Below, piece by piece: positions 1-64,000 of a stretch of 64,000 bases of DNA (positions within the stretch are counted from its first letter, which is position 1; every line of letters starts with the position of its first letter). This DNA is from a candidate division WWE3 bacterium. GTDB lineage: Bacteria; Patescibacteriota; WWE3; UBA101185; UBA10185. Under the pieces are notes generated by a model. It saw only the letters and a program-made list of their open reading frames with translations, was not told the origin of the DNA and did not search any database. The translations under genes were made by a program, and so were the position numbers. The DNA lies in the NCBI GenBank assembly GCA_014729135.1, contig WJKK01000001.1, positions 455,599 through 519,598 of the forward strand, given 5' to 3'.

Positions 1-1
1 T

Positions 2-157
2 TTGCTTCTGGGAGTTTTTCTACAGGCAGTGCTTATTTGGTTTTTCCATGATTCCATTTTGCAAGTGGTAAATATTAACGTGCTGGTAACAGGACTGGTA
101 CTTTTAGGCTTGATTTTGTATTATAAGCTTATGAATTTTAAAAAGGATTTGTTTTAA
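2..157 (+). CDS. C-terminal end of a Wzx-like oligosaccharide flippase (partial, runs off window start)
   Basis: Open frame LLLGVFLQAVLIWFFHDSILQVVNINVLVTGLVLLGLILYY...* with two hydrophobic helices and an FH.SI.QVV pattern typical of flippase C-termini. Not in the ORF track. Confidence 0.55.
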   Translation: MLLGVFLQAVLIWFFHDSILQVVNINVLVTGLVLLGLILYYKLMNFKKDLF

Positions 158-391
158 ATGGGCTTTTCTTTGTCTGGTGCAATTCGCGAACGCCGTGCTG
201 CTCAAGAGCAACGTGCTCGTGAGGAAGAGTTAAAAAGAATTGCTGCTGCAGGAGGTTTTTCTAAAGATGAGGCTCAGAAAAGACTCGATGCTCTTCCCGA
301 GGAGGAGGCGCGTGGATATGTACCTACAGGAGATATTGAGAAGCAGCAGAAGAAAGATAGGCAGGAACGTTCAGATCCTTTGTATAACTAG
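158..391 (+). CDS. small charged hypothetical protein
   Basis: 77 aa. ATG directly follows the previous TAA, consistent with translational coupling. Helical R/E/K-rich sequence. Confidence 0.6.
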   Translation: MGFSLSGAIRERRAAQEQRAREEELKRIAAAGGFSKDEAQKRLDALPEEEARGYVPTGDIEKQQKKDRQERSDPLYN

Positions 392-420
392 TTAAGGCAA
401 GCTTTATCTTAGTAGAATTA

Positions 421-573
421 TTAGTTTTTACCTGCTTTTTGCTTGTTAGGTCTTTTTAATGCCTCTTCAATAGACGCTTTAACTTCGTCGAATTCCTCTT
501 CCAGATCTTCATAAGACTTTTTAAACTTAGGATCTTTAAGTTGTTTTTTTCTCCACTTTTTAAATGAAATCAT
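421..573 (-). CDS. 50-aa protein resembling the N-terminal arm of HigA/XRE-type antitoxins, lacking the HTH
   Basis: MISFKKWRKKQLKDPKFKKSYEDLEEEFDEVKASIEEALKRPNKQKAGKN*. Preceded by TATAAT-ggagtt-ATG. Below the ORF-track cutoff. Confidence 0.55.
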   Translation of the reverse strand: MISFKKWRKKQLKDPKFKKSYEDLEEEFDEVKASIEEALKRPNKQKAGKN

Positions 574-632
574 AACTCCATTATAACTCTCAAATACTGA
601 TGGATTATTAAATCTGCTAAAATGACCCCAGA

Positions 633-1433
633 ATGTTAGTTTCAGTAATCATTCCCACTTACAAAAAGGAAAAAACCATTGCAAAAAACATCGAGCGCAT
701 CCACAAGGTCATGCAAGAAACTCGTTGGGACTTTGAACTCATTATTGTAGACGACGGCTCTCCCGATAACACCTTTAAAGAAGCCAAAAAAGTAAAAAAG
801 AATAACGTTTCAATTGTGGGTTATAAGACAAATCGAGGCAAAGGCTATGCTGTTCGCTACGGCATGGCCCGTGCTAAAGGGGATTATGTGGCTTTTATAG
901 ATGACAGCATGGAAATTGATCCCAATGGAATTTCCATGGTTTTAGAGCACATGCAATGGTATGAAGCCGACATTATTGTAGGCAGCAAAAGGCACCCCGC
1001 TTCAAAAACTAATTTTTCATGGATTCGCCGTTTATACAGTTGGGGCTATCACTTAATTACAAAGTTTTTGTTTAGGGTGCCGGTTAAGGACACTCAAGCA
1101 GGTCTAAAGGTTTTTAAGCGTGAGGTTTTAGAACATGTTTTACCGCGTTTGGTGATTAAGCAATTTGCCTTTGATGTGGAGCTTCTGGCGGTTTCTAAGT
1201 ATTTAGGTTTTAGACGAATCTACGAAGCGCCTGTAAGCATCCATTTAAATGAATCCGACTCCACTTTTGATAAGTTTTTGTTTTTAAGTCCGCATATTAG
1301 AAAGATGCTTCTTGATACTTTAGCCGTTTTTTATCGGATGTACTTGTTGCGCTATTATCATCCGGATTCGAAGCAGTTGTGGGAGTACGACGAGGAGTTG
1401 CAGCTGCGAGTTAATACCGGTGAGCTGGAGTAA
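633..1433 (+). CDS. GT2 glycosyltransferase, polyprenol-phosphate hexosyltransferase (DPM1/ALG5-like)
   Basis: VIIPTY, VDDGSPD, NRGKGYAV, DTQAGLK and FAFDVELL motifs. Confidence 0.9.
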   Translation: MLVSVIIPTYKKEKTIAKNIERIHKVMQETRWDFELIIVDDGSPDNTFKEAKKVKKNNVSIVGYKTNRGKGYAVRYGMARAKGDYVAFIDDSMEIDPNGISMVLEHMQWYEADIIVGSKRHPASKTNFSWIRRLYSWGYHLITKFLFRVPVKDTQAGLKVFKREVLEHVLPRLVIKQFAFDVELLAVSKYLGFRRIYEAPVSIHLNESDSTFDKFLFLSPHIRKMLLDTLAVFYRMYLLRYYHPDSKQLWEYDEELQLRVNTGELE

Positions 1434-1445
1434 TTGATTGAGTTG

Positions 1446-1532
1446 CCGGCGCGTATGTGATTTACAGGGGAGTACGGCACCGGCGAGCGTAGACGTTCTA
1501 CGCCCGCCGGCGATAAGTCCTAGTGCTGCCGG
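1446..1532 (-). repeat. nested-hairpin element E0
   Basis: 14-bp stem 1480-1493/1497-1510, continuous on the minus strand with one G.T pair. Flanked on the minus strand by ACTTAT and CGTA. Short outer stem 1446-1452/1525-1532. Confidence 0.6.
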
Positions 1533-1544
1533 TTGGGAGGTGCT

Positions 1545-1771
1545 TTAGCTGCCCTTTCCCGGTTTATTCGCTCTTTTTTCTTTTCTGGGCGAGTGGGTCT
1601 TTTTTTTCGTAATTCTTTTTGCTTTTTCTTCCCTCGCTCGCTTTTTCATCTCTTCCCCTTTCTCGTTTTTTTCCAAGTCTTCTTTTTTTCCTTTGCTCGA
1701 CTATGTTTGTCGAACTCTTTACGCTGTTTTTCCTTTGCAGCATTATGTTCGGTTTCAGGGTCTTGGGGCAT
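1545..1771 (-). CDS. small K/E-rich protein; 41 aa in frame 0, 75 aa with a -1 shift at A_AAA_AAG
   Basis: Strong SD AAGGAGGTGA before ATG 1771. TGA at 1646-1648. The -1 frame from 1682-1688 stays open to TAA at 1545-1547. Confidence 0.45.
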
Positions 1772-1877
1772 TTCCTCACCTCCTTTTTGTTAGGATGTCA
1801 ACTTGGGCGCATAATAACACAACCTCCCTTAAAAACGCCAAAAAATAAGCCCATAAAAATCTGATAAAATGCACCGG

Positions 1878-2894
1878 ATGACATTTTTTAGCATAGTAAT
1901 TCCCGTTAGAACCATTAACGACTACATAAAAGAAAACATTACCCATCTTAAAAAACTTGATTATCCTTCATTTGAAGTTCTAATAATAACCGATAAAAAA
2001 GAGGATCCTCCAACAAACGACAAACGTTTTAAATTCATCTCAAGTGGTCCTGTAGGTCCCGGTGAAAAAAGAAATCTTGGGGTAAAAAAGGCTCTAGGAA
2101 GTGTTATAGCTTTTCTTGATGATGATGCTTACCCTAAATCCAATTGGCTAAGGGAAGCTGAGCGAATATTTCAGGCAAATCCTACGCTTTATGCCCTGGG
2201 AGCTCCCGCAATTACACCAAAAGATTGTCCGTTAAGAGAGCGCATGTCCGGTCGAATTTATGAGTCTTATTTAACAGGGGGTAATACAACTTATCGTTAT
2301 TTACCTCAACAACAAAGAAAAGTTAGTGACTACCCAACCGTAAATCTCTTTGTAAAAAAAGAAGCCTTTGAAAAAGTCGGTGGTTTTCCTATAGAGTTTT
2401 GGCCCGGTGAAGATACTAAGCTTTGTCTTGATCTTGTGAAACTTCATGGGGCACCTTTCTTGTATGATCCTGCTCCCATTGTTTATCATCATAGGCGCGA
2501 TGTGTTTTTAAAGCATTTAAAGCAAGTTTCTCGATATGGTCAGCATAGAGGACAGTTTGCTCGCATATTTCCTGAAACTTCCAGATTGCCGTTTTATTTT
2601 GTGCCCTCGCTTTTTATTTTAGGGCTGTTTTTCGGGCCTTTAACCTTTTTACTTCATCCAATTTTTAAATTCATTTATTTTTCGGTGGTTTTTATATATT
2701 TGGGTTTACTGCTCTTGGAATCTTTGAAAGTAGGCTTAATGGAGAAAGGTTTGAAAGCCTTTTTTTACATGGCTGTGGGAATTTTTCTAACGCACGTTGT
2801 TTATGGATGGAATTTTATTTGGGGTTATTTAAAGAAGCCTTCACTTAAGCTTAGATCAGTTGACTTAAAAACCGGAAATTATGTCGGCGGTTAG
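1878..2894 (+). CDS. GT2 glycosyltransferase with C-terminal TM helices
   Basis: FSIVIP, FLDDDAYP and GEDTK motifs. Start moved to 1878, 7 nt after TGnTAAAAT. Confidence 0.9.
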   Translation: MTFFSIVIPVRTINDYIKENITHLKKLDYPSFEVLIITDKKEDPPTNDKRFKFISSGPVGPGEKRNLGVKKALGSVIAFLDDDAYPKSNWLREAERIFQANPTLYALGAPAITPKDCPLRERMSGRIYESYLTGGNTTYRYLPQQQRKVSDYPTVNLFVKKEAFEKVGGFPIEFWPGEDTKLCLDLVKLHGAPFLYDPAPIVYHHRRDVFLKHLKQVSRYGQHRGQFARIFPETSRLPFYFVPSLFILGLFFGPLTFLLHPIFKFIYFSVVFIYLGLLLLESLKVGLMEKGLKAFFYMAVGIFLTHVVYGWNFIWGYLKKPSLKLRSVDLKTGNYVGG

Positions 2895-2942
2895 GTAATA
2901 CTGGTACTCGTTCTGAAAAATTAAAGTGGTAGAATAATTTGT

Positions 2943-4535
2943 ATGAAAGTTGCCATAGCCTATCCCCCAATAGAAACCAACAAGGGAGTCCCTCTACTAT
3001 CGCAAAACCGCCAGTTTCAATACTTTAATACACCCACCTACATCTATCCCATGGTTCCGGCATATGCAGCTTCCTTGGCACAAAAGCGTGGTCATGAAGT
3101 CATTTGGATGGATGGGATAGCTTCAGAGCAAACTTATGCTCAATGGCTAGAGCAGCTGGATCAAGAAAGTCCCGATGTTTTAGTTATTGAATCTAAGGCC
3201 CCTGTTATTCGAAAGCATTGGGAAATCATCAAAGAAGTTAAGCAAAAGCATCCCAAGATGATAACGATTTTGGTGGGCGATCATGTTACCTATGATCCTA
3301 AAGAGAGCATGGAAAATAGTGTTGTAGATATGATTATTAGAGGAGGGGATTTTGATTTTGTTTTGGCGGATTTATTGGATGCTATTTCTAGTCAAAATAA
3401 AGAGGCAAAGATCCCGGGAGGAGTATGGCTTCGAAAAGACAAATCATTTTTAGAAATTCCCAAGGAGCAAGGCAACTATGACGGCGAATTTTGGATTTCC
3501 GGGCCAATGGAAATGCACCACAACCTTGATAGTTTACCTTTTATTGATCGCGATCTAACTCAATGGAAGCTTTATGCCTATGAAAACGGTAATTTTAAGT
3601 ACAAACCGGGAACTTATGTTTATTCAGGACGTGATTGCTGGTGGGGAAAGTGCACTTTTTGTATTTGGAATCACAGCCTGTTTCCTCAAGGAACTTATCG
3701 GCACTTTTCTCCTCATCGCCTCTTTGATGAAGTTAAGCACCTGGTAGATAACTACAGAGTTCGCGAAATTTTCGATGATGCTGGCACTATGTTTGTGGGA
3801 GAGGATCTTAAGACCTTTTGCCGCCTGCTGATAGATTCCGGTTATAACAAAAAAGTGGTTTACAGCTGTAACATGCGTCTTAAAGCGCTGGACCAAGAGA
3901 CTTATGATCTAATGGGGGACGCAAACTTCCGCTATATTTTGTACGGTTTTGAATCAGGAAATCAGGAGACTTTGGATCGTATTGATAAGGGTCTGCAGGT
4001 AGAGGAAATTGAACAGGGTCTTCGAATGGCTAAAAATGCAGGTTTAGAGCCCCACATTACTATTATGGTAGGGTATCCGTGGGAAACGGAGGAGATGGCC
4101 CGTAACACTATTAATCTGGCTAAGGAGATGTTTAAAAAAGGTCTTGTAGACACAATGCAGGCAACAATCACGGTTCCTTATCCGGGAACTCCTTTGTACA
4201 AGGAGTGTGTGGAAAAGGATCTTTTGTTGGTGGATCCAAAGGATTATGAGAAGTTTGACATGCGGGGTCCTGTTATGAAGGTGCCTTTTGACGAGTCAAA
4301 GCTGCATGATTTAACGCAGGAGCTTTATACGGTTTTTATGACGCCAAAGTTTATTTTGCGAAAGGTTATGTCGATTCGTTCTTGGGATGATATTGCGTTT
4401 TTTATTATGGCAGGGCGAAAGTTAATGGGTCATTTGTTGGATTTTGATCGCAGCCAGGAAGAGGCTGTTAAAGATCACGCCGGTTTATGGAAAAAGGGCC
4501 TACGAAAGCTAATGGGGAAAAAGCAAAAAGCTTAA
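2943..4535 (+). CDS. cobalamin-binding-domain radical SAM protein
   Basis: N-terminal B12-binding-like Rossmann region; GRDCWWGKCTFC (CX4CX2C), GFESGNQETL, MVGYPWET and PYPGTPL. Confidence 0.9.
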   Translation: MKVAIAYPPIETNKGVPLLSQNRQFQYFNTPTYIYPMVPAYAASLAQKRGHEVIWMDGIASEQTYAQWLEQLDQESPDVLVIESKAPVIRKHWEIIKEVKQKHPKMITILVGDHVTYDPKESMENSVVDMIIRGGDFDFVLADLLDAISSQNKEAKIPGGVWLRKDKSFLEIPKEQGNYDGEFWISGPMEMHHNLDSLPFIDRDLTQWKLYAYENGNFKYKPGTYVYSGRDCWWGKCTFCIWNHSLFPQGTYRHFSPHRLFDEVKHLVDNYRVREIFDDAGTMFVGEDLKTFCRLLIDSGYNKKVVYSCNMRLKALDQETYDLMGDANFRYILYGFESGNQETLDRIDKGLQVEEIEQGLRMAKNAGLEPHITIMVGYPWETEEMARNTINLAKEMFKKGLVDTMQATITVPYPGTPLYKECVEKDLLLVDPKDYEKFDMRGPVMKVPFDESKLHDLTQELYTVFMTPKFILRKVMSIRSWDDIAFFIMAGRKLMGHLLDFDRSQEEAVKDHAGLWKKGLRKLMGKKQKA

Positions 4536-4553
4536 TATTTTGTGTTTTTAAAT

Positions 4554-5036
4554 ATGTCTTACCTTCTTTTTACTGAAATCCTTCACTTTTTGGGAGCTTT
4601 GGCTTTATTTTTACTCTTTCTCCGTTTTTACAAGTGGTATATAGCAGGATTTTCCTTTCTATTTGGTTTTCTAATAGATGTAGATCATCTTTTTGATTAC
4701 TTTTATTTTATGAAATTTTTTAATAGGGGCTTTAACTTACGGGATTTTCTTTCAGCACAGTCTGTTACAACCGGAAAAATTTTTATTCCTTTTCATGGAT
4801 GGGAATGGGTTGTCCTACTGCTTCTCTTAGCATTGCTTTTTAGGGCTCTTCTTAACAGTGGAACTTTAAAAAAGGACTTTTGGAAAATTTTGGCTCAGAT
4901 TCTTTTTGTTGCAGGTACTTCTTTATTTACACATATTTTAACGGATTACTTTACTAACGAGGTGGGTTTTGGGGCCTATTCTTTCTTTTGGCGTTGGAGC
5001 AATGGTTTCTATACATCTTTAATCTGTGGAAAGTAA
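4554..5036 (+). CDS. small membrane protein, YdjM-like putative metal-dependent hydrolase
   Basis: About 4 TM segments with H, DVDH, FHGWE and HILTD residues. Confidence 0.65.
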   Translation: MSYLLFTEILHFLGALALFLLFLRFYKWYIAGFSFLFGFLIDVDHLFDYFYFMKFFNRGFNLRDFLSAQSVTTGKIFIPFHGWEWVVLLLLLALLFRALLNSGTLKKDFWKILAQILFVAGTSLFTHILTDYFTNEVGFGAYSFFWRWSNGFYTSLICGK

Positions 5037-5110
5037 TTTTTACTTGACACAACAAGCAGAAGTGTCCTGAAAGTTTGGTAAAAGTGCAATTTTAATGCAA
5101 TAATGCTTCT

Positions 5111-6013
5111 ATGAGTGGAAATGAAATAGACTTTATAGGTATTGGAGGGTACCGCTGTGCTACTACCTGGATTTCTCGTTGTTTGCAAGAACATCCCGAT
5201 ATTTTATTTTCTGCTCAGAAATCTCAAAAGGAGCTTCACTTCTTTAATGATCAAATAATTTCCGGGCTTTATTACAAGAAAAACCCACGTTATGCAAAAG
5301 GACTAAAATGGTATTTAAAACAATTTCCTAAAGCAAAACCGGGGAAGTTGCGAGGGGAATATTCCGTTAGTTATCTTCCTGACAAAAAAGCTCCCCAAAG
5401 AATTAAAGAGGCATTCTCGAACGTAAAATTGATAGTTTCTTTAAGGAATCCTGTAGATGTTTTATATTCCGGATTTAAGTATTCTCGAGGCGGCATTTTA
5501 TCTGAGGTGGATGAATTTCCTTCAATTTTTGAGAAGGTCCTAGAGAGCAACGATTATCTGGATTTGGGGTTTTATAGTAACCATTTGAAGCGTTATTTTG
5601 ACTTATTTCCTCGAGAAGATGTATTTATAATTATTTATGAAGAAGATATTTTGGAAAAGCCTGCGGAAACGATACAGAATTTATATCGCTTTTTGGGGGT
5701 TGTGGATGATGTTATTCCTCCCACTCTAGAGCAGAGAATAAATAAGTCTTTCCAGGTAAAAATGCCCTATTTGAAGAAGCTAGGGGAAATTGTTTATACT
5801 TATTTGGGTGATTGGAGGATTCCTGTGCTTAACAAGACTATCTTTCAAACTCGGTTTTTTCGGGATCTCTATTCTTTGATAAATAAAAAAGACTCTGCTA
5901 TAGAGGCGATGCGTCCGGAGGTACGTAGCAAGTTAGAAAAGTTTTATCATAAGGATATATCCAGGCTGGAGAATCTCATAGGGCGTGATCTATCTTGTTG
6001 GAGGTCTGACTAG
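5111..6013 (+). CDS. PAPS-dependent sulfotransferase family protein
   Basis: GIGGYRCATTW (5'-PSB-like), KELHFF, GEYSVSY and LRNPVD..YS (3'-PB-like). Confidence 0.85.
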   Translation: MSGNEIDFIGIGGYRCATTWISRCLQEHPDILFSAQKSQKELHFFNDQIISGLYYKKNPRYAKGLKWYLKQFPKAKPGKLRGEYSVSYLPDKKAPQRIKEAFSNVKLIVSLRNPVDVLYSGFKYSRGGILSEVDEFPSIFEKVLESNDYLDLGFYSNHLKRYFDLFPREDVFIIIYEEDILEKPAETIQNLYRFLGVVDDVIPPTLEQRINKSFQVKMPYLKKLGEIVYTYLGDWRIPVLNKTIFQTRFFRDLYSLINKKDSAIEAMRPEVRSKLEKFYHKDISRLENLIGRDLSCWRSD

Positions 6014-6015
6014 AT

Positions 6016-7119
6016 ATGCGGGTTCTTTCTTTTATGAACTCCTATTCTTATGGCCTTTCCGGTAGTGATGTAGTTTTAATTCGCATAGCTCCGCAAGTTT
6101 TTAAGGATTTTAATCAAACTGTTATAACTTCAAGAATGGGGCGTCTTGTTTGTGAGAAAAATGATTTTACTCCAAATTTCATAGTTACAACCAAGGAAGA
6201 AAGGTTTAAAAGTATAATTTGGACTTATATTAAGAGGATTTTTCTTGCTTCCTTGAGCGTACTAAGGGAGCCTATTCCTAATATTTGTTTTGCTTCGTCT
6301 GATTTTTTGCCGGATGTTTTTCCCTGCTTTCTGCTCAAACTTAAAAATCCCGATACTTTATGGGTGCAGCACATTTATCATTCTATACCTAGGCAACGCG
6401 TAATTCCTTTTTTAGCTCAAAGAATAAGCTTTATTCTAATTCGTTTTCTAGCAGATAAAGTGGTTGTGGATAATAAAATTTTAAAGCAGGATCTTATTGA
6501 AATGGGTTTTAAGCCCTCCAGATTATATTTAAATTATCCGGGATTGGATTTTGAGAAGTTTGAAAATTTACCGGAACCCAAGAAAGAATATACCGCTTCT
6601 TTTATTGCCCAATTAAGGCGCTCTAAAGGTGTTTTAGATTTGCCGGAGATTTGGGCTCATGTTGTTAAAGACTTTCCCGATGCAAATTTAGCTATTATTG
6701 GAAGTGGTACTAAGGAACTTCTTGAGGAATTAAAACAAAGGATTCTATTTTTAGATTTGCAGGAGAATATAGATGTTTTAGGGTTCTTGCCTAATAAAGA
6801 GGCCTTTTCCATTATTAAGGATTCGGATGTTTTTGTCTTTCCCAGTTATGAGGAGGGTTTTGGGTTAGCTCCTTTAGAAGCACAGGCGTGTGGTACTCCG
6901 GTGGTGGCTCGGGATCTTCCGGTTTATGAGGAGATTTTCCCGGAGGGTATGGTTAAGGCTTCTTTGGGTGATTATAGGGGTTTTTGGCAGGCGGTTCTTG
7001 AGGTTCTGGTAGATCCAAGACTAGCTGATGATTTAGTTGAAGCATGTCATGTGAACTCCGCACTTTTTAGCTGGTCTAAAACCATTTCTCGAGAGAAGGA
7101 AATATTAGAACTGGCTTGA
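6016..7119 (+). CDS. GT4 glycosyltransferase
   Basis: KG motif and FPSYEEGFGLAPLEAQACGTPVV. Confidence 0.9.
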   Translation: MRVLSFMNSYSYGLSGSDVVLIRIAPQVFKDFNQTVITSRMGRLVCEKNDFTPNFIVTTKEERFKSIIWTYIKRIFLASLSVLREPIPNICFASSDFLPDVFPCFLLKLKNPDTLWVQHIYHSIPRQRVIPFLAQRISFILIRFLADKVVVDNKILKQDLIEMGFKPSRLYLNYPGLDFEKFENLPEPKKEYTASFIAQLRRSKGVLDLPEIWAHVVKDFPDANLAIIGSGTKELLEELKQRILFLDLQENIDVLGFLPNKEAFSIIKDSDVFVFPSYEEGFGLAPLEAQACGTPVVARDLPVYEEIFPEGMVKASLGDYRGFWQAVLEVLVDPRLADDLVEACHVNSALFSWSKTISREKEILELA

Positions 7120-7150
7120 TATAGTTAAGATAAATGGAGACAATAAACAT

Positions 7151-8173
7151 ATGAAATGGCCAAAAGTAACTATAGTAACCCCCACTTTAAATGCTGCTTC
7201 TGTAATGAAGGAGGAGTTAGAGTCAATAGCTAAACAGGATTATCCTAGAGATAAAATTGAAATTGTTGTTGCTGATGGAGGATCTACAGATAATACAAGG
7301 GAATTAGCTAAAGAATATGGTGCCAGAGTTGTTGATAATCCGTTAAAGACGGGCGAAGCAGGTAAGGCTGTTGGTGTTAGGGCGGCAACCGGGGATTTTA
7401 TTGCACTTATTGATTCGGATAACATTTTGCCCACCAAGAATTGGCTAAAGGAAATGATTAAGCCCTTGTTGGAAAATTCTGAAGCAGTTGGAAGCGAACC
7501 TTGGAAATACACATGGCGTGAAGAAGATAGCTTTATTACTCGTTATAGTGCCTTGATTGGTATGAATGATCCGTTTGTTCACTTTTTGGGTAACTACGAT
7601 CGGATGAACTCACTTACCGGAAAATGGACGGAAGTTCCTCATAAGGAAGAGGACAAAGGTGACTACTTGCTGGTAACCTTAGGCAACCGTGGAGTTCCTA
7701 CAATTGGGGCTAACGGGACGGTTTTTCGTGCTGAGTTCTTAAAACAAAACTTAACGGGAGATTACCTTTTTGACATAGACATTATCGCCAAGGCCATTAA
7801 AGAACAGGGGAGTGTTCAGTTTATAAAGACTAAAAATGGCATTATCCACACTTTTTGTGAAGCTAACATAGGTAAATTTGCTCGAAAGCAGAGAAGGCGC
7901 GTAAGAGATTTCTTGTATCACAAAGGAGTTAAGAAAGACCGCGAGTTTGATTGGGAGACCGGAAGTAACTTGGGAATGGTCAAGTTTTTGCTCTCTTGTG
8001 TAACGGTTGTGCCTTTGGTTGTGCAAGCGGTAAAGGGTTATAGCAAAAAGCCTGATTTAGCATGGCTTTTTCATCCTTTAGCCTGTGAAATTACACTTTG
8101 GGAGTATGGGTGGGGTACAGTTAGGAGTCTTTTCAATCGTAGTGAGTTGAGTAGGGAAGGTTGGGGGCAGTGA
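7151..8173 (+). CDS. GT2 glycosyltransferase
   Basis: VTIVTPTLN, ADGGSTD and IDSDN. Confidence 0.9.
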   Translation: MKWPKVTIVTPTLNAASVMKEELESIAKQDYPRDKIEIVVADGGSTDNTRELAKEYGARVVDNPLKTGEAGKAVGVRAATGDFIALIDSDNILPTKNWLKEMIKPLLENSEAVGSEPWKYTWREEDSFITRYSALIGMNDPFVHFLGNYDRMNSLTGKWTEVPHKEEDKGDYLLVTLGNRGVPTIGANGTVFRAEFLKQNLTGDYLFDIDIIAKAIKEQGSVQFIKTKNGIIHTFCEANIGKFARKQRRRVRDFLYHKGVKKDREFDWETGSNLGMVKFLLSCVTVVPLVVQAVKGYSKKPDLAWLFHPLACEITLWEYGWGTVRSLFNRSELSREGWGQ

Positions 8174-9195
8174 AAAGCCGGCCTATTTTTAGCATTCTAA
8201 TTCCCACATACAAAGGTGCAGAAGTTATTGGTGATACTCTGCGCAGTATATTGTCTCAAGATTTTCAAGACTTTGAAATTATTATTAATGAAGATTGTTC
8301 CGGAGATAATATTGAAGAAGTAGTTAAGTCTTTTGACGACTCCAGGATTAAATATTATGAAAACTACGAAAATTTGGGCTATCCAGGAAATCTTGAATCT
8401 GCTCGTAGGAAGGCTTCTGGTGAGTTTCTTTATTTAATGGGCCAGGATGATATTTTAGGGAAAGGCGCTCTGGAGGACACTTATGAAGCATTTCAACTTT
8501 CTGAGGATATTGGAGCGGTTACGCGGCCTTATTTCTGGTTTGATGAGGACATAAATAAGCCCGTCAGAGCAAAAGAGCAACTAAACCCAAGAGAAAATGA
8601 GGTAGTCACACTAGATGACTCTTTGGAACGAATAATAAAAATGTTTTCGACTTTAGACCAGCTTTCAGGTCTCGCTTACCGACGTGAGTTTGTTGATGTT
8701 CCTTTTCACCCGGATATTTTTCCCTGCCATGTTTATCCTTTTGCTTCAATTTTCAAAAGGCATCCGGTTGTTTTTTTAAGTGATTACAATATTGCAGTAA
8801 GAATAGCTACAAGTCAAACCCGCCATGTCTCTTCAATCTACGATAAATCGCCTATTCAAACTTGGGTAGATTTATTTAAGAATATCTATAATGAGGCTAG
8901 GTTTGTGGAGTTTAGAGAAAAGATGATTAGAGAATTTGTTGCAATTAATTATGTTGGTTTAATTCAAATTCGTAATTATGCTAAATACAAATATTTATTG
9001 AGAGAGATTTTTAAGCTAATAGAGTACCGCCCTAAGAACCTTTTCCATCCTGCCTTTTGGTTTTTTTCTTTTGGTACAATAGTCATGCCTCCAAAACTGT
9101 TAATTCCTTTGGTTGATTTTTATAAGAGTAGGGTGAATTCGAGGTTTCTTAAAAATATTAAGTTTGAATATGAATTGGCATGCTTAAATCAGTGA
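8170..9195 (+). CDS. GT2 glycosyltransferase (module copy 1, gene A)
   Basis: FSILIPTY, EDCSGD and MGQDD. GTGA overlap with the previous stop. Confidence 0.9.
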   Translation: MKSRPIFSILIPTYKGAEVIGDTLRSILSQDFQDFEIIINEDCSGDNIEEVVKSFDDSRIKYYENYENLGYPGNLESARRKASGEFLYLMGQDDILGKGALEDTYEAFQLSEDIGAVTRPYFWFDEDINKPVRAKEQLNPRENEVVTLDDSLERIIKMFSTLDQLSGLAYRREFVDVPFHPDIFPCHVYPFASIFKRHPVVFLSDYNIAVRIATSQTRHVSSIYDKSPIQTWVDLFKNIYNEARFVEFREKMIREFVAINYVGLIQIRNYAKYKYLLREIFKLIEYRPKNLFHPAFWFFSFGTIVMPPKLLIPLVDFYKSRVNSRFLKNIKFEYELACLNQ

Positions 9196-9881
9196 TAAAT
9201 AAGTTGCACAAATCTAAACTTTTAGGGACTATCTTTCATACACTCGATTATTGTTTACAAAAAGAGCTTGGTGATTGTAGGAGTGCTTTAGATTTAGGAT
9301 GTGGCCCCAATTCCCCTATTACTAAGTGTGTAAATATTGAACATTCTGTAGGCGTTGAGCTTTTCAAGCCTTATCTTAAAGAGGCTAGGGAAAATAGGAC
9401 ACATGATGAGTTCATTGAAGGAGATATTTTAGAGTTAGATTTTGAAGAGAATTCTTTTGATGCAGTTATTTTAATTGATGTTTTGGAGCATTTAAATAAA
9501 TCTTCCGGAAAGGCTGTTTTAGAGAGAGCCAAGAAGTGGGCTAAGAAGAAAGTGGTCGTAACTACGCCTAATGGTTTTATTGAGCAGGCTCCCGTGGATG
9601 AAAATCCCCATCAAGCGCATAAATCCGGTTGGAATTATAATGATATGCTTTCCTTAGGTTTTGAGGTTTATGGGTTGGCTGGGTTAAAATATTTGAGAAG
9701 AGCTAAAGAGGAGGATGACTCCATGGATGATAATTTACTTGTTTCTATAAAATATAAACCCAAGTTTTTCTGGTTTGGGATTGCTACTTTTAGTCAGATT
9801 TTTACTTATTTCTTTCCAGAACATGCTTTCGAGCTGTTTTGTGTTAAACATGACAATTTCAGTGGTAATACCTCTCCATAA
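9180..9881 (+). CDS. class I SAM-dependent methyltransferase (module copy 1, gene B)
   Basis: LDLGCG, FDAV and DVLEHL. Confidence 0.9.
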   Translation: MLKSVINKLHKSKLLGTIFHTLDYCLQKELGDCRSALDLGCGPNSPITKCVNIEHSVGVELFKPYLKEARENRTHDEFIEGDILELDFEENSFDAVILIDVLEHLNKSSGKAVLERAKKWAKKKVVVTTPNGFIEQAPVDENPHQAHKSGWNYNDMLSLGFEVYGLAGLKYLRRAKEEDDSMDDNLLVSIKYKPKFFWFGIATFSQIFTYFFPEHAFELFCVKHDNFSGNTSP

Positions 9882-10809
9882 TGGTTCAACTACCATAATT
9901 GAAACTCTAAAAAGTTTGGAGTCTCATATAGGTTTGGTTGATGAGGTCTTTATTATGGAAAATGGATCTACTGATAACTCTCTGCAGCTTGTCCAAGATT
10001 ATGTGGATAGGAGTACCCACGGAAAGTATGTTCTATTCTCTACCTCCACTTCGCTTGGATTGTCTGGGGCATACAACAAGGGTATAGAAATGTCATCTGG
10101 TGATTTAATCATTACTCTTCATCAGGATGTCCTCCTAAAGGATTATGCAGTAGCCTCTTTGTTAGAACCTTTTTTTTCTGCAGAGAAAGGCGTTGTAGCT
10201 ACAAGTCATTGTGTTGAACATCCTAGCTTTGTATGGCGTGCATATCCTTTTTGGCAGAGATGCTTGTTCTCACGGCTTCTTGGCAAGACTTACTGTGGTT
10301 TGGACGGGAAGTTTGACTGTTTTTCCAGGGCTGCCCTTTATGAGGTGGGATTGTTTGATTCATTAAGGTTTAGGACTGCAGGTGAGGACGGGGATATAAG
10401 AAAGCGTTTATTAAAGAAAGGTAGAATTTCAAAAACGGAAAGCTTGATAATTCATTTACATGCCGTATCTGATAAATTCTCCATTTGGGATTACTTTTAC
10501 AAACATATGCAGTATAGTGAAGCCCAGGGTGTGCTTTTAAGGAAACACGGTATTGATAGCATCCAGAATTTTCTAAAGTCTTTTTTCAGAGAAGTTCTAG
10601 CTGTAGGTGTTCTTTTTCCCTATGTGCGCCTCATTTTTCTCCCTTTAACTCTTTTTTACGCTATTTGGTATTGTAAGAACAGCATTATTCACTGTGATAA
10701 AGAAGACCTCGCTAAATTACTTCTGATAGTTCCTGTAAATGTAGTGTTATTGTACGTCAGTTTTTTTTGTTCGCTAAAGGGATTTTTGTTAAAGAGACAG
10801 CGATTTTAG
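9850..10809 (+). CDS. GT2 glycosyltransferase with C-terminal TMs (module copy 1, gene C)
   Basis: ISVVIPLHN, ENGSTD, LHQD and AGEDGD. Confidence 0.9.
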   Translation: MTISVVIPLHNGSTTIIETLKSLESHIGLVDEVFIMENGSTDNSLQLVQDYVDRSTHGKYVLFSTSTSLGLSGAYNKGIEMSSGDLIITLHQDVLLKDYAVASLLEPFFSAEKGVVATSHCVEHPSFVWRAYPFWQRCLFSRLLGKTYCGLDGKFDCFSRAALYEVGLFDSLRFRTAGEDGDIRKRLLKKGRISKTESLIIHLHAVSDKFSIWDYFYKHMQYSEAQGVLLRKHGIDSIQNFLKSFFREVLAVGVLFPYVRLIFLPLTLFYAIWYCKNSIIHCDKEDLAKLLLIVPVNVVLLYVSFFCSLKGFLLKRQRF

Positions 10810-10898
10810 TCACTATGTTGCTTGCATAGTTGGCCAGGACTTTGAAACGCTCTTAAAGAATTTTTATTTGATTTTTATCATTGTATAATAGCTACGTT

Positions 10899-12077
10899 AT
10901 GCCAGTAAAAAGAGTAGCGTTTTTTATGTTGCCCAGACTTACCAGCGCAGCTGGGGCTGGGAAGTATTTTATCGAAATGGCCAGAAATGTAGGCAAATCC
11001 GGTAAAAGGGTTGATGTCATTACTCTTAATAAGAAGGATTTCTTAGTTTTCAGGCGCTTGCTTAGAATTTTCTACCATTTAGACTTTTTTTCACCGCTTG
11101 ACGCCAGTGGAACCGAGACAGAAGAGGCCATAAATGCTTTACTGGGACCTGCTAATTGGTTAGAACTTTCCCTCTCTGCTCTTAAGAAATCTCTTCGGAG
11201 TTATGATGTTATATATACCAAGAATGAGTTAGTGGAACTTTTAGTTTTAAAAATGTTGGGTTACTCAGAGTTACCCCCTATTGTAGTTGGTGTACATACG
11301 CCCCTCCGCTATGAAAGAGGTTCCTCTTTACTATCAAAGTTTCATAATTTCATATATGCTGGGTTTGTATATAGATGGCTTCTCTCTGGTGTTTCCTGTG
11401 TGCATGCCTCTAACAGATATACTAAGGATTTTGTGGAGAGAAGATTTAAGGTCCCTTGTATCCTAGTTAACTATCCTTTTTCTAGCAAAGAAATGTTAAC
11501 AACCGCAAAAGAATACCATTTTGATGATTATGATTTCTCTGATGAAAAGTTAAACTGTGCATTTATTGCGCGTTTAGGAGAACAGAAGGGTGTAGGAACC
11601 TTAGTACGATTATTACATAGAGTAGCAGAATTTTCAGAGCTAAAAAGTCGAGTTAGATTTAATATATTTGGGGAGGGGGATATGCGCTCTTTGGTCGAGA
11701 CTGCGGCCTCTCAATACGAGTTTGTCAATTATTTTGGTTATGTGGAAAATAGATACGTACCTTCGATTCTATCCGACCAAGATCTTTTTATTTCTACTTC
11801 TGGGTGGGAGGTTTTTCCCTTTAATATACTGGAAGCCCAGTCCATGGGTGTTCCTGTTATAGCTTTCAAGATCCCAGGTCCTGAGGATATAATAGAGCAT
11901 TCGAGAACAGGCTATCTCGCCAATGATTTTGAAGATTTCTTCCATTATTTGACTCTTGTCGTCCGAGGGAAGGTGGATTTTTCTCAGGATTTTATTATCC
12001 AACGAATAGATGAAAAGTATGCTCCCCCTATAATCATTAAAAAATTCATAAATATGCTCGAGGAGTTTTCAAATTGA
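10899..12077 (+). CDS. GT4 glycosyltransferase
   Basis: ARLGEQKG and EVFPFNILEAQSMGVPVI. TATAAT 9 nt before ATG 10899. Confidence 0.9.
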   Translation: MPVKRVAFFMLPRLTSAAGAGKYFIEMARNVGKSGKRVDVITLNKKDFLVFRRLLRIFYHLDFFSPLDASGTETEEAINALLGPANWLELSLSALKKSLRSYDVIYTKNELVELLVLKMLGYSELPPIVVGVHTPLRYERGSSLLSKFHNFIYAGFVYRWLLSGVSCVHASNRYTKDFVERRFKVPCILVNYPFSSKEMLTTAKEYHFDDYDFSDEKLNCAFIARLGEQKGVGTLVRLLHRVAEFSELKSRVRFNIFGEGDMRSLVETAASQYEFVNYFGYVENRYVPSILSDQDLFISTSGWEVFPFNILEAQSMGVPVIAFKIPGPEDIIEHSRTGYLANDFEDFFHYLTLVVRGKVDFSQDFIIQRIDEKYAPPIIIKKFINMLEEFSN

Positions 12078-12138
12078 ACACAGGTATTTCCACTTTTTAT
12101 GCCGTATAGTCTTTTTTTAATCTGGGGTTTTACTTTCT

Positions 12139-15100
12139 ATGCTTAAATTCTTTTCTATTTTTAGGGATTATTCGGGATTCATTGGGGGTGACCAACTTTG
12201 GCTTCTTAATCCCTCTTTCAAGGGTATTTTACAGTCCGTCGCAACCTTTAATTACGGATCTGTTTCTTTTATTTCTGAGTTTTTCCCGTTGCAGGCCCTA
12301 TATTTGTTGTTTTCTGGGGTTGACCTAATTTACTTTCAATTGTTTTATGTCCTTTTTTTACACATAGTTGCTATTGTATCCTTTCATTTTTTATTACGCA
12401 CTCTTTTCAAGAGGGTATTTTTAGGGGTATCTCTCCTTTATGGCGCGAATTGCTTTGTAGTATCCTCATTTTTTCAGGATCGCTTAATGCCCATTTTTGC
12501 ACTATTTCCTCTTATATTCTTACTGTACTACAGACTGTTACACCAAAGAGATCTGAAATCTATTCTTTTTATCTCTCTATTAACCCCATTTTTCTCTGGG
12601 TCGTTGATTAACCCCCCTGTTGTTTTGTCTTTCTGTCTAATCCTCTTTCTTTATTTTGTCCACTATATCTATACTGAGAGAGATGTCGACTGGTCTTTCC
12701 TTTTACTCAGTCATTTTGCGTTGGGTTTTTTACTGATACTTGTTAATTTTTGGCACTTGACTACTTTAATTCCCTTTTTATTGTCTGGCTCGGATATCTC
12801 TTCTAAGGTTAATAGTTTTCGTGCTACAGGATCAGGTTATCTCTTTGATCACTTTAGGCTGCTGGGGCGTTGGTCCTGGTATACAGGCCATTACAAGTAT
12901 CCCTATTATTTGCATGCTTCCGACTACTATAAATTTCCCCTGATAGTTATTACTTATAGCACGCTTCTTTTTCCCTTGATATTCCTATACAAACTGTTGT
13001 CTTCCTGGCAGTATTCTAAGAAAGATAAAAGGTTGTACTCCTTTGCTGCTTTCCTATATCTGGTATCCATTTTTTTGGTTAATGGTTCAAAGCATCTTTT
13101 AGGTGTCCTGTTCAATTTGGTCTATTTATCTCATCCCTATTTTTGGATATTCCGGGAGCCTTATACCAAGTTTATGCCCCTCGCTGTATTCTCTCTGCCT
13201 ATAATATATAATGGTGCTTTTCTTTACGCTAGCCGTAAATTTAAGAGAGTAACTTACAGGCTTATCGCTGCTCTTTTCTTTCTGTTTATTTCTCTTGGGG
13301 TATACCCCATTGTCCTGGATAAGTTCAGCCCTGGTTATTGGAATGGAAATATGCGGTCTACCTTCTTCAAGATACCTAAGTACTGGGTGGAACTACGTTC
13401 TTACCTGCAAAAGGATTTTGGGGGTCATAAGAGGTTATTTGCTTTCCCTTATACAACTTATGGTACTGCCTACAATTGGTTGGAAGGGCTGTCCTCTACC
13501 ACTGACTTTGGCCGGCTCTATTTAGATATGTCTAACGTAAGTGCCACTCCCTTTAGTCTTAAATACTCCGACTTCATTATAAATAGCATTTACTCTCCCA
13601 GCGAGGCTACCTATTCTGCAAATTTTTTAGGTTTTCTCAATATCTTTTATGTTATTCAAGAAAACGATGTAGATTGGCGTTATGCCAGCTCCCGTACATT
13701 AGATCCTCAAAAGATGAATCAAATCATTTCCTCTATGGATTTAGAGCTTATAGAAACTTTTGGTCAATTTACCCCTAATTACTTGGAGCAGATTCCAAAT
13801 GAGGAACCTGATGATTCTCTCCGTAACGAAATGTACGTTAAGCTTTTGGGAGAGCCCGGCCTTGAGCTATATAAAATTCCTGATAAATACTACCTTCCGA
13901 AATTTTACGTTCCTAATCAGTACAATCATGTTTCTGGAAACTTTGATGATTTATTGAAACTGTATTCCGCCGAAAATACTGTTCGTGAGCCTGTCTACTA
14001 TTTTAGTTCAGAAGGATATCCTCAGACAGACTTTAGTGCACGTCCCCAACCTAGCAGGACCTTTGTGATAGGTTATTTGGATGAACCTCGTATAGATTTC
14101 GGTAAGCTTTTTTGGCATGAAGGCTGGGGTCTTCCTTCTGTGTCGGTAAATCCTAAAGATTCGAAGTACCGGCTGGTGCTATTAAAAGAGGGTGTGGAAA
14201 TTTTCAAAGAGCGGGACTATCTGCAGGAGGCCGATTTGCACGTTTGGTTTGCCTCCAAGCGTGTTGCCGAAATACAGGAGTTTGAGTTAAAAGGTGCTGC
14301 TTTAGAGCGCGCCGTTGATAACCTAGAAGGTCACTTGAATAGGGCTATGTTCTTACTTGAAGAGAATCCTGTTTTGGAATTTGATGCCGAAGCATATGAG
14401 ACTTATTGGGGTATGGTCGCAAAGGTGTTGATGTATAGCCAGAACAATATTGCTGCTCTGAAGGACTATCCTGCAGTAGAGTCTTCTGCCATTGAAGCTT
14501 TAATAGAGCGGTGTCATGCGTTTTACACATGGATAGAATCCCGCAATGATTACTCCTGTGAAGATACCTCTGTACCTTGTTACGTCTTTGATGTTCCCGT
14601 TGGCGGGGAGTATGAGTTTTCCGGGGGAGATGCGCGGATATTCCTGGAATCAGGCGAGTATAGCCGTAATGTACCTTCTGACTTTCCTTTAGTGAAGGCG
14701 GTGGAATCTCTTCCTTTGGAGGTTTTGTCTCCTACTGTGGAGATCCCTAATTGGGATGCGGACAAGGACTACCGTGTTTCCTTTGATTACAAGATTTTAA
14801 ATAGTTCCGTAGAAGTGGGTGTGCTTGAAGAACAATGGGACTATGGTGTGATAGGAGATGAGATTGGAAAGGTGGATTGGGAAAAAGTTCGCCAGGGCGA
14901 TTTTCCCGTGAGGAGGGAGCGGACTCAAGAACATGTTTTGAACTCTTCTCAAATCTGCTTCAGGGAAGGTGCGGTTTGTTATTCCAACTTCGAAATGATA
15001 GTAAATCCCTCTCGGAATAGTGTCGCCGGTTCCATTTATTTTAAGTTACCCTTGGAACAGGATTTTACAAAGAAGATTGAGATTAAGAATATTAAAATAG

Positions 15101-15663
15101 AGGAGTATACTGAGCCCTTTGTTTACTTGAAAGCTTTGGAGGTGTTGTCTCCCAAAGAACAGACTCCCCAAATAGAGTTTGAACGGGTAAATCCGACCAA
15201 ATATAAAGTACAGGTCTCCGGAGTGACCTCGCCTTTTGATTTGGTTTTTATTGAAAGCTATCATAAAGGGTGGAAACTTTATGCTCCTCAAAGTTCCAGG
15301 AGTATCGCTTTAAGGGATAGGTTTTTTGCATTGTTTGCAAATATCGGGCGCGGCTTGGTAGATGTTTTTGAATTAAATCTAGTAGCTGACTCGGGAATAT
15401 TCTTAGATAGTAAGACTTTTGAAACTTGGGGTAAGGAAGCGGTTCCTTTTGAAAATCACTTTATAGCAAATGGTTTTGCCAATTCCTGGAGAGTTACACC
15501 TGAAATGGTTGAGGATGGGGAAGGTACCTTTATTGTTGAATTTTGGTATCAGAGGTTGTTTTATGTGGGAATTTTTATTTCTGGTTTAACCTTTATTTTA
15601 GTTTGTACGTACTTAGTTATTGTTTTTCTAAAGAATGCCTACACCCAAGTGGTTAAAAGATAA
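12139..15663 (+). CDS. large polytopic GT-C-like membrane protein (AftD/YfhO-like architecture) with a large extracytoplasmic region and C-terminal TM anchor
   Basis: Many N-terminal TMs with FREPYTKF and KIPKYW. C-terminal NPTKYKV..ESYHKGW..HFIANGFANSW..QRLFYVG. Confidence 0.7.
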   Translation: MLKFFSIFRDYSGFIGGDQLWLLNPSFKGILQSVATFNYGSVSFISEFFPLQALYLLFSGVDLIYFQLFYVLFLHIVAIVSFHFLLRTLFKRVFLGVSLLYGANCFVVSSFFQDRLMPIFALFPLIFLLYYRLLHQRDLKSILFISLLTPFFSGSLINPPVVLSFCLILFLYFVHYIYTERDVDWSFLLLSHFALGFLLILVNFWHLTTLIPFLLSGSDISSKVNSFRATGSGYLFDHFRLLGRWSWYTGHYKYPYYLHASDYYKFPLIVITYSTLLFPLIFLYKLLSSWQYSKKDKRLYSFAAFLYLVSIFLVNGSKHLLGVLFNLVYLSHPYFWIFREPYTKFMPLAVFSLPIIYNGAFLYASRKFKRVTYRLIAALFFLFISLGVYPIVLDKFSPGYWNGNMRSTFFKIPKYWVELRSYLQKDFGGHKRLFAFPYTTYGTAYNWLEGLSSTTDFGRLYLDMSNVSATPFSLKYSDFIINSIYSPSEATYSANFLGFLNIFYVIQENDVDWRYASSRTLDPQKMNQIISSMDLELIETFGQFTPNYLEQIPNEEPDDSLRNEMYVKLLGEPGLELYKIPDKYYLPKFYVPNQYNHVSGNFDDLLKLYSAENTVREPVYYFSSEGYPQTDFSARPQPSRTFVIGYLDEPRIDFGKLFWHEGWGLPSVSVNPKDSKYRLVLLKEGVEIFKERDYLQEADLHVWFASKRVAEIQEFELKGAALERAVDNLEGHLNRAMFLLEENPVLEFDAEAYETYWGMVAKVLMYSQNNIAALKDYPAVESSAIEALIERCHAFYTWIESRNDYSCEDTSVPCYVFDVPVGGEYEFSGGDARIFLESGEYSRNVPSDFPLVKAVESLPLEVLSPTVEIPNWDADKDYRVSFDYKILNSSVEVGVLEEQWDYGVIGDEIGKVDWEKVRQGDFPVRRERTQEHVLNSSQICFREGAVCYSNFEMIVNPSRNSVAGSIYFKLPLEQDFTKKIEIKNIKIEEYTEPFVYLKALEVLSPKEQTPQIEFERVNPTKYKVQVSGVTSPFDLVFIESYHKGWKLYAPQSSRSIALRDRFFALFANIGRGLVDVFELNLVADSGIFLDSKTFETWGKEAVPFENHFIANGFANSWRVTPEMVEDGEGTFIVEFWYQRLFYVGIFISGLTFILVCTYLVIVFLKNAYTQVVKR

Positions 15664-16000
15664 AAAGAGTATTTTGCAGAAATTTCGGAGTGTGGGAGTT
15701 GCGGGCACACTAACACCTATCCTGGCCTTGGGAATGTTTGTTGATATTTTCCTTTTAGAAAAAGATGCAAATCTTCTAGTGGCATTTCTTTTGATTATTG
15801 TGCTTATTCTTATGCGCTCTCTTTCTTTAGGGTGGGAGTTCTTTATGAAGGTTGGTTTGGGATTCTTAGCCACTTTTCCTTTTTTTGTTTGGATTGATGC
15901 CTGGGCCATTGCAGAAAAGATGGCTGTTTGGTGTTACCTTTCTTTGTTTATTTCCTGCGTGAAACTGTTGGTGCGGGTGCGAGAGGAGAATTCATGCTAG
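15635..16000 (+). CDS. small 4-TM membrane protein
   Basis: Hydrophobic 121-aa ORF overlapping both neighbours in operon. Confidence 0.7.
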   Translation: MPTPKWLKDKKSILQKFRSVGVAGTLTPILALGMFVDIFLLEKDANLLVAFLLIIVLILMRSLSLGWEFFMKVGLGFLATFPFFVWIDAWAIAEKMAVWCYLSLFISCVKLLVRVREENSC

Positions 16001-17541
16001 TTCTGGGCGGTTTGGATGATCAACTTTCATTTTTAATATGGACAAAAGTTTCTGAGAGCGTTTTTCAGCTGCCTTCTGCGTATAGTTTTTACCAAGATAA
16101 GCTCTGGGGTTTTATTCGGCCATTTGCCACAAGTAGACCGCTGTTCTCTTTTTTAAGTTCTGTCCTGGGTACTTTACTGGGGAGTTATGCTTATCCTCTG
16201 TTGATTGTTGTTTCAATAACTTTGGGGTTTTACTTTGTGCACAGGTTTTTTGGTCGTAGGAGATATACGATCGGTTATGCCCTGCTGTTTGTTTTTTCCG
16301 CCTACTTTTGGAATCATTACGATATTCATTTACCCTTGGCGCAGCTGTGGTTGGTCCCGCTGCTTCTTATGGATCTCAAAAAACGTTGTGTTTTACTTAT
16401 TGGCTTCCTTTTTGCCGCATCTTTGGCCGTTTCCAACTACATCGGATTCTTTCTCTTGATTTACTTTACACTTTACTCCTTCCTTAAATTTATTTATGAA
16501 AAAGATTGGAGATATGTTAAGAAATTTGCAGTAGTCTCAGCTCTTACGGCACTGTTTTCGCTCCCTTTTCTGTTTCCCTTTATTCGCGCCAATTATATCC
16601 GCCCGCCGATGGAGGTTGTCTCCACGGTGCAAGTCGTTCAGCGCCCCTACGAAGACTTTTTCCACTTCAGCTCTCGTCCTTGGTATTTTTTCATCCCTCC
16701 TGTTAAGAATCCTTGGTTAGGAGAGGTGGGACAAAAGATGGTTGCGCGTTTGGAGGCTACAAATTATTTTTTGGCGGATGATTATTTTCCGGGGGAACAT
16801 TCAGCTAATTACTTTGGCTTAATCTTTCTTATTTCTGTTACGGTTTTATCTATACTTGTTCTTCGAAGTGATTCTTCTGCTCCGAAGAAAAAGATAACCT
16901 TTTATTGGGTTTTGAACTTTTTGCTTTACCTTTTTATGCTTCCCCCGTTTTTTACTATTTCCGGGATAAAGATCTATACACCCGGAGAGTTGATGTACCG
17001 CTTTTTCCCTATGTTTAGGGTGACTACTAGGATGGCTCCGTTGTTGCTCTTAAATTTTCTGATTATCTTGGCAACTTCTGTGGATTACCTTTCGCGCCAG
17101 TCCGAAAAGTATAAGAAGTTCTTTCGGGTTTTTGTGCCGGTTTTAACCCTGATTACTTTAGCTGAGACTTTTATTCCCCCCAAAATTGTTTATTACAATG
17201 AACCCCCTGCCGTCTACTCCTATTTAGGTGAAATAGCCTCTCAGAAGAAGTTCGCCGTCTATCCCTATAGCCAAACGGATGAGGCTTTCTTCTGGTTAGA
17301 TGCTCATAAGGCCTATTTATTGAACCTCCGTGGTTATTCGGAGGAGGTTTATAACACAGAAGTTTTTACTAAGTCCCTTCCTACTCTAGGGGGAATCTCG
17401 ATCCTGGGGTCCCTAGGGGGAGAGTATCTGGTGGTATATAGGGATATTCCAAAAGAAGAGTTTGAATTTTTTTCAACAACCTCTCAGTTAGTGAGGGTGA
17501 AGGAGTTCCCAAATTCGGTGATCTATAAGGTGGTTAAATGA
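15994..17541 (+). CDS. polytopic GT-C-like membrane protein
   Basis: Many TMs with a PMFRVTTR motif. GAGGAG SD before ATG 15994. Confidence 0.65.
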   Translation: MLVLGGLDDQLSFLIWTKVSESVFQLPSAYSFYQDKLWGFIRPFATSRPLFSFLSSVLGTLLGSYAYPLLIVVSITLGFYFVHRFFGRRRYTIGYALLFVFSAYFWNHYDIHLPLAQLWLVPLLLMDLKKRCVLLIGFLFAASLAVSNYIGFFLLIYFTLYSFLKFIYEKDWRYVKKFAVVSALTALFSLPFLFPFIRANYIRPPMEVVSTVQVVQRPYEDFFHFSSRPWYFFIPPVKNPWLGEVGQKMVARLEATNYFLADDYFPGEHSANYFGLIFLISVTVLSILVLRSDSSAPKKKITFYWVLNFLLYLFMLPPFFTISGIKIYTPGELMYRFFPMFRVTTRMAPLLLLNFLIILATSVDYLSRQSEKYKKFFRVFVPVLTLITLAETFIPPKIVYYNEPPAVYSYLGEIASQKKFAVYPYSQTDEAFFWLDAHKAYLLNLRGYSEEVYNTEVFTKSLPTLGGISILGSLGGEYLVVYRDIPKEEFEFFSTTSQLVRVKEFPNSVIYKVVK

Positions 17542-18530
17542 GTGTAAGTGTAGTAATACCAGCCTATAAAGGTACTCCTTACATAAGAGAAACCTTAGAT
17601 TCCATATTTTCCCAAACGCACACGAAATTTGAGCTTATAATTTGCAATGATTCCCAAGAAGACGAAGAAAAGCTTCAAGAAATTCTAAGCGAGTACCCAC
17701 AAGAACAAATAAAATTCTATCAGAATGAAAAGAACCTAGGGTATCCATTGAACTTAAAAAAATGTGTTGAAAAGTCCACAGGAGATATTCTCTTTTTAAT
17801 GGGGCAGGACGATATTTTACTTGACCCTAAAGTTTTTGAGAAAGCCCTGGAAATATTTGAAAAACATCCCCGGATAGGAGCTATCACTCGCCCTTATTAT
17901 TGGTTTGAGGAGAAAGTAACTCAGCCAATTAGACAAGTTCCCAAATACCACAAAAGGATAATAAACCCTCAGGAAGCCACTTCAACAGACTTAAAAGCCG
18001 TATTAGAAACACTTGGGCAGCTTTCCGGCTTGGTTTATAGAAAAAAGCTAATCACGCATCCCTTTAACGAAAATGTTTTCACTGCTCACATTTACCCTTT
18101 TTTATCTATTATGAAAACAAACTATATTTACTTTTGGGAAGATTTTATGGTTGCAGTAAGAACTTCCAGTAGCCAAACTCGTTCTAAAGCAAGTATTTAT
18201 AATCCTTCACCTACTAAGACTTGGGTGGAGATGTTTAAAACTGTTTTTCCCGAGAAAGAATTTACCCACATTAGGAGAATCGGTATTGACCACATTACGC
18301 AAAATTACATTGGTTTGGTTCAAATAAAAAATTACGGGCGTTTTAAGGATTTAATTATAGATATTTATTATTTAATAAAACATCGTCCAAAAAATTTGCT
18401 TAGTCCTAGCTTTTGGTTAATTGGTTTAGGAGTTTTACTTATTCCCAAAGTTTTTTTACGCAGTTTAGTAGACTGGTATAAAAACGTGCTCAATAAAAGT
18501 AGGTTAAAAAATTTACTACATGAAAATTAA
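17538..18530 (+). CDS. GT2 glycosyltransferase (module copy 2, gene A)
   Basis: VSVVIPAY and MGQDD; paralog of 8170-9195. Confidence 0.9.
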   Translation: MSVSVVIPAYKGTPYIRETLDSIFSQTHTKFELIICNDSQEDEEKLQEILSEYPQEQIKFYQNEKNLGYPLNLKKCVEKSTGDILFLMGQDDILLDPKVFEKALEIFEKHPRIGAITRPYYWFEEKVTQPIRQVPKYHKRIINPQEATSTDLKAVLETLGQLSGLVYRKKLITHPFNENVFTAHIYPFLSIMKTNYIYFWEDFMVAVRTSSSQTRSKASIYNPSPTKTWVEMFKTVFPEKEFTHIRRIGIDHITQNYIGLVQIKNYGRFKDLIIDIYYLIKHRPKNLLSPSFWLIGLGVLLIPKVFLRSLVDWYKNVLNKSRLKNLLHEN

Positions 18531-19188
18531 GTCTCTTTATCAAAATGCATTTTTAGAAAGAATCTTTAAGACACATTTGTACTTATTGAAAAGGGAATTG
18601 GCAGAAATGAATAGTGTTTTAGATTTGGGTTGTGGTCCCAATTCTCCATTGCAAAATTGCCCCGGTATTCAGTATAGTCTAGGTGTTGATGCTTTTTCCC
18701 CCTATTTAGAAAGGAGCAGGGAAAAAAATATTCACAACGATTATCTTTTGCAGAACATTAAAGATTTGAAATTTGATGAGAATAGTTTCGAGGCTGTGTT
18801 GTTATTGGATGTGTTAGAGCACTTACCCAAGGAAGAAGGCTTAGCTATGTTGGGAAAAGCTCAGAGGTGGGCTAAGAATAAAGTTATAGTAAGTACCCCT
18901 AATGGTTTTATTAAGCAGCCTTCCGTAGACAAAAATCCCCTACAGAAACATCTTTCCGGCTGGACTGTAAAGGATTTTAAGAATCTGGGTTTTAGTGTGC
19001 GGGGCTTGGCTGGTTTAAGGTTCCTTAGAAAAGCAAAGGAAGAGGGGGATTCAATGGATGATGATATTCTGGTTTCCATGAAGTACAAACCCCGCCTATT
19101 TTGGTTTTTTATAGCCGTGCTAAGTCAAACAATTACTTACTTTTGGCCAAAGAAAGCGTTTGGGCTTTTTTGCGTGAAAGACTTGTGA
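18520..19188 (+). CDS. class I SAM methyltransferase (module copy 2, gene B)
   Basis: LDLGCGPNSP and DVLEHL; paralog of 9180-9881. Confidence 0.9.
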   Translation: MKIKSLYQNAFLERIFKTHLYLLKRELAEMNSVLDLGCGPNSPLQNCPGIQYSLGVDAFSPYLERSREKNIHNDYLLQNIKDLKFDENSFEAVLLLDVLEHLPKEEGLAMLGKAQRWAKNKVIVSTPNGFIKQPSVDKNPLQKHLSGWTVKDFKNLGFSVRGLAGLRFLRKAKEEGDSMDDDILVSMKYKPRLFWFFIAVLSQTITYFWPKKAFGLFCVKDL

Positions 19189-19189
19189 A

Positions 19190-20149
19190 ATGGATTCGAT
19201 AAGTGTTGTAATACCTGTTTATAATTCTGCTAGCACCCTAAAACGTACTTTGGGTTGTTTGCTTGATGCATCCCGTTTTATAGACGAGGTTTACATAGTA
19301 GATGATGCTTCTAATGATGATTCAGTAGAAATTGTTAAACAGTTTATCGAGAACCTTTCTTCCAAAATGCGAACTAAGTTTAATTTTATAACCCACGGTA
19401 AAAACCTTGGTTTGGCAGGGACCTACAATGATGGTTTAAGGAGATGTAAGGGGGATATCATTATTACCATTCATTCTGATATTATTTTTGGCTCTGAGGA
19501 AATACCCAAGCTTTTGAAACCTTTTAGCAGTGCTGATGTTGTTGCTTCCTGTCATTGTGTTAAACATCCTCTTAAAACTTGGAAAACTTACACCTTCTGG
19601 CAGAAATGCTTATTTTCACGCCTTTTGGGAAGAACTTCCTGTGGTTTAGATGGGAAATTTGATGCCTACCGTAGAAAGGCCCTGGAGCAGGTTGGTTATT
19701 TTGACGACAACCATTTTTATAGAGCAGGGGAGGATGGTGATTTACGTGAGAAGCTCTCTAGAATTGGAAAAATCGAAAAATCAGGAGCTGTCATAGTTCA
19801 TATTCATAATCAGAGCTCTAATTTTTCCTTGGAGGATTATATTTACAAACATGCTCAGTATGCAGAGGCCTTTGGTGTTTTATTAAGAAGACATGGAATA
19901 ACTAATTTCCCACGTTTTATTAGGACTCATTTTAGAGAGTTGATTTTTATTGCCTTATTAGTACCTTTTATAAGAATATTTGGAGCGTTTATTGCCTTGT
20001 CCTTTGCTTTTTTCTATACCAAAGCTGTTTTTATCTCCGAATTTCCGGATAGACGTTTGTTTTATCTTCCTTTAGTAAATTTGTTTCTTTTACCCATTTC
20101 CTTTATTTTTAGTCTAAAGGGATTTATACATGGTCAACAAACAGTTTGA
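19190..20149 (+). CDS. GT2 glycosyltransferase (module copy 2, gene C)
   Basis: ISVVIPVYN, DDASND and AGEDGD; paralog of 9850-10809. Confidence 0.9.
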   Translation: MDSISVVIPVYNSASTLKRTLGCLLDASRFIDEVYIVDDASNDDSVEIVKQFIENLSSKMRTKFNFITHGKNLGLAGTYNDGLRRCKGDIIITIHSDIIFGSEEIPKLLKPFSSADVVASCHCVKHPLKTWKTYTFWQKCLFSRLLGRTSCGLDGKFDAYRRKALEQVGYFDDNHFYRAGEDGDLREKLSRIGKIEKSGAVIVHIHNQSSNFSLEDYIYKHAQYAEAFGVLLRRHGITNFPRFIRTHFRELIFIALLVPFIRIFGAFIALSFAFFYTKAVFISEFPDRRLFYLPLVNLFLLPISFIFSLKGFIHGQQTV

Positions 20150-20774
20150 AGCAGAAAAGTACGATGGGGTTTTTAATCCTATCGTGTTCTCAGAGGTTTC
20201 CCCGGATTCAAAAATCCTGGATGTTGGGTGTTGGAAAGGTGGCTTGGGTAAGGCTCTTATAAAGAAGAAGTCTTGTGTGGTAGATGGTGTGGATCTTAAC
20301 CCTGAGGCTTTAGAGGTAGCTTCTCAACGGGGTTATAGAGAGGTTTATGATTTTGATTTGAATCAGGGGAATCTGGACAAGCTTCCTTTAGAAGAGACTT
20401 ATGATTATATAGTCTTTGCAGATGTTTTGGAGCATTTGATAAATCCGGCTGAGGTTTTAGAAGCTTTTGCTCCCTTTCTTTCTAAGGAGGGTAGAATAAT
20501 AATTTCGATTCCAAATATTGCTTTTATTAAACAAAGATGGGACTTGCTTTGGGGTAAATTTGAGTATAACCCTTCCGGTGGGATAATGGATGAGAAACAC
20601 CTCCGATTTTATACTTATTCCAGCTTTAAGGATTTGGTAAATAATGCCGGTTTTAGAGTGAAAAAAAGCTATGGTTATTCCTTGGTTAAACCACGATTCA
20701 AATTCCTGAAACCCTTGAGTAAATTGTTTCCCTCACTTTTTGCCCTACAGTTCATTTTTGTTTTAGAGAGTTAG
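20130..20774 (+). CDS. class I SAM methyltransferase
   Basis: ILDVGCWKG, FADVLEHL, SIPNIA and GIMDEKHLRFYT. Confidence 0.9.
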   Translation: MVNKQFEAEKYDGVFNPIVFSEVSPDSKILDVGCWKGGLGKALIKKKSCVVDGVDLNPEALEVASQRGYREVYDFDLNQGNLDKLPLEETYDYIVFADVLEHLINPAEVLEAFAPFLSKEGRIIISIPNIAFIKQRWDLLWGKFEYNPSGGIMDEKHLRFYTYSSFKDLVNNAGFRVKKSYGYSLVKPRFKFLKPLSKLFPSLFALQFIFVLES

Positions 20775-20852
20775 CATCTTTATTAGGGTATATTTACCTG
20801 TTATACTCTGCTTGTTTTTAAGATATTGAAAATCTAAGGAGATGGAAGGAGG

Positions 20853-21662
20853 GTGAGTGAGATGGATAAGCGAGAAATTGGAGTTACGAGTATGGCGTTT
20901 TTCCCCTGGGTTTTACTACCGGGGGGACTGTTACTGGTAAATAGGTGGTCGCGAAAAGCCGGCTATGATTTTTTGCAGCCGGTTCCCTCTCGCGGGATTT
21001 TTCCATTTGTATTGCGAAGGATCCCCGCGGATCGAATTCCCCACACCCAGGGTTCGTGGCACCCGCGTCCGGGCCGTCCTCTTATGGCAGTTGCGCGGCA
21101 GTTTGGGTTGGTGGGGGACGAGTGGCCCTTGCCCGAAGATTGGATAGTCTTTGCCTCCGCGCGGCTGGTTGAGTGTCGCCTAAAACTTTTTCAGAGGAAC
21201 TTTCCGGATGTTCGTCGTGTAGGCCACAGCTGGGGAGACCCCCTTTTGGAGGTGAATCCCGACCTATTGACTTCCGCAGGGGAGCAGCCTGCTCTCGGTG
21301 ATCTTCTGGACTATCCGGGAGATCTAGTGATTGATCTCTGGCATGTTCGAAGAGAAGGTTGGCAGGGACAAGCTCCCTTGACCTCCGAACCCGTGGAGTT
21401 TTTTCAACAACTCCTATTTTCGGGTAAAGTAGTCCTTGTCCATTTTCAACCAGCGCGAGATGGTGCAGAGCTGGGAAGGTTTCTCCGGGGGGAACCAACG
21501 GTTTTGGATGAATTACTAGCTCTCCTACGTTTGTACCCGCGGATTCCTCTAGTGGTGGAGCTGGCTCCGCCCTCCACTGCGCCTGCCTCCTGGATGTTCC
21601 CCAGGTCGGCAATTCAGGGCCTGATTCAGGTCCGTCAGCGCATAGAAGAGGTCCTAACCTAG
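20853..21662 (+). CDS. hypothetical protein, GC-richer than flanks, possibly a degenerate xylose-isomerase-like TIM barrel
   Basis: SD AAGGAGG. Residues LLEVNP, VIDLWH, VHFQ and VVEL are spaced like a TIM-barrel metal site. Confidence 0.6.
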   Translation: MSEMDKREIGVTSMAFFPWVLLPGGLLLVNRWSRKAGYDFLQPVPSRGIFPFVLRRIPADRIPHTQGSWHPRPGRPLMAVARQFGLVGDEWPLPEDWIVFASARLVECRLKLFQRNFPDVRRVGHSWGDPLLEVNPDLLTSAGEQPALGDLLDYPGDLVIDLWHVRREGWQGQAPLTSEPVEFFQQLLFSGKVVLVHFQPARDGAELGRFLRGEPTVLDELLALLRLYPRIPLVVELAPPSTAPASWMFPRSAIQGLIQVRQRIEEVLT

Positions 21663-21670
21663 ATTAACCC

Positions 21671-21714
21671 GGATCTCGGGAGACAGCGTAACAGCTCCCG
21701 AGATCCTGCTTTTT
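21671..21714 (+). terminator. intrinsic terminator
   Basis: Perfect 12-bp stem GGATCTCGGGAG/CTCCCGAGATCC followed by TGCTTTTT, just after stop 21662. Confidence 0.75.
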
Positions 21715-21729
21715 GCTAAAATACCCCTA

Positions 21730-23220
21730 ATGAGAGCCATCCTAAAAAAACACCCCTTCCTTACAATCGTAATCTCAGCCACACTTGTATACTTTTTCTC
21801 CTGGTTTTTTGCATGGAAAATTGGCGTTAACGACTTACCTATTCAATCCGAAGACACTTTACCCGCCATTTTTATGCCCGTTACAATCCTAAAAGAAGGC
21901 ACAATTTACCTTGACTCCTATTACGACATGCTTCTTTCGCGCTATCCTCACCCTGATGATAAGAGTTATGAAAAGGGGTTAGTTCCTTTTTATTTGCGGG
22001 AAGTGATTTCAGATTCACGGAATGACACACACTACGTCTCTGCATTTACTATAATAACGCCTCTGCTGGCTTTGCCGGTTTATTTTCTTCCGGTTCTTTT
22101 GGGAGTTTCTATAAATTGGACAAACTTGATTGTCCTTTCTCATTTAGCAGCTTCCTTCATTGTTGCTTTATCCGGTGGGTTTCTCTATTTGCTTTTAAGG
22201 AAGCACTTTTTTTCTCAAGATTCCGGCAAAACCTTTTTTAAACAAAAATCTCTATTGCTTACTGCAATTTATTTATTTGCAACCATAAATTTTGCGCACA
22301 TTTCTCAAGCTCTTTGGCAACACGGGACAGTTCAACTTTTTACGATTTTGGCTCTTTGGGCAATTTACGAAAAACGCTACCCTCTCACCGGACTCTTTTT
22401 TGGCTTAATGATCCTTTCTCGCCCCACCTCCGCCATCCCTGTCACCCTTCTTGGTTTAGCAGCCCTGACGAATTTGTTCAATACTTCTCCCTCTTCACAG
22501 GTTGAAGCCTCAGAAAGGAAAACTGAGAACACCTCTTTTAAGCGAACTTTTGCAGACCGCTATTGCGGTCGAAACGTGAGTCTAAAAGATGGTGTTCTCA
22601 GTTTAATTGCGCTTTCTTTAGGTTTCTTGCCTACCTTAATCTTCTTCCTCTGGTACAACAAAACCTACTACGGCAACATCTCCAATCAAGGCTACTCCAA
22701 CCAAATCTTCACCGAATGGAAAGGACGCTTCCCTGAAGGCTTCCTAGGCCTTTGGATCTCCCCATCAAAAGGAATCCTAATTTACTCACCAATCTTTATC
22801 TTTTCTCTTGCCGGCCTCTATTTAGCCGTCAAAAACCGGAAACAAAACTTAAACTGCATAATCCTTGGCTTAATCGTCTTAATTCACACACTTGTCCTTG
22901 GAAAATGGAAGCACTGGTATGGGGGATGGTCCTTTGGCTATCGCATGGCCTCCGATGTAATTCCCTTTTTAATCTTACTAATGGTCCCCTTTATAAAATC
23001 CTCCCATTTTCAAAAAGCAAAAAACTTATTTTTCATACTTTTTGGCCTTTCAATTTTTGTCCAATTCTTTGGAATAGTCTTTTACGATGGAACTTGGCAT
23101 TCTGCTTATGATCTGGGATATGAAAACACCTCTTGGCTTTGGTCCTTAAAAAATAGCGAACTAATCTTCAACATTCGTAGAGTACTTGTAAAAACAGGCT
23201 TACGCGCCACACCTTTTTAG
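21730..23220 (+). CDS. GT-C-like (PMT-type) membrane glycosyltransferase carrying an in-frame palindromic insertion
   Basis: Acidic EDTLP after TM1, LWQH, SRP, SPSKGILIYSP and WYGGWSFGYR; many TMs. Confidence 0.75.
   Translation: MRAILKKHPFLTIVISATLVYFFSWFFAWKIGVNDLPIQSEDTLPAIFMPVTILKEGTIYLDSYYDMLLSRYPHPDDKSYEKGLVPFYLREVISDSRNDTHYVSAFTIITPLLALPVYFLPVLLGVSINWTNLIVLSHLAASFIVALSGGFLYLLLRKHFFSQDSGKTFFKQKSLLLTAIYLFATINFAHISQALWQHGTVQLFTILALWAIYEKRYPLTGLFFGLMILSRPTSAIPVTLLGLAALTNLFNTSPSSQVEASERKTENTSFKRTFADRYCGRNVSLKDGVLSLIALSLGFLPTLIFFLWYNKTYYGNISNQGYSNQIFTEWKGRFPEGFLGLWISPSKGILIYSPIFIFSLAGLYLAVKNRKQNLNCIILGLIVLIHTLVLGKWKHWYGGWSFGYRMASDVIPFLILLMVPFIKSSHFQKAKNLFFILFGLSIFVQFFGIVFYDGTWHSAYDLGYENTSWLWSLKNSELIFNIRRVLVKTGLRATPF
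22520..22604 (+). repeat. nested-hairpin element E1 (inside CDS)
   Basis: Arms AAACTGAGAACACC-TCTTTTA / TAAAAGA-T-GGTGTTCTCAGTTT enclose CGAACTTTTGCA-GACCGC-TATT-GCGGTC-GAAACGTGAG. Confidence 0.85.
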
Positions 23221-23246
23221 TAGACTCTCTACGGTATAATTTGGGT

Positions 23247-24167
23247 ATGTCTAAAGACCAGGGTCTTCCAAAAGTTACTGTAATCATCACCACCTATAAC
23301 GATGGAGCTTTTGTTTCTAAGTGCCTTAATAACCTCAAAAAAATAAAGGAAGCAAGCTACTCCAATTTAGATGTTATTGTTAAGGATCAAAACACAACAG
23401 ATGGAACAAAAGAGCTAATTAAGCAGGATTATCCGTGGGTTACTTTAATTGAAGGTGAAAATGTTGGCTTATCTAAAGCCTATAACACTTCTTATAGGCA
23501 GGCCGATTCGGAATACTTGCTGTTTTTAGGTATGGATGCTTTTCCTGAGGAGAATGCGATAAAAACTTTGGTAGATTACTTTGAGGCACATTCTAAAGTA
23601 GGCGCAGCAACATGTAAGCTGGTTTTGGAGGATGGTTCCCTAGATATGGATGCTCATCGTGCTTTTCCAACTCCTTGGATTTCGTTAACTAAGTTTTTAG
23701 GCCTGAGTAAACTTTTTCCGCATTCTCCCTTGTTTAATGGATACTTTCTTCCCGGAAAAGACATGGAAAAGCCCCATGAAATTGACATGTTAATTTCGCA
23801 TTTTATGTTTACACGCAAGAGTGTTTTGGATGAAGTGGGCGGTTTTGATGAAGATTACTTTTTGTATGGTGAGGATGTTGACATTTGTTATCGTATTAAG
23901 GAGGCGGGTTGGAGGATTATGTATTTGCCCCAATGTCAGGCAATCCATGCTAAGGGAGGGGGTATAGGTATTCGTAAGACTACCCGAAATCGTGTTAAAA
24001 AGCCTTTAAAGCACAGGTTGAAGATGCAGCGTTTGTCTGCAGAGGCTATGGAAACGTTTTTGCGAAAGCATTATATGGAAAAGTATTCTAAGTTTTTAGT
24101 GCATCTGATGATCTTTTCTTCGCGTCTACTTGGGAAGCTGCGTGTTTTTATGGAGTCGTTTAGGTAA
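23247..24167 (+). CDS. GT2 glycosyltransferase (WbbL-like rhamnosyltransferase type)
   Basis: VTVIITTYN, RAFPTP and GGFDEDYFLYGEDVDICYR. Confidence 0.9.
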   Translation: MSKDQGLPKVTVIITTYNDGAFVSKCLNNLKKIKEASYSNLDVIVKDQNTTDGTKELIKQDYPWVTLIEGENVGLSKAYNTSYRQADSEYLLFLGMDAFPEENAIKTLVDYFEAHSKVGAATCKLVLEDGSLDMDAHRAFPTPWISLTKFLGLSKLFPHSPLFNGYFLPGKDMEKPHEIDMLISHFMFTRKSVLDEVGGFDEDYFLYGEDVDICYRIKEAGWRIMYLPQCQAIHAKGGGIGIRKTTRNRVKKPLKHRLKMQRLSAEAMETFLRKHYMEKYSKFLVHLMIFSSRLLGKLRVFMESFR

Positions 24168-24377
24168 ATTTAGTCAGCCTGCTTTTGTGTTTTTTGGTTT
24201 GGCGCTTTTCTTTAATGTTGATTCTAAAGTCTTAAACCACATTCTATCCTAACGGGAGTTTCTGTTGCCACTGCTTCTCCCTTCATTGGAGTCTCTTTTA
24301 CGTCCTTACCCCAAAAATTCCAGTTTTACTGGAAAATACCTCCTTTAAAACCCTCTAATTTTTGTTAAAATATATTT

Positions 24378-24611
24378 ATGTTTGGGAAGTTTATGAGAAA
24401 TTTAAAAAAGGATTCTAATCGAGAATACATTGATTCCTTGAACAAGGGGCTTATAAATTTTCCGGAGTTAAGGAAGCAATTTGTTCCGGAGGACCTTCCG
24501 GAAGAAGGTGATTATTCCGGGTGGATGGGTGCCCTTGATACTCCCGGTAAAACTATAACTACAGAAGATATTCTCACAACTTTAAAAAGATACAAAGGAT
24601 ACGACGTTTAA
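24378..24611 (+). CDS. small hypothetical protein
   Basis: 77 aa. TGtTAAAAT 6 nt before ATG. Confidence 0.55.
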   Translation: MFGKFMRNLKKDSNREYIDSLNKGLINFPELRKQFVPEDLPEEGDYSGWMGALDTPGKTITTEDILTTLKRYKGYDV

Positions 24612-24728
24612 TTTCTCGATATGAAATGCCCTTAACAAATCCCCTTACCAAGCAGTTAGCGCCATCCCTTATCTACCTGTATAATTATCTAAAGGTCATT
24701 TATTTTCCTTGGCTGCTTCTAACTAAAT

Positions 24729-25928
24729 ATGCCAAAAGACAAACAAAAATTTAATATTATTGCCTTTTCCAATCAGCTCTGGGATTTTCCAAACTGGACT
24801 AACAAACGGCATGTAATGTCACGCATGGCAAAACTTGGACATAACGTTTTGTTTGTAGACCCTCCTATAAATCTAGGTAGAGTTTTCTTACGCCAGGTTC
24901 TACGCGGTCATTGGAGTTTAAAGCGTCTCTTAACGCAAACAAAAAAGGACCCTTCCGGGGCAATTATTTACTCTCCCGTTAACGTAATCCCAATTAAGTC
25001 AATAACAGCCTGGATTCATGCTCAAAGGCTTAAGCTCCTTGCTAAGAAGCATCTAAAAACTGAACAAAAAACACTAGTGTGGATTTATCATGTGGAAATA
25101 GCCCACCTTCCTACTTATTTAGAGGCTTTGGACAAAGATCTTTTAATTTATGACTGTGTCGACAATTACGAGGCCTTTCCAAAGTATGATACTGAAGAAA
25201 AAAAGGAAGTGGTTCGAAAGAAGGAGCGTTATTTAGCTTCAAAAGCAGATTTGATTTTTGCTACGGCACCGGGCCTATTGGATAAACTCAAAAAGTACAA
25301 CAAGAATGTGTTTTTTGCCCCTAACGTAGGTGATTTTGAGCGTTTCTATAAAGTAAAAGAGCGCATAAAAGATCTGCCGAAAGAATTTGCGGATATTCCT
25401 CAGCCACGCGTTGGTTATATTGGTGCAATGGATGAGTACAAATTTGATGCTGATCTAATGAGAAAAGTGGCTCAAGACCATCCCCACATTTCATTTGTAC
25501 TAATTGGTCAAATTGCTCTAAAAGATCGTTCTGCTACATTGGATGACATAGGTCTTGCCGGTTTAGATAACATTCATTTCCTGGGGTATCGCCCCTATCC
25601 TATTAGTGATGGTTACCATGCCGGTTTTGATGCTTACATTATTCCTTATCAGCTTAACGAATATACTGTAGGCGGTTGTTTTCCCGTTAAGTTTCATAAT
25701 GCACTTGCTGCAGGTTTGCCTACGGTGGTAACAGATCTGCCGGCTTATCTACCTTTTAAGGATGTTTGTTATATTGCAAAGACGCCTGAAGAGTTTTCGG
25801 AAATGGTTCAAAAGGCCTTAATTCAAGATGATGCCGATAAGATTAGAGCGCGTCAAAAGGTAGCTAAGGAAAATAGTTGGGATGGTAAAGTGCGTAAAAT
25901 GTTGGATATTGTTAAGCAACATCTTTAG
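24729..25928 (+). CDS. GT4-like glycosyltransferase (TuaH-like)
   Basis: IYDCVD, GYIGA and FPVKFHNALAAGLPTV. Confidence 0.88.
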   Translation: MPKDKQKFNIIAFSNQLWDFPNWTNKRHVMSRMAKLGHNVLFVDPPINLGRVFLRQVLRGHWSLKRLLTQTKKDPSGAIIYSPVNVIPIKSITAWIHAQRLKLLAKKHLKTEQKTLVWIYHVEIAHLPTYLEALDKDLLIYDCVDNYEAFPKYDTEEKKEVVRKKERYLASKADLIFATAPGLLDKLKKYNKNVFFAPNVGDFERFYKVKERIKDLPKEFADIPQPRVGYIGAMDEYKFDADLMRKVAQDHPHISFVLIGQIALKDRSATLDDIGLAGLDNIHFLGYRPYPISDGYHAGFDAYIIPYQLNEYTVGGCFPVKFHNALAAGLPTVVTDLPAYLPFKDVCYIAKTPEEFSEMVQKALIQDDADKIRARQKVAKENSWDGKVRKMLDIVKQHL

Positions 25929-25952
25929 CGGAGGGCTTTCTCGGAGGTACTT

Positions 25953-27098
25953 ATGAACATTCTTTATACTTTAAATTCAGGTCATCCGGGAGGCATGGAG
26001 CAGCATGTTTTGGATTTGGTGGAGGGGATGGTTCAGGAGGGTCACGAGGTTTATGTTTGGTGTAGGTCCGGTGCTATTGTTGATTGGTATGGGGATGCCG
26101 GGGCTTTGGTTACAGTAGCTGATATTAAAACCGATTTGGATCCTTTTTACATTTTCAAACTGGCACGCTTTTTAAAGCAAAAAAAGATTGATGTTTTACA
26201 TGCGCATGAGCTTAAGGCAGTTGGTAATAGTTTGATTGCAGGCTTTTTGGCGGGAACCTCCGTTAGAATTTCGCATACACATACTCCGCTTTCGGAATGG
26301 CAAGTTCCAAATGTGCAAAAAAGGCTAAACATTTTATTTAATAGCTTTGTTGTTAATACCTTTTCAACTAAGGAAATTGCTCTAACTGAAAGTAGAAAAC
26401 GTGTAAAAATTGAGGAAGGTATCAAAGAAGAGAAACTGGCTACCATTCCTAATGCTCTTCGTTTTGAGGATTTTTCGCTTACTTCTGCGGAGCGCCTGGA
26501 ATATAAAGATGAGATTGTTTCGCGTTATGACATTCCCAAAGGGAGTTACATATTTGGCAATGTTAGTCGTGTTAGTAAGGAGAAGGGTCACGAAGTTTTG
26601 ATTTCAGGTTATGCTCGATTTTGTAAACTTTTGGAAGCTCGTAGAGAGGAAAATAATTCGTTTTTGTTTATTGGTGGTGGTGGCCCTTTGGAGCAGGATT
26701 TGCGAGAGAAGGTTAGTTCCATTGGGTTGGAAGATCATGTGGTTATTACAGGACGCTTTTCCAAGGAAGATCACAAAAAGTTTTATGCTGCTTTTGATAG
26801 TTTTGTTTTTCCTTCGTTGGCTGAGGGCTTTGGCATTGTTTTAATTGAGGCTATGGCTTTTTGTTTGCCGGTGATTTGTTCCGATTTGGAGGTTTTACAG
26901 GAAGTGGGGGGCTCCACTGTTCGCTACTTTGAAACCGGATCCTCTGAGGACTTGAGCGAAAAGCTTTATGACCTTTACACACGCAAAGATCAGTATTACG
27001 ATTTTGGAGAGAAAGCTTGTGCTCGTGTTGAGGAGCTTTACACTATGGAACGCTTTGTAAAAAAGTATTTGGATTTATATCGAGAACTTTTAGCATGA
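25953..27098 (+). CDS. GT4 glycosyltransferase
   Basis: GGMEQH, RVSKEKGH and PSLAEGFGIVLIEAM. Confidence 0.92.
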   Translation: MNILYTLNSGHPGGMEQHVLDLVEGMVQEGHEVYVWCRSGAIVDWYGDAGALVTVADIKTDLDPFYIFKLARFLKQKKIDVLHAHELKAVGNSLIAGFLAGTSVRISHTHTPLSEWQVPNVQKRLNILFNSFVVNTFSTKEIALTESRKRVKIEEGIKEEKLATIPNALRFEDFSLTSAERLEYKDEIVSRYDIPKGSYIFGNVSRVSKEKGHEVLISGYARFCKLLEARREENNSFLFIGGGGPLEQDLREKVSSIGLEDHVVITGRFSKEDHKKFYAAFDSFVFPSLAEGFGIVLIEAMAFCLPVICSDLEVLQEVGGSTVRYFETGSSEDLSEKLYDLYTRKDQYYDFGEKACARVEELYTMERFVKKYLDLYRELLA

Positions 27099-28237
27099 GC
27101 AAAATAAAGGTTTTAATGTTAGGCCGTATAGGCCTTTTGGAGCAGGGGGGCGGCGATAAGGTTCAAATTGAAAATACGGCAAAAGAGCTTCGCAAACTTG
27201 GAATTGAGGTCGATATTGCAACCGGTTTAAAAACAGATATTAGTTCTTACGATCTTGTTCATGTATTTCAATTGGATTGGACTCCGGAAACATACCTCTA
27301 TGCCAAAAAAGTTAAGGAGGCTAACAAGCCCCTGATCCTTTCGCCCATTCACCACTCCGTAAAAGAAGTGATTAAGTTTGATGAGACTTATGCCTTTGAC
27401 TTGCGCCGTCTGTCTAAACTTCTTTTTAGAAAGCAGCATGCACGAGACACTTTTAAGAATGTTTATCGCTCCTTTTTTGATCTACGTAAATTTGGTCCCA
27501 CAGCAAAAAGCATTCTAGTTGGTTTAAAAAAGATGCATCGAAAAACGCTAAATTTGGCAGATACCGTTTTGGTGCAAACTAATCTGGAAGCCTTTGATTT
27601 AAAAGATACTTACGGGGTTGATTTTAATTGGGTTAAAGTTCCCAATGGAGTAGGGGAGCAATTTTTGAATTTAGGTGATGTAGAAGATCCCTTTGAGGAG
27701 GAGGAAATTCAGGATTATTTATTTTGTGTGGGAAGAATAGAGCCTCGTAAAAATCAGCTAAATATTATTGAAGCAGCTAAGTTAATGCGTGCGGAATTTA
27801 ACAAGGAAATTCCGCTTGTTTTTGTGGGCACTAAAAGTACAAAACGTCACTTTGAGTATGTTTGGCGATTTAATCGTGCTTTAAAGGCCAATCCCTGGAT
27901 CAAGCACATTTCCCGTGTTCCTTATGAGGAAATTCCGGCTTACTTTCACTTTGCAAAAGTAGGTGTGTCTGCCAGCTGGTTTGAAACTACCGGATTAACC
28001 AGTCTAGAAGCCTTGTTTTGTGGTACTAATGCTGTTGCTGCAGGACCTCGTGCAAAAGAGTACTTAGGGGATAAAGCGTTTTATTGCCGTCCTGATGACG
28101 TTACTTCCATTAAAGATGCTCTAGTTAAGGCCTACAAAGCCTCTCCACCAAAGATAGATTCCGCCATGAAAAAAGAATACACCTGGAAAAACGCCGCCAA
28201 AAAAACATTAGAAGTATATGAAAATAGTTTAAAATAG
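27095..28237 (+). CDS. GT4 glycosyltransferase
   Basis: GGGD, VGRIEPRKNQ and FETTGLTSLEA. Confidence 0.92.
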   Translation: MSKIKVLMLGRIGLLEQGGGDKVQIENTAKELRKLGIEVDIATGLKTDISSYDLVHVFQLDWTPETYLYAKKVKEANKPLILSPIHHSVKEVIKFDETYAFDLRRLSKLLFRKQHARDTFKNVYRSFFDLRKFGPTAKSILVGLKKMHRKTLNLADTVLVQTNLEAFDLKDTYGVDFNWVKVPNGVGEQFLNLGDVEDPFEEEEIQDYLFCVGRIEPRKNQLNIIEAAKLMRAEFNKEIPLVFVGTKSTKRHFEYVWRFNRALKANPWIKHISRVPYEEIPAYFHFAKVGVSASWFETTGLTSLEALFCGTNAVAAGPRAKEYLGDKAFYCRPDDVTSIKDALVKAYKASPPKIDSAMKKEYTWKNAAKKTLEVYENSLK

Positions 28238-28244
28238 GTCTGAA

Positions 28245-31139
28245 ATGAGTTTGGAAATGGTTTTTGCAATTTTAATATTTGTTACTTCGTTGATTCTGAT
28301 TGTTTGGGACAAGAAACTTTCTATTTATATTTTGCTGATTCTATCTGTTCTTTTGCATAAAGAGCTTTTTAGCATTTATCGATGGAATCTGCTGCCGGTG
28401 CGAATTTTCATGTTCGCCTTTTTAGTATGGGCGGTTTACGAATTTACAAACTGGCTTTTTTACAATCGCAACTTTAAGGTGCTGTGGAATTACTTAAGAA
28501 AGCCTTTTATTGTGCTTTTAACAAGTATGTGGCTAATTCGCGGAGTCTCCATTATTTTCACTAAAAATCTATTTAGCAGTGTTACGCTTTTTGGCTTTTT
28601 TACTACAATGGTGGCTTTGGGTGTCTTTTTATATTTTCAACTAAAAGATAAGCCCGAGGAGGTTTTGGATTATCTTAAATTTTATATTCATGTGGTTTTT
28701 GCGCTTTGTTTATTTGCCTATTTACAGGCCTTTTTATATTTGCGCTATGAAATTATTATTGGGGCTTTATGGAATATTCCGGGAAAGTTCCCGCGTTTGG
28801 GGGCAATCTTTTGGGATGTAAATCATTTTGGAGGTTTGTTAGCTGCCTTGTTGCCTGTCTTAGGAGTTTTTATTCTTATTGCTAAATCCTGGAAAAAGCG
28901 TATTTGGTATTCATTTATGTTTTTGTCTATGACAGGTGTTTTGTTCTTGACTAACTCGCGCACTTCCTGGATTTTAGGCTTTGTAGCTTTTGTGGTGTTT
29001 TTAGGAATTCTTTTGTTTAGGCGTTTTGGAACAAAAGGTATTTTAGCTATTATGGCTGTTTTGATGTTAATTTCCTCCTTGGTTTTTGCTGAATACATGG
29101 ATAAGGATAGCCCCTTTCGCAAGCGCGTAAAGGATTTTTTCCACTATCGCATTGATTCTTTTGCTTCTCATATGATGCTTTTGGAGGGTTCTTATGAAAT
29201 TTTTGAGGAATATCCTGTTTTAGGTGGTGGTTATGGCGGCTTTTTTGAACACTTCTCTAAGACGGATGTAGCAGCTCGTTATTTCGGGAGGGACCCCGCT
29301 GCTCTTAACACCCGTGTTCCTGCGCATACAATTTGGGGAGAGGCTATTGCAGAAACCGGAGTCTTAGGCCTTGTATCTTTCGTCTTATTTGTAGGGTTGA
29401 TTTTAACTACGCTTTTATATCTTGCTTTAAATGGAGCTTCAACTGATTCGGTTTTAATTTCAGCAGCTATGTTTTCCGCTGTTCTGGGATGGTTGGTAGC
29501 CGGGACTTTTTATTCTTACAACAGTGAATTTTTCTTTATTGTTTTGTTTTTGTACTTCATTTATGCCGTTTCTGTTCTAGGAGAGGATTATGACGTTAAT
29601 CGCATCCTAGGCTTTTTTGGAAAGTTGGGTAAATTGCCTTTTCTTCTAGTGGGTGTCTCAAGCATTGTTTTAATCTTGTTTAGTTTAGGTAAAAACCATC
29701 TTATCCCTTGGGATGAGGCAATTTATGCCGGTATTGCCAAAAACATGGTTAAAAGTGGAGAGTATTTGATTCAGCAATGGCATAATCTTGATGTTTGGTA
29801 CGAGAAACCTCCTTTGTATATGTGGTTAATGGCAGGATTAATGCGTGTTTTTGGATTTTCTTCTTTGGCTGCACGTTTGCCCTCCGCTTTGTTTGGAGTG
29901 GGTATTGTTTTATCGGTGTATGCTTTTGCTAAGAAGTACTTTGGTAAGGTGGTTGGATTTTTTGCCTCTTTGGTGCTTTTAACAACTGTTCACTTTTTGT
30001 ATTACTCTCGCGCAGCAATGCTGGATGTTACTACGACTTTTTTTATTTCTGTTTCTCTGTTTTTATATTTTTCTGCTCGGAGTCGCTTGCTTTCTGTCGA
30101 AGGTTTAAAAGGCTTGTTAAAAGACATGGGCACTGTTTCGAGCTCTGACAAAAAGCTTAAAGCGCAATTTCCTTTCCGCTGGATTTTTTCCGGAGCTTTT
30201 GTAGGTTTAGCAGTTATGACCAAGGGAGTTGTGGGCTTTCTACCCCTGCCCGTTATGGCGTTGTATGAGCTTTACCTGTTAATTACTAAGCAATCCAATT
30301 TAAGTTGGAAACTTGTTTCTCGTTATGCATTCTTATTTGTAGCTGCTTGCCTAGTATTTTTACCCTGGCATGTTTACATGTATTTCCGCTTTGGCCCCGC
30401 CTTTATACAAAATTACATCGGTTATCACGTTTTAGATCGGGCTATGACCGCTATAGAGGATAAGGGGCGTCCTTTTTGGTGGTATACGGTCGTTTTAAAG
30501 GTAAGTATGCGCATCTGGTTTTTAGTGCTTATTCCGGCTTTGGTTTTTGCTGTTGTACGTGTTTTTAGACGTGATAACCGCATTGTATTTTTAAGCCTCT
30601 GGGCAGTTTTTGTATTTTTGTTTTTCTCTGCAGCCAAATCCAAATTGATCTGGTACATTATGCCTTTGTATCCTGCTTTGGCTTTATTAATTGGAGCCTT
30701 TGTTAAGCAGGCCTTAGATTTTATTTTTTCATTTTCCTTAAAACTTGATACTCCTTTGAATAGATTTCTGGTTTACTTTTTTATTGCTGTAGGAGCTGTT
30801 TTTTACCTGTTTTTAAATAAGGAATTGGTTTATACTTCTGACTTAACAGAGGAGCAGGCGCGTTTGCTGATGTTAAAGGATGAGGTTTATGGAGTGGATG
30901 CTAAGGTTTATGCAGATCGTATAGAGCTGCCTTTAGTTTTGTATTATACGGAGGGTCCCTTTGAGATTGTTGATTTTGGGCCTTTAAAGAGGACTCTAGA
31001 AAGTGCTCCTCTGAATGTAGAGATAGTTTTTATTACCAAGGAGAGTCGTTTTCGCGCTTTTAAAGAGATTCATCCATCTTTAAGGCTGGATATGCAAATT
31101 AACGAATGGGTTTTAGGTTCTCTTCCCGCTAGTCGCTAA
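28245..31139 (+). CDS. fusion of an O-antigen-ligase/O-OTase-like (Wzy_C) domain and an ArnT/PMT_2 GT-C domain
   Basis: N-half has DVNHFG, TNSRTSW, GGGYGGF and PAHTIWGEAIAETGVLG. C-half has PWDEAIYA, EKPPLY, ARLPSA, MTKG and KLIWYIMP. Confidence 0.8.
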   Translation: MSLEMVFAILIFVTSLILIVWDKKLSIYILLILSVLLHKELFSIYRWNLLPVRIFMFAFLVWAVYEFTNWLFYNRNFKVLWNYLRKPFIVLLTSMWLIRGVSIIFTKNLFSSVTLFGFFTTMVALGVFLYFQLKDKPEEVLDYLKFYIHVVFALCLFAYLQAFLYLRYEIIIGALWNIPGKFPRLGAIFWDVNHFGGLLAALLPVLGVFILIAKSWKKRIWYSFMFLSMTGVLFLTNSRTSWILGFVAFVVFLGILLFRRFGTKGILAIMAVLMLISSLVFAEYMDKDSPFRKRVKDFFHYRIDSFASHMMLLEGSYEIFEEYPVLGGGYGGFFEHFSKTDVAARYFGRDPAALNTRVPAHTIWGEAIAETGVLGLVSFVLFVGLILTTLLYLALNGASTDSVLISAAMFSAVLGWLVAGTFYSYNSEFFFIVLFLYFIYAVSVLGEDYDVNRILGFFGKLGKLPFLLVGVSSIVLILFSLGKNHLIPWDEAIYAGIAKNMVKSGEYLIQQWHNLDVWYEKPPLYMWLMAGLMRVFGFSSLAARLPSALFGVGIVLSVYAFAKKYFGKVVGFFASLVLLTTVHFLYYSRAAMLDVTTTFFISVSLFLYFSARSRLLSVEGLKGLLKDMGTVSSSDKKLKAQFPFRWIFSGAFVGLAVMTKGVVGFLPLPVMALYELYLLITKQSNLSWKLVSRYAFLFVAACLVFLPWHVYMYFRFGPAFIQNYIGYHVLDRAMTAIEDKGRPFWWYTVVLKVSMRIWFLVLIPALVFAVVRVFRRDNRIVFLSLWAVFVFLFFSAAKSKLIWYIMPLYPALALLIGAFVKQALDFIFSFSLKLDTPLNRFLVYFFIAVGAVFYLFLNKELVYTSDLTEEQARLLMLKDEVYGVDAKVYADRIELPLVLYYTEGPFEIVDFGPLKRTLESAPLNVEIVFITKESRFRAFKEIHPSLRLDMQINEWVLGSLPASR

Positions 31140-31165
31140 CACTTAAGGATGATCCTTCATCCTTT

Positions 31166-31275
31166 CTTTCAGAACATTATCACTAAGCTCAAACCGTACT
31201 TTTTAGCAAGGATTATCTTTGTGTCCGAAGGCACTCATCCTTGTTATCGTGGGTTTTGCTGAGGTTGTTTGAAGG
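31166..31275 (+). repeat. nested-hairpin element E3 between convergent genes
   Basis: CGTACTTTT-[TAGCAAGGAT..GTGTC-CGAA-GGCAC..ATCCTTGTTA]-TCGTGGG inside further stems. G.T pairs favour the plus strand. Confidence 0.65.
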
Positions 31276-31276
31276 A

Positions 31277-32488
31277 TTATCCTTGGATTTTTGGAAGGGT
31301 TTTTAAGGGAGATTCGTTTTTAGCAAATATAAACACAGCTGTTCCCAGGACAGCAACAATTGAGGCTAAAAGCTGTGCCAAAGCCAGCCCTCTTAATTGC
31401 ATTCCAGGTACCAGAAGTAACACACTTAAAATAAAGGTTCCCAGTTTTAACCCGTTAATCGCCAAAATTTTTCCCGTACTTTCCTCAATAAAAAAATAGT
31501 TTTCCATAAAGGAGGCTACAGCTGCTAAAGCTCCTGCAAAAACCAGAATATTTAAAAGATCCAAAGACGCCTCAAATTGGGGTCCAAAAAAATTCGCAAT
31601 AACAAATTTTGACCCAATAACTCCTAAAACGCCCATAACTAAAAGCAGCATGGCAAGTAACGCTGCCTCATCAAAACTATACTTAAGCTCTTGCTTTTTA
31701 CGCTTTGCATTTTTAGGAAGTAGAACCGAAAAGATTGAAAGTGACAGCAAAGCAAAAACTACCGAAACCTTGTTAGCCAATGCAAAAACTCCCACATCTG
31801 AAAACCCCTGAATTATTTTAGCTATAGCATTTGAAAGAGGTGACCATATTTCCGTAATTGTTTGCGACACTCCCGCAGGCCATGCCTCCAGTAAAAGTTT
31901 CCACGTAGATTTATCAATTTTTAGATTTAATTTTTTCAAGGGATTGTCTTTAAGGACAAGCAAAGCGCCTCCAAAAATAGAAAGCCCAAAAATTGCTGTT
32001 GTTAAAGGAACTGTTGGATTTACAATTCCAAAATAAAACAAGGGAGCTGCTAAGGCTTTTATTAAAGCGGGAAGTGTATACAAGAGAACAAGATAAGTGT
32101 ATTTTTCTTCCTTTTGGTAGAAGGCATATAAGGTGTAGTTAAGCGCATAAGCTAGGACACTTCCCAAGAAGATTAGTATTAAAGCCATGGTTGCCAGTTC
32201 AAGAACGTGCAAGGCGGTAACTCCCAAAATGATTGCCCCTATAAAAAGGGGGATTTTGGCAGGAACAAAGGCTTTCTTTTTAGACGGGTTTAGAATGGAG
32301 CCGGCAACAAAAGTGGAGTTGGTTCCAAAGTCGGTTAAGCGCCCTATGACAACGGTTAAGCTAATAAAAAGTGAGTATTTTCCAAAGTCTTCAACCGGAA
32401 GTGAGTTGGCAACTGCCCAAAGATAAATGAAACCGAGAAGGGCGTTAAACATGTTGCCTACAGCAACAAAGGATATCTTTTTTAACAT
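31277..32488 (-). CDS. Wzx-like oligosaccharide flippase
   Basis: About 12 TMs; FGKYSLF, DFG, VGVFALA and LLPK patterns. Confidence 0.85.
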   Translation of the reverse strand: MLKKISFVAVGNMFNALLGFIYLWAVANSLPVEDFGKYSLFISLTVVIGRLTDFGTNSTFVAGSILNPSKKKAFVPAKIPLFIGAIILGVTALHVLELATMALILIFLGSVLAYALNYTLYAFYQKEEKYTYLVLLYTLPALIKALAAPLFYFGIVNPTVPLTTAIFGLSIFGGALLVLKDNPLKKLNLKIDKSTWKLLLEAWPAGVSQTITEIWSPLSNAIAKIIQGFSDVGVFALANKVSVVFALLSLSIFSVLLPKNAKRKKQELKYSFDEAALLAMLLLVMGVLGVIGSKFVIANFFGPQFEASLDLLNILVFAGALAAVASFMENYFFIEESTGKILAINGLKLGTFILSVLLLVPGMQLRGLALAQLLASIVAVLGTAVFIFAKNESPLKTLPKIQG

Positions 32489-32556
32489 GTGCTCATCTTA
32501 ACACACTGCTCTTGTGTAAGTTGCTTTTTGTTTCGGCGTAACTGTAAGATTAGATC

Positions 32557-33744
32557 ATGTCCAGAGATACTTCCTCGCTACCTTCTAAAAATTCTCCAAA
32601 ACACCTTCGAGATTTAAAAATAGCACTTGTTTTTGATGATTTAATTCAACAGGGAGGTGCGGAAAAGCTCCTTTTAGCTGTGCATGAAATGTGGCCAAAG
32701 GCTCCTGTTTTTACTTCGCTAGCTTCCAAAGAGTGGCAGGAAAAATGCCGCCAAAAAAACATCTCACTTAAAACCTCCTTTATGCAGGAACTGCCCTTTA
32801 AAAAACAACTTAATCGTTTTTATTCTATTTTAGGTTTGCACATGGTTGCTTTTGAGAGTTTTGATCTTTCCAATTATGATGTGATCCTTTCAATTTCCTC
32901 ACGATATGCTCATGGAATTATTACATCTCCAAATACAAAACATATTTGTTACATGAATTCCCCCTCGCGTCAGTTTTGGCAGTCTCGGGAATATTTCAGC
33001 CAAGAAGGTACTCTTATTAAAAAGTTACAGGGTCTTTTATTACCTTTTTTAAATCATGCACGCCTTTGGGATTACACCGCAGCCCAAAGAGTGGATTATT
33101 TCATTGCTAACTCTCCAATACCACATGCACGAATTAAGAAGCTTTACAAAACAGAGTCCGAAATAGTCTTTCCTTTTTTTGATCCTCCCATGGGTATGGA
33201 TGCTCTATCAAATTTAAGCGCGTCAAAAAACAAAGACGACTACTTTCTAGTGCTAACACGCCTTTCAGCATGGAAACGAGTCGATGTAGCAATTAAAGCC
33301 TGCGGTGCTCTAAAGCACTCCCTGAGAATAATAGGGGAAGGTCCTGCAGAAAAGAAACTTCAGAAACTTGGCTCTACATATGAAAATATTGAATTTCTTG
33401 GCTACGTCTCCGAAAAAGGAAAATGGAAACTTTTAAGAAACTGCAAAGCTTTAATAATGACCCAAAAAGAAGACTTTGGAATAACCGCATTAGAAGCAAT
33501 GTATGCGGGCAAACCTGTTATAGCTTATAAAAAAGGAGGGGCTCAAAGCACAGTTCTTCCCCAAAAAACAGGCGAATTCTTTTCGCAACAAACACCTCAA
33601 TCCCTTAGAGAAGTTCTCCAAAAATTTAACCCTCAAGCCTATAAGTCTCAAGACTGTAAAGATCAAGCAAATCGCTTTACAAAAGACAAATTCCAAGAAT
33701 CCCTCCAAGAAGCCGTAAATAAGGTATACTTTAATTTACTATGA
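32557..33744 (+). CDS. GT4 glycosyltransferase (mannosyltransferase-like)
   Basis: GGAEK, RLSAWKRVD and EDFGITALEAMYAGKPVIA. Confidence 0.92.
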   Translation: MSRDTSSLPSKNSPKHLRDLKIALVFDDLIQQGGAEKLLLAVHEMWPKAPVFTSLASKEWQEKCRQKNISLKTSFMQELPFKKQLNRFYSILGLHMVAFESFDLSNYDVILSISSRYAHGIITSPNTKHICYMNSPSRQFWQSREYFSQEGTLIKKLQGLLLPFLNHARLWDYTAAQRVDYFIANSPIPHARIKKLYKTESEIVFPFFDPPMGMDALSNLSASKNKDDYFLVLTRLSAWKRVDVAIKACGALKHSLRIIGEGPAEKKLQKLGSTYENIEFLGYVSEKGKWKLLRNCKALIMTQKEDFGITALEAMYAGKPVIAYKKGGAQSTVLPQKTGEFFSQQTPQSLREVLQKFNPQAYKSQDCKDQANRFTKDKFQESLQEAVNKVYFNLL

Positions 33745-34382
33745 AATTTTACGACGTGGGTAAACGACTCATGGATTTGATAGGCTCAATTATTGCACTC
33801 ATTCTTTTTTGGCCAATTATGGTCATTACGGCAATTCATATAAAGCGTGTCTCTAAGGATGGCCCGGTTTTAGCCGATATTCCCAAGCGCCAAGGCAAGG
33901 ATGGCAAAAAATTCACCTTTTATAAATTTCGCTCCATGATTCCCAATGCAACGCAATGGCTTTATGATCATCCGGAGTTTCACGAAAAGTATAAAAACAA
34001 TAACTACAAAATAGCAGCTGAGGAAGATCCGCGAATAATTAAAGGGGGGATTTTTATGCGTAAATACAGCATCGATGAGCTTCCTCAATTTTTAAATGTG
34101 CTTAAAGGGGATATGAGTATAGTTGGTCCGCGTGCTTATTATCCGTACGAAATAAAGGAGCAGTTGGAAAAGCATCCCGAGGCTAGACAACACGTAGAAG
34201 CTTTAGCAACAGTGAAGCCGGGAATTACAGGTCCTTGGCAAGTAAGCGGTCGTTCAGAAATTGGTTTTATGGAGCGTGTTAAAATGGACGCTGAATATGC
34301 AAAAAAGCGTTCACTATTGTATGATTTAGGGGTGATCTTAAAAACGCCCTACGTAGTTATTACAAAGAAAGGAGCTGAGTAA
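33741..34382 (+). CDS. initiating polyprenyl-phosphate sugar-1-P transferase (WcaJ/WbaP C-terminal, PglC-like)
   Basis: KRLMD, YKFRSM, IDELPQFLNVLKGDMSIVGPR and KPGITGPWQVSGR. Confidence 0.95.
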   Translation: MKFYDVGKRLMDLIGSIIALILFWPIMVITAIHIKRVSKDGPVLADIPKRQGKDGKKFTFYKFRSMIPNATQWLYDHPEFHEKYKNNNYKIAAEEDPRIIKGGIFMRKYSIDELPQFLNVLKGDMSIVGPRAYYPYEIKEQLEKHPEARQHVEALATVKPGITGPWQVSGRSEIGFMERVKMDAEYAKKRSLLYDLGVILKTPYVVITKKGAE

Positions 34383-34391
34383 TCAGTAATC

Positions 34392-36488
34392 ATGGCAGCA
34401 ACTAAATTTTGGAATCCCGGTAAAGGTAATAAGTTAGGACAGAAGTTTTCAGGAAAGGATCGTAAGCGTCAAAAGGCTGAGGGTCTTAAGGATTTATCGG
34501 CGGATGCTTCTACTGAGGCTTCCGGTGACGCAGGTGCTTCTTCGGTTAAGCCTGCGAAAGGTTTTAAAAATATGAAAAAAGGTAAATTTAGTGGAGCAAA
34601 GAATATGAAAAAGGTTAAAAATGGTAAAAAGGTAGGTAAAGCTGCCTTAAAACTTTCAGGTGGAGTAGTGGTTTTGTTGGCAGTTGTGGCACTGGCAGGT
34701 TACTTTTTTGTGGTGCGGCCTGCTACTAAGGTTTTGGCAAAGACTGCTGCGTTAAAGCGAGATGCACAGTTAATTAGCGAAGGCTTTGTTGGGCGGGATT
34801 TGGTTCAAGTGTCCGAGGGTTTAGATAAGATGGAAAATGATATGCACGAACTTGAGAAGGCGCGTGATGAGAATTTAGGTTGGCTTTCTAAGTTTGGTCC
34901 TACTAAGCCTTATTATCAAGACTCTGAAAGTTTCTTTAAAGCGGGGGAGCATTTAATTGCAGCCGGTAGAGAGGCTGTTGTTTTGTCAGAGCCTTTTGCG
35001 GATGCTGTTGGTTTACGCGTTTCTTCTGATGAGGAAGTAGTAGAGCAAAGTTTAATGGATGCTTTTTCCAGCTGGGTTTCGGTTATGCCTAAAATTGCCG
35101 AAGACTCCGATGAGATTATTAGCCAGCTTTCCATGGCCGGTGAGGCGTTAGAACGGGTGGATCCTTCGCGCTATCCTAAAGAGATTCGCGGTATGGAAAT
35201 TCGTTCTAATATTAAGCGTGGGCAATCGGTTTTAACTCAGCTAAATGAAGCTGCTCCCGATGTTAAGAAGGCTTTAACTTTAATTCCGGTTTTGCTAGGT
35301 ACGGAAGGCGAGGAAATCCGTTATATGATTATTATGCAAAACGATAAGGAAATTCGCCCTACAGGAGGTTTCTGGACTAACTATGCTACTTTTAAAGTTA
35401 AAAATGCCCTTTTAACTTCTGATTTTACTTCTAAGGATATGTACAGCATTGACTTGGCCTTAGAATCCATTGACTCCTATTATGACTTTCCCGATGCTCC
35501 TGCGCCTTACACAAAATATCTAAAAGTAGAGCATCTGTTTGCTCGTGACACTAACACCTCCCCCGATTATCCCACCTCTATAGCAAATTTTATGGAGTTT
35601 TATGACATGGGTATGAAGGTAGTTCCTTCTGAAATCAAGCCGGTAAGTGGTGTTTTTGCTATTGATACAAATGTTTTGGCTGAAATTATGGAGATTACCG
35701 GACCTGTTACTGTGAATGGGGTTACTTATGATTCAGACAATGTAGTTTTGGAGCTAGAGAGAATTGCTAGTTTAACTTTAGCCCAGCAGTCCGGTCGTAA
35801 GCGTGTTTTGGGATATTTAATGGAGGCTATGCTTATTAACCTTTTTGAATCTGATAAGAATCTTTGGCCAAAGCTAATTGAAAAAGGTGTGGATTTAGCT
35901 GTTAGAAAGCATGTTTTGGTTTACTTGGATGATTCCGAGGCGCAGGCTTTAGTAGAAAAGTACAATTTGGGAGGCACTATTCGTGAAGATGTTGAAGGGG
36001 ATTATGCCTATGTTGTGCAGACTAATTTGGGAGGGGATAAGACTAACTGGTTTGTTGAGAAAGATGTAACCCACAATTTGAGTCAAGAGGGTAATCGTTG
36101 GGTTAAGACGGTTTCTGTGACCTATTCTTATCCGGAGCCTTCCGGTGAGTATGCTGCTTTTGTTAAGCGTTTTGCGGATTGGACTCGTTTGTATGTTCCT
36201 TCAGGGAGTGAGTTGATTGCTAAAGAAGGCTTTGAGGATGAGTTTGGAGGAGGTTCTGAAAGCGGTAAGGATTACTTTGATGGTTATTTAACGCTTGGTC
36301 CGGGAGAAACAAAGACGGTGACTTTTAAGTATTATCTTCCGGAGGGTGTGATAGTTGAAGGTGCCCCTTATAAGTTTTTGATTCAGAAGCAGCCGGGAAT
36401 TGTTAGCGAAGATCATTTTATTGAGATTGGCGGAGAGACTACGGAGGTTGAGTTGACGAAGGATTTTGAGTTTACAAAAGTTCTCTAA
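34392..36488 (+). CDS. DUF4012-type membrane-anchored protein
   Basis: Single TM, helical stalk, YMIIMQNDKEIRPTGGF, RDTNTSPDYPTS and IQKQPG. Confidence 0.8.
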   Translation: MAATKFWNPGKGNKLGQKFSGKDRKRQKAEGLKDLSADASTEASGDAGASSVKPAKGFKNMKKGKFSGAKNMKKVKNGKKVGKAALKLSGGVVVLLAVVALAGYFFVVRPATKVLAKTAALKRDAQLISEGFVGRDLVQVSEGLDKMENDMHELEKARDENLGWLSKFGPTKPYYQDSESFFKAGEHLIAAGREAVVLSEPFADAVGLRVSSDEEVVEQSLMDAFSSWVSVMPKIAEDSDEIISQLSMAGEALERVDPSRYPKEIRGMEIRSNIKRGQSVLTQLNEAAPDVKKALTLIPVLLGTEGEEIRYMIIMQNDKEIRPTGGFWTNYATFKVKNALLTSDFTSKDMYSIDLALESIDSYYDFPDAPAPYTKYLKVEHLFARDTNTSPDYPTSIANFMEFYDMGMKVVPSEIKPVSGVFAIDTNVLAEIMEITGPVTVNGVTYDSDNVVLELERIASLTLAQQSGRKRVLGYLMEAMLINLFESDKNLWPKLIEKGVDLAVRKHVLVYLDDSEAQALVEKYNLGGTIREDVEGDYAYVVQTNLGGDKTNWFVEKDVTHNLSQEGNRWVKTVSVTYSYPEPSGEYAAFVKRFADWTRLYVPSGSELIAKEGFEDEFGGGSESGKDYFDGYLTLGPGETKTVTFKYYLPEGVIVEGAPYKFLIQKQPGIVSEDHFIEIGGETTEVELTKDFEFTKVL

Positions 36489-36547
36489 CTTTTTCAGGTT
36501 TTGTTAGGTTCAGAAGCAGTTTACCTCAATAATCTATAATAAGGGAA

Positions 36548-37258
36548 ATGGCCTACCAAGACAGACGTTGCTTTGTACTCAAATCCGTTAACTACAAAGA
36601 CGCCGACAAAATATTTACACTTTATTCCGATAAAGACGGTAGAATTAGTGCCTCAGCTAGAGGTGTTCGCAAAATCAGTTCCAAAAGAGCCGGCAGCCTA
36701 GACCGTTTAAATCTTGTTAAATTAAGCTACTATCAAGGCGCCTCCGGATACAAAACTATAACTGAAGTTACAGGAGTTTTCTCTTTTCGCCATCTCAAAT
36801 CGAATCCTGATAAAGTTAAAATTTCATATCAAATTATAGAAGTCTTGTTGAAAACTTTAGAAGAAGATGCTCCCGATAGGCGTTTATTTAACCTTTTAGA
36901 GCGTACTTTTTTGCTGTTGGATACTGATGCGGTTTATGCGCAGGCAGTTTTAGGTTATTTTTTGCTTAATTTTATGGAAATTTTGGGCTATAAACTTTCT
37001 TTAGCGGGTTGTGTTTTATGTGGTCATCGCCTATCTAAGGAGTGGGGAAGTGCTGCTTTTAATTACGATAAAGGGGGTTTAGTTTGTTCCAATTGCAAGA
37101 CGTTTGAACCTGCTTTGGAGTTGAAGTCAGCTGCTTTAATGGCTAAGTTAAAGGATTTAGCTGAAGTAGATTTCAGGTTTTTTCAAAAGGAGACGGTTTA
37201 TTTGCACAGTTTAATGGATGTTTTGCATCAGTATGTTCGTTTTAAGCTGGAAGGGTAG
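36548..37258 (+). CDS. recO: DNA repair protein RecO
   Basis: YKDADKIFTL, ARGVRK and zinc finger CVLC..CSNC. Confidence 0.93.
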   Translation: MAYQDRRCFVLKSVNYKDADKIFTLYSDKDGRISASARGVRKISSKRAGSLDRLNLVKLSYYQGASGYKTITEVTGVFSFRHLKSNPDKVKISYQIIEVLLKTLEEDAPDRRLFNLLERTFLLLDTDAVYAQAVLGYFLLNFMEILGYKLSLAGCVLCGHRLSKEWGSAAFNYDKGGLVCSNCKTFEPALELKSAALMAKLKDLAEVDFRFFQKETVYLHSLMDVLHQYVRFKLEG

Positions 37259-37300
37259 GGGTTAAACTCTCTCCCTAAAACCATGTGATATACTGTTTCC

Positions 37301-38677
37301 ATGCCACGACGAAAAAACCCTGTTGTAGACATGAAAGACATAGTTAGCCTTTGCAAACGCCGAGGTTTTATTTTCCCCGGCTCCGAAATTTACGGTGGCT
37401 TAGCTAACACATATGACTTAGGACCTTTAGGTGTAGAAATGTTAAGAAACATAGTTGACTCTTGGTGGGAGTTTTTTGTCCATCAACGAGAGGAAATTTA
37501 TGGCTTGGACACCTCCATTCTAATGTCTCCTCGAGTTTGGGAAGCTTCCGGCCATACAGAAAGCTTTAACGATCTTTTAGTGGATTGTAAAAATTGTCAG
37601 TTACGCACACGCGCTGATCATATTATTGAGGATTATCTAACCAAAAACGGTAAAAGTGAAAAGGTAGAAGGGCGCTCTGCAAAGGAATTAGATACTCTTA
37701 TCAACAAGTACAAAATAGAGTGTCCCGAATGTGGAGAATTTGATTGGACACCTGCGCGCGCTTTCAACCTCTTATTTAAAACCCATATAGGCATAATTCC
37801 CGGTGAAAAATCCACCGCTTACCTCCGTGGAGAAATCGCCCAAGGAATGTTTGTAAACTTCAAAAACGTACTAGACACCATGCACCCAAAACTCCCTTTT
37901 GGTTTAGCTCAATTTGGTAAAGCATTCAGAAACGAAATAACCCTAGGAAACTACATTTTTAGAACCTTAGAATTTAACTTAGCCGAATTTGAATACTTTT
38001 TTGATCCTAATGAGCAGGATTGGATGGAATATTTCAAGTTTTGGAAAGAGCAAATGGTTAAATGGATTGTTGGTTTAGGTGTTAATGAAGATCATCTTCG
38101 TTGGCGGGTTCATACAGATGATGAGCGCTCCCACTACTCCGAAAGGACTGAGGATTTAGACTTTAGGTTCCCAATGGGATATAAGGAAATGTTTGGACTA
38201 GCTTATCGAACTGATTTTGATTTGCGTAATCACATGGAAAAGTCGGGGGTTGACATGACCTATACAAATCACAAGACGGGCGAAAAGATTATTCCACATG
38301 TTGTTGAGCCTACCTTTGGAATAAATCGTGTTTTGTTTGCGCTTCTAACGGATGCCTATAATGAGGATGGAAAGCGAACGGTTTTGGAGTTGGCTCCTGA
38401 GATAGCTCCTTATAAGTTTGCAGTTTTTCCTTTGGTGCGCAATAAGCCGGAGATAGTGGAGAAGGCTCGCGAGGTGTTTAAGCATCTAAATAAGGATTAT
38501 AACGTGGCATGGGATGATCGCGGAAACATTGGTAAGCGCTATTTAAGCCAGGATGAGATTGGTACGCCTTATTGTGTGACGATTGATTATGATACGTTGG
38601 AGGATGATACGGTTACGGTGCGTGATCGTGATACTACGGAGCAGGAGCGTGTGCCTTTTAGAGATATTGCTATTTAA
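37301..38677 (+). CDS. glyQS: glycine-tRNA ligase, alpha2 type
   Basis: KRRGFIFPGSEIYGG, WEASGH, GKAFRNEIT and IGKRY..QDEIGTP. Confidence 0.96.
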   Translation: MPRRKNPVVDMKDIVSLCKRRGFIFPGSEIYGGLANTYDLGPLGVEMLRNIVDSWWEFFVHQREEIYGLDTSILMSPRVWEASGHTESFNDLLVDCKNCQLRTRADHIIEDYLTKNGKSEKVEGRSAKELDTLINKYKIECPECGEFDWTPARAFNLLFKTHIGIIPGEKSTAYLRGEIAQGMFVNFKNVLDTMHPKLPFGLAQFGKAFRNEITLGNYIFRTLEFNLAEFEYFFDPNEQDWMEYFKFWKEQMVKWIVGLGVNEDHLRWRVHTDDERSHYSERTEDLDFRFPMGYKEMFGLAYRTDFDLRNHMEKSGVDMTYTNHKTGEKIIPHVVEPTFGINRVLFALLTDAYNEDGKRTVLELAPEIAPYKFAVFPLVRNKPEIVEKAREVFKHLNKDYNVAWDDRGNIGKRYLSQDEIGTPYCVTIDYDTLEDDTVTVRDRDTTEQERVPFRDIAI

Positions 38678-38782
38678 TATTTTCTTTTGGATTACTTTTG
38701 CCACTGACCGATTTGTCTTTTTGGTTGTTTTGTAGTACTTTTCCCTCACGCAAGAGTTTTATAGGCTTCTAAAGGAGGTGAG

Positions 38783-39109
38783 ATGTACATGCCTAAGCAA
38801 CTGTCGTTTGTGCGCCCGTTCCGTGTCCGTTCTGGTGCAATAGGTGATCAGCTTTGGGAAATCCTGTATGAACTTGGTGTTCAGGATGGTGACGCAACCT
38901 TTACTGACCCCGAGGTTGAATTCGTGAGTAACCTACACGCCAACACGGCTCCCGGTGCTGAAATAGTCCTTATTACGGTGGCGGAACTATGGGAGGAGGC
39001 CTATCTTTTTCGCCGCAAAGTGGACTACCTCTATCGTGTTGATGTTGAGGGTCGCAAGCTAGCACTTCTTAAACGTCAGCTCCTTCGTATCCTTACTCAA
39101 CGCGATTAA
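38783..39109 (+). CDS. hypothetical protein
   Basis: SD AAGGAGGTGA; 108 aa; followed by a hairpin. Confidence 0.65.
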   Translation: MYMPKQLSFVRPFRVRSGAIGDQLWEILYELGVQDGDATFTDPEVEFVSNLHANTAPGAEIVLITVAELWEEAYLFRRKVDYLYRVDVEGRKLALLKRQLLRILTQRD

Positions 39110-39117
39110 CGTTTTTA

Positions 39118-39150
39118 TGGGGAGGCATCTCTGCAGCGGATGTCTCCCTA
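39118..39150 (+). terminator. terminator-like hairpin
   Basis: TGGGGAGGCATCT/GGATGTCTCCCTA, 13 bp including G.T pairs, just after stop 39109. No clear T-tract. Confidence 0.55.
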
Positions 39151-39266
39151 TCCTCTGGTTAGATTGTAAATCAAGGTAAACTTCAGATTTCATACATATT
39201 CGACCCGTATATAATGGCAAAATCCTCATCTAATAAAAAAGTGCCCGTTTTTGAGTCAGATTTGAT

Positions 39267-39341
39267 CCCAAATTTGGAGTAAATATTCATTTCGAGCGAA
39301 GCGAAACTGAACGAAAAACGAGTACTCCGAAGACTTTCGGG
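39267..39341 (+). repeat. nested-hairpin element E5 (GCGAAGC subfamily)
   Basis: TTTGGAGTA/TACTCCGAA arms around CATTTCGAGCGAAGCGAAACTGAACGAAAA; closely resembles the E4 core. Confidence 0.65.
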
Positions 39342-39352
39342 TTTTTTCTGTG

Positions 39353-39436
39353 TTGACATTGGATACTCTATGGTGGAATATAGATACAGATTGGTGATCA
39401 ATGGTGAAAAAGGACAGTCCTTTAAGAGGACTGTCC
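39353..39436 (+). promoter_or_regulatory. mraZ promoter/leader with candidate MraZ boxes
   Basis: TTGACA at 39353. TGGTG at 39371, 39392 and 39402, the last two 10 nt apart as in MraZ operator repeats. Perfect 10-bp hairpin GGACAGTCCT/AGGACTGTCC at 39412-39436. Confidence 0.55.
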
Positions 39437-39452
39437 CTCCAGAAAAACGGGT

Positions 39453-39866
39453 ATGAAAATGTTTCTTGGGGAATACAACCCTAACATAACAAGTGGAAAT
39501 CGAATAGCGCTGCCCAAGAAACACCGCGAACAACTAGCGGGAGATACTGTAGTTTTAGCCAAAGGCTTTGAAAAATGCATATTGGTTTACGATCTAAATG
39601 ACTGGTCAGATCGTGTAGAACGCCAAGTAGACAACCTAGTTTCCGAGGGCGTTAAGCGCAGTAATTTGGAACGCTACCTCTACACATCAGCAGCGGAAGC
39701 CTCCGTTGATAGCCAGGGGCGTGTTGTAATTCCATCTGAACTTAGAGAATACTCTGGCATAAACGGAAAGACAGCAGTCATTGGAGTAGGCGATCACGTA
39801 GAAGTCTGGGATGACGAATCCTGGAAAAAGCACCTTAAAAAGATATCGGAAAAAATTCCGGAGTAG
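39453..39866 (+). CDS. mraZ: division/cell-wall cluster repressor MraZ
   Basis: MFLGEY, DSQGRVVIP and VIGVGDHVEVW; first gene of the dcw cluster. Confidence 0.95.
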   Translation: MKMFLGEYNPNITSGNRIALPKKHREQLAGDTVVLAKGFEKCILVYDLNDWSDRVERQVDNLVSEGVKRSNLERYLYTSAAEASVDSQGRVVIPSELREYSGINGKTAVIGVGDHVEVWDDESWKKHLKKISEKIPE

Positions 39867-39878
39867 TTGGAGTAGCTT

Positions 39879-40799
39879 ATGCACTATCACGTTCCGGTTT
39901 TAAAAGACGAAGTTTTGACTTATTTGGCTCCTGCTGAAGGACAGAAGATTATTGACGCTACTTTGGGAGATGGAGGTCATACGCTTGCCCTTTTAAAAAA
40001 AGAGGCAGAGGTTTTGGGACTGGATTACAACCAAGAATCTTTGAAACGCGCGGAAAAAAGAATTAAAGAGCAGAGTTTAGAGAAAAATTTCACTCCAAAA
40101 TTAGGTAACTTTCGTAACATTGACAATTTAGCTACCAAAGAAGGTTTTGAGAAAGTTCATGGAATCCTTTTTGATCTCGGCTTTTCATCGACTCAGCTGG
40201 AACAAGATGAAACAGGCTTAAGCTTCCAAGAGAATCAACCTTTAGACATGCGCCTTGATAAAACATTGGGAGTTACCTCTAGCGATTTACTTCATGCGTT
40301 ATCTGAAGATGAGCTGGCTCGTTTATTTAAGGAATATTCCGATGAGCGCCATGCAAAGAGATTTGCAAGCGCAATAGTAAAGCATCGTGAATTGGAGAAG
40401 CTGCAGACCACTGAGCAACTTGCAAAATTGATTAGTGCTGCTGCCCCTCCAGGTTACGAAAAAGGGAGGATACATCCTGCTACCAGGGTTTTTCAAGCTC
40501 TGCGAATAGCAGTTAACGATGAAATTGAAAATTTGAAATTAGCACTGCCTCGGGCTGCACATTTATTACTGCCTGGCGGGCGAATGGTTGTTATAAGCTT
40601 TCATTCGCTTGAAGATAAAGCGGTCAAAGATTTTGGTCGCACTGTGCAGCCTGACCTAATTGAGCTTACTGATAGGCCTGTTACGCCATCCGATATTGAA
40701 TTGAAAAAAAATGTAAGGTCGCGAAGTGCTAAGATGCGTGTTTTTGAGAAGCAGGAGGCTGCTGAGAAAGAAGGCAGCGCTACCTCTGCCAATAATTAA
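39879..40799 (+). CDS. rsmH: 16S rRNA m4C1402 methyltransferase
   Basis: HVPVL, DATLGDGGH, HPATRVFQALRIAVNDE and ISFHSLED. Confidence 0.97.
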   Translation: MHYHVPVLKDEVLTYLAPAEGQKIIDATLGDGGHTLALLKKEAEVLGLDYNQESLKRAEKRIKEQSLEKNFTPKLGNFRNIDNLATKEGFEKVHGILFDLGFSSTQLEQDETGLSFQENQPLDMRLDKTLGVTSSDLLHALSEDELARLFKEYSDERHAKRFASAIVKHRELEKLQTTEQLAKLISAAAPPGYEKGRIHPATRVFQALRIAVNDEIENLKLALPRAAHLLLPGGRMVVISFHSLEDKAVKDFGRTVQPDLIELTDRPVTPSDIELKKNVRSRSAKMRVFEKQEAAEKEGSATSANN

Positions 40800-40811
40800 A
40801 AAATAAATAAA

Positions 40812-41150
40812 ATGAAAAAAATTAACCTAATAAACCGGAATATTCTCTCAGCAGATTTTCTAAAAAAGATTTGCAAAATTTCCGCAGCCATTTTTATTGG
40901 GTGTTTTATAGTTCAATTTTACTTAAGTAATCGCTATGCTGTGAAAAATGCATCCCTTCAGGGTTGTTTAAGTCAAAGTGCTTCCTTGGAAAAAGATCTG
41001 GCAAGACTTAAATATCGCGCCTCTCTGCTTTCTTCCCTTGAACATATAGAAAAGAAGGCAAAGGAACAGGGCTTTACTGAAATGGATCAAAATTTGTTGA
41101 CAATTGGGCCTACTACAGTGGCGTCAGCAGCTTCTTTAACAAATCGCTAG
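40812..41150 (+). CDS. FtsL-like small bitopic coiled-coil protein
   Basis: One TM plus coiled coil with IEKKAKEQGF; located between rsmH and a PBP. Confidence 0.7.
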   Translation: MKKINLINRNILSADFLKKICKISAAIFIGCFIVQFYLSNRYAVKNASLQGCLSQSASLEKDLARLKYRASLLSSLEHIEKKAKEQGFTEMDQNLLTIGPTTVASAASLTNR

Positions 41151-41216
41151 TTTCTGTGGGGAAAATTTCTATAGAGAAGCCATTAAAAGCGTCACCGGAA
41201 ACAGTAAATTTTTCCT

Positions 41217-42968
41217 TTGAAGACAGCTCTAAATAAATTTCCAAATCCAAACGTGCGAAAGTACAAAACTACAACATCTCAAAATCGAATAAAGTTCATT
41301 TCTGCTTGTTTTTTGGCAGCAGCTTCTCTTTTGGTGGCAAAGCTTTTTTACATTCAGGTGCTGTCGCATGAAAAATACGAGGCCTTGGCACAGGATCAGC
41401 ATTGGATAATAGAAGAAATTCCGGCCGGTCGTGGGACGATTTATACTAAAGATGGGGCGGTGTTGGCCTCAAATCAAGACTATTACCTTTTATATGGAGA
41501 GCCTTTGCGAGTTGATGATACGCCTTACTTGGCGGATAAATTGGCGCAGCTTCTTAGTGAAAGAGACTTTGGAACTTATGAGGAGCTTTATGCTAAGTAT
41601 GTTGATTTGTTGGATCGTGATCTCTGGTGGATTGCTTTGGAGCGCGATATTGATCCTTTAACTAAGGAGGCGCTTGAAAATCTGGAGTTGGCTGGCATTG
41701 GATTTGAGCTTGCTCCTAAGCGTTTTTATCCTGAGGAAACTTTAGCTTCGCACGTTTTGGGATTTGTGGCTTTTAACGAGGATGGCGAGCGGGTGGGCTA
41801 CTTTGGAGTTGAGGGTAATCTGGATGGTGATTTACGAGGTAAACCCGGAAAAGTAGTTCAGGAAAAAGATGCTGAAGGTAATCCCATTTTAGTAGGGGGT
41901 TATGAAAGAACTGATTCTATTAAAGGGCGTGATGTGGTTTTAACTTTGGAGCGTCCTGCTCAGTATTTAGTTGAGCGCGCCCTTGAGGATGCCGTAAAAA
42001 AATATGGAGCTGCTTCAGGAAGCGTTATTGTCATGGATCCTTTTACGGCCGAAATTATTGCCATGGCAAACTATCCGGAGTTTAACCCTGCTAAACTTGA
42101 GAGCGAATCTCAAGCTAAAAATTTGGCCATTGCAGACACTTACGAACCGGGTTCTGTTTTAAAAGCGTTCACTGTTTCTGCGGGTATTGACTCTGGTAAG
42201 ATCACGCCAGCAACTACTTTTGTGGATCGCGGTCCCGTAACTTATTCGGATTACACAATTGATAACTGGGATGGTAAACATCATGGTGTTCAGGATATAG
42301 CTCAACTCTTGCAAAAATCTAACAATATAGGAGCTGCTTGGATGGGTCATCAAGTTGGTTCTGACGACATTCACAAGTATTTTTCGCGTTTTGGTCTGGG
42401 GGAAAAGTCAGGAATTGGCCTAGAAGGTGAAGATACAGGAGTAATTCGCGATCCGGCTACTTGGACGGCAATTGATTTAGCTACTATTTCCTTTGGTCAA
42501 GGTATTTCTGCCACCCCTCTACAGGTTTTAAATGGTTTTAATGCTATTGCCAATGGAGGTGTTTTGTATCGCCCTCGAATTATTTCCGAAATTATTACAG
42601 AGGATGAGGCTTTAACAATGGAGACTAAAAAGATTCGCCGGGTTATTAGTTCAAAGACTTCGCAGACAATGGTTGATTTGTTGACTTCTGCGGTAGATCA
42701 AGGAGAGTCTAAGTTTTTTAACATTGATGGTTATAAAATAGCGGGTAAGACCGGTACGGCGCAGATTCCCGAGGAGGGTACTTATGATCCTTCGGAGACT
42801 AATGCTACGTTTGTGGGCTTTCTGGCGGGGTCTAAACAATTTTCTATGCTAGTTAGACTTGAGCGTCCTTCAACAAGTCCTTATGCAGCGGAGACGGCTG
42901 TCCCTTTATGGATGGATCTGGCGCACGAATTGGTGACTTATTACGGTATTCCCCCTGATAATTTGTAG
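41217..42968 (+). CDS. ftsI: class B penicillin-binding protein (FtsI/PBP3-like); start uncertain
   Basis: RGTIY, RFYP, GVEG, EPGSVLK (SxxK), SNN (SxN) and KTGT. Confidence 0.9.
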   Translation: MKTALNKFPNPNVRKYKTTTSQNRIKFISACFLAAASLLVAKLFYIQVLSHEKYEALAQDQHWIIEEIPAGRGTIYTKDGAVLASNQDYYLLYGEPLRVDDTPYLADKLAQLLSERDFGTYEELYAKYVDLLDRDLWWIALERDIDPLTKEALENLELAGIGFELAPKRFYPEETLASHVLGFVAFNEDGERVGYFGVEGNLDGDLRGKPGKVVQEKDAEGNPILVGGYERTDSIKGRDVVLTLERPAQYLVERALEDAVKKYGAASGSVIVMDPFTAEIIAMANYPEFNPAKLESESQAKNLAIADTYEPGSVLKAFTVSAGIDSGKITPATTFVDRGPVTYSDYTIDNWDGKHHGVQDIAQLLQKSNNIGAAWMGHQVGSDDIHKYFSRFGLGEKSGIGLEGEDTGVIRDPATWTAIDLATISFGQGISATPLQVLNGFNAIANGGVLYRPRIISEIITEDEALTMETKKIRRVISSKTSQTMVDLLTSAVDQGESKFFNIDGYKIAGKTGTAQIPEEGTYDPSETNATFVGFLAGSKQFSMLVRLERPSTSPYAAETAVPLWMDLAHELVTYYGIPPDNL

Positions 42969-43034
42969 CAAAAATTCTAGTTAAACTAGAATATTCCCCC
43001 TTGAAGTGTTTATTTGTGTTGCTATATTTAGTGT

Positions 43035-43403
43035 GTGGGTGTTTTAAGTTTAAAGTCAGGTGCTCAAGCGGAAAAAATTGCTGTTAAGTATCTGCAAAAA
43101 CTTGATTACGAAATTATAGATACAAACTGGAAGTGTAAGTGTGGCGAGATTGATATTGTTGCTTCTAAGGATTTTCAGCAGATTGTGTTTTTTGAGGTTA
43201 AGTATCGAAAGGATGCTCGTTTTGGTTATCCGGTGGAGTTTATTTCTGCCTCTAAGTTGGCTAAGTTGCGAAAGGCTATCGAGGTGTTTTTGCTTATGCA
43301 TGCTCCTGCTGACATTTCCTGGAGGCTTGATGGTTTGTGCCTTATGCCCAGGGAGGGTAAGTTGCGCCTTCGCTGGTATGAGTGTTTGTTCTCAGATATC
43401 TAA
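43035..43403 (+). CDS. yraN: YraN family PD-(D/E)XK protein
   Basis: GAQAE, GEIDIVA and FFEVKYR. Confidence 0.9.
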   Translation: MGVLSLKSGAQAEKIAVKYLQKLDYEIIDTNWKCKCGEIDIVASKDFQQIVFFEVKYRKDARFGYPVEFISASKLAKLRKAIEVFLLMHAPADISWRLDGLCLMPREGKLRLRWYECLFSDI

Positions 43404-43411
43404 TATCAATA

Positions 43412-43561
43412 TTTGTTGGAGAGATCTCGCTACTTCCTTACGTTTCGCCCGCACATATTTTTATAAATAAATGGACAGGCTGTGTTCATGGTAAATTTGC
43501 CCTTATATATTGGTTTTCGTGCGGGCTGCAAAAGTGCGTCAGTAGGAGATCTCTCCACAAA
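43412..43561 (-). repeat. nested-hairpin element E2 between convergent genes
   Basis: Outer arms TTTGT-T-GGAGAGATCTC-G-CTACT / AGTAG-GAGATCTCTCC-ACAAA. Minus-strand core CGCACTTTTGCA-GCCCGCAC..GTGCGGGC-GAAACGTAAG. Confidence 0.85.
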
Positions 43562-43563
43562 GA

Positions 43564-44667
43564 TTAATTTGAAAGTATTACTAAATTTGGTTCTGTGGTT
43601 TTGCTAGTTGCCTGAGTTGTATCTTCCCCGGCGGGCCCAGCAGCTTCTTCCACAGGGAAAAGCATTTCCTGAATATCCTCATGCAAACTTGCAAAATCCG
43701 GCTCCCGTGGGATAAAAACCCACGCATGATACTCACTATTAGGATAAAGACCCGGATGATAAACATACTTCCCATCAACAACAAAGGAAACCACCTTGTA
43801 ATCCTCCCGATCCTTGTAAAAATCCCACAAATAGCGCACATCCTCCAATTTAAGCGTTGTGTACATCCGCTGAGCTGCCGTAACTGCCTTATAAAATTTC
43901 TCAATATCCATCGGCCAAAAATCACTTGCCGGTTGACTAACTCCCTCTACCATGCCTGCCAAAATTCTATGTTGTCTTTTAGCACGCATTAAATCACTAC
44001 CCTCACCATTAGTACCCTTACGGGAACGTGCAAAATCCAAAGCCCTCCAACCATCCATAACCTCACGACCCGCCTCAAAACTTACCGGCTTTAACCCCGT
44101 ATCCGTGTTATTTGGAAAGTGCGTATCTGTAAAACTTCGTTCAACCTCAACAGGAACACCTCCAAATGAGTCTACAATCCAACGGAAATCTTCAAAGTCG
44201 CAGCGAATATAACCATCCACCTCCAAACCGGTAACCTGCTCAAACGCATCAATTAAAGTTTCAGGACCCTTAACCGAATATAAAGCGTTAATCTTATTAC
44301 TATTTACCCAAAGATCCCGCGGTACTGAAGTTAAAAGCATAACATTATCCTCTGGATTTAAACTGGCAAGAATCATGACGTCGGTGTTATAAGTTGTAGC
44401 TGCTTTACTTCTGCGGTCTATGCCCAAAAGAAGCACATTAATAACATCTTTATTTGCAAGTTCGGACTTAGGTTTTTCTGCCTCTTTTGAGGCTAAATCT
44501 CCAAAACCAATGCCTCCGGAATTTTCATCTTCAGTACCTTCCTCCAAAGAACTTTTTGCCAAATTCTCCTCCTCCTGCCGAATAAAACGAGGCCTTAAAC
44601 CTAAAAAGATTCCTGTAGCAATTGCCCCTGTAACAACCGCTAATTGTATAAACAGTTTTTTGTTCAC
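43564..44667 (-). CDS. LCP (LytR-CpsA-Psr) family glycopolymer transferase
   Basis: N-terminal TM, NVLLLGID, TDVMIL, SVPRDLWV, KINA and RAKRQ. Confidence 0.93.
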   Translation of the reverse strand: MNKKLFIQLAVVTGAIATGIFLGLRPRFIRQEEENLAKSSLEEGTEDENSGGIGFGDLASKEAEKPKSELANKDVINVLLLGIDRRSKAATTYNTDVMILASLNPEDNVMLLTSVPRDLWVNSNKINALYSVKGPETLIDAFEQVTGLEVDGYIRCDFEDFRWIVDSFGGVPVEVERSFTDTHFPNNTDTGLKPVSFEAGREVMDGWRALDFARSRKGTNGEGSDLMRAKRQHRILAGMVEGVSQPASDFWPMDIEKFYKAVTAAQRMYTTLKLEDVRYLWDFYKDREDYKVVSFVVDGKYVYHPGLYPNSEYHAWVFIPREPDFASLHEDIQEMLFPVEEAAGPAGEDTTQATSKTTEPNLVILSN

Positions 44668-44722
44668 CCTATCAGGATATTAGTGTTTACTTTTAGAGTC
44701 AAATTACTTATGATTAGTTCAT

Positions 44723-45121
44723 ATGAAAAAAATTCTCATCATAGAAGACGACCAATCCCTTTATAACGTTTACTCCGCTGAATTAAAGCTTCGAGGTTAC
44801 GAAGTAGAACATGAAGCCGACGGAATGAAAGCCATGGCTAAAATCGAGGATTACAAACCCGATTTAATCTTGCTTGACATAATCCTTCCGGGAAGAAACG
44901 GGCTGGAAATTCTGGAGGAAATGTTTAGTCGCGATGAATTTGAGGACATGAAAGTAATTATGGTTACAAATTACGGTAACGACTCTAATGTTAAAAAGGC
45001 TTTGGAGTTGGGCGCAATTGACTACGTATTAAAGTACAACATTGTGCCGTCTGAATTATCTGCCCGAGTAGCTGAGGCTTTGGGGGAGAGTGAAGATACT
45101 CCGGTTAAAATAACAAGCTAA
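44723..45121 (+). CDS. single-domain response regulator (REC)
   Basis: ILIIEDD, LLDIILP and GAIDYVLK. Confidence 0.93.
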   Translation: MKKILIIEDDQSLYNVYSAELKLRGYEVEHEADGMKAMAKIEDYKPDLILLDIILPGRNGLEILEEMFSRDEFEDMKVIMVTNYGNDSNVKKALELGAIDYVLKYNIVPSELSARVAEALGESEDTPVKITS

Positions 45122-45136
45122 ACTACTAAAACACCA

Positions 45137-46783
45137 ATGGATTTGTGGGTTAAGATCTTAATAGGAATATCAATTCCCTTTTTTGCTCTTGTAGCTGTTG
45201 TAGTTTATCGCCTTCTAACTCTTCAGAAAAGCTTAGGTAAAACAAAATACCTGACGCTTGATCCTTCTGTCATTCATGCTTTGGTTACACGTGTAAGTAA
45301 AGAGTATGCAGAGGATTTGGATCTTAAGGCTGCTTTAGACTTGCTGATAGAAGTTTTAATTGACAATGTGTCTTTTACTGCAGCTTCGTTTTTAATTCCT
45401 GTTACGGAAAATAGTTCTGATTTTAATTTCAAATCTCACTTGGTTTATGAGGTTCCCGAGGCTTACGTTAAAGGCAATATTGACGTTTTGAAAAAGTATG
45501 TGGAAGAGCATATGGAGGTTTCCGTTGAGAATATTAATCGGGAGGTTGAAGGTGGGCCTATTAATTCTTCCAGTAATGTGCAAGCTTTATCTCGGGTTAT
45601 TTTGCCTATAGAGGTAGGCCTTCTGAGAGGGGCTTTATGCATAACTTCGCGAAAGCGTGATCATTTTTCTGAACAATTAACGGAGGATCTTAAAGAGCTT
45701 ATTCATTCGGTTTCAGAGTGTTTGGAGTTGTTATGGGGAGTGGCCCGTAGAGAGCGTCGCAAGTTTAAGGCCATGGTTGATAGCATGCGTGATGGTGTTT
45801 TTATGGTAGACGAGGAGTATCGCTTTTTAATTGCTAATCCTGCACTGAAGGACATGTTAGGGCTTTATTCATCTGAGTCCGTAAATGTTGTACGCGTTTC
45901 TAGCTTTTTTTCACGCCATCTTTCCTTTGAGGATTTGGTTTCGGAAGTTTTTGTTATGGGTAAGACCAAAAAGATTGAGCATCTGGAGCTCGAAGACAAG
46001 ATTTATACGCTTACGGTTATTCCGGTGAAGGTGAAAAATGTTGTGTCTGCAGTGGTTTGCCTTTTGGAGGATCAAACAAAAGATGCTGAACTTGAAGAAA
46101 TGCGTCGGGACTTTTCAGCCATGATTATCCATGAACTTCGTTCTCCTTTGTCGGTTATTCGAGGGACTTCTGACTTTTTGTTGAAGGAATCGGCTAATAT
46201 GGATGATTCACAAGAAATGACTTTTATGGAGCAGATTAAAGAGTCTTCTACTAAGCTTTTGGCTTTGGTTAACAATTTGCTGGATTCTGCAAAGATAGAA
46301 AGTGGAAAGATAGAATTGTCCAAAAAGATGACAGACTTGGCCAAGCTGATTAAGAGTGAGGTTGAATACTATGCTTATTCTGCCCGCCAAAAGAAGATAA
46401 ACTTAAAGTCAGATGTTGAGGTTGGTCTAGCCGAGGTGAACGTGGATTCGGAGAAGATTCAACAGGTGCTTAATAACCTTATTTCTAATGCGCTTAAATA
46501 CACTCCGGATGGTGGGGAGATAGTGGTTGGGGCTTTGCATACGGGGGACACTGTTCGTCTCTATGTATCTGATACGGGAAGGGGTATAGCAGATGAAAAT
46601 AAGGATCAGATATTTGATAAATATAAGCGTGTTGAAGGCGGCTCTTTAACTTCGGATGGTGAAAAGAGTACGGGGCTTGGTTTGGCTATTTCCAAGGGAA
46701 TTGTGGAGGCTCATGAAGGAAAGATTTGGGTTGAGGATAATGAGCCTAAAGGATCTCGCTTTATTGTTGAGTTGCCCGCTTAA
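45137..46783 (+). CDS. sensor histidine kinase (TM, GAF-like, PAS, HisKA, HATPase)
   Basis: HELRSPL, NLISNALKY, DTGRGI and GLGLAIS. Confidence 0.95.
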   Translation: MDLWVKILIGISIPFFALVAVVVYRLLTLQKSLGKTKYLTLDPSVIHALVTRVSKEYAEDLDLKAALDLLIEVLIDNVSFTAASFLIPVTENSSDFNFKSHLVYEVPEAYVKGNIDVLKKYVEEHMEVSVENINREVEGGPINSSSNVQALSRVILPIEVGLLRGALCITSRKRDHFSEQLTEDLKELIHSVSECLELLWGVARRERRKFKAMVDSMRDGVFMVDEEYRFLIANPALKDMLGLYSSESVNVVRVSSFFSRHLSFEDLVSEVFVMGKTKKIEHLELEDKIYTLTVIPVKVKNVVSAVVCLLEDQTKDAELEEMRRDFSAMIIHELRSPLSVIRGTSDFLLKESANMDDSQEMTFMEQIKESSTKLLALVNNLLDSAKIESGKIELSKKMTDLAKLIKSEVEYYAYSARQKKINLKSDVEVGLAEVNVDSEKIQQVLNNLISNALKYTPDGGEIVVGALHTGDTVRLYVSDTGRGIADENKDQIFDKYKRVEGGSLTSDGEKSTGLGLAISKGIVEAHEGKIWVEDNEPKGSRFIVELPA

Positions 46784-46789
46784 TCTTTT

Positions 46790-48211
46790 ATGAAGGTACC
46801 GCAGCACATTTTTAGAAAATATGACATTCGCGGTTTATATCCTGAAGATATTAATAAGGATAATGCCTATTTGATTGGCTTGGCTATTGGTTCCATTTTT
46901 AAGGCGAGGGGTTATGCCTCTTGTGCTTTGGGGTGGGACAATAGAGATAGTTCTGAGGCCCTTCGTGATTCTGTTTCTTTTGGGCTTTCTGATATGGGAA
47001 TAAACGTGAAGCAGTTGGGGATAGTGCCTACTCCGCTTGTGTATTTTATGACTTGTGAGGATGACGTTGATTGTGGTGTGCAAATTACGGCAAGCCATAA
47101 TCCGAAGCAATTTAATGGGGTTAAGTCTGTGCACAATGATGCCTATAAGTTTGCACCTGAGGAGACTCAAGAGATTTATAAGCGTGTTTTGGAGTTTAAA
47201 GAGCAGGGGATTTCTTTGGAGGATCGGTTTGAAGATGCTTCTGCCACTGCGTCTGGTGAAATTTCGGATTTTTCCGATGCCGTAAGTCGTTATGTTAGTT
47301 ATTTTGTGAATCATTTTGAATTTGACCGTCCTTTAAAAGTAGTTTTAGGTTGCGGGCATGGCTCTTGTAGTGAAATTGCTCCTTTAATTTTTGAGAGTTT
47401 GGGTTGCGAAGTGATTTCAGAGGATTGTTTCTTGGATTCCGATTTTCCCAATGGAATGGCTAATCCGGAGGATCCTGCTTTTATGGAGCGTTTATCGTCT
47501 TTGGTAACAAAACACGACGCAGATCTAGGCATCGGTTTTGATAGTGATGGTGATAGAGTTGGCTTTATTGATGAGAAAGGGAGGCCTGTTCCTATGGCGG
47601 AAGTTTTGGCGCTTTTTACGCAGGAGGTTATGGAAGTTTATCCGGGGGAGGATGTAATTTATGATGTTAAGTTTAGTCCTTTAGTAGGAGATGTAATTGA
47701 GTCTTTGGGAGGTAATCCTATTCAGGTGGCTACGGGGCATCCTAATATTGACCCGCGTATCAAAGGGGGAGCAGCTTTGGGGGCGGAGTTTTCAGCACAC
47801 ATTTATTTTGGGCATGTTTATAGGAATCACGATGATGGGATTTATGCAGCTGCGCGCCTTTTGAAGGTTTTAGACGCGCGCAGTAAGCCTCTTTCTAGTT
47901 TGGTGGGGTTTTTACCGGAACGTTCTTCTTCTCCCGAGTACAAGATTCCCTGTCCCGAAGAGGATAAATGGCGGGTGATTGACTCCTTGGTTGACACGGT
48001 AAAAAAGGATTTTTCAGATGTTCTTACTTTGGATGGTGTAAAAGCTCGATTAACAAAGGGTGCTTGGTTTTTAATTCGTGCTTCCAATACATCGCCTTAT
48101 TTAAGTGTTCGCATGGAGGGTTCTTCACCGGAAGAGCTTGAAATGGTGAAGTCTAATGTTTTGCAAATTTTACGGAAGCATCCTGTGTTGGATTTAACTT
48201 CTTTGGTCTAG
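46790..48211 (+). CDS. phosphomannomutase/phosphoglucomutase
   Basis: FRKYDIRG, TASHNP, DSDGDR and RASNT. Confidence 0.95.
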   Translation: MKVPQHIFRKYDIRGLYPEDINKDNAYLIGLAIGSIFKARGYASCALGWDNRDSSEALRDSVSFGLSDMGINVKQLGIVPTPLVYFMTCEDDVDCGVQITASHNPKQFNGVKSVHNDAYKFAPEETQEIYKRVLEFKEQGISLEDRFEDASATASGEISDFSDAVSRYVSYFVNHFEFDRPLKVVLGCGHGSCSEIAPLIFESLGCEVISEDCFLDSDFPNGMANPEDPAFMERLSSLVTKHDADLGIGFDSDGDRVGFIDEKGRPVPMAEVLALFTQEVMEVYPGEDVIYDVKFSPLVGDVIESLGGNPIQVATGHPNIDPRIKGGAALGAEFSAHIYFGHVYRNHDDGIYAAARLLKVLDARSKPLSSLVGFLPERSSSPEYKIPCPEEDKWRVIDSLVDTVKKDFSDVLTLDGVKARLTKGAWFLIRASNTSPYLSVRMEGSSPEELEMVKSNVLQILRKHPVLDLTSLV

Positions 48212-48225
48212 GGGGATCTTCTTTC

Positions 48226-48302
48226 TAAGGTGACAAACCCCTTTTCGTTTCCACGACTTCGCTTCGCTCCGAAATGTCACCGAAAAGGGGCCCATCACCT
48301 TA
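48226..48302 (-). repeat. nested-hairpin element E4 (GCGAAGC subfamily)
   Basis: On the minus strand a 22-bp uninterrupted stem TAAGGTGATGGGCCCCTTTTCG/CGAAAAGGGGTTTGTCACCTTA with four consecutive G.T pairs, around GTGACATTTCGGAGCGAAGCGAAGTCGTGGAAA. Confidence 0.85.
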
Positions 48303-48357
48303 TACGTATTTTCCAAATCATTGCAGGAAAAACCCACCTTGTATATACTTTAGTTAT

Positions 48358-50628
48358 ATGAATAAATCCACTGCCCACATTCTCAAATTTTCCGATATTA
48401 GAAAAGCCGACCTTCCCTATGTTGGAGGTAAAGGGGCAAACCTTGGTGAGATGTTTGCTGCAGGCATTCCCGTTCCTGATGGTTTTGTAGTTACAGCAAA
48501 AGCTTATTTTGATTTTCTGGATACCACTTCTCTTAGACAAAAGATTCTCACAGAACTATCCGGTTTAAATACAGATGACTCTAATGCTCTATCTCAGGCG
48601 TCTAAAAATATAAAAACTGCAATTTTAGCAGCAAAAATGCCTGATTCTCTAAAAGAAGAAATCCGCAAAGCCTATCATCATCTTTCAGGAGATCACAATG
48701 CTTTGGTAGCTGTTAGATCCTCCGCTACGGCTGAAGACCTTCCGGATGCCTCGTTTGCAGGTCAACAGGAGACCTATCTAAATATTGAAGGAACTGAGGA
48801 TGTTGTTGAACATGTGCAAAAATGTTGGGCATCCCTTTTTGAGGCTCGGGCAATTTTTTACCGTACGGAAAATGGATTTGATCATCTTAAGGTTGGCATA
48901 GCAGTTCCGGTGCAGCTAATGGTTCAGTCGGAAGTTTCCGGAATTATGTTTACGGTTAATCCGCTGACTAACAATCGTGACGAGGTCTCTGTGGAGGCTG
49001 CTTTTGGGTTAGGTCAGCCCATTGTTTCCGGAGAGGTCACGCCGGATCAATTCATAGTTGACAAAGAATCCGGTGAAATAAAGTCAAAACATCTCTCCTT
49101 GCAGAAGTGGCAGCTGACTCAAGCCGGTAAAACTCCTATAGCAAAGGCACATCAAAAGGTTCAGAAGCTGGATGATTCTCATGTGAAGGAGCTTGCTCAA
49201 CTGGGTGTGAAAATTGAAGATCATTATGGGCGTCCTCAGGATATCGAGTGGGCTATGGAGGGTGGAGAGCTTTTAATAGTGCAGTCGCGTCCGGTTACAA
49301 CTTTGAAGCGCAAAAAAGAGGAGGAGGTTACAGTAGTAAATCCTGATGAAGCTGCAAAGTTTATTCTGGAGGGTTTGGGGGCTTCTCCGGGAGTAGCTTC
49401 AGGCCCGGTTAAAGTGATAAAGGATGCTTCCGAAATTTCCAAAGTTAAAAAAGGTGATGTTTTGGTTGCGGTTATGACTAATCCGGATTTTGTGCCGGCA
49501 ATGCGTAGAGCCTGTGCAATTTTAACGGATGAGGGTGGGCGAACTTCTCATGCTGCTATTGTTAGTCGCGAGCTTGGAATTCCCGCTATAGTTGGCTCTC
49601 AACAGGCTACTTCTATGCTAAGTCCCGGTGAGGTTATAACGGTGGATGGCTCCAATGGGAAGGTTTATTCAGATGATGTTACCAAAGTAGAAAAGGTGGA
49701 AGTTGAGGATATTGATTATGAAAGTCTAAAGACGGCTACAAAGATTTATATGAACTTGGCAGAGCCTGATTTGGCTGCGGAAATGGCTGAAAAAAATGTG
49801 GATGGTGTGGGGCTTTTGCGCGCGGAGTTTATGATTGCTCAAATTGGGAAGCATCCACGAAAGTTTATTAAGGAGGGTAAGCAGCAGGAGTTTATTGATG
49901 CATTAACGGAGGGTCTTACTCGATTTGCCGAAGCTTTTGATCCTCGTCCTGTGGTCTACAGATTTACGGACTTTCGAACTAATGAATATGCTAATTTGGA
50001 GGGCGGTCAGGAGTTTGAAAAAGATGAGCCTAATCCAATGATTGGCTTTAGAGGAGTTAGCCGTTACATAGAAGATGACGATGTTTTTGAGTTGGAACTT
50101 GAGGCAATTAAGAAGGTTCGCAATAAGTTGGGGCATAAGAATTTGCATGTGATGTACCCTTTTGTACGTACAGTGGATCAGCTTAAAGAAGTTAAAAAGA
50201 TTACAGCTGCTTCCGGTTTACAGCGAGGTCCCTCTTTTAAGGTCTGGATGATGGTGGAGATTCCCTCTAACGTAATTTTGCTGGATGACTTCATTGACGT
50301 GGGAATTGATGGCGTTTCTGTTGGTACCAATGATTTGACGATGCTTACTTTGGGAGTTGATAGGGATAATGAGCGTGTTGCTAACGTTTATAGCGAGATG
50401 AATCCGGCGGTTTTGCAGAGTTTGGAAAAAATTGTTAAGACTTGTAGAAAACGTAAAGTTACATGTTCGATTTGTGGTCAGGCGCCCTCTGTTTATCCTG
50501 AATTGGTTAAGATGTTGGCGGATTGGGGAATTACTTCCATTTCGGTGAGTCCCGATGTTTTAAACAAAACACGAAAGATTGTTTATGATGCTGAACATGA
50601 GGTTTTAAAGAAGGCGGGTAAGAAGTAG
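48358..50628 (+). CDS. ppsA: phosphoenolpyruvate synthase
   Basis: VGGKGANLGE, SFAGQQET, GGRTSHAAIVSRE and SICGQAPS. Start moved to 48358 after TATACT; the ORF-track N-terminus reads through element E4. Confidence 0.96.
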   Translation: MNKSTAHILKFSDIRKADLPYVGGKGANLGEMFAAGIPVPDGFVVTAKAYFDFLDTTSLRQKILTELSGLNTDDSNALSQASKNIKTAILAAKMPDSLKEEIRKAYHHLSGDHNALVAVRSSATAEDLPDASFAGQQETYLNIEGTEDVVEHVQKCWASLFEARAIFYRTENGFDHLKVGIAVPVQLMVQSEVSGIMFTVNPLTNNRDEVSVEAAFGLGQPIVSGEVTPDQFIVDKESGEIKSKHLSLQKWQLTQAGKTPIAKAHQKVQKLDDSHVKELAQLGVKIEDHYGRPQDIEWAMEGGELLIVQSRPVTTLKRKKEEEVTVVNPDEAAKFILEGLGASPGVASGPVKVIKDASEISKVKKGDVLVAVMTNPDFVPAMRRACAILTDEGGRTSHAAIVSRELGIPAIVGSQQATSMLSPGEVITVDGSNGKVYSDDVTKVEKVEVEDIDYESLKTATKIYMNLAEPDLAAEMAEKNVDGVGLLRAEFMIAQIGKHPRKFIKEGKQQEFIDALTEGLTRFAEAFDPRPVVYRFTDFRTNEYANLEGGQEFEKDEPNPMIGFRGVSRYIEDDDVFELELEAIKKVRNKLGHKNLHVMYPFVRTVDQLKEVKKITAASGLQRGPSFKVWMMVEIPSNVILLDDFIDVGIDGVSVGTNDLTMLTLGVDRDNERVANVYSEMNPAVLQSLEKIVKTCRKRKVTCSICGQAPSVYPELVKMLADWGITSISVSPDVLNKTRKIVYDAEHEVLKKAGKK

Positions 50629-50676
50629 TGGTTTTTGGCGGAGTTTCAGAAGCCTTTAACTTTAGCAACAGATTTT

Positions 50677-51939
50677 ATGAGTTTAATTAAGTCAATTACT
50701 GCCTATAAAGTTTTAAATTCCCGTAGTGACTGGACGGTTAGGGCGCAGGTGACTCTAGAGGATGGTACGGTTGCAAGTCAGACGGTTCCTGAAGGTGCTT
50801 CTAAAGGGGAAAATGAGTCTATTTCGGTTCCTATTGATGAGGCAATTAGAAATATTCGCATTGACATAGCGCCTGCTCTTGTAGGCAAGTCTCCTTTTAA
50901 TCAGCGTGATATTGACGAAACCATGATTAAGCTGGATGGTACTGATAATGACTCTAATTTAGGTGGGAATGCGGTTTTGGCGGTTTCTTTAGCTGTTGCT
51001 AAGGTGGCTGCTAAGTCTCAAGGGAAGGAGCTTTATACGTATTTGCGGGATTTGTATTTGGAAGGTAATGATAGTGCTGATTCCGGCGAGGCTCCTAAGG
51101 GCTCGGACTTTAAGTTTCCAACTCCGGTTTTTAACATTTTAAATGGTGGAAAGCATGCGCAAAATGGGCTTCCCTTTCAGGAGTTTATGGTTATTCCTGC
51201 TATGAATTTATCTTACGAGAAAAAGTTGGAGGTTGGTGTTGCTTGTTACAAGACTTTAAAGGAGCATCTTCATTCGGAGGATCTTTCCATTGGTGTTGGT
51301 GATGAGGGTGGTTTTGCTCCTGTAGGTTTGTCGGTTAAGGAGGCTTTGGATAAGCTGGTTTCTGCTGTTAAGGAGGCAAATTTTACTTTAGGCAAGGATG
51401 TTTTTTTGGGAACGGATGTGGCAGCGGGCAGTTTTTATGATCAGGAGCGTAGTTTGTACATTTTTGAGGATGCCGGTATGGAGCTTACTACTGATGAGTT
51501 TTTTGACTTTTATGAAGGCCTTTTAAAGGATTATCCTTTGATTTACGTGGAGGATCCCTTATTTGAAGCTGATTTTGCTGCTTGGCATAAGTTTTTTGGT
51601 CGCTTTAAGGAGAAAACCATGGTAGTTGGGGATGATTTGGTTGTAACTAATGCTAAGATTTTGGAAAAGGCTCTGCAGGAAAAGACTATTAATGCGGTTA
51701 TTGTGAAGCCTAATCAGGTGGGCAGTTTAACGGAGACTTTTGATTTTGTTCGTTTAGCACAGGAAAATGGTTTGGTGGTTACGGTTTCTCACCGGAGTGG
51801 TGATACAGCAGAGGATACCTTTGTTTCGGATTTAGCGCTGGCTGTGGGAGCTGACTTTGTTAAGTTTGGTGCTACAGCACGTGGAGAGCGTGTTGTTAAG
51901 TACAACCGAATTCTGGAAATCTACCACCAAAAAACTTAG
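50677..51939 (+). CDS. eno: enolase
   Basis: LNGGKHA, QEFM, VGDEGGFAP, VGDDL, KPNQVG and SHRSG. Confidence 0.95.
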   Translation: MSLIKSITAYKVLNSRSDWTVRAQVTLEDGTVASQTVPEGASKGENESISVPIDEAIRNIRIDIAPALVGKSPFNQRDIDETMIKLDGTDNDSNLGGNAVLAVSLAVAKVAAKSQGKELYTYLRDLYLEGNDSADSGEAPKGSDFKFPTPVFNILNGGKHAQNGLPFQEFMVIPAMNLSYEKKLEVGVACYKTLKEHLHSEDLSIGVGDEGGFAPVGLSVKEALDKLVSAVKEANFTLGKDVFLGTDVAAGSFYDQERSLYIFEDAGMELTTDEFFDFYEGLLKDYPLIYVEDPLFEADFAAWHKFFGRFKEKTMVVGDDLVVTNAKILEKALQEKTINAVIVKPNQVGSLTETFDFVRLAQENGLVVTVSHRSGDTAEDTFVSDLALAVGADFVKFGATARGERVVKYNRILEIYHQKT

Positions 51940-52055
51940 ATCTCAATTACGACTATTGCTGTTTATCTGGATATATTTTTTATGACTTGCATAAACTTAT
52001 CTTGGATTTTAGTATTGGTGTATATCAAATTATTTAGTAAAGGAAAGGGCAAATC

Positions 52056-52187
52056 ATGTTGAAGGATCCTAGAAATACAAATTTAGCTAAGGTGTTAGTT
52101 GAGCATTCCCTAGAGGTTGGTAAAGGTGATAATGTAGTTATTTCTACTTCCGATCTTTCCACCGGGTTGTTGGGTATTAAAGTATGA
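52056..52187 (+). pseudogene. 5' fragment of an M29 (AmpS/aminopeptidase T-like) aminopeptidase
   Basis: MLKDPRNTNLAKVLVEHSLEVGKGDNVVI matches the M29 N-terminal pattern. SD-like AAGGA upstream. Stops after 43 codons. Confidence 0.65.
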
Positions 52188-53166
52188 TTCTGATGATTTT
52201 GGGGACAAAATTTTTGTACGAAGTAATGGGACTAAGGTTTATACTGCAAAAGATACCGCTTATCATCTTTGGAAGTTTGGCCTTTTGGGTAAGGACTTTT
52301 TATATAAATTATGGGATTCTGAATCCTTGACTCAGCCGACTTATCGGACTTCCCTGGAAGGTAAATCTTTCGATTCCTTCGGTAGTGCGGATATCATTGT
52401 TAACTTGATCGATGAACGTCAAACATATCCTCAAGAGATGGTTAAGCATGCCCTACATAGTTTGGGTTATGCAGAAGAGGCTGCGGAATATAATCACATA
52501 GCGTATGGAGTTGTTTCACTTTCAAAGGATACCGCGGAAGCTCTCGGAGTGGAAGTTTCGGATGACAAAGAAGTTTATGCTATGTCCGGTCGTAAGGGAA
52601 TCGGAGTAAAGGTTACCGATTTACTTGATTTATTGTGTAAGGAAATTTCGCAAATCCAGAGGAAATCCGGAGTTGATTTAACAGATCCAGATCTTGCCTC
52701 CTCTCAAGAGATAGCATTGGCAGCTATAAAGCACTATATGCTAAAAAATAATCCCTACACACCTATCTTGTTTGATTACAAGCAGGCGCTGAAATTAGTG
52801 GGGAATACAGGTCCTTACCTTCAGTATTCTCATGCACGTGCTTGCAGTATCTTAAAGAAATTTGAGCCCTTTGACACTAGTTGTACTAAGGGAGCGGAAC
52901 TTGCCTCAACTGAAGAGGCATTGTTAAAAGATTTGGAAAGTTGGCCTTTTATAGTAGGTCGTGTCTTGGAGGACTTCAACTTAGCCATTTTGTCGGAGTA
53001 TGCCTTTACTTTAGCGCAATCTTTCCACACGTTTTATGAGCATAACAATGTCTCTCAGTCAGAAGGTTCTGTTAAAAATTTTCGTCTAACCTTGATTCTG
53101 GCTTTTACTAAAGTTATGCAAGAGGTTTTGCAGGTTATGGGTATTTCTGCTCCTAAAAGGATGTAG
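52162..53166 (+). pseudogene. argS: arginine-tRNA ligase, C-terminal part only (no start, no HIGH motif)
   Basis: Frame is open upstream of the ORF-track start: GCWVLK..DKIFVRSNGT..YTAKDTAYHLWKFG. MSGRKG, GNTGPYLQYSHARACSIL and the DALR end APKRM are present. Confidence 0.85.
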
Positions 53167-53170
53167 TTTC

Positions 53171-54550
53171 TTACTCAATCACATAAGCAGCATAGTCTTG
53201 GCCTAGTTGAGTTTCTATAGTTGCAGTTTCCTCATCGCTTAATTCTTCAAAGTACTTTCTAAAACATCGAATAGAGTTTCCATGACAAGAAACTGCTACA
53301 TTAATCTGTTTTTCCTTCATTTCCTTAACGAGATCCTCTGCAAAAGCGCTAACACGTTTATAAACCATGCCAATGCTTTCTCCATGTGGGGGCTGTCCAT
53401 GATAAGTCCTTCTAATACGATGCAAAAACTCCGGATCCTTTTTATGCCACTCTAACTTACTTTGTCCCTGTAAATCACCATAGGAGCGCTCTTTAATACG
53501 TTCATCCTTTTCAATTTTTAAGTTCTTAGCGCTTTCATTTTTAGACATTGCAATTTTCATAGTTTGGAGTGCTCGCTTTTGCGGGGAAGATATTAGCTTA
53601 TCTATTTTTTTATCCTTTAACTTTTCTGCCAAAACTTCCGCCTGCTCTTCTCCTCTTTCTGTTATTGGAGCTGTTCTCCATCCGCTAAAGACGTATTTTT
53701 TATTGTCTACACTTTCACCATGCCTAAAAATATACAAAGTAGGTTTCTCATTGGATTCCTCTTTAGGCAGTTCATCTACCTCACGATACTCTAAACGAGC
53801 TTCTACTTCTGCTAATTCTTCCTTTGTTATTTCAGGAACCGGCTTATTCTTTAACTCTTTGTACTTTGCTAAAATCTCCGGATGATCTTTTTCATTTGGA
53901 ACTTCTTTCAACAGAGTTCCCTTCTCGCGCTTTCTATAAAAGTAGTAAAACCCTACGGCTAGGGCAGCTAAAAACAGTATTTCCATAATAGTAGAAGCAC
54001 TCTCAATCCCCTCAGATAACTGCTCGGAAGCAGCTAATCCCGTAAAGCCTAAATAAAGGAAAAACAAGTTTCTAACAATGCTTCCTAAAAAAGTTCCAAC
54101 AGCAAAAACTTTATAGTTTAATTTAATTAATCCGCAAACCACCGAAATAGGGGAGCTTGGCATAACAGGGATGCTTCTTAAAATTGTAAGAGTGGTGTAG
54201 TCTCTGGTGGTACCTTCAAAGCGGGAGCCAATTTTTTCTACATGTTTATGAGAGATTCCTAAGAACTTGCCAAATTTGCCAACGACTAAGTCTTCTCCCA
54301 AGTCAGCTAAAAAGTATAAAACGCTTGCACCTATGACTCTTCCAAAAGCGCCAAAAACTGCTACTACTCCTAAATACCAAAGAGCCTTTTGCTGCGCCTG
54401 CGCTATGCTTCCTGTGGCGGTCATTACAAAGGGGGAGGGGATTGGTGCAATAATCTCCTCGACAATTGTTCCTAGGACGCTAAAAAGTTCTAAGGGAATT
54501 GATCTTGCTAATGTTTCCAGATATGTGGTTATTTCAGTTATGAAATGCAT
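53171..54550 (-). CDS. DedA/VTT membrane domain fused to a dPGM-type histidine phosphatase (GpmA-like)
   Basis: N-terminal EEIIAPIPS, LRSIPV and GTFLGSIVR. C-terminal FRHGES..N...FSGW, ERSYGDLQG, PPHGES and HGNSIR. Confidence 0.88.
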   Translation of the reverse strand: MHFITEITTYLETLARSIPLELFSVLGTIVEEIIAPIPSPFVMTATGSIAQAQQKALWYLGVVAVFGAFGRVIGASVLYFLADLGEDLVVGKFGKFLGISHKHVEKIGSRFEGTTRDYTTLTILRSIPVMPSSPISVVCGLIKLNYKVFAVGTFLGSIVRNLFFLYLGFTGLAASEQLSEGIESASTIMEILFLAALAVGFYYFYRKREKGTLLKEVPNEKDHPEILAKYKELKNKPVPEITKEELAEVEARLEYREVDELPKEESNEKPTLYIFRHGESVDNKKYVFSGWRTAPITERGEEQAEVLAEKLKDKKIDKLISSPQKRALQTMKIAMSKNESAKNLKIEKDERIKERSYGDLQGQSKLEWHKKDPEFLHRIRRTYHGQPPHGESIGMVYKRVSAFAEDLVKEMKEKQINVAVSCHGNSIRCFRKYFEELSDEETATIETQLGQDYAAYVIE

Positions 54551-54601
54551 GTAATTAGCTTACATGAGGTTTTATGCAAAGCCAAGTTATTTCCGATCTT
54601 G

Positions 54602-55234
54602 TTATTTAGCGTATTTTCTTACAACTCCTGTGACCTTACCCTGAATTTGCAAGTCTTTAGCGTCAACAAAAATAGGATCCATCTTTGAATTTGCCGGTTG
54701 CAATCTAATTTGACCCTTACCTTCATTATAGTAGCTTTTAAGTGTTGCAAATCCGTTGTCAATAAGTGCCACAACAATATCTCCATCTTTTGCTGTGTTT
54801 TGCTGCTGAATAACAACGTAATCTCCATCAAAGATTCCCTGATCAATCATAGAATCTCCCTTTACTTGCAAAACATAACATCTTCGATTTTTAGAAACCA
54901 AATCAGCTGAAACCATTACAGTTTCCAGCGAGTTTTCAATAGCCTCAATTGGTTCTCCTGCGGCAATATAACCAACCAAAGGAAGTTCTATACCCTGTAA
55001 AGAAGTGTCAATAAGCTCCGTAATGATTTCAATTCCTCTAACTGCTCCATCGTAGCGCTTAATAAAACCTTTCTTTTCTAAAGCACTTAAATGTTCATGC
55101 ACTGTTGCTAGTGAGGAAAGCCCCATGGCATCAGCAATTTCTTGTAAAGTGGGAGAAGTATTATTCTTTTGAATAAACTGGGAAACGAAATTTAGTACTT
55201 GTTTTTGCCTTTTGTAAAGAGTTACGGGACTCAT
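54602..55234 (-). CDS. lexA: SOS repressor LexA
   Basis: PTLQEIA HTH, AAG cleavage site, GDSM serine and ATLK lysine. SD AAGGAGG. Confidence 0.97.
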   Translation of the reverse strand: MSPVTLYKRQKQVLNFVSQFIQKNNTSPTLQEIADAMGLSSLATVHEHLSALEKKGFIKRYDGAVRGIEIITELIDTSLQGIELPLVGYIAAGEPIEAIENSLETVMVSADLVSKNRRCYVLQVKGDSMIDQGIFDGDYVVIQQQNTAKDGDIVVALIDNGFATLKSYYNEGKGQIRLQPANSKMDPIFVDAKDLQIQGKVTGVVRKYAK

Positions 55235-55313
55235 TAGACCTCCTTTGTTAAATTGTTAAGTAATTCCCAAACTCATTTGTGACTTTGGGTTTTGTTTGTG
55301 TAAATTTAGTGTA

Positions 55314-55329
55314 CCGAAAATTTTACGAA
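55314..55329. promoter_or_regulatory. candidate LexA operator (spaced direct repeat) at the lexA promoter
   Basis: CCGAA-aatttt-ACGAA abuts the minus-strand -10 TACACT. A similar site lies at uvrA. Confidence 0.5.
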
Positions 55330-55333
55330 GGTG

Positions 55334-55903
55334 TCAAGAGTTTTGTTTTTTTAGGACATTTTCAAAGCTTATATTCAGATGTCGTTGTATAAAACGGATG
55401 TCCTCGGTATTGGTTGTTATTTGTCTGTGATTTGCAAAGTAGACTCTGGTTAAGTCTTTAATATCGTCCCTTATTCTTCTTTCTGTGGATTCGATCAGGG
55501 TTCTTAATGTTTTGTGATCTTGGAAGCGCTCGTCACTTGTTTTATAGTCAATCTCTTTAATTTCCTCCTTAAGATTTTTCTCCATGTTTTTCAGGTCATT
55601 TTCTACTTGTTTTAATTTATTTGCCAGCTTAGTCTGTTTTCCTTTAACTGACTTTAGGTCTGTTTTGACGCCTTTGATATCCGTTTTTAGGTCTGTTTTA
55701 ACGCCTATGATGTCCTCTTTTAAGTTTGCTTTAACGGCTTTGATATCCTCTTTCAGGTTTGTTTTAACACCTATGATATCCTCTTTTAGATCTGTTCTAA
55801 CGCTTTTGATATCCTCTTTTAACTCTTTTCTCAGAGCGTCAATCTTTGTGTTCAACTTAGTATCCAAGTCATTTATAAGGTTTGCTATTTCTTCAATTTG
55901 CAT
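55334..55903 (-). CDS. coiled-coil protein with 11-aa repeats (DUF1640/Bdr-like)
   Basis: LKEDIxxVKTD repeats. Start moved to 55903 after TGgTAAATT. Confidence 0.75.
   Translation of the reverse strand: MQIEEIANLINDLDTKLNTKIDALRKELKEDIKSVRTDLKEDIIGVKTNLKEDIKAVKANLKEDIIGVKTDLKTDIKGVKTDLKSVKGKQTKLANKLKQVENDLKNMEKNLKEEIKEIDYKTSDERFQDHKTLRTLIESTERRIRDDIKDLTRVYFANHRQITTNTEDIRFIQRHLNISFENVLKKQNS
55658..55822 (-). repeat. five imperfect 33-bp tandem coding repeats
   Basis: LKEDIKSVRTD / LKEDIIGVKTN / LKEDIKAVKAN / LKEDIIGVKTD / LKTDIKGVKTD. Confidence 0.9.
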
Positions 55904-56018
55904 TACTTTAAATTTACCAAAACCCCCTAAACATGTCAATAGGAATTGTATTGTTTTAACAACAGCAATAAATCACATTAACAAATAAAACCCGAAAATA
56001 ATGTGCTAAAATCTGCAT

Positions 56019-58082
56019 GTGTTTAAGTTAATTTCAGACTACAAACCTACCGGTGATCAACCGCAAGCAATTAAGCAGCTTACAGAAGGTATCGAAAAAG
56101 GCAAAAAGCATCAGGTTCTTTTGGGTACTACAGGTAGCGGTAAAACTTATTCTGCTGCAAATGTTATAGCCAATGTAAACAAACCCACACTTGTGATTTC
56201 GCATAATAAAACCCTAGCAGCGCAACTTTATCAGGAATTTAGAGATTACTTTCCTGAAAATGCTGTTGAATATTTTGTAAGTTATTACGATTATTATCAG
56301 CCGGAAAGTTACATTCCTTCAACAGATACTTACATAGAAAAGGATGCAGATATAAATGAGGAAATTGACAAGTTGCGCCTTTCTACAACAACTTCTTTAA
56401 TGACGCGTGAGGATGTTATTGTTGTGGCTTCAGTTTCGTGTATTTATAACTTGGGATCTCCCGCAGAGTATTCAAAAATTGCTTTGGAGTTGCGGGAAGG
56501 TATGAAGCTTCGTATGACGGATTTGCTGACACGTTTAACGCAGCTTTTTTATGAAAGAAATGATGTTAACTTTACCCGCGGGGCTTTTAGAGTTAAGGGC
56601 GATGTAGTTGATGTTTTCCCGGCTTATCAGGATTACGCTACTCGTTTGGAAGTGTTTAACGACGTTTTAACTAAGGTTAGTTTTTTTGATCCTTTAACGG
56701 GAGAGATCTTGAATAAAAAGGGTCTTCCGGTTAAGCGTAAAGGAAGCGCCACTCGAAAAAACACTCAAGATGAAAAGGATTATGCAGATCATATGGCAGC
56801 TCAACCGGGTTTAGTTCTAATTTATCCCGCAAAGCACTATGTTGCTGCAGAGGAAAATCGCGAAGAGGCTTTTGAGCAAATCCAAAAAGATCTAAAGTCT
56901 CGTTTAAAGGTTTTGCGTCAGGCCGGCAAAGATTTGGAAGCCTATCGTTTAAAGCAAAAGACTGAATATGATCTGGAAATGATGCGCGAAATAGGTTATT
57001 GCAAAGGTATTGAAAATTACTCTCGTTACTTTGATGGACGTTCTCCGGGGGAAGCGCCTTATACTCTTCTGGACTTTTTTCCTGAGGACTATCTAACAAT
57101 AATAGACGAGTCTCACATAACGGTTCCGCAAATTAGAGGCATGCACAATGGTGATCGCTCTCGAAAGGAGACGCTTATTGATTACGGTTTTAGGCTTCCA
57201 TCTGCGCTAGATAATCGCCCCTTAAACTTTACGGAGTTTCAAAAGCGTATGAATCAAGTGATTTACACAAGTGCAACTCCGAAGGATTGGGAGATAAACA
57301 AGTCGCGTGGTCGTGTTATAGAGCAAATAATTCGCCCTACAGGAATTGTGGATCCGGAAATTCAGGTTTTACCCACGGAGAATCAGGTTCCTGATTTGTT
57401 GCAGCGTATTAAGGAGCGCATTGATCGAAAAGAGCGCGTTCTTGTTACAACTTTAACCAAAAAGATGGCGGAGGAGTTGGCAAATTACTTTATAGAAAAG
57501 GGTATTAAGGCCACTTATTTGCATTCTAATATTGATACTTTGGAGCGTACTGATATTTTGGATGATTTGCGCAAAGGTAAACATGACGTTTTAGTGGGGA
57601 TTAATTTGTTACGGGAAGGTCTGGATTTGCCTGAAGTTTCCCTAGTGGCAATTTTAGATGCTGATAAAGAAGGTTTTTTGCGATCTGAAGGCGCTTTAAT
57701 TCAGATTATGGGAAGGGCTGCTCGCCACATTTCAGGTGAGGTGGTTATGTATGCGGATAATATGACGGGAAGTATGCAACGTGCTATTGATGAGGTTAAT
57801 CGTCGTCGTGAGATTCAGCTAGCCTATAATGAGGAGCATAATATTACACCTCAGCAGATTGTTAAGCCTATTAGAGAGCGTTTAATTCAGCAGCTTTCCT
57901 CTGAGAAGGGGGATGAAGAGGCTGTTCTAAAGCAGGAGTTGTCGCAGCTGCCTCCGGATGAGTTAGAGGAGGAAAGAGCTCGTTTAGAAAAGCTTATGCA
58001 CTACGAAGCGGAGGTTTTAAACTTTGAGAAAGCTGCAGAGTATCGGGATCTCATTAGGAAAATCAACAAACTTATAGTATAA
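56019..58082 (+). CDS. uvrB: excinuclease ABC subunit B
   Basis: PTGDQPQAI, GTTGSGKT, YYDYYQPE, DESH and C-terminal UVR motif. Confidence 0.97.
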   Translation: MFKLISDYKPTGDQPQAIKQLTEGIEKGKKHQVLLGTTGSGKTYSAANVIANVNKPTLVISHNKTLAAQLYQEFRDYFPENAVEYFVSYYDYYQPESYIPSTDTYIEKDADINEEIDKLRLSTTTSLMTREDVIVVASVSCIYNLGSPAEYSKIALELREGMKLRMTDLLTRLTQLFYERNDVNFTRGAFRVKGDVVDVFPAYQDYATRLEVFNDVLTKVSFFDPLTGEILNKKGLPVKRKGSATRKNTQDEKDYADHMAAQPGLVLIYPAKHYVAAEENREEAFEQIQKDLKSRLKVLRQAGKDLEAYRLKQKTEYDLEMMREIGYCKGIENYSRYFDGRSPGEAPYTLLDFFPEDYLTIIDESHITVPQIRGMHNGDRSRKETLIDYGFRLPSALDNRPLNFTEFQKRMNQVIYTSATPKDWEINKSRGRVIEQIIRPTGIVDPEIQVLPTENQVPDLLQRIKERIDRKERVLVTTLTKKMAEELANYFIEKGIKATYLHSNIDTLERTDILDDLRKGKHDVLVGINLLREGLDLPEVSLVAILDADKEGFLRSEGALIQIMGRAARHISGEVVMYADNMTGSMQRAIDEVNRRREIQLAYNEEHNITPQQIVKPIRERLIQQLSSEKGDEEAVLKQELSQLPPDELEEERARLEKLMHYEAEVLNFEKAAEYRDLIRKINKLIV

Positions 58083-58098
58083 TGTACCCCATAATCTT

Positions 58099-60759
58099 AT
58101 GCTAGGGGATGTAATAAATAAGTTAATACAATTTCAGATTTTTCTTGGACGCTTAGTTATTAATGCGGTATTGGGTGTATTGAAAGGACTTTTCTTTCTA
58201 ACTTTTTATTCTTTAAAGCTTTTGCTTACAGGACTATTGTGGGTACTAGATGCTTTAGCTCATCTTAAGTTTTTACCTCAGGTAGGCTATTCTTGGGGGC
58301 AAAAAGCTGCTTTATTTGTGAAGCGTTCCTTGGAGGTGTTTAAAGAAAAAAGGCAGGAACGAAGAGCTCAGAAACAGCTTGTTTGGGAGAGGTGTTTGGA
58401 GGAGAAGTTGAGAAAACAGGCGCAGAGGAAGCTTGAGGAAGGCAGTTCTGTTGAGGAGGGTGTCGATTTAACTGAAGAAGTAGAAACTGATTTTCCCGAG
58501 GAGTCCGCTGGTTTTGAACAAAATTTAGAAAGCTTATCAAAGGCAAATATTTCACCACCACTCCAGCTCCTTCAACTGACAGCTCCTCCCTTTGGAAGAC
58601 GCTTTTTACAGCAGCTGAAAAAAGCCTTAAAAAATACGTTTAATTTTCTGTTAAAAACTATTCTGAAGGCCCTTGGGTTTTTAGTTCTTCTTATAGATGT
58701 CACTTTTTCAACACTTAAAAACATTTTCATCTTTATAATTAGTTTTCCGCTAAATTTGCTAAAAAGGCTACTTCAGCCGGACTTTCTCTTTTTTGTATCT
58801 GGAGTCATTTTTGCGATAGTCTTTATTGTTGCTCCTTTTGAAATTTATCTTTTAGCGGATAGTTTGCCTTCCACAGATTTGTTGGTAGAAAAAGGTAACC
58901 GCCGATCTACTAAGATTTTAGATAGAAATGGAAACCTTCTTTATGAAATTTATGAGGATCGGAAGTACGAACCGGTTGAGTTAGATCAAATTCCTGAACA
59001 CGTTATTCAGGCAACTCTAGCTGTTGAGGATGCTCACTTTTACAAGCACAATGGAATTCGTCCGCTTAGTATGCTCCGCGCTGTTAAAGCAATAGTATTT
59101 GAAGACGATCTTCAAGGAGGTTCTACCATAACGCAGCAGCTTATTAAAAATGTTTTACTGACCCCTGAGCGCACCATTTCACGAAAACTTAAAGAAGTGG
59201 TTTTGGCTGTTTTAGTAGAGAATCGTTATTCCAAAGATCAGATTTTAGAGCTTTACTTGAACAATATTTCTTATGGTGGAACTGCTTGGGGAATCGAGGC
59301 TGCTTCCCAAAAGTTTTTTGACAAGCCTGTTTGGGAGTTGAATTTAGCAGAAGCTTCTATGCTAGCCGGGCTTCCCTCGGCTCCATCGGTTTATTCGCCG
59401 TTAAATAAGGACAGCACTCTAGCTAAGCAGCGTCAAAGATTTGTTCTGGATCGTATGGTGAGGGAGGGCTATATAACAGATGAAGATGCTACTGAAGCTT
59501 CCGAGAAGGACCTGAAGTATGCTTCTCAAAATACATTTATACGTGCGCCCCATTTTGTGTACTATGTACGTTCTTTGTTAGAGCAAAAATATGGTTCTCG
59601 GTTTGTTACGTTTGGGGGACTTACGGTTAAGACAAGTTTAGACCTGGAGTTACAGGAGAAAGTTCAAGATTTGGTTGCTGAAGGTGTGGCGGAAAATTCT
59701 TATTTAAATCTAACTAATGGTGCTGCTGTAGTTTTAGATGCTGAAACGGGTGAAATTTTGGCTTATGTTGGTTCTGTTGACTTTTTTGGAGAGGAGTGGG
59801 GAGCCTTTGATGTTGCCTCTGCAGAGCGTCAGCCGGGTTCTTCCCTAAAGCCTATTACATACGCGCTTGCTATGGAAAGGGGAGATACTCCCGCTACTTT
59901 AATTAATGACTCTCCTACGGCGTTCCCTATTCAGGGTCAAGAACCTTATAAGCCTGTTAACTATGATGGCCGCTTTCATGGGATGGTAACAATTCGGCAG
60001 GCTTTGGCAAATTCCTATAACATTCCTGCAGTTAAGACGGTGCAAAAAGTAACTCCTGAGGGTATGGCAGAATTGGCGCATGAAATGGGATTAAGTACAT
60101 GGACTGAAGACGCTTTCTATGGATTGTCCGTAACTTTAGGCGGGAAAGAGGTTCGTCTAGTAGATTTAACTAATGTTTATGCTACTTTTGCTCGTGGAGG
60201 TGTGTATAAAGATACTAAGCCGCTTTTAAGTGTTAAAGATTCTAACGGTAAGGAGTTGGTAGCCGGATGGTATGAAGAGCCTCGCCGAGTTTTAAGTGAG
60301 GGCGTGTCCTTTTTAATAACGCATATATTGTCCGATAATAATGCGCGTGCGCCTACATTTGGTTATCGCAGTCCTTTGTATATTTCGGAAAATCAGGTAG
60401 CTGTAAAGACGGGTACTACGGATAACAAGCGGGATAACTGGACTTTGGGTTATTCGCCTTCTTATGTAGTGGGAGTTTGGGTCGGGAATAACGATAATAC
60501 TCCGATGAATCAGAATTTGGCTTCAGGTTTAACGGGGGCTGCTCCTATTTGGAACGATATTATGACGCTTGTTTTGGAGGAGGAGACGCAAAATAAGTTC
60601 GTTAAGCCGGATAGTGTTTTCTTAAAAGTGGATGAGGAGTGTGGTCGTCGGGAGTATTTTGTGAAGGGATCTAATGTGCCTGCATTTTTGTGCCCTCAAA
60701 AGGATGATGTTGACGATAAGGATTCTGATAAAGACGACGATTCTGATGATGAACGCTAG
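58099..60759 (+). CDS. class A PBP (PBP1A family) with long N-terminal extension
   Basis: EDAHFYKH, GGSTITQQLIKN, RKLKE, PGSSLK, SYN and KTGT. Confidence 0.93.
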   Translation: MLGDVINKLIQFQIFLGRLVINAVLGVLKGLFFLTFYSLKLLLTGLLWVLDALAHLKFLPQVGYSWGQKAALFVKRSLEVFKEKRQERRAQKQLVWERCLEEKLRKQAQRKLEEGSSVEEGVDLTEEVETDFPEESAGFEQNLESLSKANISPPLQLLQLTAPPFGRRFLQQLKKALKNTFNFLLKTILKALGFLVLLIDVTFSTLKNIFIFIISFPLNLLKRLLQPDFLFFVSGVIFAIVFIVAPFEIYLLADSLPSTDLLVEKGNRRSTKILDRNGNLLYEIYEDRKYEPVELDQIPEHVIQATLAVEDAHFYKHNGIRPLSMLRAVKAIVFEDDLQGGSTITQQLIKNVLLTPERTISRKLKEVVLAVLVENRYSKDQILELYLNNISYGGTAWGIEAASQKFFDKPVWELNLAEASMLAGLPSAPSVYSPLNKDSTLAKQRQRFVLDRMVREGYITDEDATEASEKDLKYASQNTFIRAPHFVYYVRSLLEQKYGSRFVTFGGLTVKTSLDLELQEKVQDLVAEGVAENSYLNLTNGAAVVLDAETGEILAYVGSVDFFGEEWGAFDVASAERQPGSSLKPITYALAMERGDTPATLINDSPTAFPIQGQEPYKPVNYDGRFHGMVTIRQALANSYNIPAVKTVQKVTPEGMAELAHEMGLSTWTEDAFYGLSVTLGGKEVRLVDLTNVYATFARGGVYKDTKPLLSVKDSNGKELVAGWYEEPRRVLSEGVSFLITHILSDNNARAPTFGYRSPLYISENQVAVKTGTTDNKRDNWTLGYSPSYVVGVWVGNNDNTPMNQNLASGLTGAAPIWNDIMTLVLEEETQNKFVKPDSVFLKVDEECGRREYFVKGSNVPAFLCPQKDDVDDKDSDKDDDSDDER

Positions 60760-60811
60760 TAGCCCGATTTTTTTCGATATGCTAACATTTTATTTATAAA
60801 TAGCCATTACA

Positions 60812-61753
60812 GTGAAGAACCTTAGCTTAAAAACAAATTACTCTGTTAATCTTTTCCATTTCGTGGATTCTCTCTCTCGTTGGGATTATTATGTGTCGCC
60901 TCATATACTGGAATTTTTTCAAAGAAATTGGGAGGTTACAGAAGAGGATAAAAAGTTACTAGGGGAGTATAGAAAAAGCAGAAAAGTTTTTGGGTGGGCT
61001 GCTATCTCGGAATTACTTGCATGGTCTTACGCAAAGTTTCCCCACCACAAGGAGTATTCTCCGCTATTTTCTATAATTTCTCACTTCGAATTTCGAGAAG
61101 ATTTATCCGGAAATTCCCTACAATGTAACATCAGCGCCATACTTGAGGAGCTGAATTTTGGAATTGCTTATATGAGGAAAATGATGGTGGACTCTCACCT
61201 TGAAGAAAGGCTGATTAAGATACAGGAACTTTTTGATTCAGAAAGTCCTGATAGCCCTATACCTGTTTATGTTCTCTATTCTTACGAAGAGGGCTCTAGT
61301 TCCGGAAATGCAGATGGTAATTCTATCTATGTTGAGATTCCTAAAGGGGGTGAATTTGAACGGGCCTATCAGATACTTGTACATGAATACGCACATAAGA
61401 TAATACATCCAAATAGTTATTTTCGGGAGTCCTCCTCTGCGCTCGTTCGGGATCTTTCACGGAAAGTGTACCCGCACGTATATAAGGACGAACTCTACGG
61501 CTTTTTTGAGGAAGCCGTAATCTATGCGCTATGTGAAATCCTTTTCTTTTCCCACGATCCTGATCAGAAGATTCAAAATTTGAAAAGGTCTTCTTCCTTA
61601 TCTGATGTAGCTAAGGGTAGATATGCCCACATCTGGAGACTTTCTAAGAACCTAACTTCTCTTTTTGATTTGTATCTACGCGGTATCAAATCCGCTGATG
61701 TGACAATAAAGGATCTAGAAAGAACGCTGGTGAATTATATTGGAGGTGTCTAG
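60812..61753 (+). CDS. hypothetical protein with HExxH zincin-like motif
   Basis: LVHEYAH plus downstream FEEAVI. Confidence 0.6.
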   Translation: MKNLSLKTNYSVNLFHFVDSLSRWDYYVSPHILEFFQRNWEVTEEDKKLLGEYRKSRKVFGWAAISELLAWSYAKFPHHKEYSPLFSIISHFEFREDLSGNSLQCNISAILEELNFGIAYMRKMMVDSHLEERLIKIQELFDSESPDSPIPVYVLYSYEEGSSSGNADGNSIYVEIPKGGEFERAYQILVHEYAHKIIHPNSYFRESSSALVRDLSRKVYPHVYKDELYGFFEEAVIYALCEILFFSHDPDQKIQNLKRSSSLSDVAKGRYAHIWRLSKNLTSLFDLYLRGIKSADVTIKDLERTLVNYIGGV

Positions 61754-61784
61754 GGGCTGGGTTTTTTGTCCCCCTAGTTTTTTT
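61750..61784 (+). terminator. intrinsic terminator
   Basis: CTAGGGG..CCCCTAG followed by T8. Confidence 0.7.
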
Positions 61785-61794
61785 GTGAGTATGT

Positions 61795-61822
61795 TTGCAA
61801 ACCCGAAGAAATACCGTATAAT
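61795..61822 (+). promoter_or_regulatory. uvrA sigma70 promoter overlapped by candidate LexA site
   Basis: TTGCAA-N16-TATAAT, with CCGAA-gaaata-CCGTA at 61803-61818. Confidence 0.6.
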
Positions 61823-61831
61823 TTTGACTTG

Positions 61832-64000
61832 ATGTCGTCTAAAAATCTTGAAAAGCTACAAAAAAATCCTAGAAGCTCTAAAACTTTAGACAAAATAACC
61901 GTAAAAGGTGCTCGGCAGCATAACCTTAAAAACGTAAATCTGGAAATTCCTAAAAATCAATTCGTTGTTTTCACAGGAGTCTCGGGTTCGGGAAAATCTT
62001 CCTTAGCTTTAGATACTCTTTATGCAGAAGGGCAGCGTCGTTATGTTGAAAGCTTATCTTCATATGCGCGTCAGTTCTTGGGTGTCATGGACAAACCTGA
62101 TGTGGACAGCATTGAGGGGCTTTCTCCGGCAATTGCAATTGACCAAAAAACCACCTCCGCTAATCCCCGCTCCACCGTAGGAACCGTAACCGAAATATAC
62201 GACTTTTTCCGCCTTCTATTTGCACGCATTGGCCATCCTCACTGTCCTGAATGCGGCAGGGAGGTTAAACGGCAAAGTTCCGATCAGATTCTTGAGGCAG
62301 TTTTAGACACGATAAAAAGTCAACCTGAATTTTCATCGTCTAAAGGCGTGCGTTTTATGCTTTTAGCTCCTCTAGTTCAAGAGCGCAAGGGGGAATATAC
62401 AGATCTCTTCCAAAACCTGCAGAAACAGGGAATAGTTCGTGCTCGTATAGACGGCCAAATTCGTCGACTTGACTCCGATTTTACACTTCTAAAAAATAAT
62501 AAGCATACAATTGAAGCTTTAATTTCACGGCAGGTGCTGACAAAGAAAAAATATGAAAAAGAAACATCCCAAGTAGAGAGCCTCCTTTTTGGCTCTATGG
62601 AAACAGCTTTAGAATTAAGCGAAGGGCTTTTAATTTTAGCAATAGTAAAGGATGCCTCTTTTGATTTTCCCGAGAATCCTGAAAAAACGGAGGACTTTTT
62701 GTTTTCCGAAAAATTTTCCTGCCCTGTTTGTGATGTGTCTCTTCCTGAAGTAGAGCCCAGAAACTTTTCTTTTAACTCTCCCCAAGGGGCTTGTGAAGAA
62801 TGTGACGGCATTGGAAGCAAGTTGGCAATAGATCCCGATTTAATACTAAATCCAAAGCTTTCGGTTAATGAAGGTGGGATACTCCCTTGGGCAAAGCTTT
62901 CTACAGGAAATACGTGGACTTACCAGAAAATTAAGACGGTAGCCGATGCCCATGACATTTCACTGGATGAGCCTTTAGAAGACCTACCTCCTAAAAAGCT
63001 GGAAATTCTCCTTCAAGGAACCGGAAACAAAACTTACGATGTTTCTTACTTTAAAAATGGGCGTAAAAAAACTTACACAACTCGTTTTGAAGGGGTCATT
63101 CCCAATTTAACCCGCCGCTACCATGAAACAAGCTCAGACTACAGTCGGCGTCAAATTCAAAACTACATGGTTAAAGAGCCTTGTCCTGTTTGTAATGGCG
63201 CGCGTTTAAAGCAGGAGTATCTAGGCGTGACTATAGAAGGCAAAAGTATTCATGATGTTACGCAAATGCCTTTAGGTGAAACGCAACGTTGGTTAAATAA
63301 TCTTTCGCATCAAATAGAACCCACGGAAAAGGAGATAGCAGAGATTATTCTTCGTGAGGCCAATTATCGTCTGAAGTTTTTGCTGGACGTGGGTTTAGGG
63401 TATTTGAATCTGGCTCGTACAGCAGGGCATCTTTCCGGCGGAGAATCTCAAAGGATTCGTCTAGCCTCGCAAATTGGTACCGGACTTTCAGGGATTATGT
63501 ACGTGCTGGATGAGCCCTCAATTGGGCTTCATCAAAAGGACCAAGGACGCCTCATTAACACTTTAAAGCACCTTCGTAATATTGGAAATACTGTCATTGT
63601 GGTGGAGCACGACAAGGACACCATGTTAGAAAGCGATTACATTTTCGACTTTGGTCCGGGAGCCGGTGAGAACGGTGGAGAGATTGTAGCGGAAGGGACT
63701 CCACAGGAGTTGCAGCAAAACAAGAAATCTTTAACAGGTGCTTATCTGTCAGGTCGAAAAGTAGTAGGTCAGGTTGAAGTTTCAACAAAAAAGCAGAAAA
63801 CTGCAGATAATTCAGGAAAATGGCTAAATCTTAAAAAAGCTTCAGGGCGCAACTTAAAAAACATCAATCTGGAGATTCCTCTAGGAAAGTTTACTTGTAT
63901 TACAGGCGTTTCAGGCTCGGGCAAATCTACTTTAATTATGGACACGCTTTTGAAAGCAGTTAAAGAACATTTTGGGTTAAAGGTGGAAGAACGTCCTCTG
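61832..64000 (+). CDS. uvrA: excinuclease ABC subunit A (partial, runs off window end)
   Basis: Translated by eye: KGARQHNLKN, GVSGSGKSSLA, YAEGQRRYVESLS, LSGGESQRIRLA and a second GVSGSGKS near the end. Absent from the ORF track because there is no stop in the window. Confidence 0.97.
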   Translation, partial: MSSKNLEKLQKNPRSSKTLDKITVKGARQHNLKNVNLEIPKNQFVVFTGVSGSGKSSLALDTLYAEGQRRYVESLSSYARQFLGVMDKPDVDSIEGLSPAIAIDQKTTSANPRSTVGTVTEIYDFFRLLFARIGHPHCPECGREVKRQSSDQILEAVLDTIKSQPEFSSSKGVRFMLLAPLVQERKGEYTDLFQNLQKQGIVRARIDGQIRRLDSDFTLLKNNKHTIEALISRQVLTKKKYEKETSQVESLLFGSMETALELSEGLLILAIVKDASFDFPENPEKTEDFLFSEKFSCPVCDVSLPEVEPRNFSFNSPQGACEECDGIGSKLAIDPDLILNPKLSVNEGGILPWAKLSTGNTWTYQKIKTVADAHDISLDEPLEDLPPKKLEILLQGTGNKTYDVSYFKNGRKKTYTTRFEGVIPNLTRRYHETSSDYSRRQIQNYMVKEPCPVCNGARLKQEYLGVTIEGKSIHDVTQMPLGETQRWLNNLSHQIEPTEKEIAEIILREANYRLKFLLDVGLGYLNLARTAGHLSGGESQRIRLASQIGTGLSGIMYVLDEPSIGLHQKDQGRLINTLKHLRNIGNTVIVVEHDKDTMLESDYIFDFGPGAGENGGEIVAEGTPQELQQNKKSLTGAYLSGRKVVGQVEVSTKKQKTADNSGKWLNLKKASGRNLKNINLEIPLGKFTCITGVSGSGKSTLIMDTLLKAVKEHFGLKVEERPL

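Follow-up and report, generated by a model that had tools for sequence, protein, structure and literature searches.

Strand-specific hairpin repeats with a mismatched core and variable stem sequences in a candidate division WWE3 bacterium

The 864-kb genome of a candidate division WWE3 bacterium (GCA_014729135.1; G000) carries 24 copies of a family of hairpin repeats with three core types (A, B and C), which are probably (we put the probability at about 0.6) non-autonomous, selfish elements of folded single-stranded DNA, likely moved or refreshed by a putative trans-acting nuclease or transposase resembling those of the REP/RAYT or Ssn systems. The family is restricted to this bacterium and its closest relatives, and while its kind is already known, being REP/REPIN- or Ssn-like, the variant is new. 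The window, that is, the whole stretch of DNA analysed, comprises 64,000 nt of the forward strand (contig WJKK01000001.1, positions 455,599-519,598), in which an earlier note had grouped six dispersed hairpins around a conserved core; comparisons were made with the genomes G001, G002, G463 and G446. The six elements are as follows.

E1: 22520-22604, plus strand; complete type B copy, located in frame within the gene for a 496-aa membrane protein (21730-23220), with arms at about 22520-22542 and 22582-22604 and the core at 22543-22581
E2: 43413-43560, minus strand; type B copy whose apex carries an insert of 82 nt, located between the convergent genes yraN and lytR
E4: 48226-48302, minus strand; type C copy with the apex GC-GAA-GC, lying antisense between the genes for phosphoglucomutase and PEP synthase
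E5: 39240-39326, plus strand; decayed copy resembling type A, interrupted by an internal insert and lying immediately upstream of the mraZ promoter
E3: 31145-31284, plus strand; non-member, a three-unit array of an AAGGAT.AT.YT palindrome
E0: 1446-1530, minus strand; non-member, a single-copy GC-rich hairpin 3′ of a short minus-strand ORF rich in Lys and Glu

The quoted cores of all six are present in the window (E5, which had been left without coordinates, was taken as the GAGCGAAGCGA hairpin), and each element folds as DNA better than its shuffled versions, with z-scores of -7.3 (E1), -4.3 (E2), -5.4 (E4), -2.4 (E5), -2.5 (E0) and -3.4 (E3). Their grouping into one family holds for E1, E2 and E4 in full and for E5 as a decayed copy. 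The halves of E1, E2 and E4, which belonged to the training set of the profile, score 12-20, background 99.9th percentiles being about 5; those of E5 score 6.4 and 7.1, a weak membership. E0 (-17.8/-18.2) and E3 (-7.1/-17.3) fall outside the family. The units of E3 lie 63 and 64 nt apart, which is the modal spacing of the AAGGAT.AT.YT repeat in the genome, and this different repeat flanks a Y1 (RAYT) transposase gene in G463; for E0 neither the genome nor the fetched loci yielded a second copy.

Each copy is 70-190 nt long and is built in a fixed order: an outer stem of about 18 bp, in which a purine run and a pyrimidine run surround a short centre, is followed by a tandem GA-GA, then by five to seven positions with T·C mismatches, usually by a second tandem GA-GA, and finally by the apex, which is a 2-bp stem with a triloop (often GAA or AAA), a small hairpin or an inserted cargo that can reach 130 nt. 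The feature common to the copies is a G·A and T·C mismatch ladder; the ACTTTT..CGTG consensus is not supported as the essential core. With the pairing read from the letters, this core reads as tandem G·A pairs of the sheared type together with T·C mismatches. The outer stems had been described as unrelated in sequence and yet paired. Pairing is strongly borne out: cognate arms pair at -14.0 kcal/mol and non-cognate arms at -5.7, and in a plain MAFFT alignment of type C copies both sides have changed in 21 of 25 pairs, with a covariation score of 0.591 as compared with 0.212 after shuffling and at most 0.246 when slid (0.415 versus 0.211 in a mixed alignment fitted to the model). The lack of relationship is only partial, as the arms, 41% identical in pairwise comparison, have a purine-run/pyrimidine-run pattern with an invariant C in common. 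A drifting stem sequence around a non-canonical core that is kept suggests recognition by DNA shape.

Is the folded molecule DNA or RNA? A structured RNA, such as a processing, stabilising or protein-binding hairpin spread via transcripts, would fold well, and the interval from the rRNA genes to rpsA contains two copies, one of them just upstream of a gene read as 5S. RNA, too, often contains tandem G·A pairs. The earlier note also held that G·T pairs pick out the motif strand; the excess is modest (35 G·T versus 18 A·C in 33 copies, p=0.027) and is just as compatible with an RNA made from that strand. However, antisense placements of the motif strand are no rarer than sense ones: among 25 G000 copies, rough automatic labels give 10 antisense, 6 sense, 6 convergent and 3 divergent, so that orientation is independent of transcription, as had been claimed and as E4 exemplifies. 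The conserved apex is, moreover, a 2-bp stem with a triloop rather than a tetraloop. In the triloop register both bases are paired in 18 of 19 short-apex copies (GC/GC, CC/GG, AT/AT, AC/GT and CT/AG; 24 regular-expression matches minus five non-family ones), as compared with 5 and 0 of the 19 in two tetraloop registers. GCGAAGC and CCGAAGG have been described as mini-hairpins of DNA, and a hairpin of this sort is much less stable when made of RNA (PMC13037366). The mismatch core capped by a 2-bp stem and triloop suits DNA better than RNA. Rfam covariance models gave no match at gathering on the window, and on 19 loci yielded only four weak miRNA-shaped matches (E 0.9-4.5), apparently chance matches and the only ones at E<=5; the family thus matches none of the Rfam families, and we regard an RNA element as quite unlikely. 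In covariance models the motif strand greatly outscores its complement (for example, 53.8 versus 18.5 bits for trained copies).

Dispersal exceeds chance, and the family is larger than the six hairpins from which it was proposed. A descriptor scan of the whole genome gave 32 matches versus 4 and 6 in two shuffles, and a scan combining profile and stem gave 23 distinct copies scoring at least 40 (21 of them seeds), the top control scores being 28.6-35.9. Eight further copies are present in G463, which belongs to another genus, seven of which were recovered by a model whose training set did not include them; G446 has two copies and G001 has one in 619 kb. Beyond these the family is scarce. Strong model matches occur in only 5 of 134 genomes of the class, and exact patterns occur in none of 60 relatives and none of 400 genomes of the phylum. 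Three scans of viral sequences with such patterns gave 0, 2 (both without the stem) and 0 matches, those of metagenomes 0 and then 21, of which one is real, and that of species genomes 10, again with one real. BLAST against plasmids and phages returned a single 24-nt match at E 0.5. Weak model matches in G462, G004 and G506, and one within a coding region of G067, were inspected and set aside. A search of mostly openly available literature gave no account of the family in this lineage; supplementary tables on REP or SRM could contain related repeats.

The likeness to the single-stranded DNA hairpins of REP/RAYT systems, proposed for a strand-polarised element conserved in structure, is supported by the covariation, the orientation and the empty sites described below. 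A REP is defined as a palindrome of 20-50 nt preceded by a conserved GTAG or CGTC tetranucleotide, and there is a precedent for strand-specific reading of mismatches in the folded stem (PMC8266576). The GA-GA and T·C columns are stem mismatches of this kind, giving strand asymmetry. The family resembles REP, BIME and REPIN repeats with their RAYT (TnpA-REP) in consisting of imperfect, strand-specific hairpins that are scattered mostly between genes and have conserved mismatches, and also in neighbouring copies, some in-frame copies, the lack of target duplication and patchy spread; it differs in having no GTAG/CGTC tag, in its greater length, in not flanking the Y1 genes examined and in keeping a central mismatch ladder while the long stem sequences vary (PMC8266576, PMC3733652, PMC6006769). 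GTAG was found in 2 and CGTC in none of 24 5′ flanks, and no flank motif or guide word withstands multiple testing. Ssn motifs (NTS/SRM, with SsnA GIY-YIG nucleases) share the single-stranded DNA hairpin, variable flanks, a small purine-rich apical loop and a lineage with competence genes, whereas the family is about three times longer, lacks the CGTCA head and has no copy adjoining either small GIY-YIG gene of G000 (PMC11893778). Neither a CGTCA nor a GTCAT head occurs in any of 33 copies. TIR/TIRYT elements also have inverted arms of purine and pyrimidine runs, some partly self-complementary, in a dimer layout, but GGGGWSAS occurs in 0 of 33 copies and no transposase gene is flanked (PMC3733652, PMC6006769).

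Other likenesses are looser. Unlike in MITEs, the arms are not conserved, and no target-site duplication is visible by eye; the longest shared flank word is 3.8 versus 3.4 in permutations (p=0.028), a difference inflated by two mis-called stem ends. The attC hairpin is closed by R′′/R′ boxes (RYYYAAC ... GTTRRRY), and these occur in 0 of 33 copies on either strand. Instead of a cassette array, the neighbours of the copies are mostly housekeeping genes on mixed strands. Rickettsia palindromic elements insert in frame into tolerant protein loops in either orientation; the family shares the in-frame behaviour with a much shorter peptide, and is likened to them by behaviour alone, not by sequence.

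Which enzyme would move such hairpins? An enzyme gene flanked by copies, sought on the suggestion of the earlier note, did not emerge. The single Y1 transposase gene of G000 is flanked by GGAC(A/T)GTCC palindromes and not by the family element, which is also absent from the inverted repeats and the profile scan of 29 Y1 loci from the taxonomic family (of 46 listed matches). Could a RAYT of this bacterium or of a relative nevertheless mobilise the element as a REPIN-like doublet, with diverged REPs as arms and the core as a co-evolved spacer? In outline the arms do look like GGAC(A/T)GTCC and AAGGAT.ATCCTT, the palindromes flanking Y1 genes here. G000, G002 and G463 each have a Y1 gene, and none was found in G001 and G446, which have one and two copies. 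However, a REPIN or BIME consists of two conserved inverted REPs with a variable spacer, and the family is the reverse, its spacer being conserved and its arms, the expected target of a RAYT, varying. Single arms fold weakly by themselves (mean z -1.0), Y1 genes occur in 31 of 86 genomes of the taxonomic family, almost none of which has the element, and G446, in which no Y1 gene was found, holds an intact copy. Such a doublet is therefore improbable. As for nucleases, Ssn repeats flank a small GIY-YIG gene of cd10448. None of the three GIY-YIG matches in G000 has a copy nearby, nor do its two small GIY-YIG genes, and NCBIfam gave no assignment; the cognate GIY-YIG gene may have been lost from the genome. 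DUF559 was rejected as a partner, being present in 0 of 5 carrier or sister genomes and in 9 of 89 in the order, and a search for orphan half-elements pairing over a long range around a gene gave one weak pair, also rejected. The 120 genes common to G000 and G463 and missing from the read part of G001 are too many to be informative; judging from their sequences, the mobile-element genes among them are only the Y1 gene and one IS-like ORF.

Empty orthologous sites had been proposed as a check, and several were found in relatives. The pheS-pheT spacer is 135 nt with a copy versus 34 and 42 in relatives without one, the spacer between the dsbA-like gene and nth 134 versus 33 and 65, that between rplA and an ATPase gene 164 versus 66, and the yraN-lytR spacer with E2 161 versus 68, the spacer of G001 being short and copy-free. 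Copies lie in frame in three genes, and a deaminase loop measures 108 nt versus 30 in G001 and G463. At two of the three in-frame sites the hairpin exceeds the net insertion by about one arm, as would be expected if arms were copied from local target DNA by fold-back upon insertion of the core. The right arm of E1 is protein-like, control arms being as high in 1 of 21 cases (G000) and 1 of 23 (G001), but in G002 they are as high in 4 of 23, and the 557-aa gene gives no signal (7 of 16 and 3 of 21). Every arm, moreover, has the one common purine/pyrimidine pattern. Fold-back copying is thus very improbable, and a profile test of target-derived arms was mostly negative.

Occupied sites are also reused. 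Three of the eight G463 copies share their site and strand with a G000 copy but have a different core type (rough p=0.004), and the arms there are no more alike than those of random copies (ranks 12, 13 and 17 of 25). The E1 site carries cores in three reading frames, the E5 site has intact type C copies in G463 and G446, and only one duplicate pair is clearly recent. Different element types reusing the same sites form an unusual and testable pattern. In known REP and Ssn repeats, a short tag in the sequence together with a conserved stem links the repeat to its enzyme; we tentatively suggest that these may be mobile DNA hairpins that lack a tag and are recognised purely by their shape, with a putative single-strand nuclease or recombinase homing into occupied sites and replacing the copy. 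If so, sites would last from genus to genus although the element occupying them is replaced as a whole.

For the preferred reading, that of a selfish element of folded single-stranded DNA, the following process can be proposed. One strand would fold while the DNA is single-stranded, at the replication fork or during uptake by the competence machinery. The sheared G·A pairs and mini-hairpin loops would then offer a strand-specific shape to the enzyme, the outer stem needing merely to pair. A cut beside the hairpin, followed by strand transfer or repair, would produce new copies, often beside old ones or in place of them, and copies would decay wherever the activity of the family has ceased. The hairpin offers a convenient substrate with which to look for a new enzyme specific for single strands.

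The absence of a dedicated enzyme among those sought would also suit a domesticated chromosomal signal, a host site for, e.g., recombination, transformation or primase loading that is gained and lost slowly and read by a housekeeping protein, and the three sites lasting across genera could stem from a host function rather than re-insertion. The genes comEA (named from domains), yraN (from a family search) and pilin-like, recF and UvrD-type helicase genes (read by eye) adjoin copies. Mini-hairpins are present in primase and N4 polymerase sites (PMC13037366). However, a host signal hardly accords with strong matches in so few genomes of the class, with the single copy of G001 or with in-frame insertion into genes; copies lie on both strands within the left replichore, and the location of 20 of 24 copies in one replichore is a skew common to the unrelated GGAC(A/T)GTCC repeat. 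We consider such a signal unlikely. Four of 15 mapped scaffold gaps of G002 coincide with G000 copy sites, a coincidence that would also suit sites kept by the host; the hairpins seem to break short-read assemblies, and such repeats may consequently be undercounted in Patescibacteria.

A family of 70–190-base repeats, in which paired outer stems (arms) of variable sequence surround a mismatch-rich core, is dispersed through the WWE3 genome (G000), which is assembled as one contig (C1) of 864,248 bases (95.75% complete). The earlier note had grouped six hairpins of the window (E0–E5) as such a family; all five cores that it quoted are present, all six hairpins fold better than shuffled sequence, and a genome-wide descriptor scan gave 32 matches against 4 and 6 in shuffled sequence. 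Profiles of the left and right halves, combined with a term for the stem and built from 21 clear descriptor matches, detected 23 distinct copies scoring at least 40 (control maxima 28.6–35.9), and a 24th at 824539, scoring 31.6, is a plain type C. A covariance model, whose training set is largely these copies, recovers 20 of the 24 and finds no further strong site in G000; the four missed copies carry inserts of 82–131 nt. The grouping of six stands only in part: E1, E2 and E4 are members and E5 is a decayed one, but E0 and E3 fail the profile. E3 consists of three units of the palindrome AAGGAT.AT.YT, set at the spacing modal in G000 (63–65 nt), and this palindrome borders a Y1 transposase gene in a relative from another genus of the taxonomic family (G463). 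E0, which is single-copy, was rejected as a member. It follows a short Lys/Glu-rich ORF (window 1535–1770, minus strand) that has a strong ribosome-binding site and no clear homologue among the fetched loci; this ORF and the glycosyltransferase gene upstream of it are convergent.

Three core types are distinguished among the 24 copies.

Core types of the G000 copies
Type A, 9 copies: GA-ATTTT ... AACCT-GA
Type B, 9 copies: GA-ACTTTTGCA ... GAAACGT-GA
Type C, 6 copies: GA-CATTWCG ... GTCGTG-GA

On our reading of these sequences, each core would form a ladder: a tandem GA facing GA, 5–7 positions probably mixing Watson–Crick pairs with T·C or T·G, usually a second GA facing GA, and then the apex. 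Among 19 copies with a short apex, drawn from three genomes (24 regex matches less five outside the family), a triloop register leaves the 2-bp apex stem fully paired in 18, whereas tetraloop registers fit only 5 and 0. This stem takes five forms (GC/GC, CC/GG, AT/AT, AC/GT and CT/AG). GCGAAGC and CCGAAGG have been described as DNA mini-hairpins that contain a sheared G·A pair; as RNA, a hairpin of this kind is far less stable (PMC13037366). Hairpins at C1 10509, 14199 and 55251 share with type A a GAA ... TGAG tandem and a CGTACTCG or GCGAAGC apex, and may be a sister family. Three type B copies (C1 10322, 126452 and 786209) have in common a multi-hairpin cargo of 100–130 nt, one module of which recurs in tRNA-adjacent repeats of G463.

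The outer stems (median 18 bp) had been described as free in sequence. Arms of different copies are indeed only 41% identical, but a common pattern runs across them: eight pyrimidine-rich positions, among them an invariant C, are followed by a run of purines. Pairing is specific to the copy, at −14.0 kcal/mol for cognate arms against −5.7 for swapped ones. Covariation on a first MAFFT alignment exceeded all 500 shuffles; there a +1 slide scored 0.351 and the true register 0.307, since the core types were not aligned in one register. The true register was best after model alignment (0.415, the rest no higher than 0.271), a test that favours the model, and it led clearly when 14 type C copies were aligned without the model (0.591, the rest no higher than 0.246), which bears out the conserved structure proposed earlier; these shuffle and slide controls leave relatedness among copies in place.

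Does the family act as DNA or as RNA? As had been noted, the strand bearing the core need not be transcribed: of 25 cases, 10 are antisense, 6 sense, 6 in convergent and 3 in divergent spacers, some of these labels resting on doubtful ORFs. G·T pairs favour that strand (35 G·T against 18 A·C, p=0.027), an excess that fixes a strand and leaves the molecule undecided. Comparison with Rfam gave no real match. By GC skew, replication starts near 239 kb and ends near 736 kb; the left replichore holds 20 of the 24 copies, on both strands, and an unrelated repeat has a like skew. From these results, action as folded single-stranded DNA is favoured by inference. Two copies in opposite orientation lie at C1 83950–84180, in a spacer read as 23S–5S rRNA.

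The copies appear to be mobile. Empty orthologous sites, which the earlier note had proposed looking for, exist: several syntenic spacers in relatives are short and lack the element. Three copies lie in frame within genes. E1 is in a membrane-protein gene. A type B copy is antisense within a gene of 557 aa, where the anchors are 186 nt apart and the modal distance in 30 relatives is 126 nt. The third, of type C, lies in a deaminase loop of 108 nt, compared with 30 nt in G001 and G463. The E1 site is short and element-free in 17 of 26 loci; its occupants in G000 and in four relatives (G001, G002, G463 and G446) are as follows.

Occupants of the E1 site
G000 and G001: type B; the G001 copy differs in its apex and by compensatory changes in the arms
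G002: A-like remnant
G463: intact type C
G446: decayed type C

Their cores occupy three reading frames across genomes. Three of the eight G463 copies (in the E1 loop, after prfA and before mraZ) match a G000 copy in site and strand, but differ in core type, and their arms are no more alike than those of random pairs; sites corresponding to the other five are empty in G000. Site reuse is best accounted for by replacement of the whole element, or by insertion more than once at favoured sites; long divergence with core conversion is a less likely alternative. Copies and half-copies adjoin each other at several places, and one pair (821998 and 844727) is near-identical, flanks included. At C1 717882–719009, PheS ends in LYGSVFDY immediately before a type A copy, and PheS of G001 and G463 ends in DLRFLEQF with pheT abutting; arrival of the copy may have altered the end of the G000 protein.

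Strong matches are limited to five genomes (G000, G001, G002, G463 and G446) among 134 of the class, and 149 genomes of the phylum gave one doubtful match only, these searches scoring just 31–35 candidates per genome. A model trained without G463 found seven copies there at E≤6.6e-6; the G463 total is eight, all type C, in 765 kb read. A type C model then picked up two copies in G446 that lay outside its training set (E 1.4e-9 and 0.0034). G001 has one copy in 619 kb read, and G002 has an intact copy, also present in two fetched loci (L088 and L113), and the decayed one at the E1 site. In L113, this copy lies upstream of a 348-aa SAP-domain gene (1796–2842, minus strand). Absence from relatives is soft, because 4 of 15 mapped scaffold gaps of G002 (303 kb, about half, read) lie no more than 200 nt from the site of a G000 copy (chance expectation 20 of 440 spacers, p about 0.004); none of 20 gaps in G001 and none of 13 in G463 do so. 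The bases following one gap match the end of the E4 outer arm. Such repeats thus seem to drop out of short-read assemblies.

No cognate enzyme gene was found among the Y1 transposase, GIY-YIG and DUF559 candidates. The G000 Y1 gene is bordered by another repeat, GGAC(A/T)GTCC; 29 Y1 loci from the taxonomic family have other repeats or none, never this one; the small GIY-YIG genes of G000 have no copy nearby; and DUF559 was found in none of five genomes. At the copies, the search for a tag, a guide word or a duplicated target was negative. G000 also carries a CGTC-type repeat, and those of its copies that were examined adjoin no GIY-YIG gene, so orphan repeat families are plausible in this genome. 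Like REP/REPIN (PMC8266576; PMC3733652; PMC6006769) and Ssn repeats (PMC11893778), the copies are strand-specific imperfect hairpins in which mismatches matter; unlike them, they lack the tag and consensus sequences, and none borders the Y1 or GIY-YIG genes examined. They are therefore not classed with either. Literature searches for this lineage found no published description.

The genes of the window (C1:455599–519598) include sugar transferases, the mraZ cell-division cluster, glycolytic genes, lexA and uvrB. At window 21666–21711, 39117–39150 and 39405–39443 there are two terminator-like hairpins, both single-copy, and a GGAC(A/T)GTCC doublet, the doublet lying between the promoter of mraZ and its start codon. 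The argS (51940–53166) and uvrA (61850–64000) reading frames look fragmented, perhaps as pseudogenes or through assembly errors. The palindrome TTCTAG-N5-CTAGAA occurs at window 42970–42995 and at C1 36635, 40001, 163783, 405409, 424184 and 829449, lying 44–122 nt upstream of yraN and comEA (identified by profile) and of genes labelled dprA, comFC, radC and recA by reading alone. Similar words border several Y1 transposase genes, and the palindrome may be the operator of a regulon for competence and recombination.
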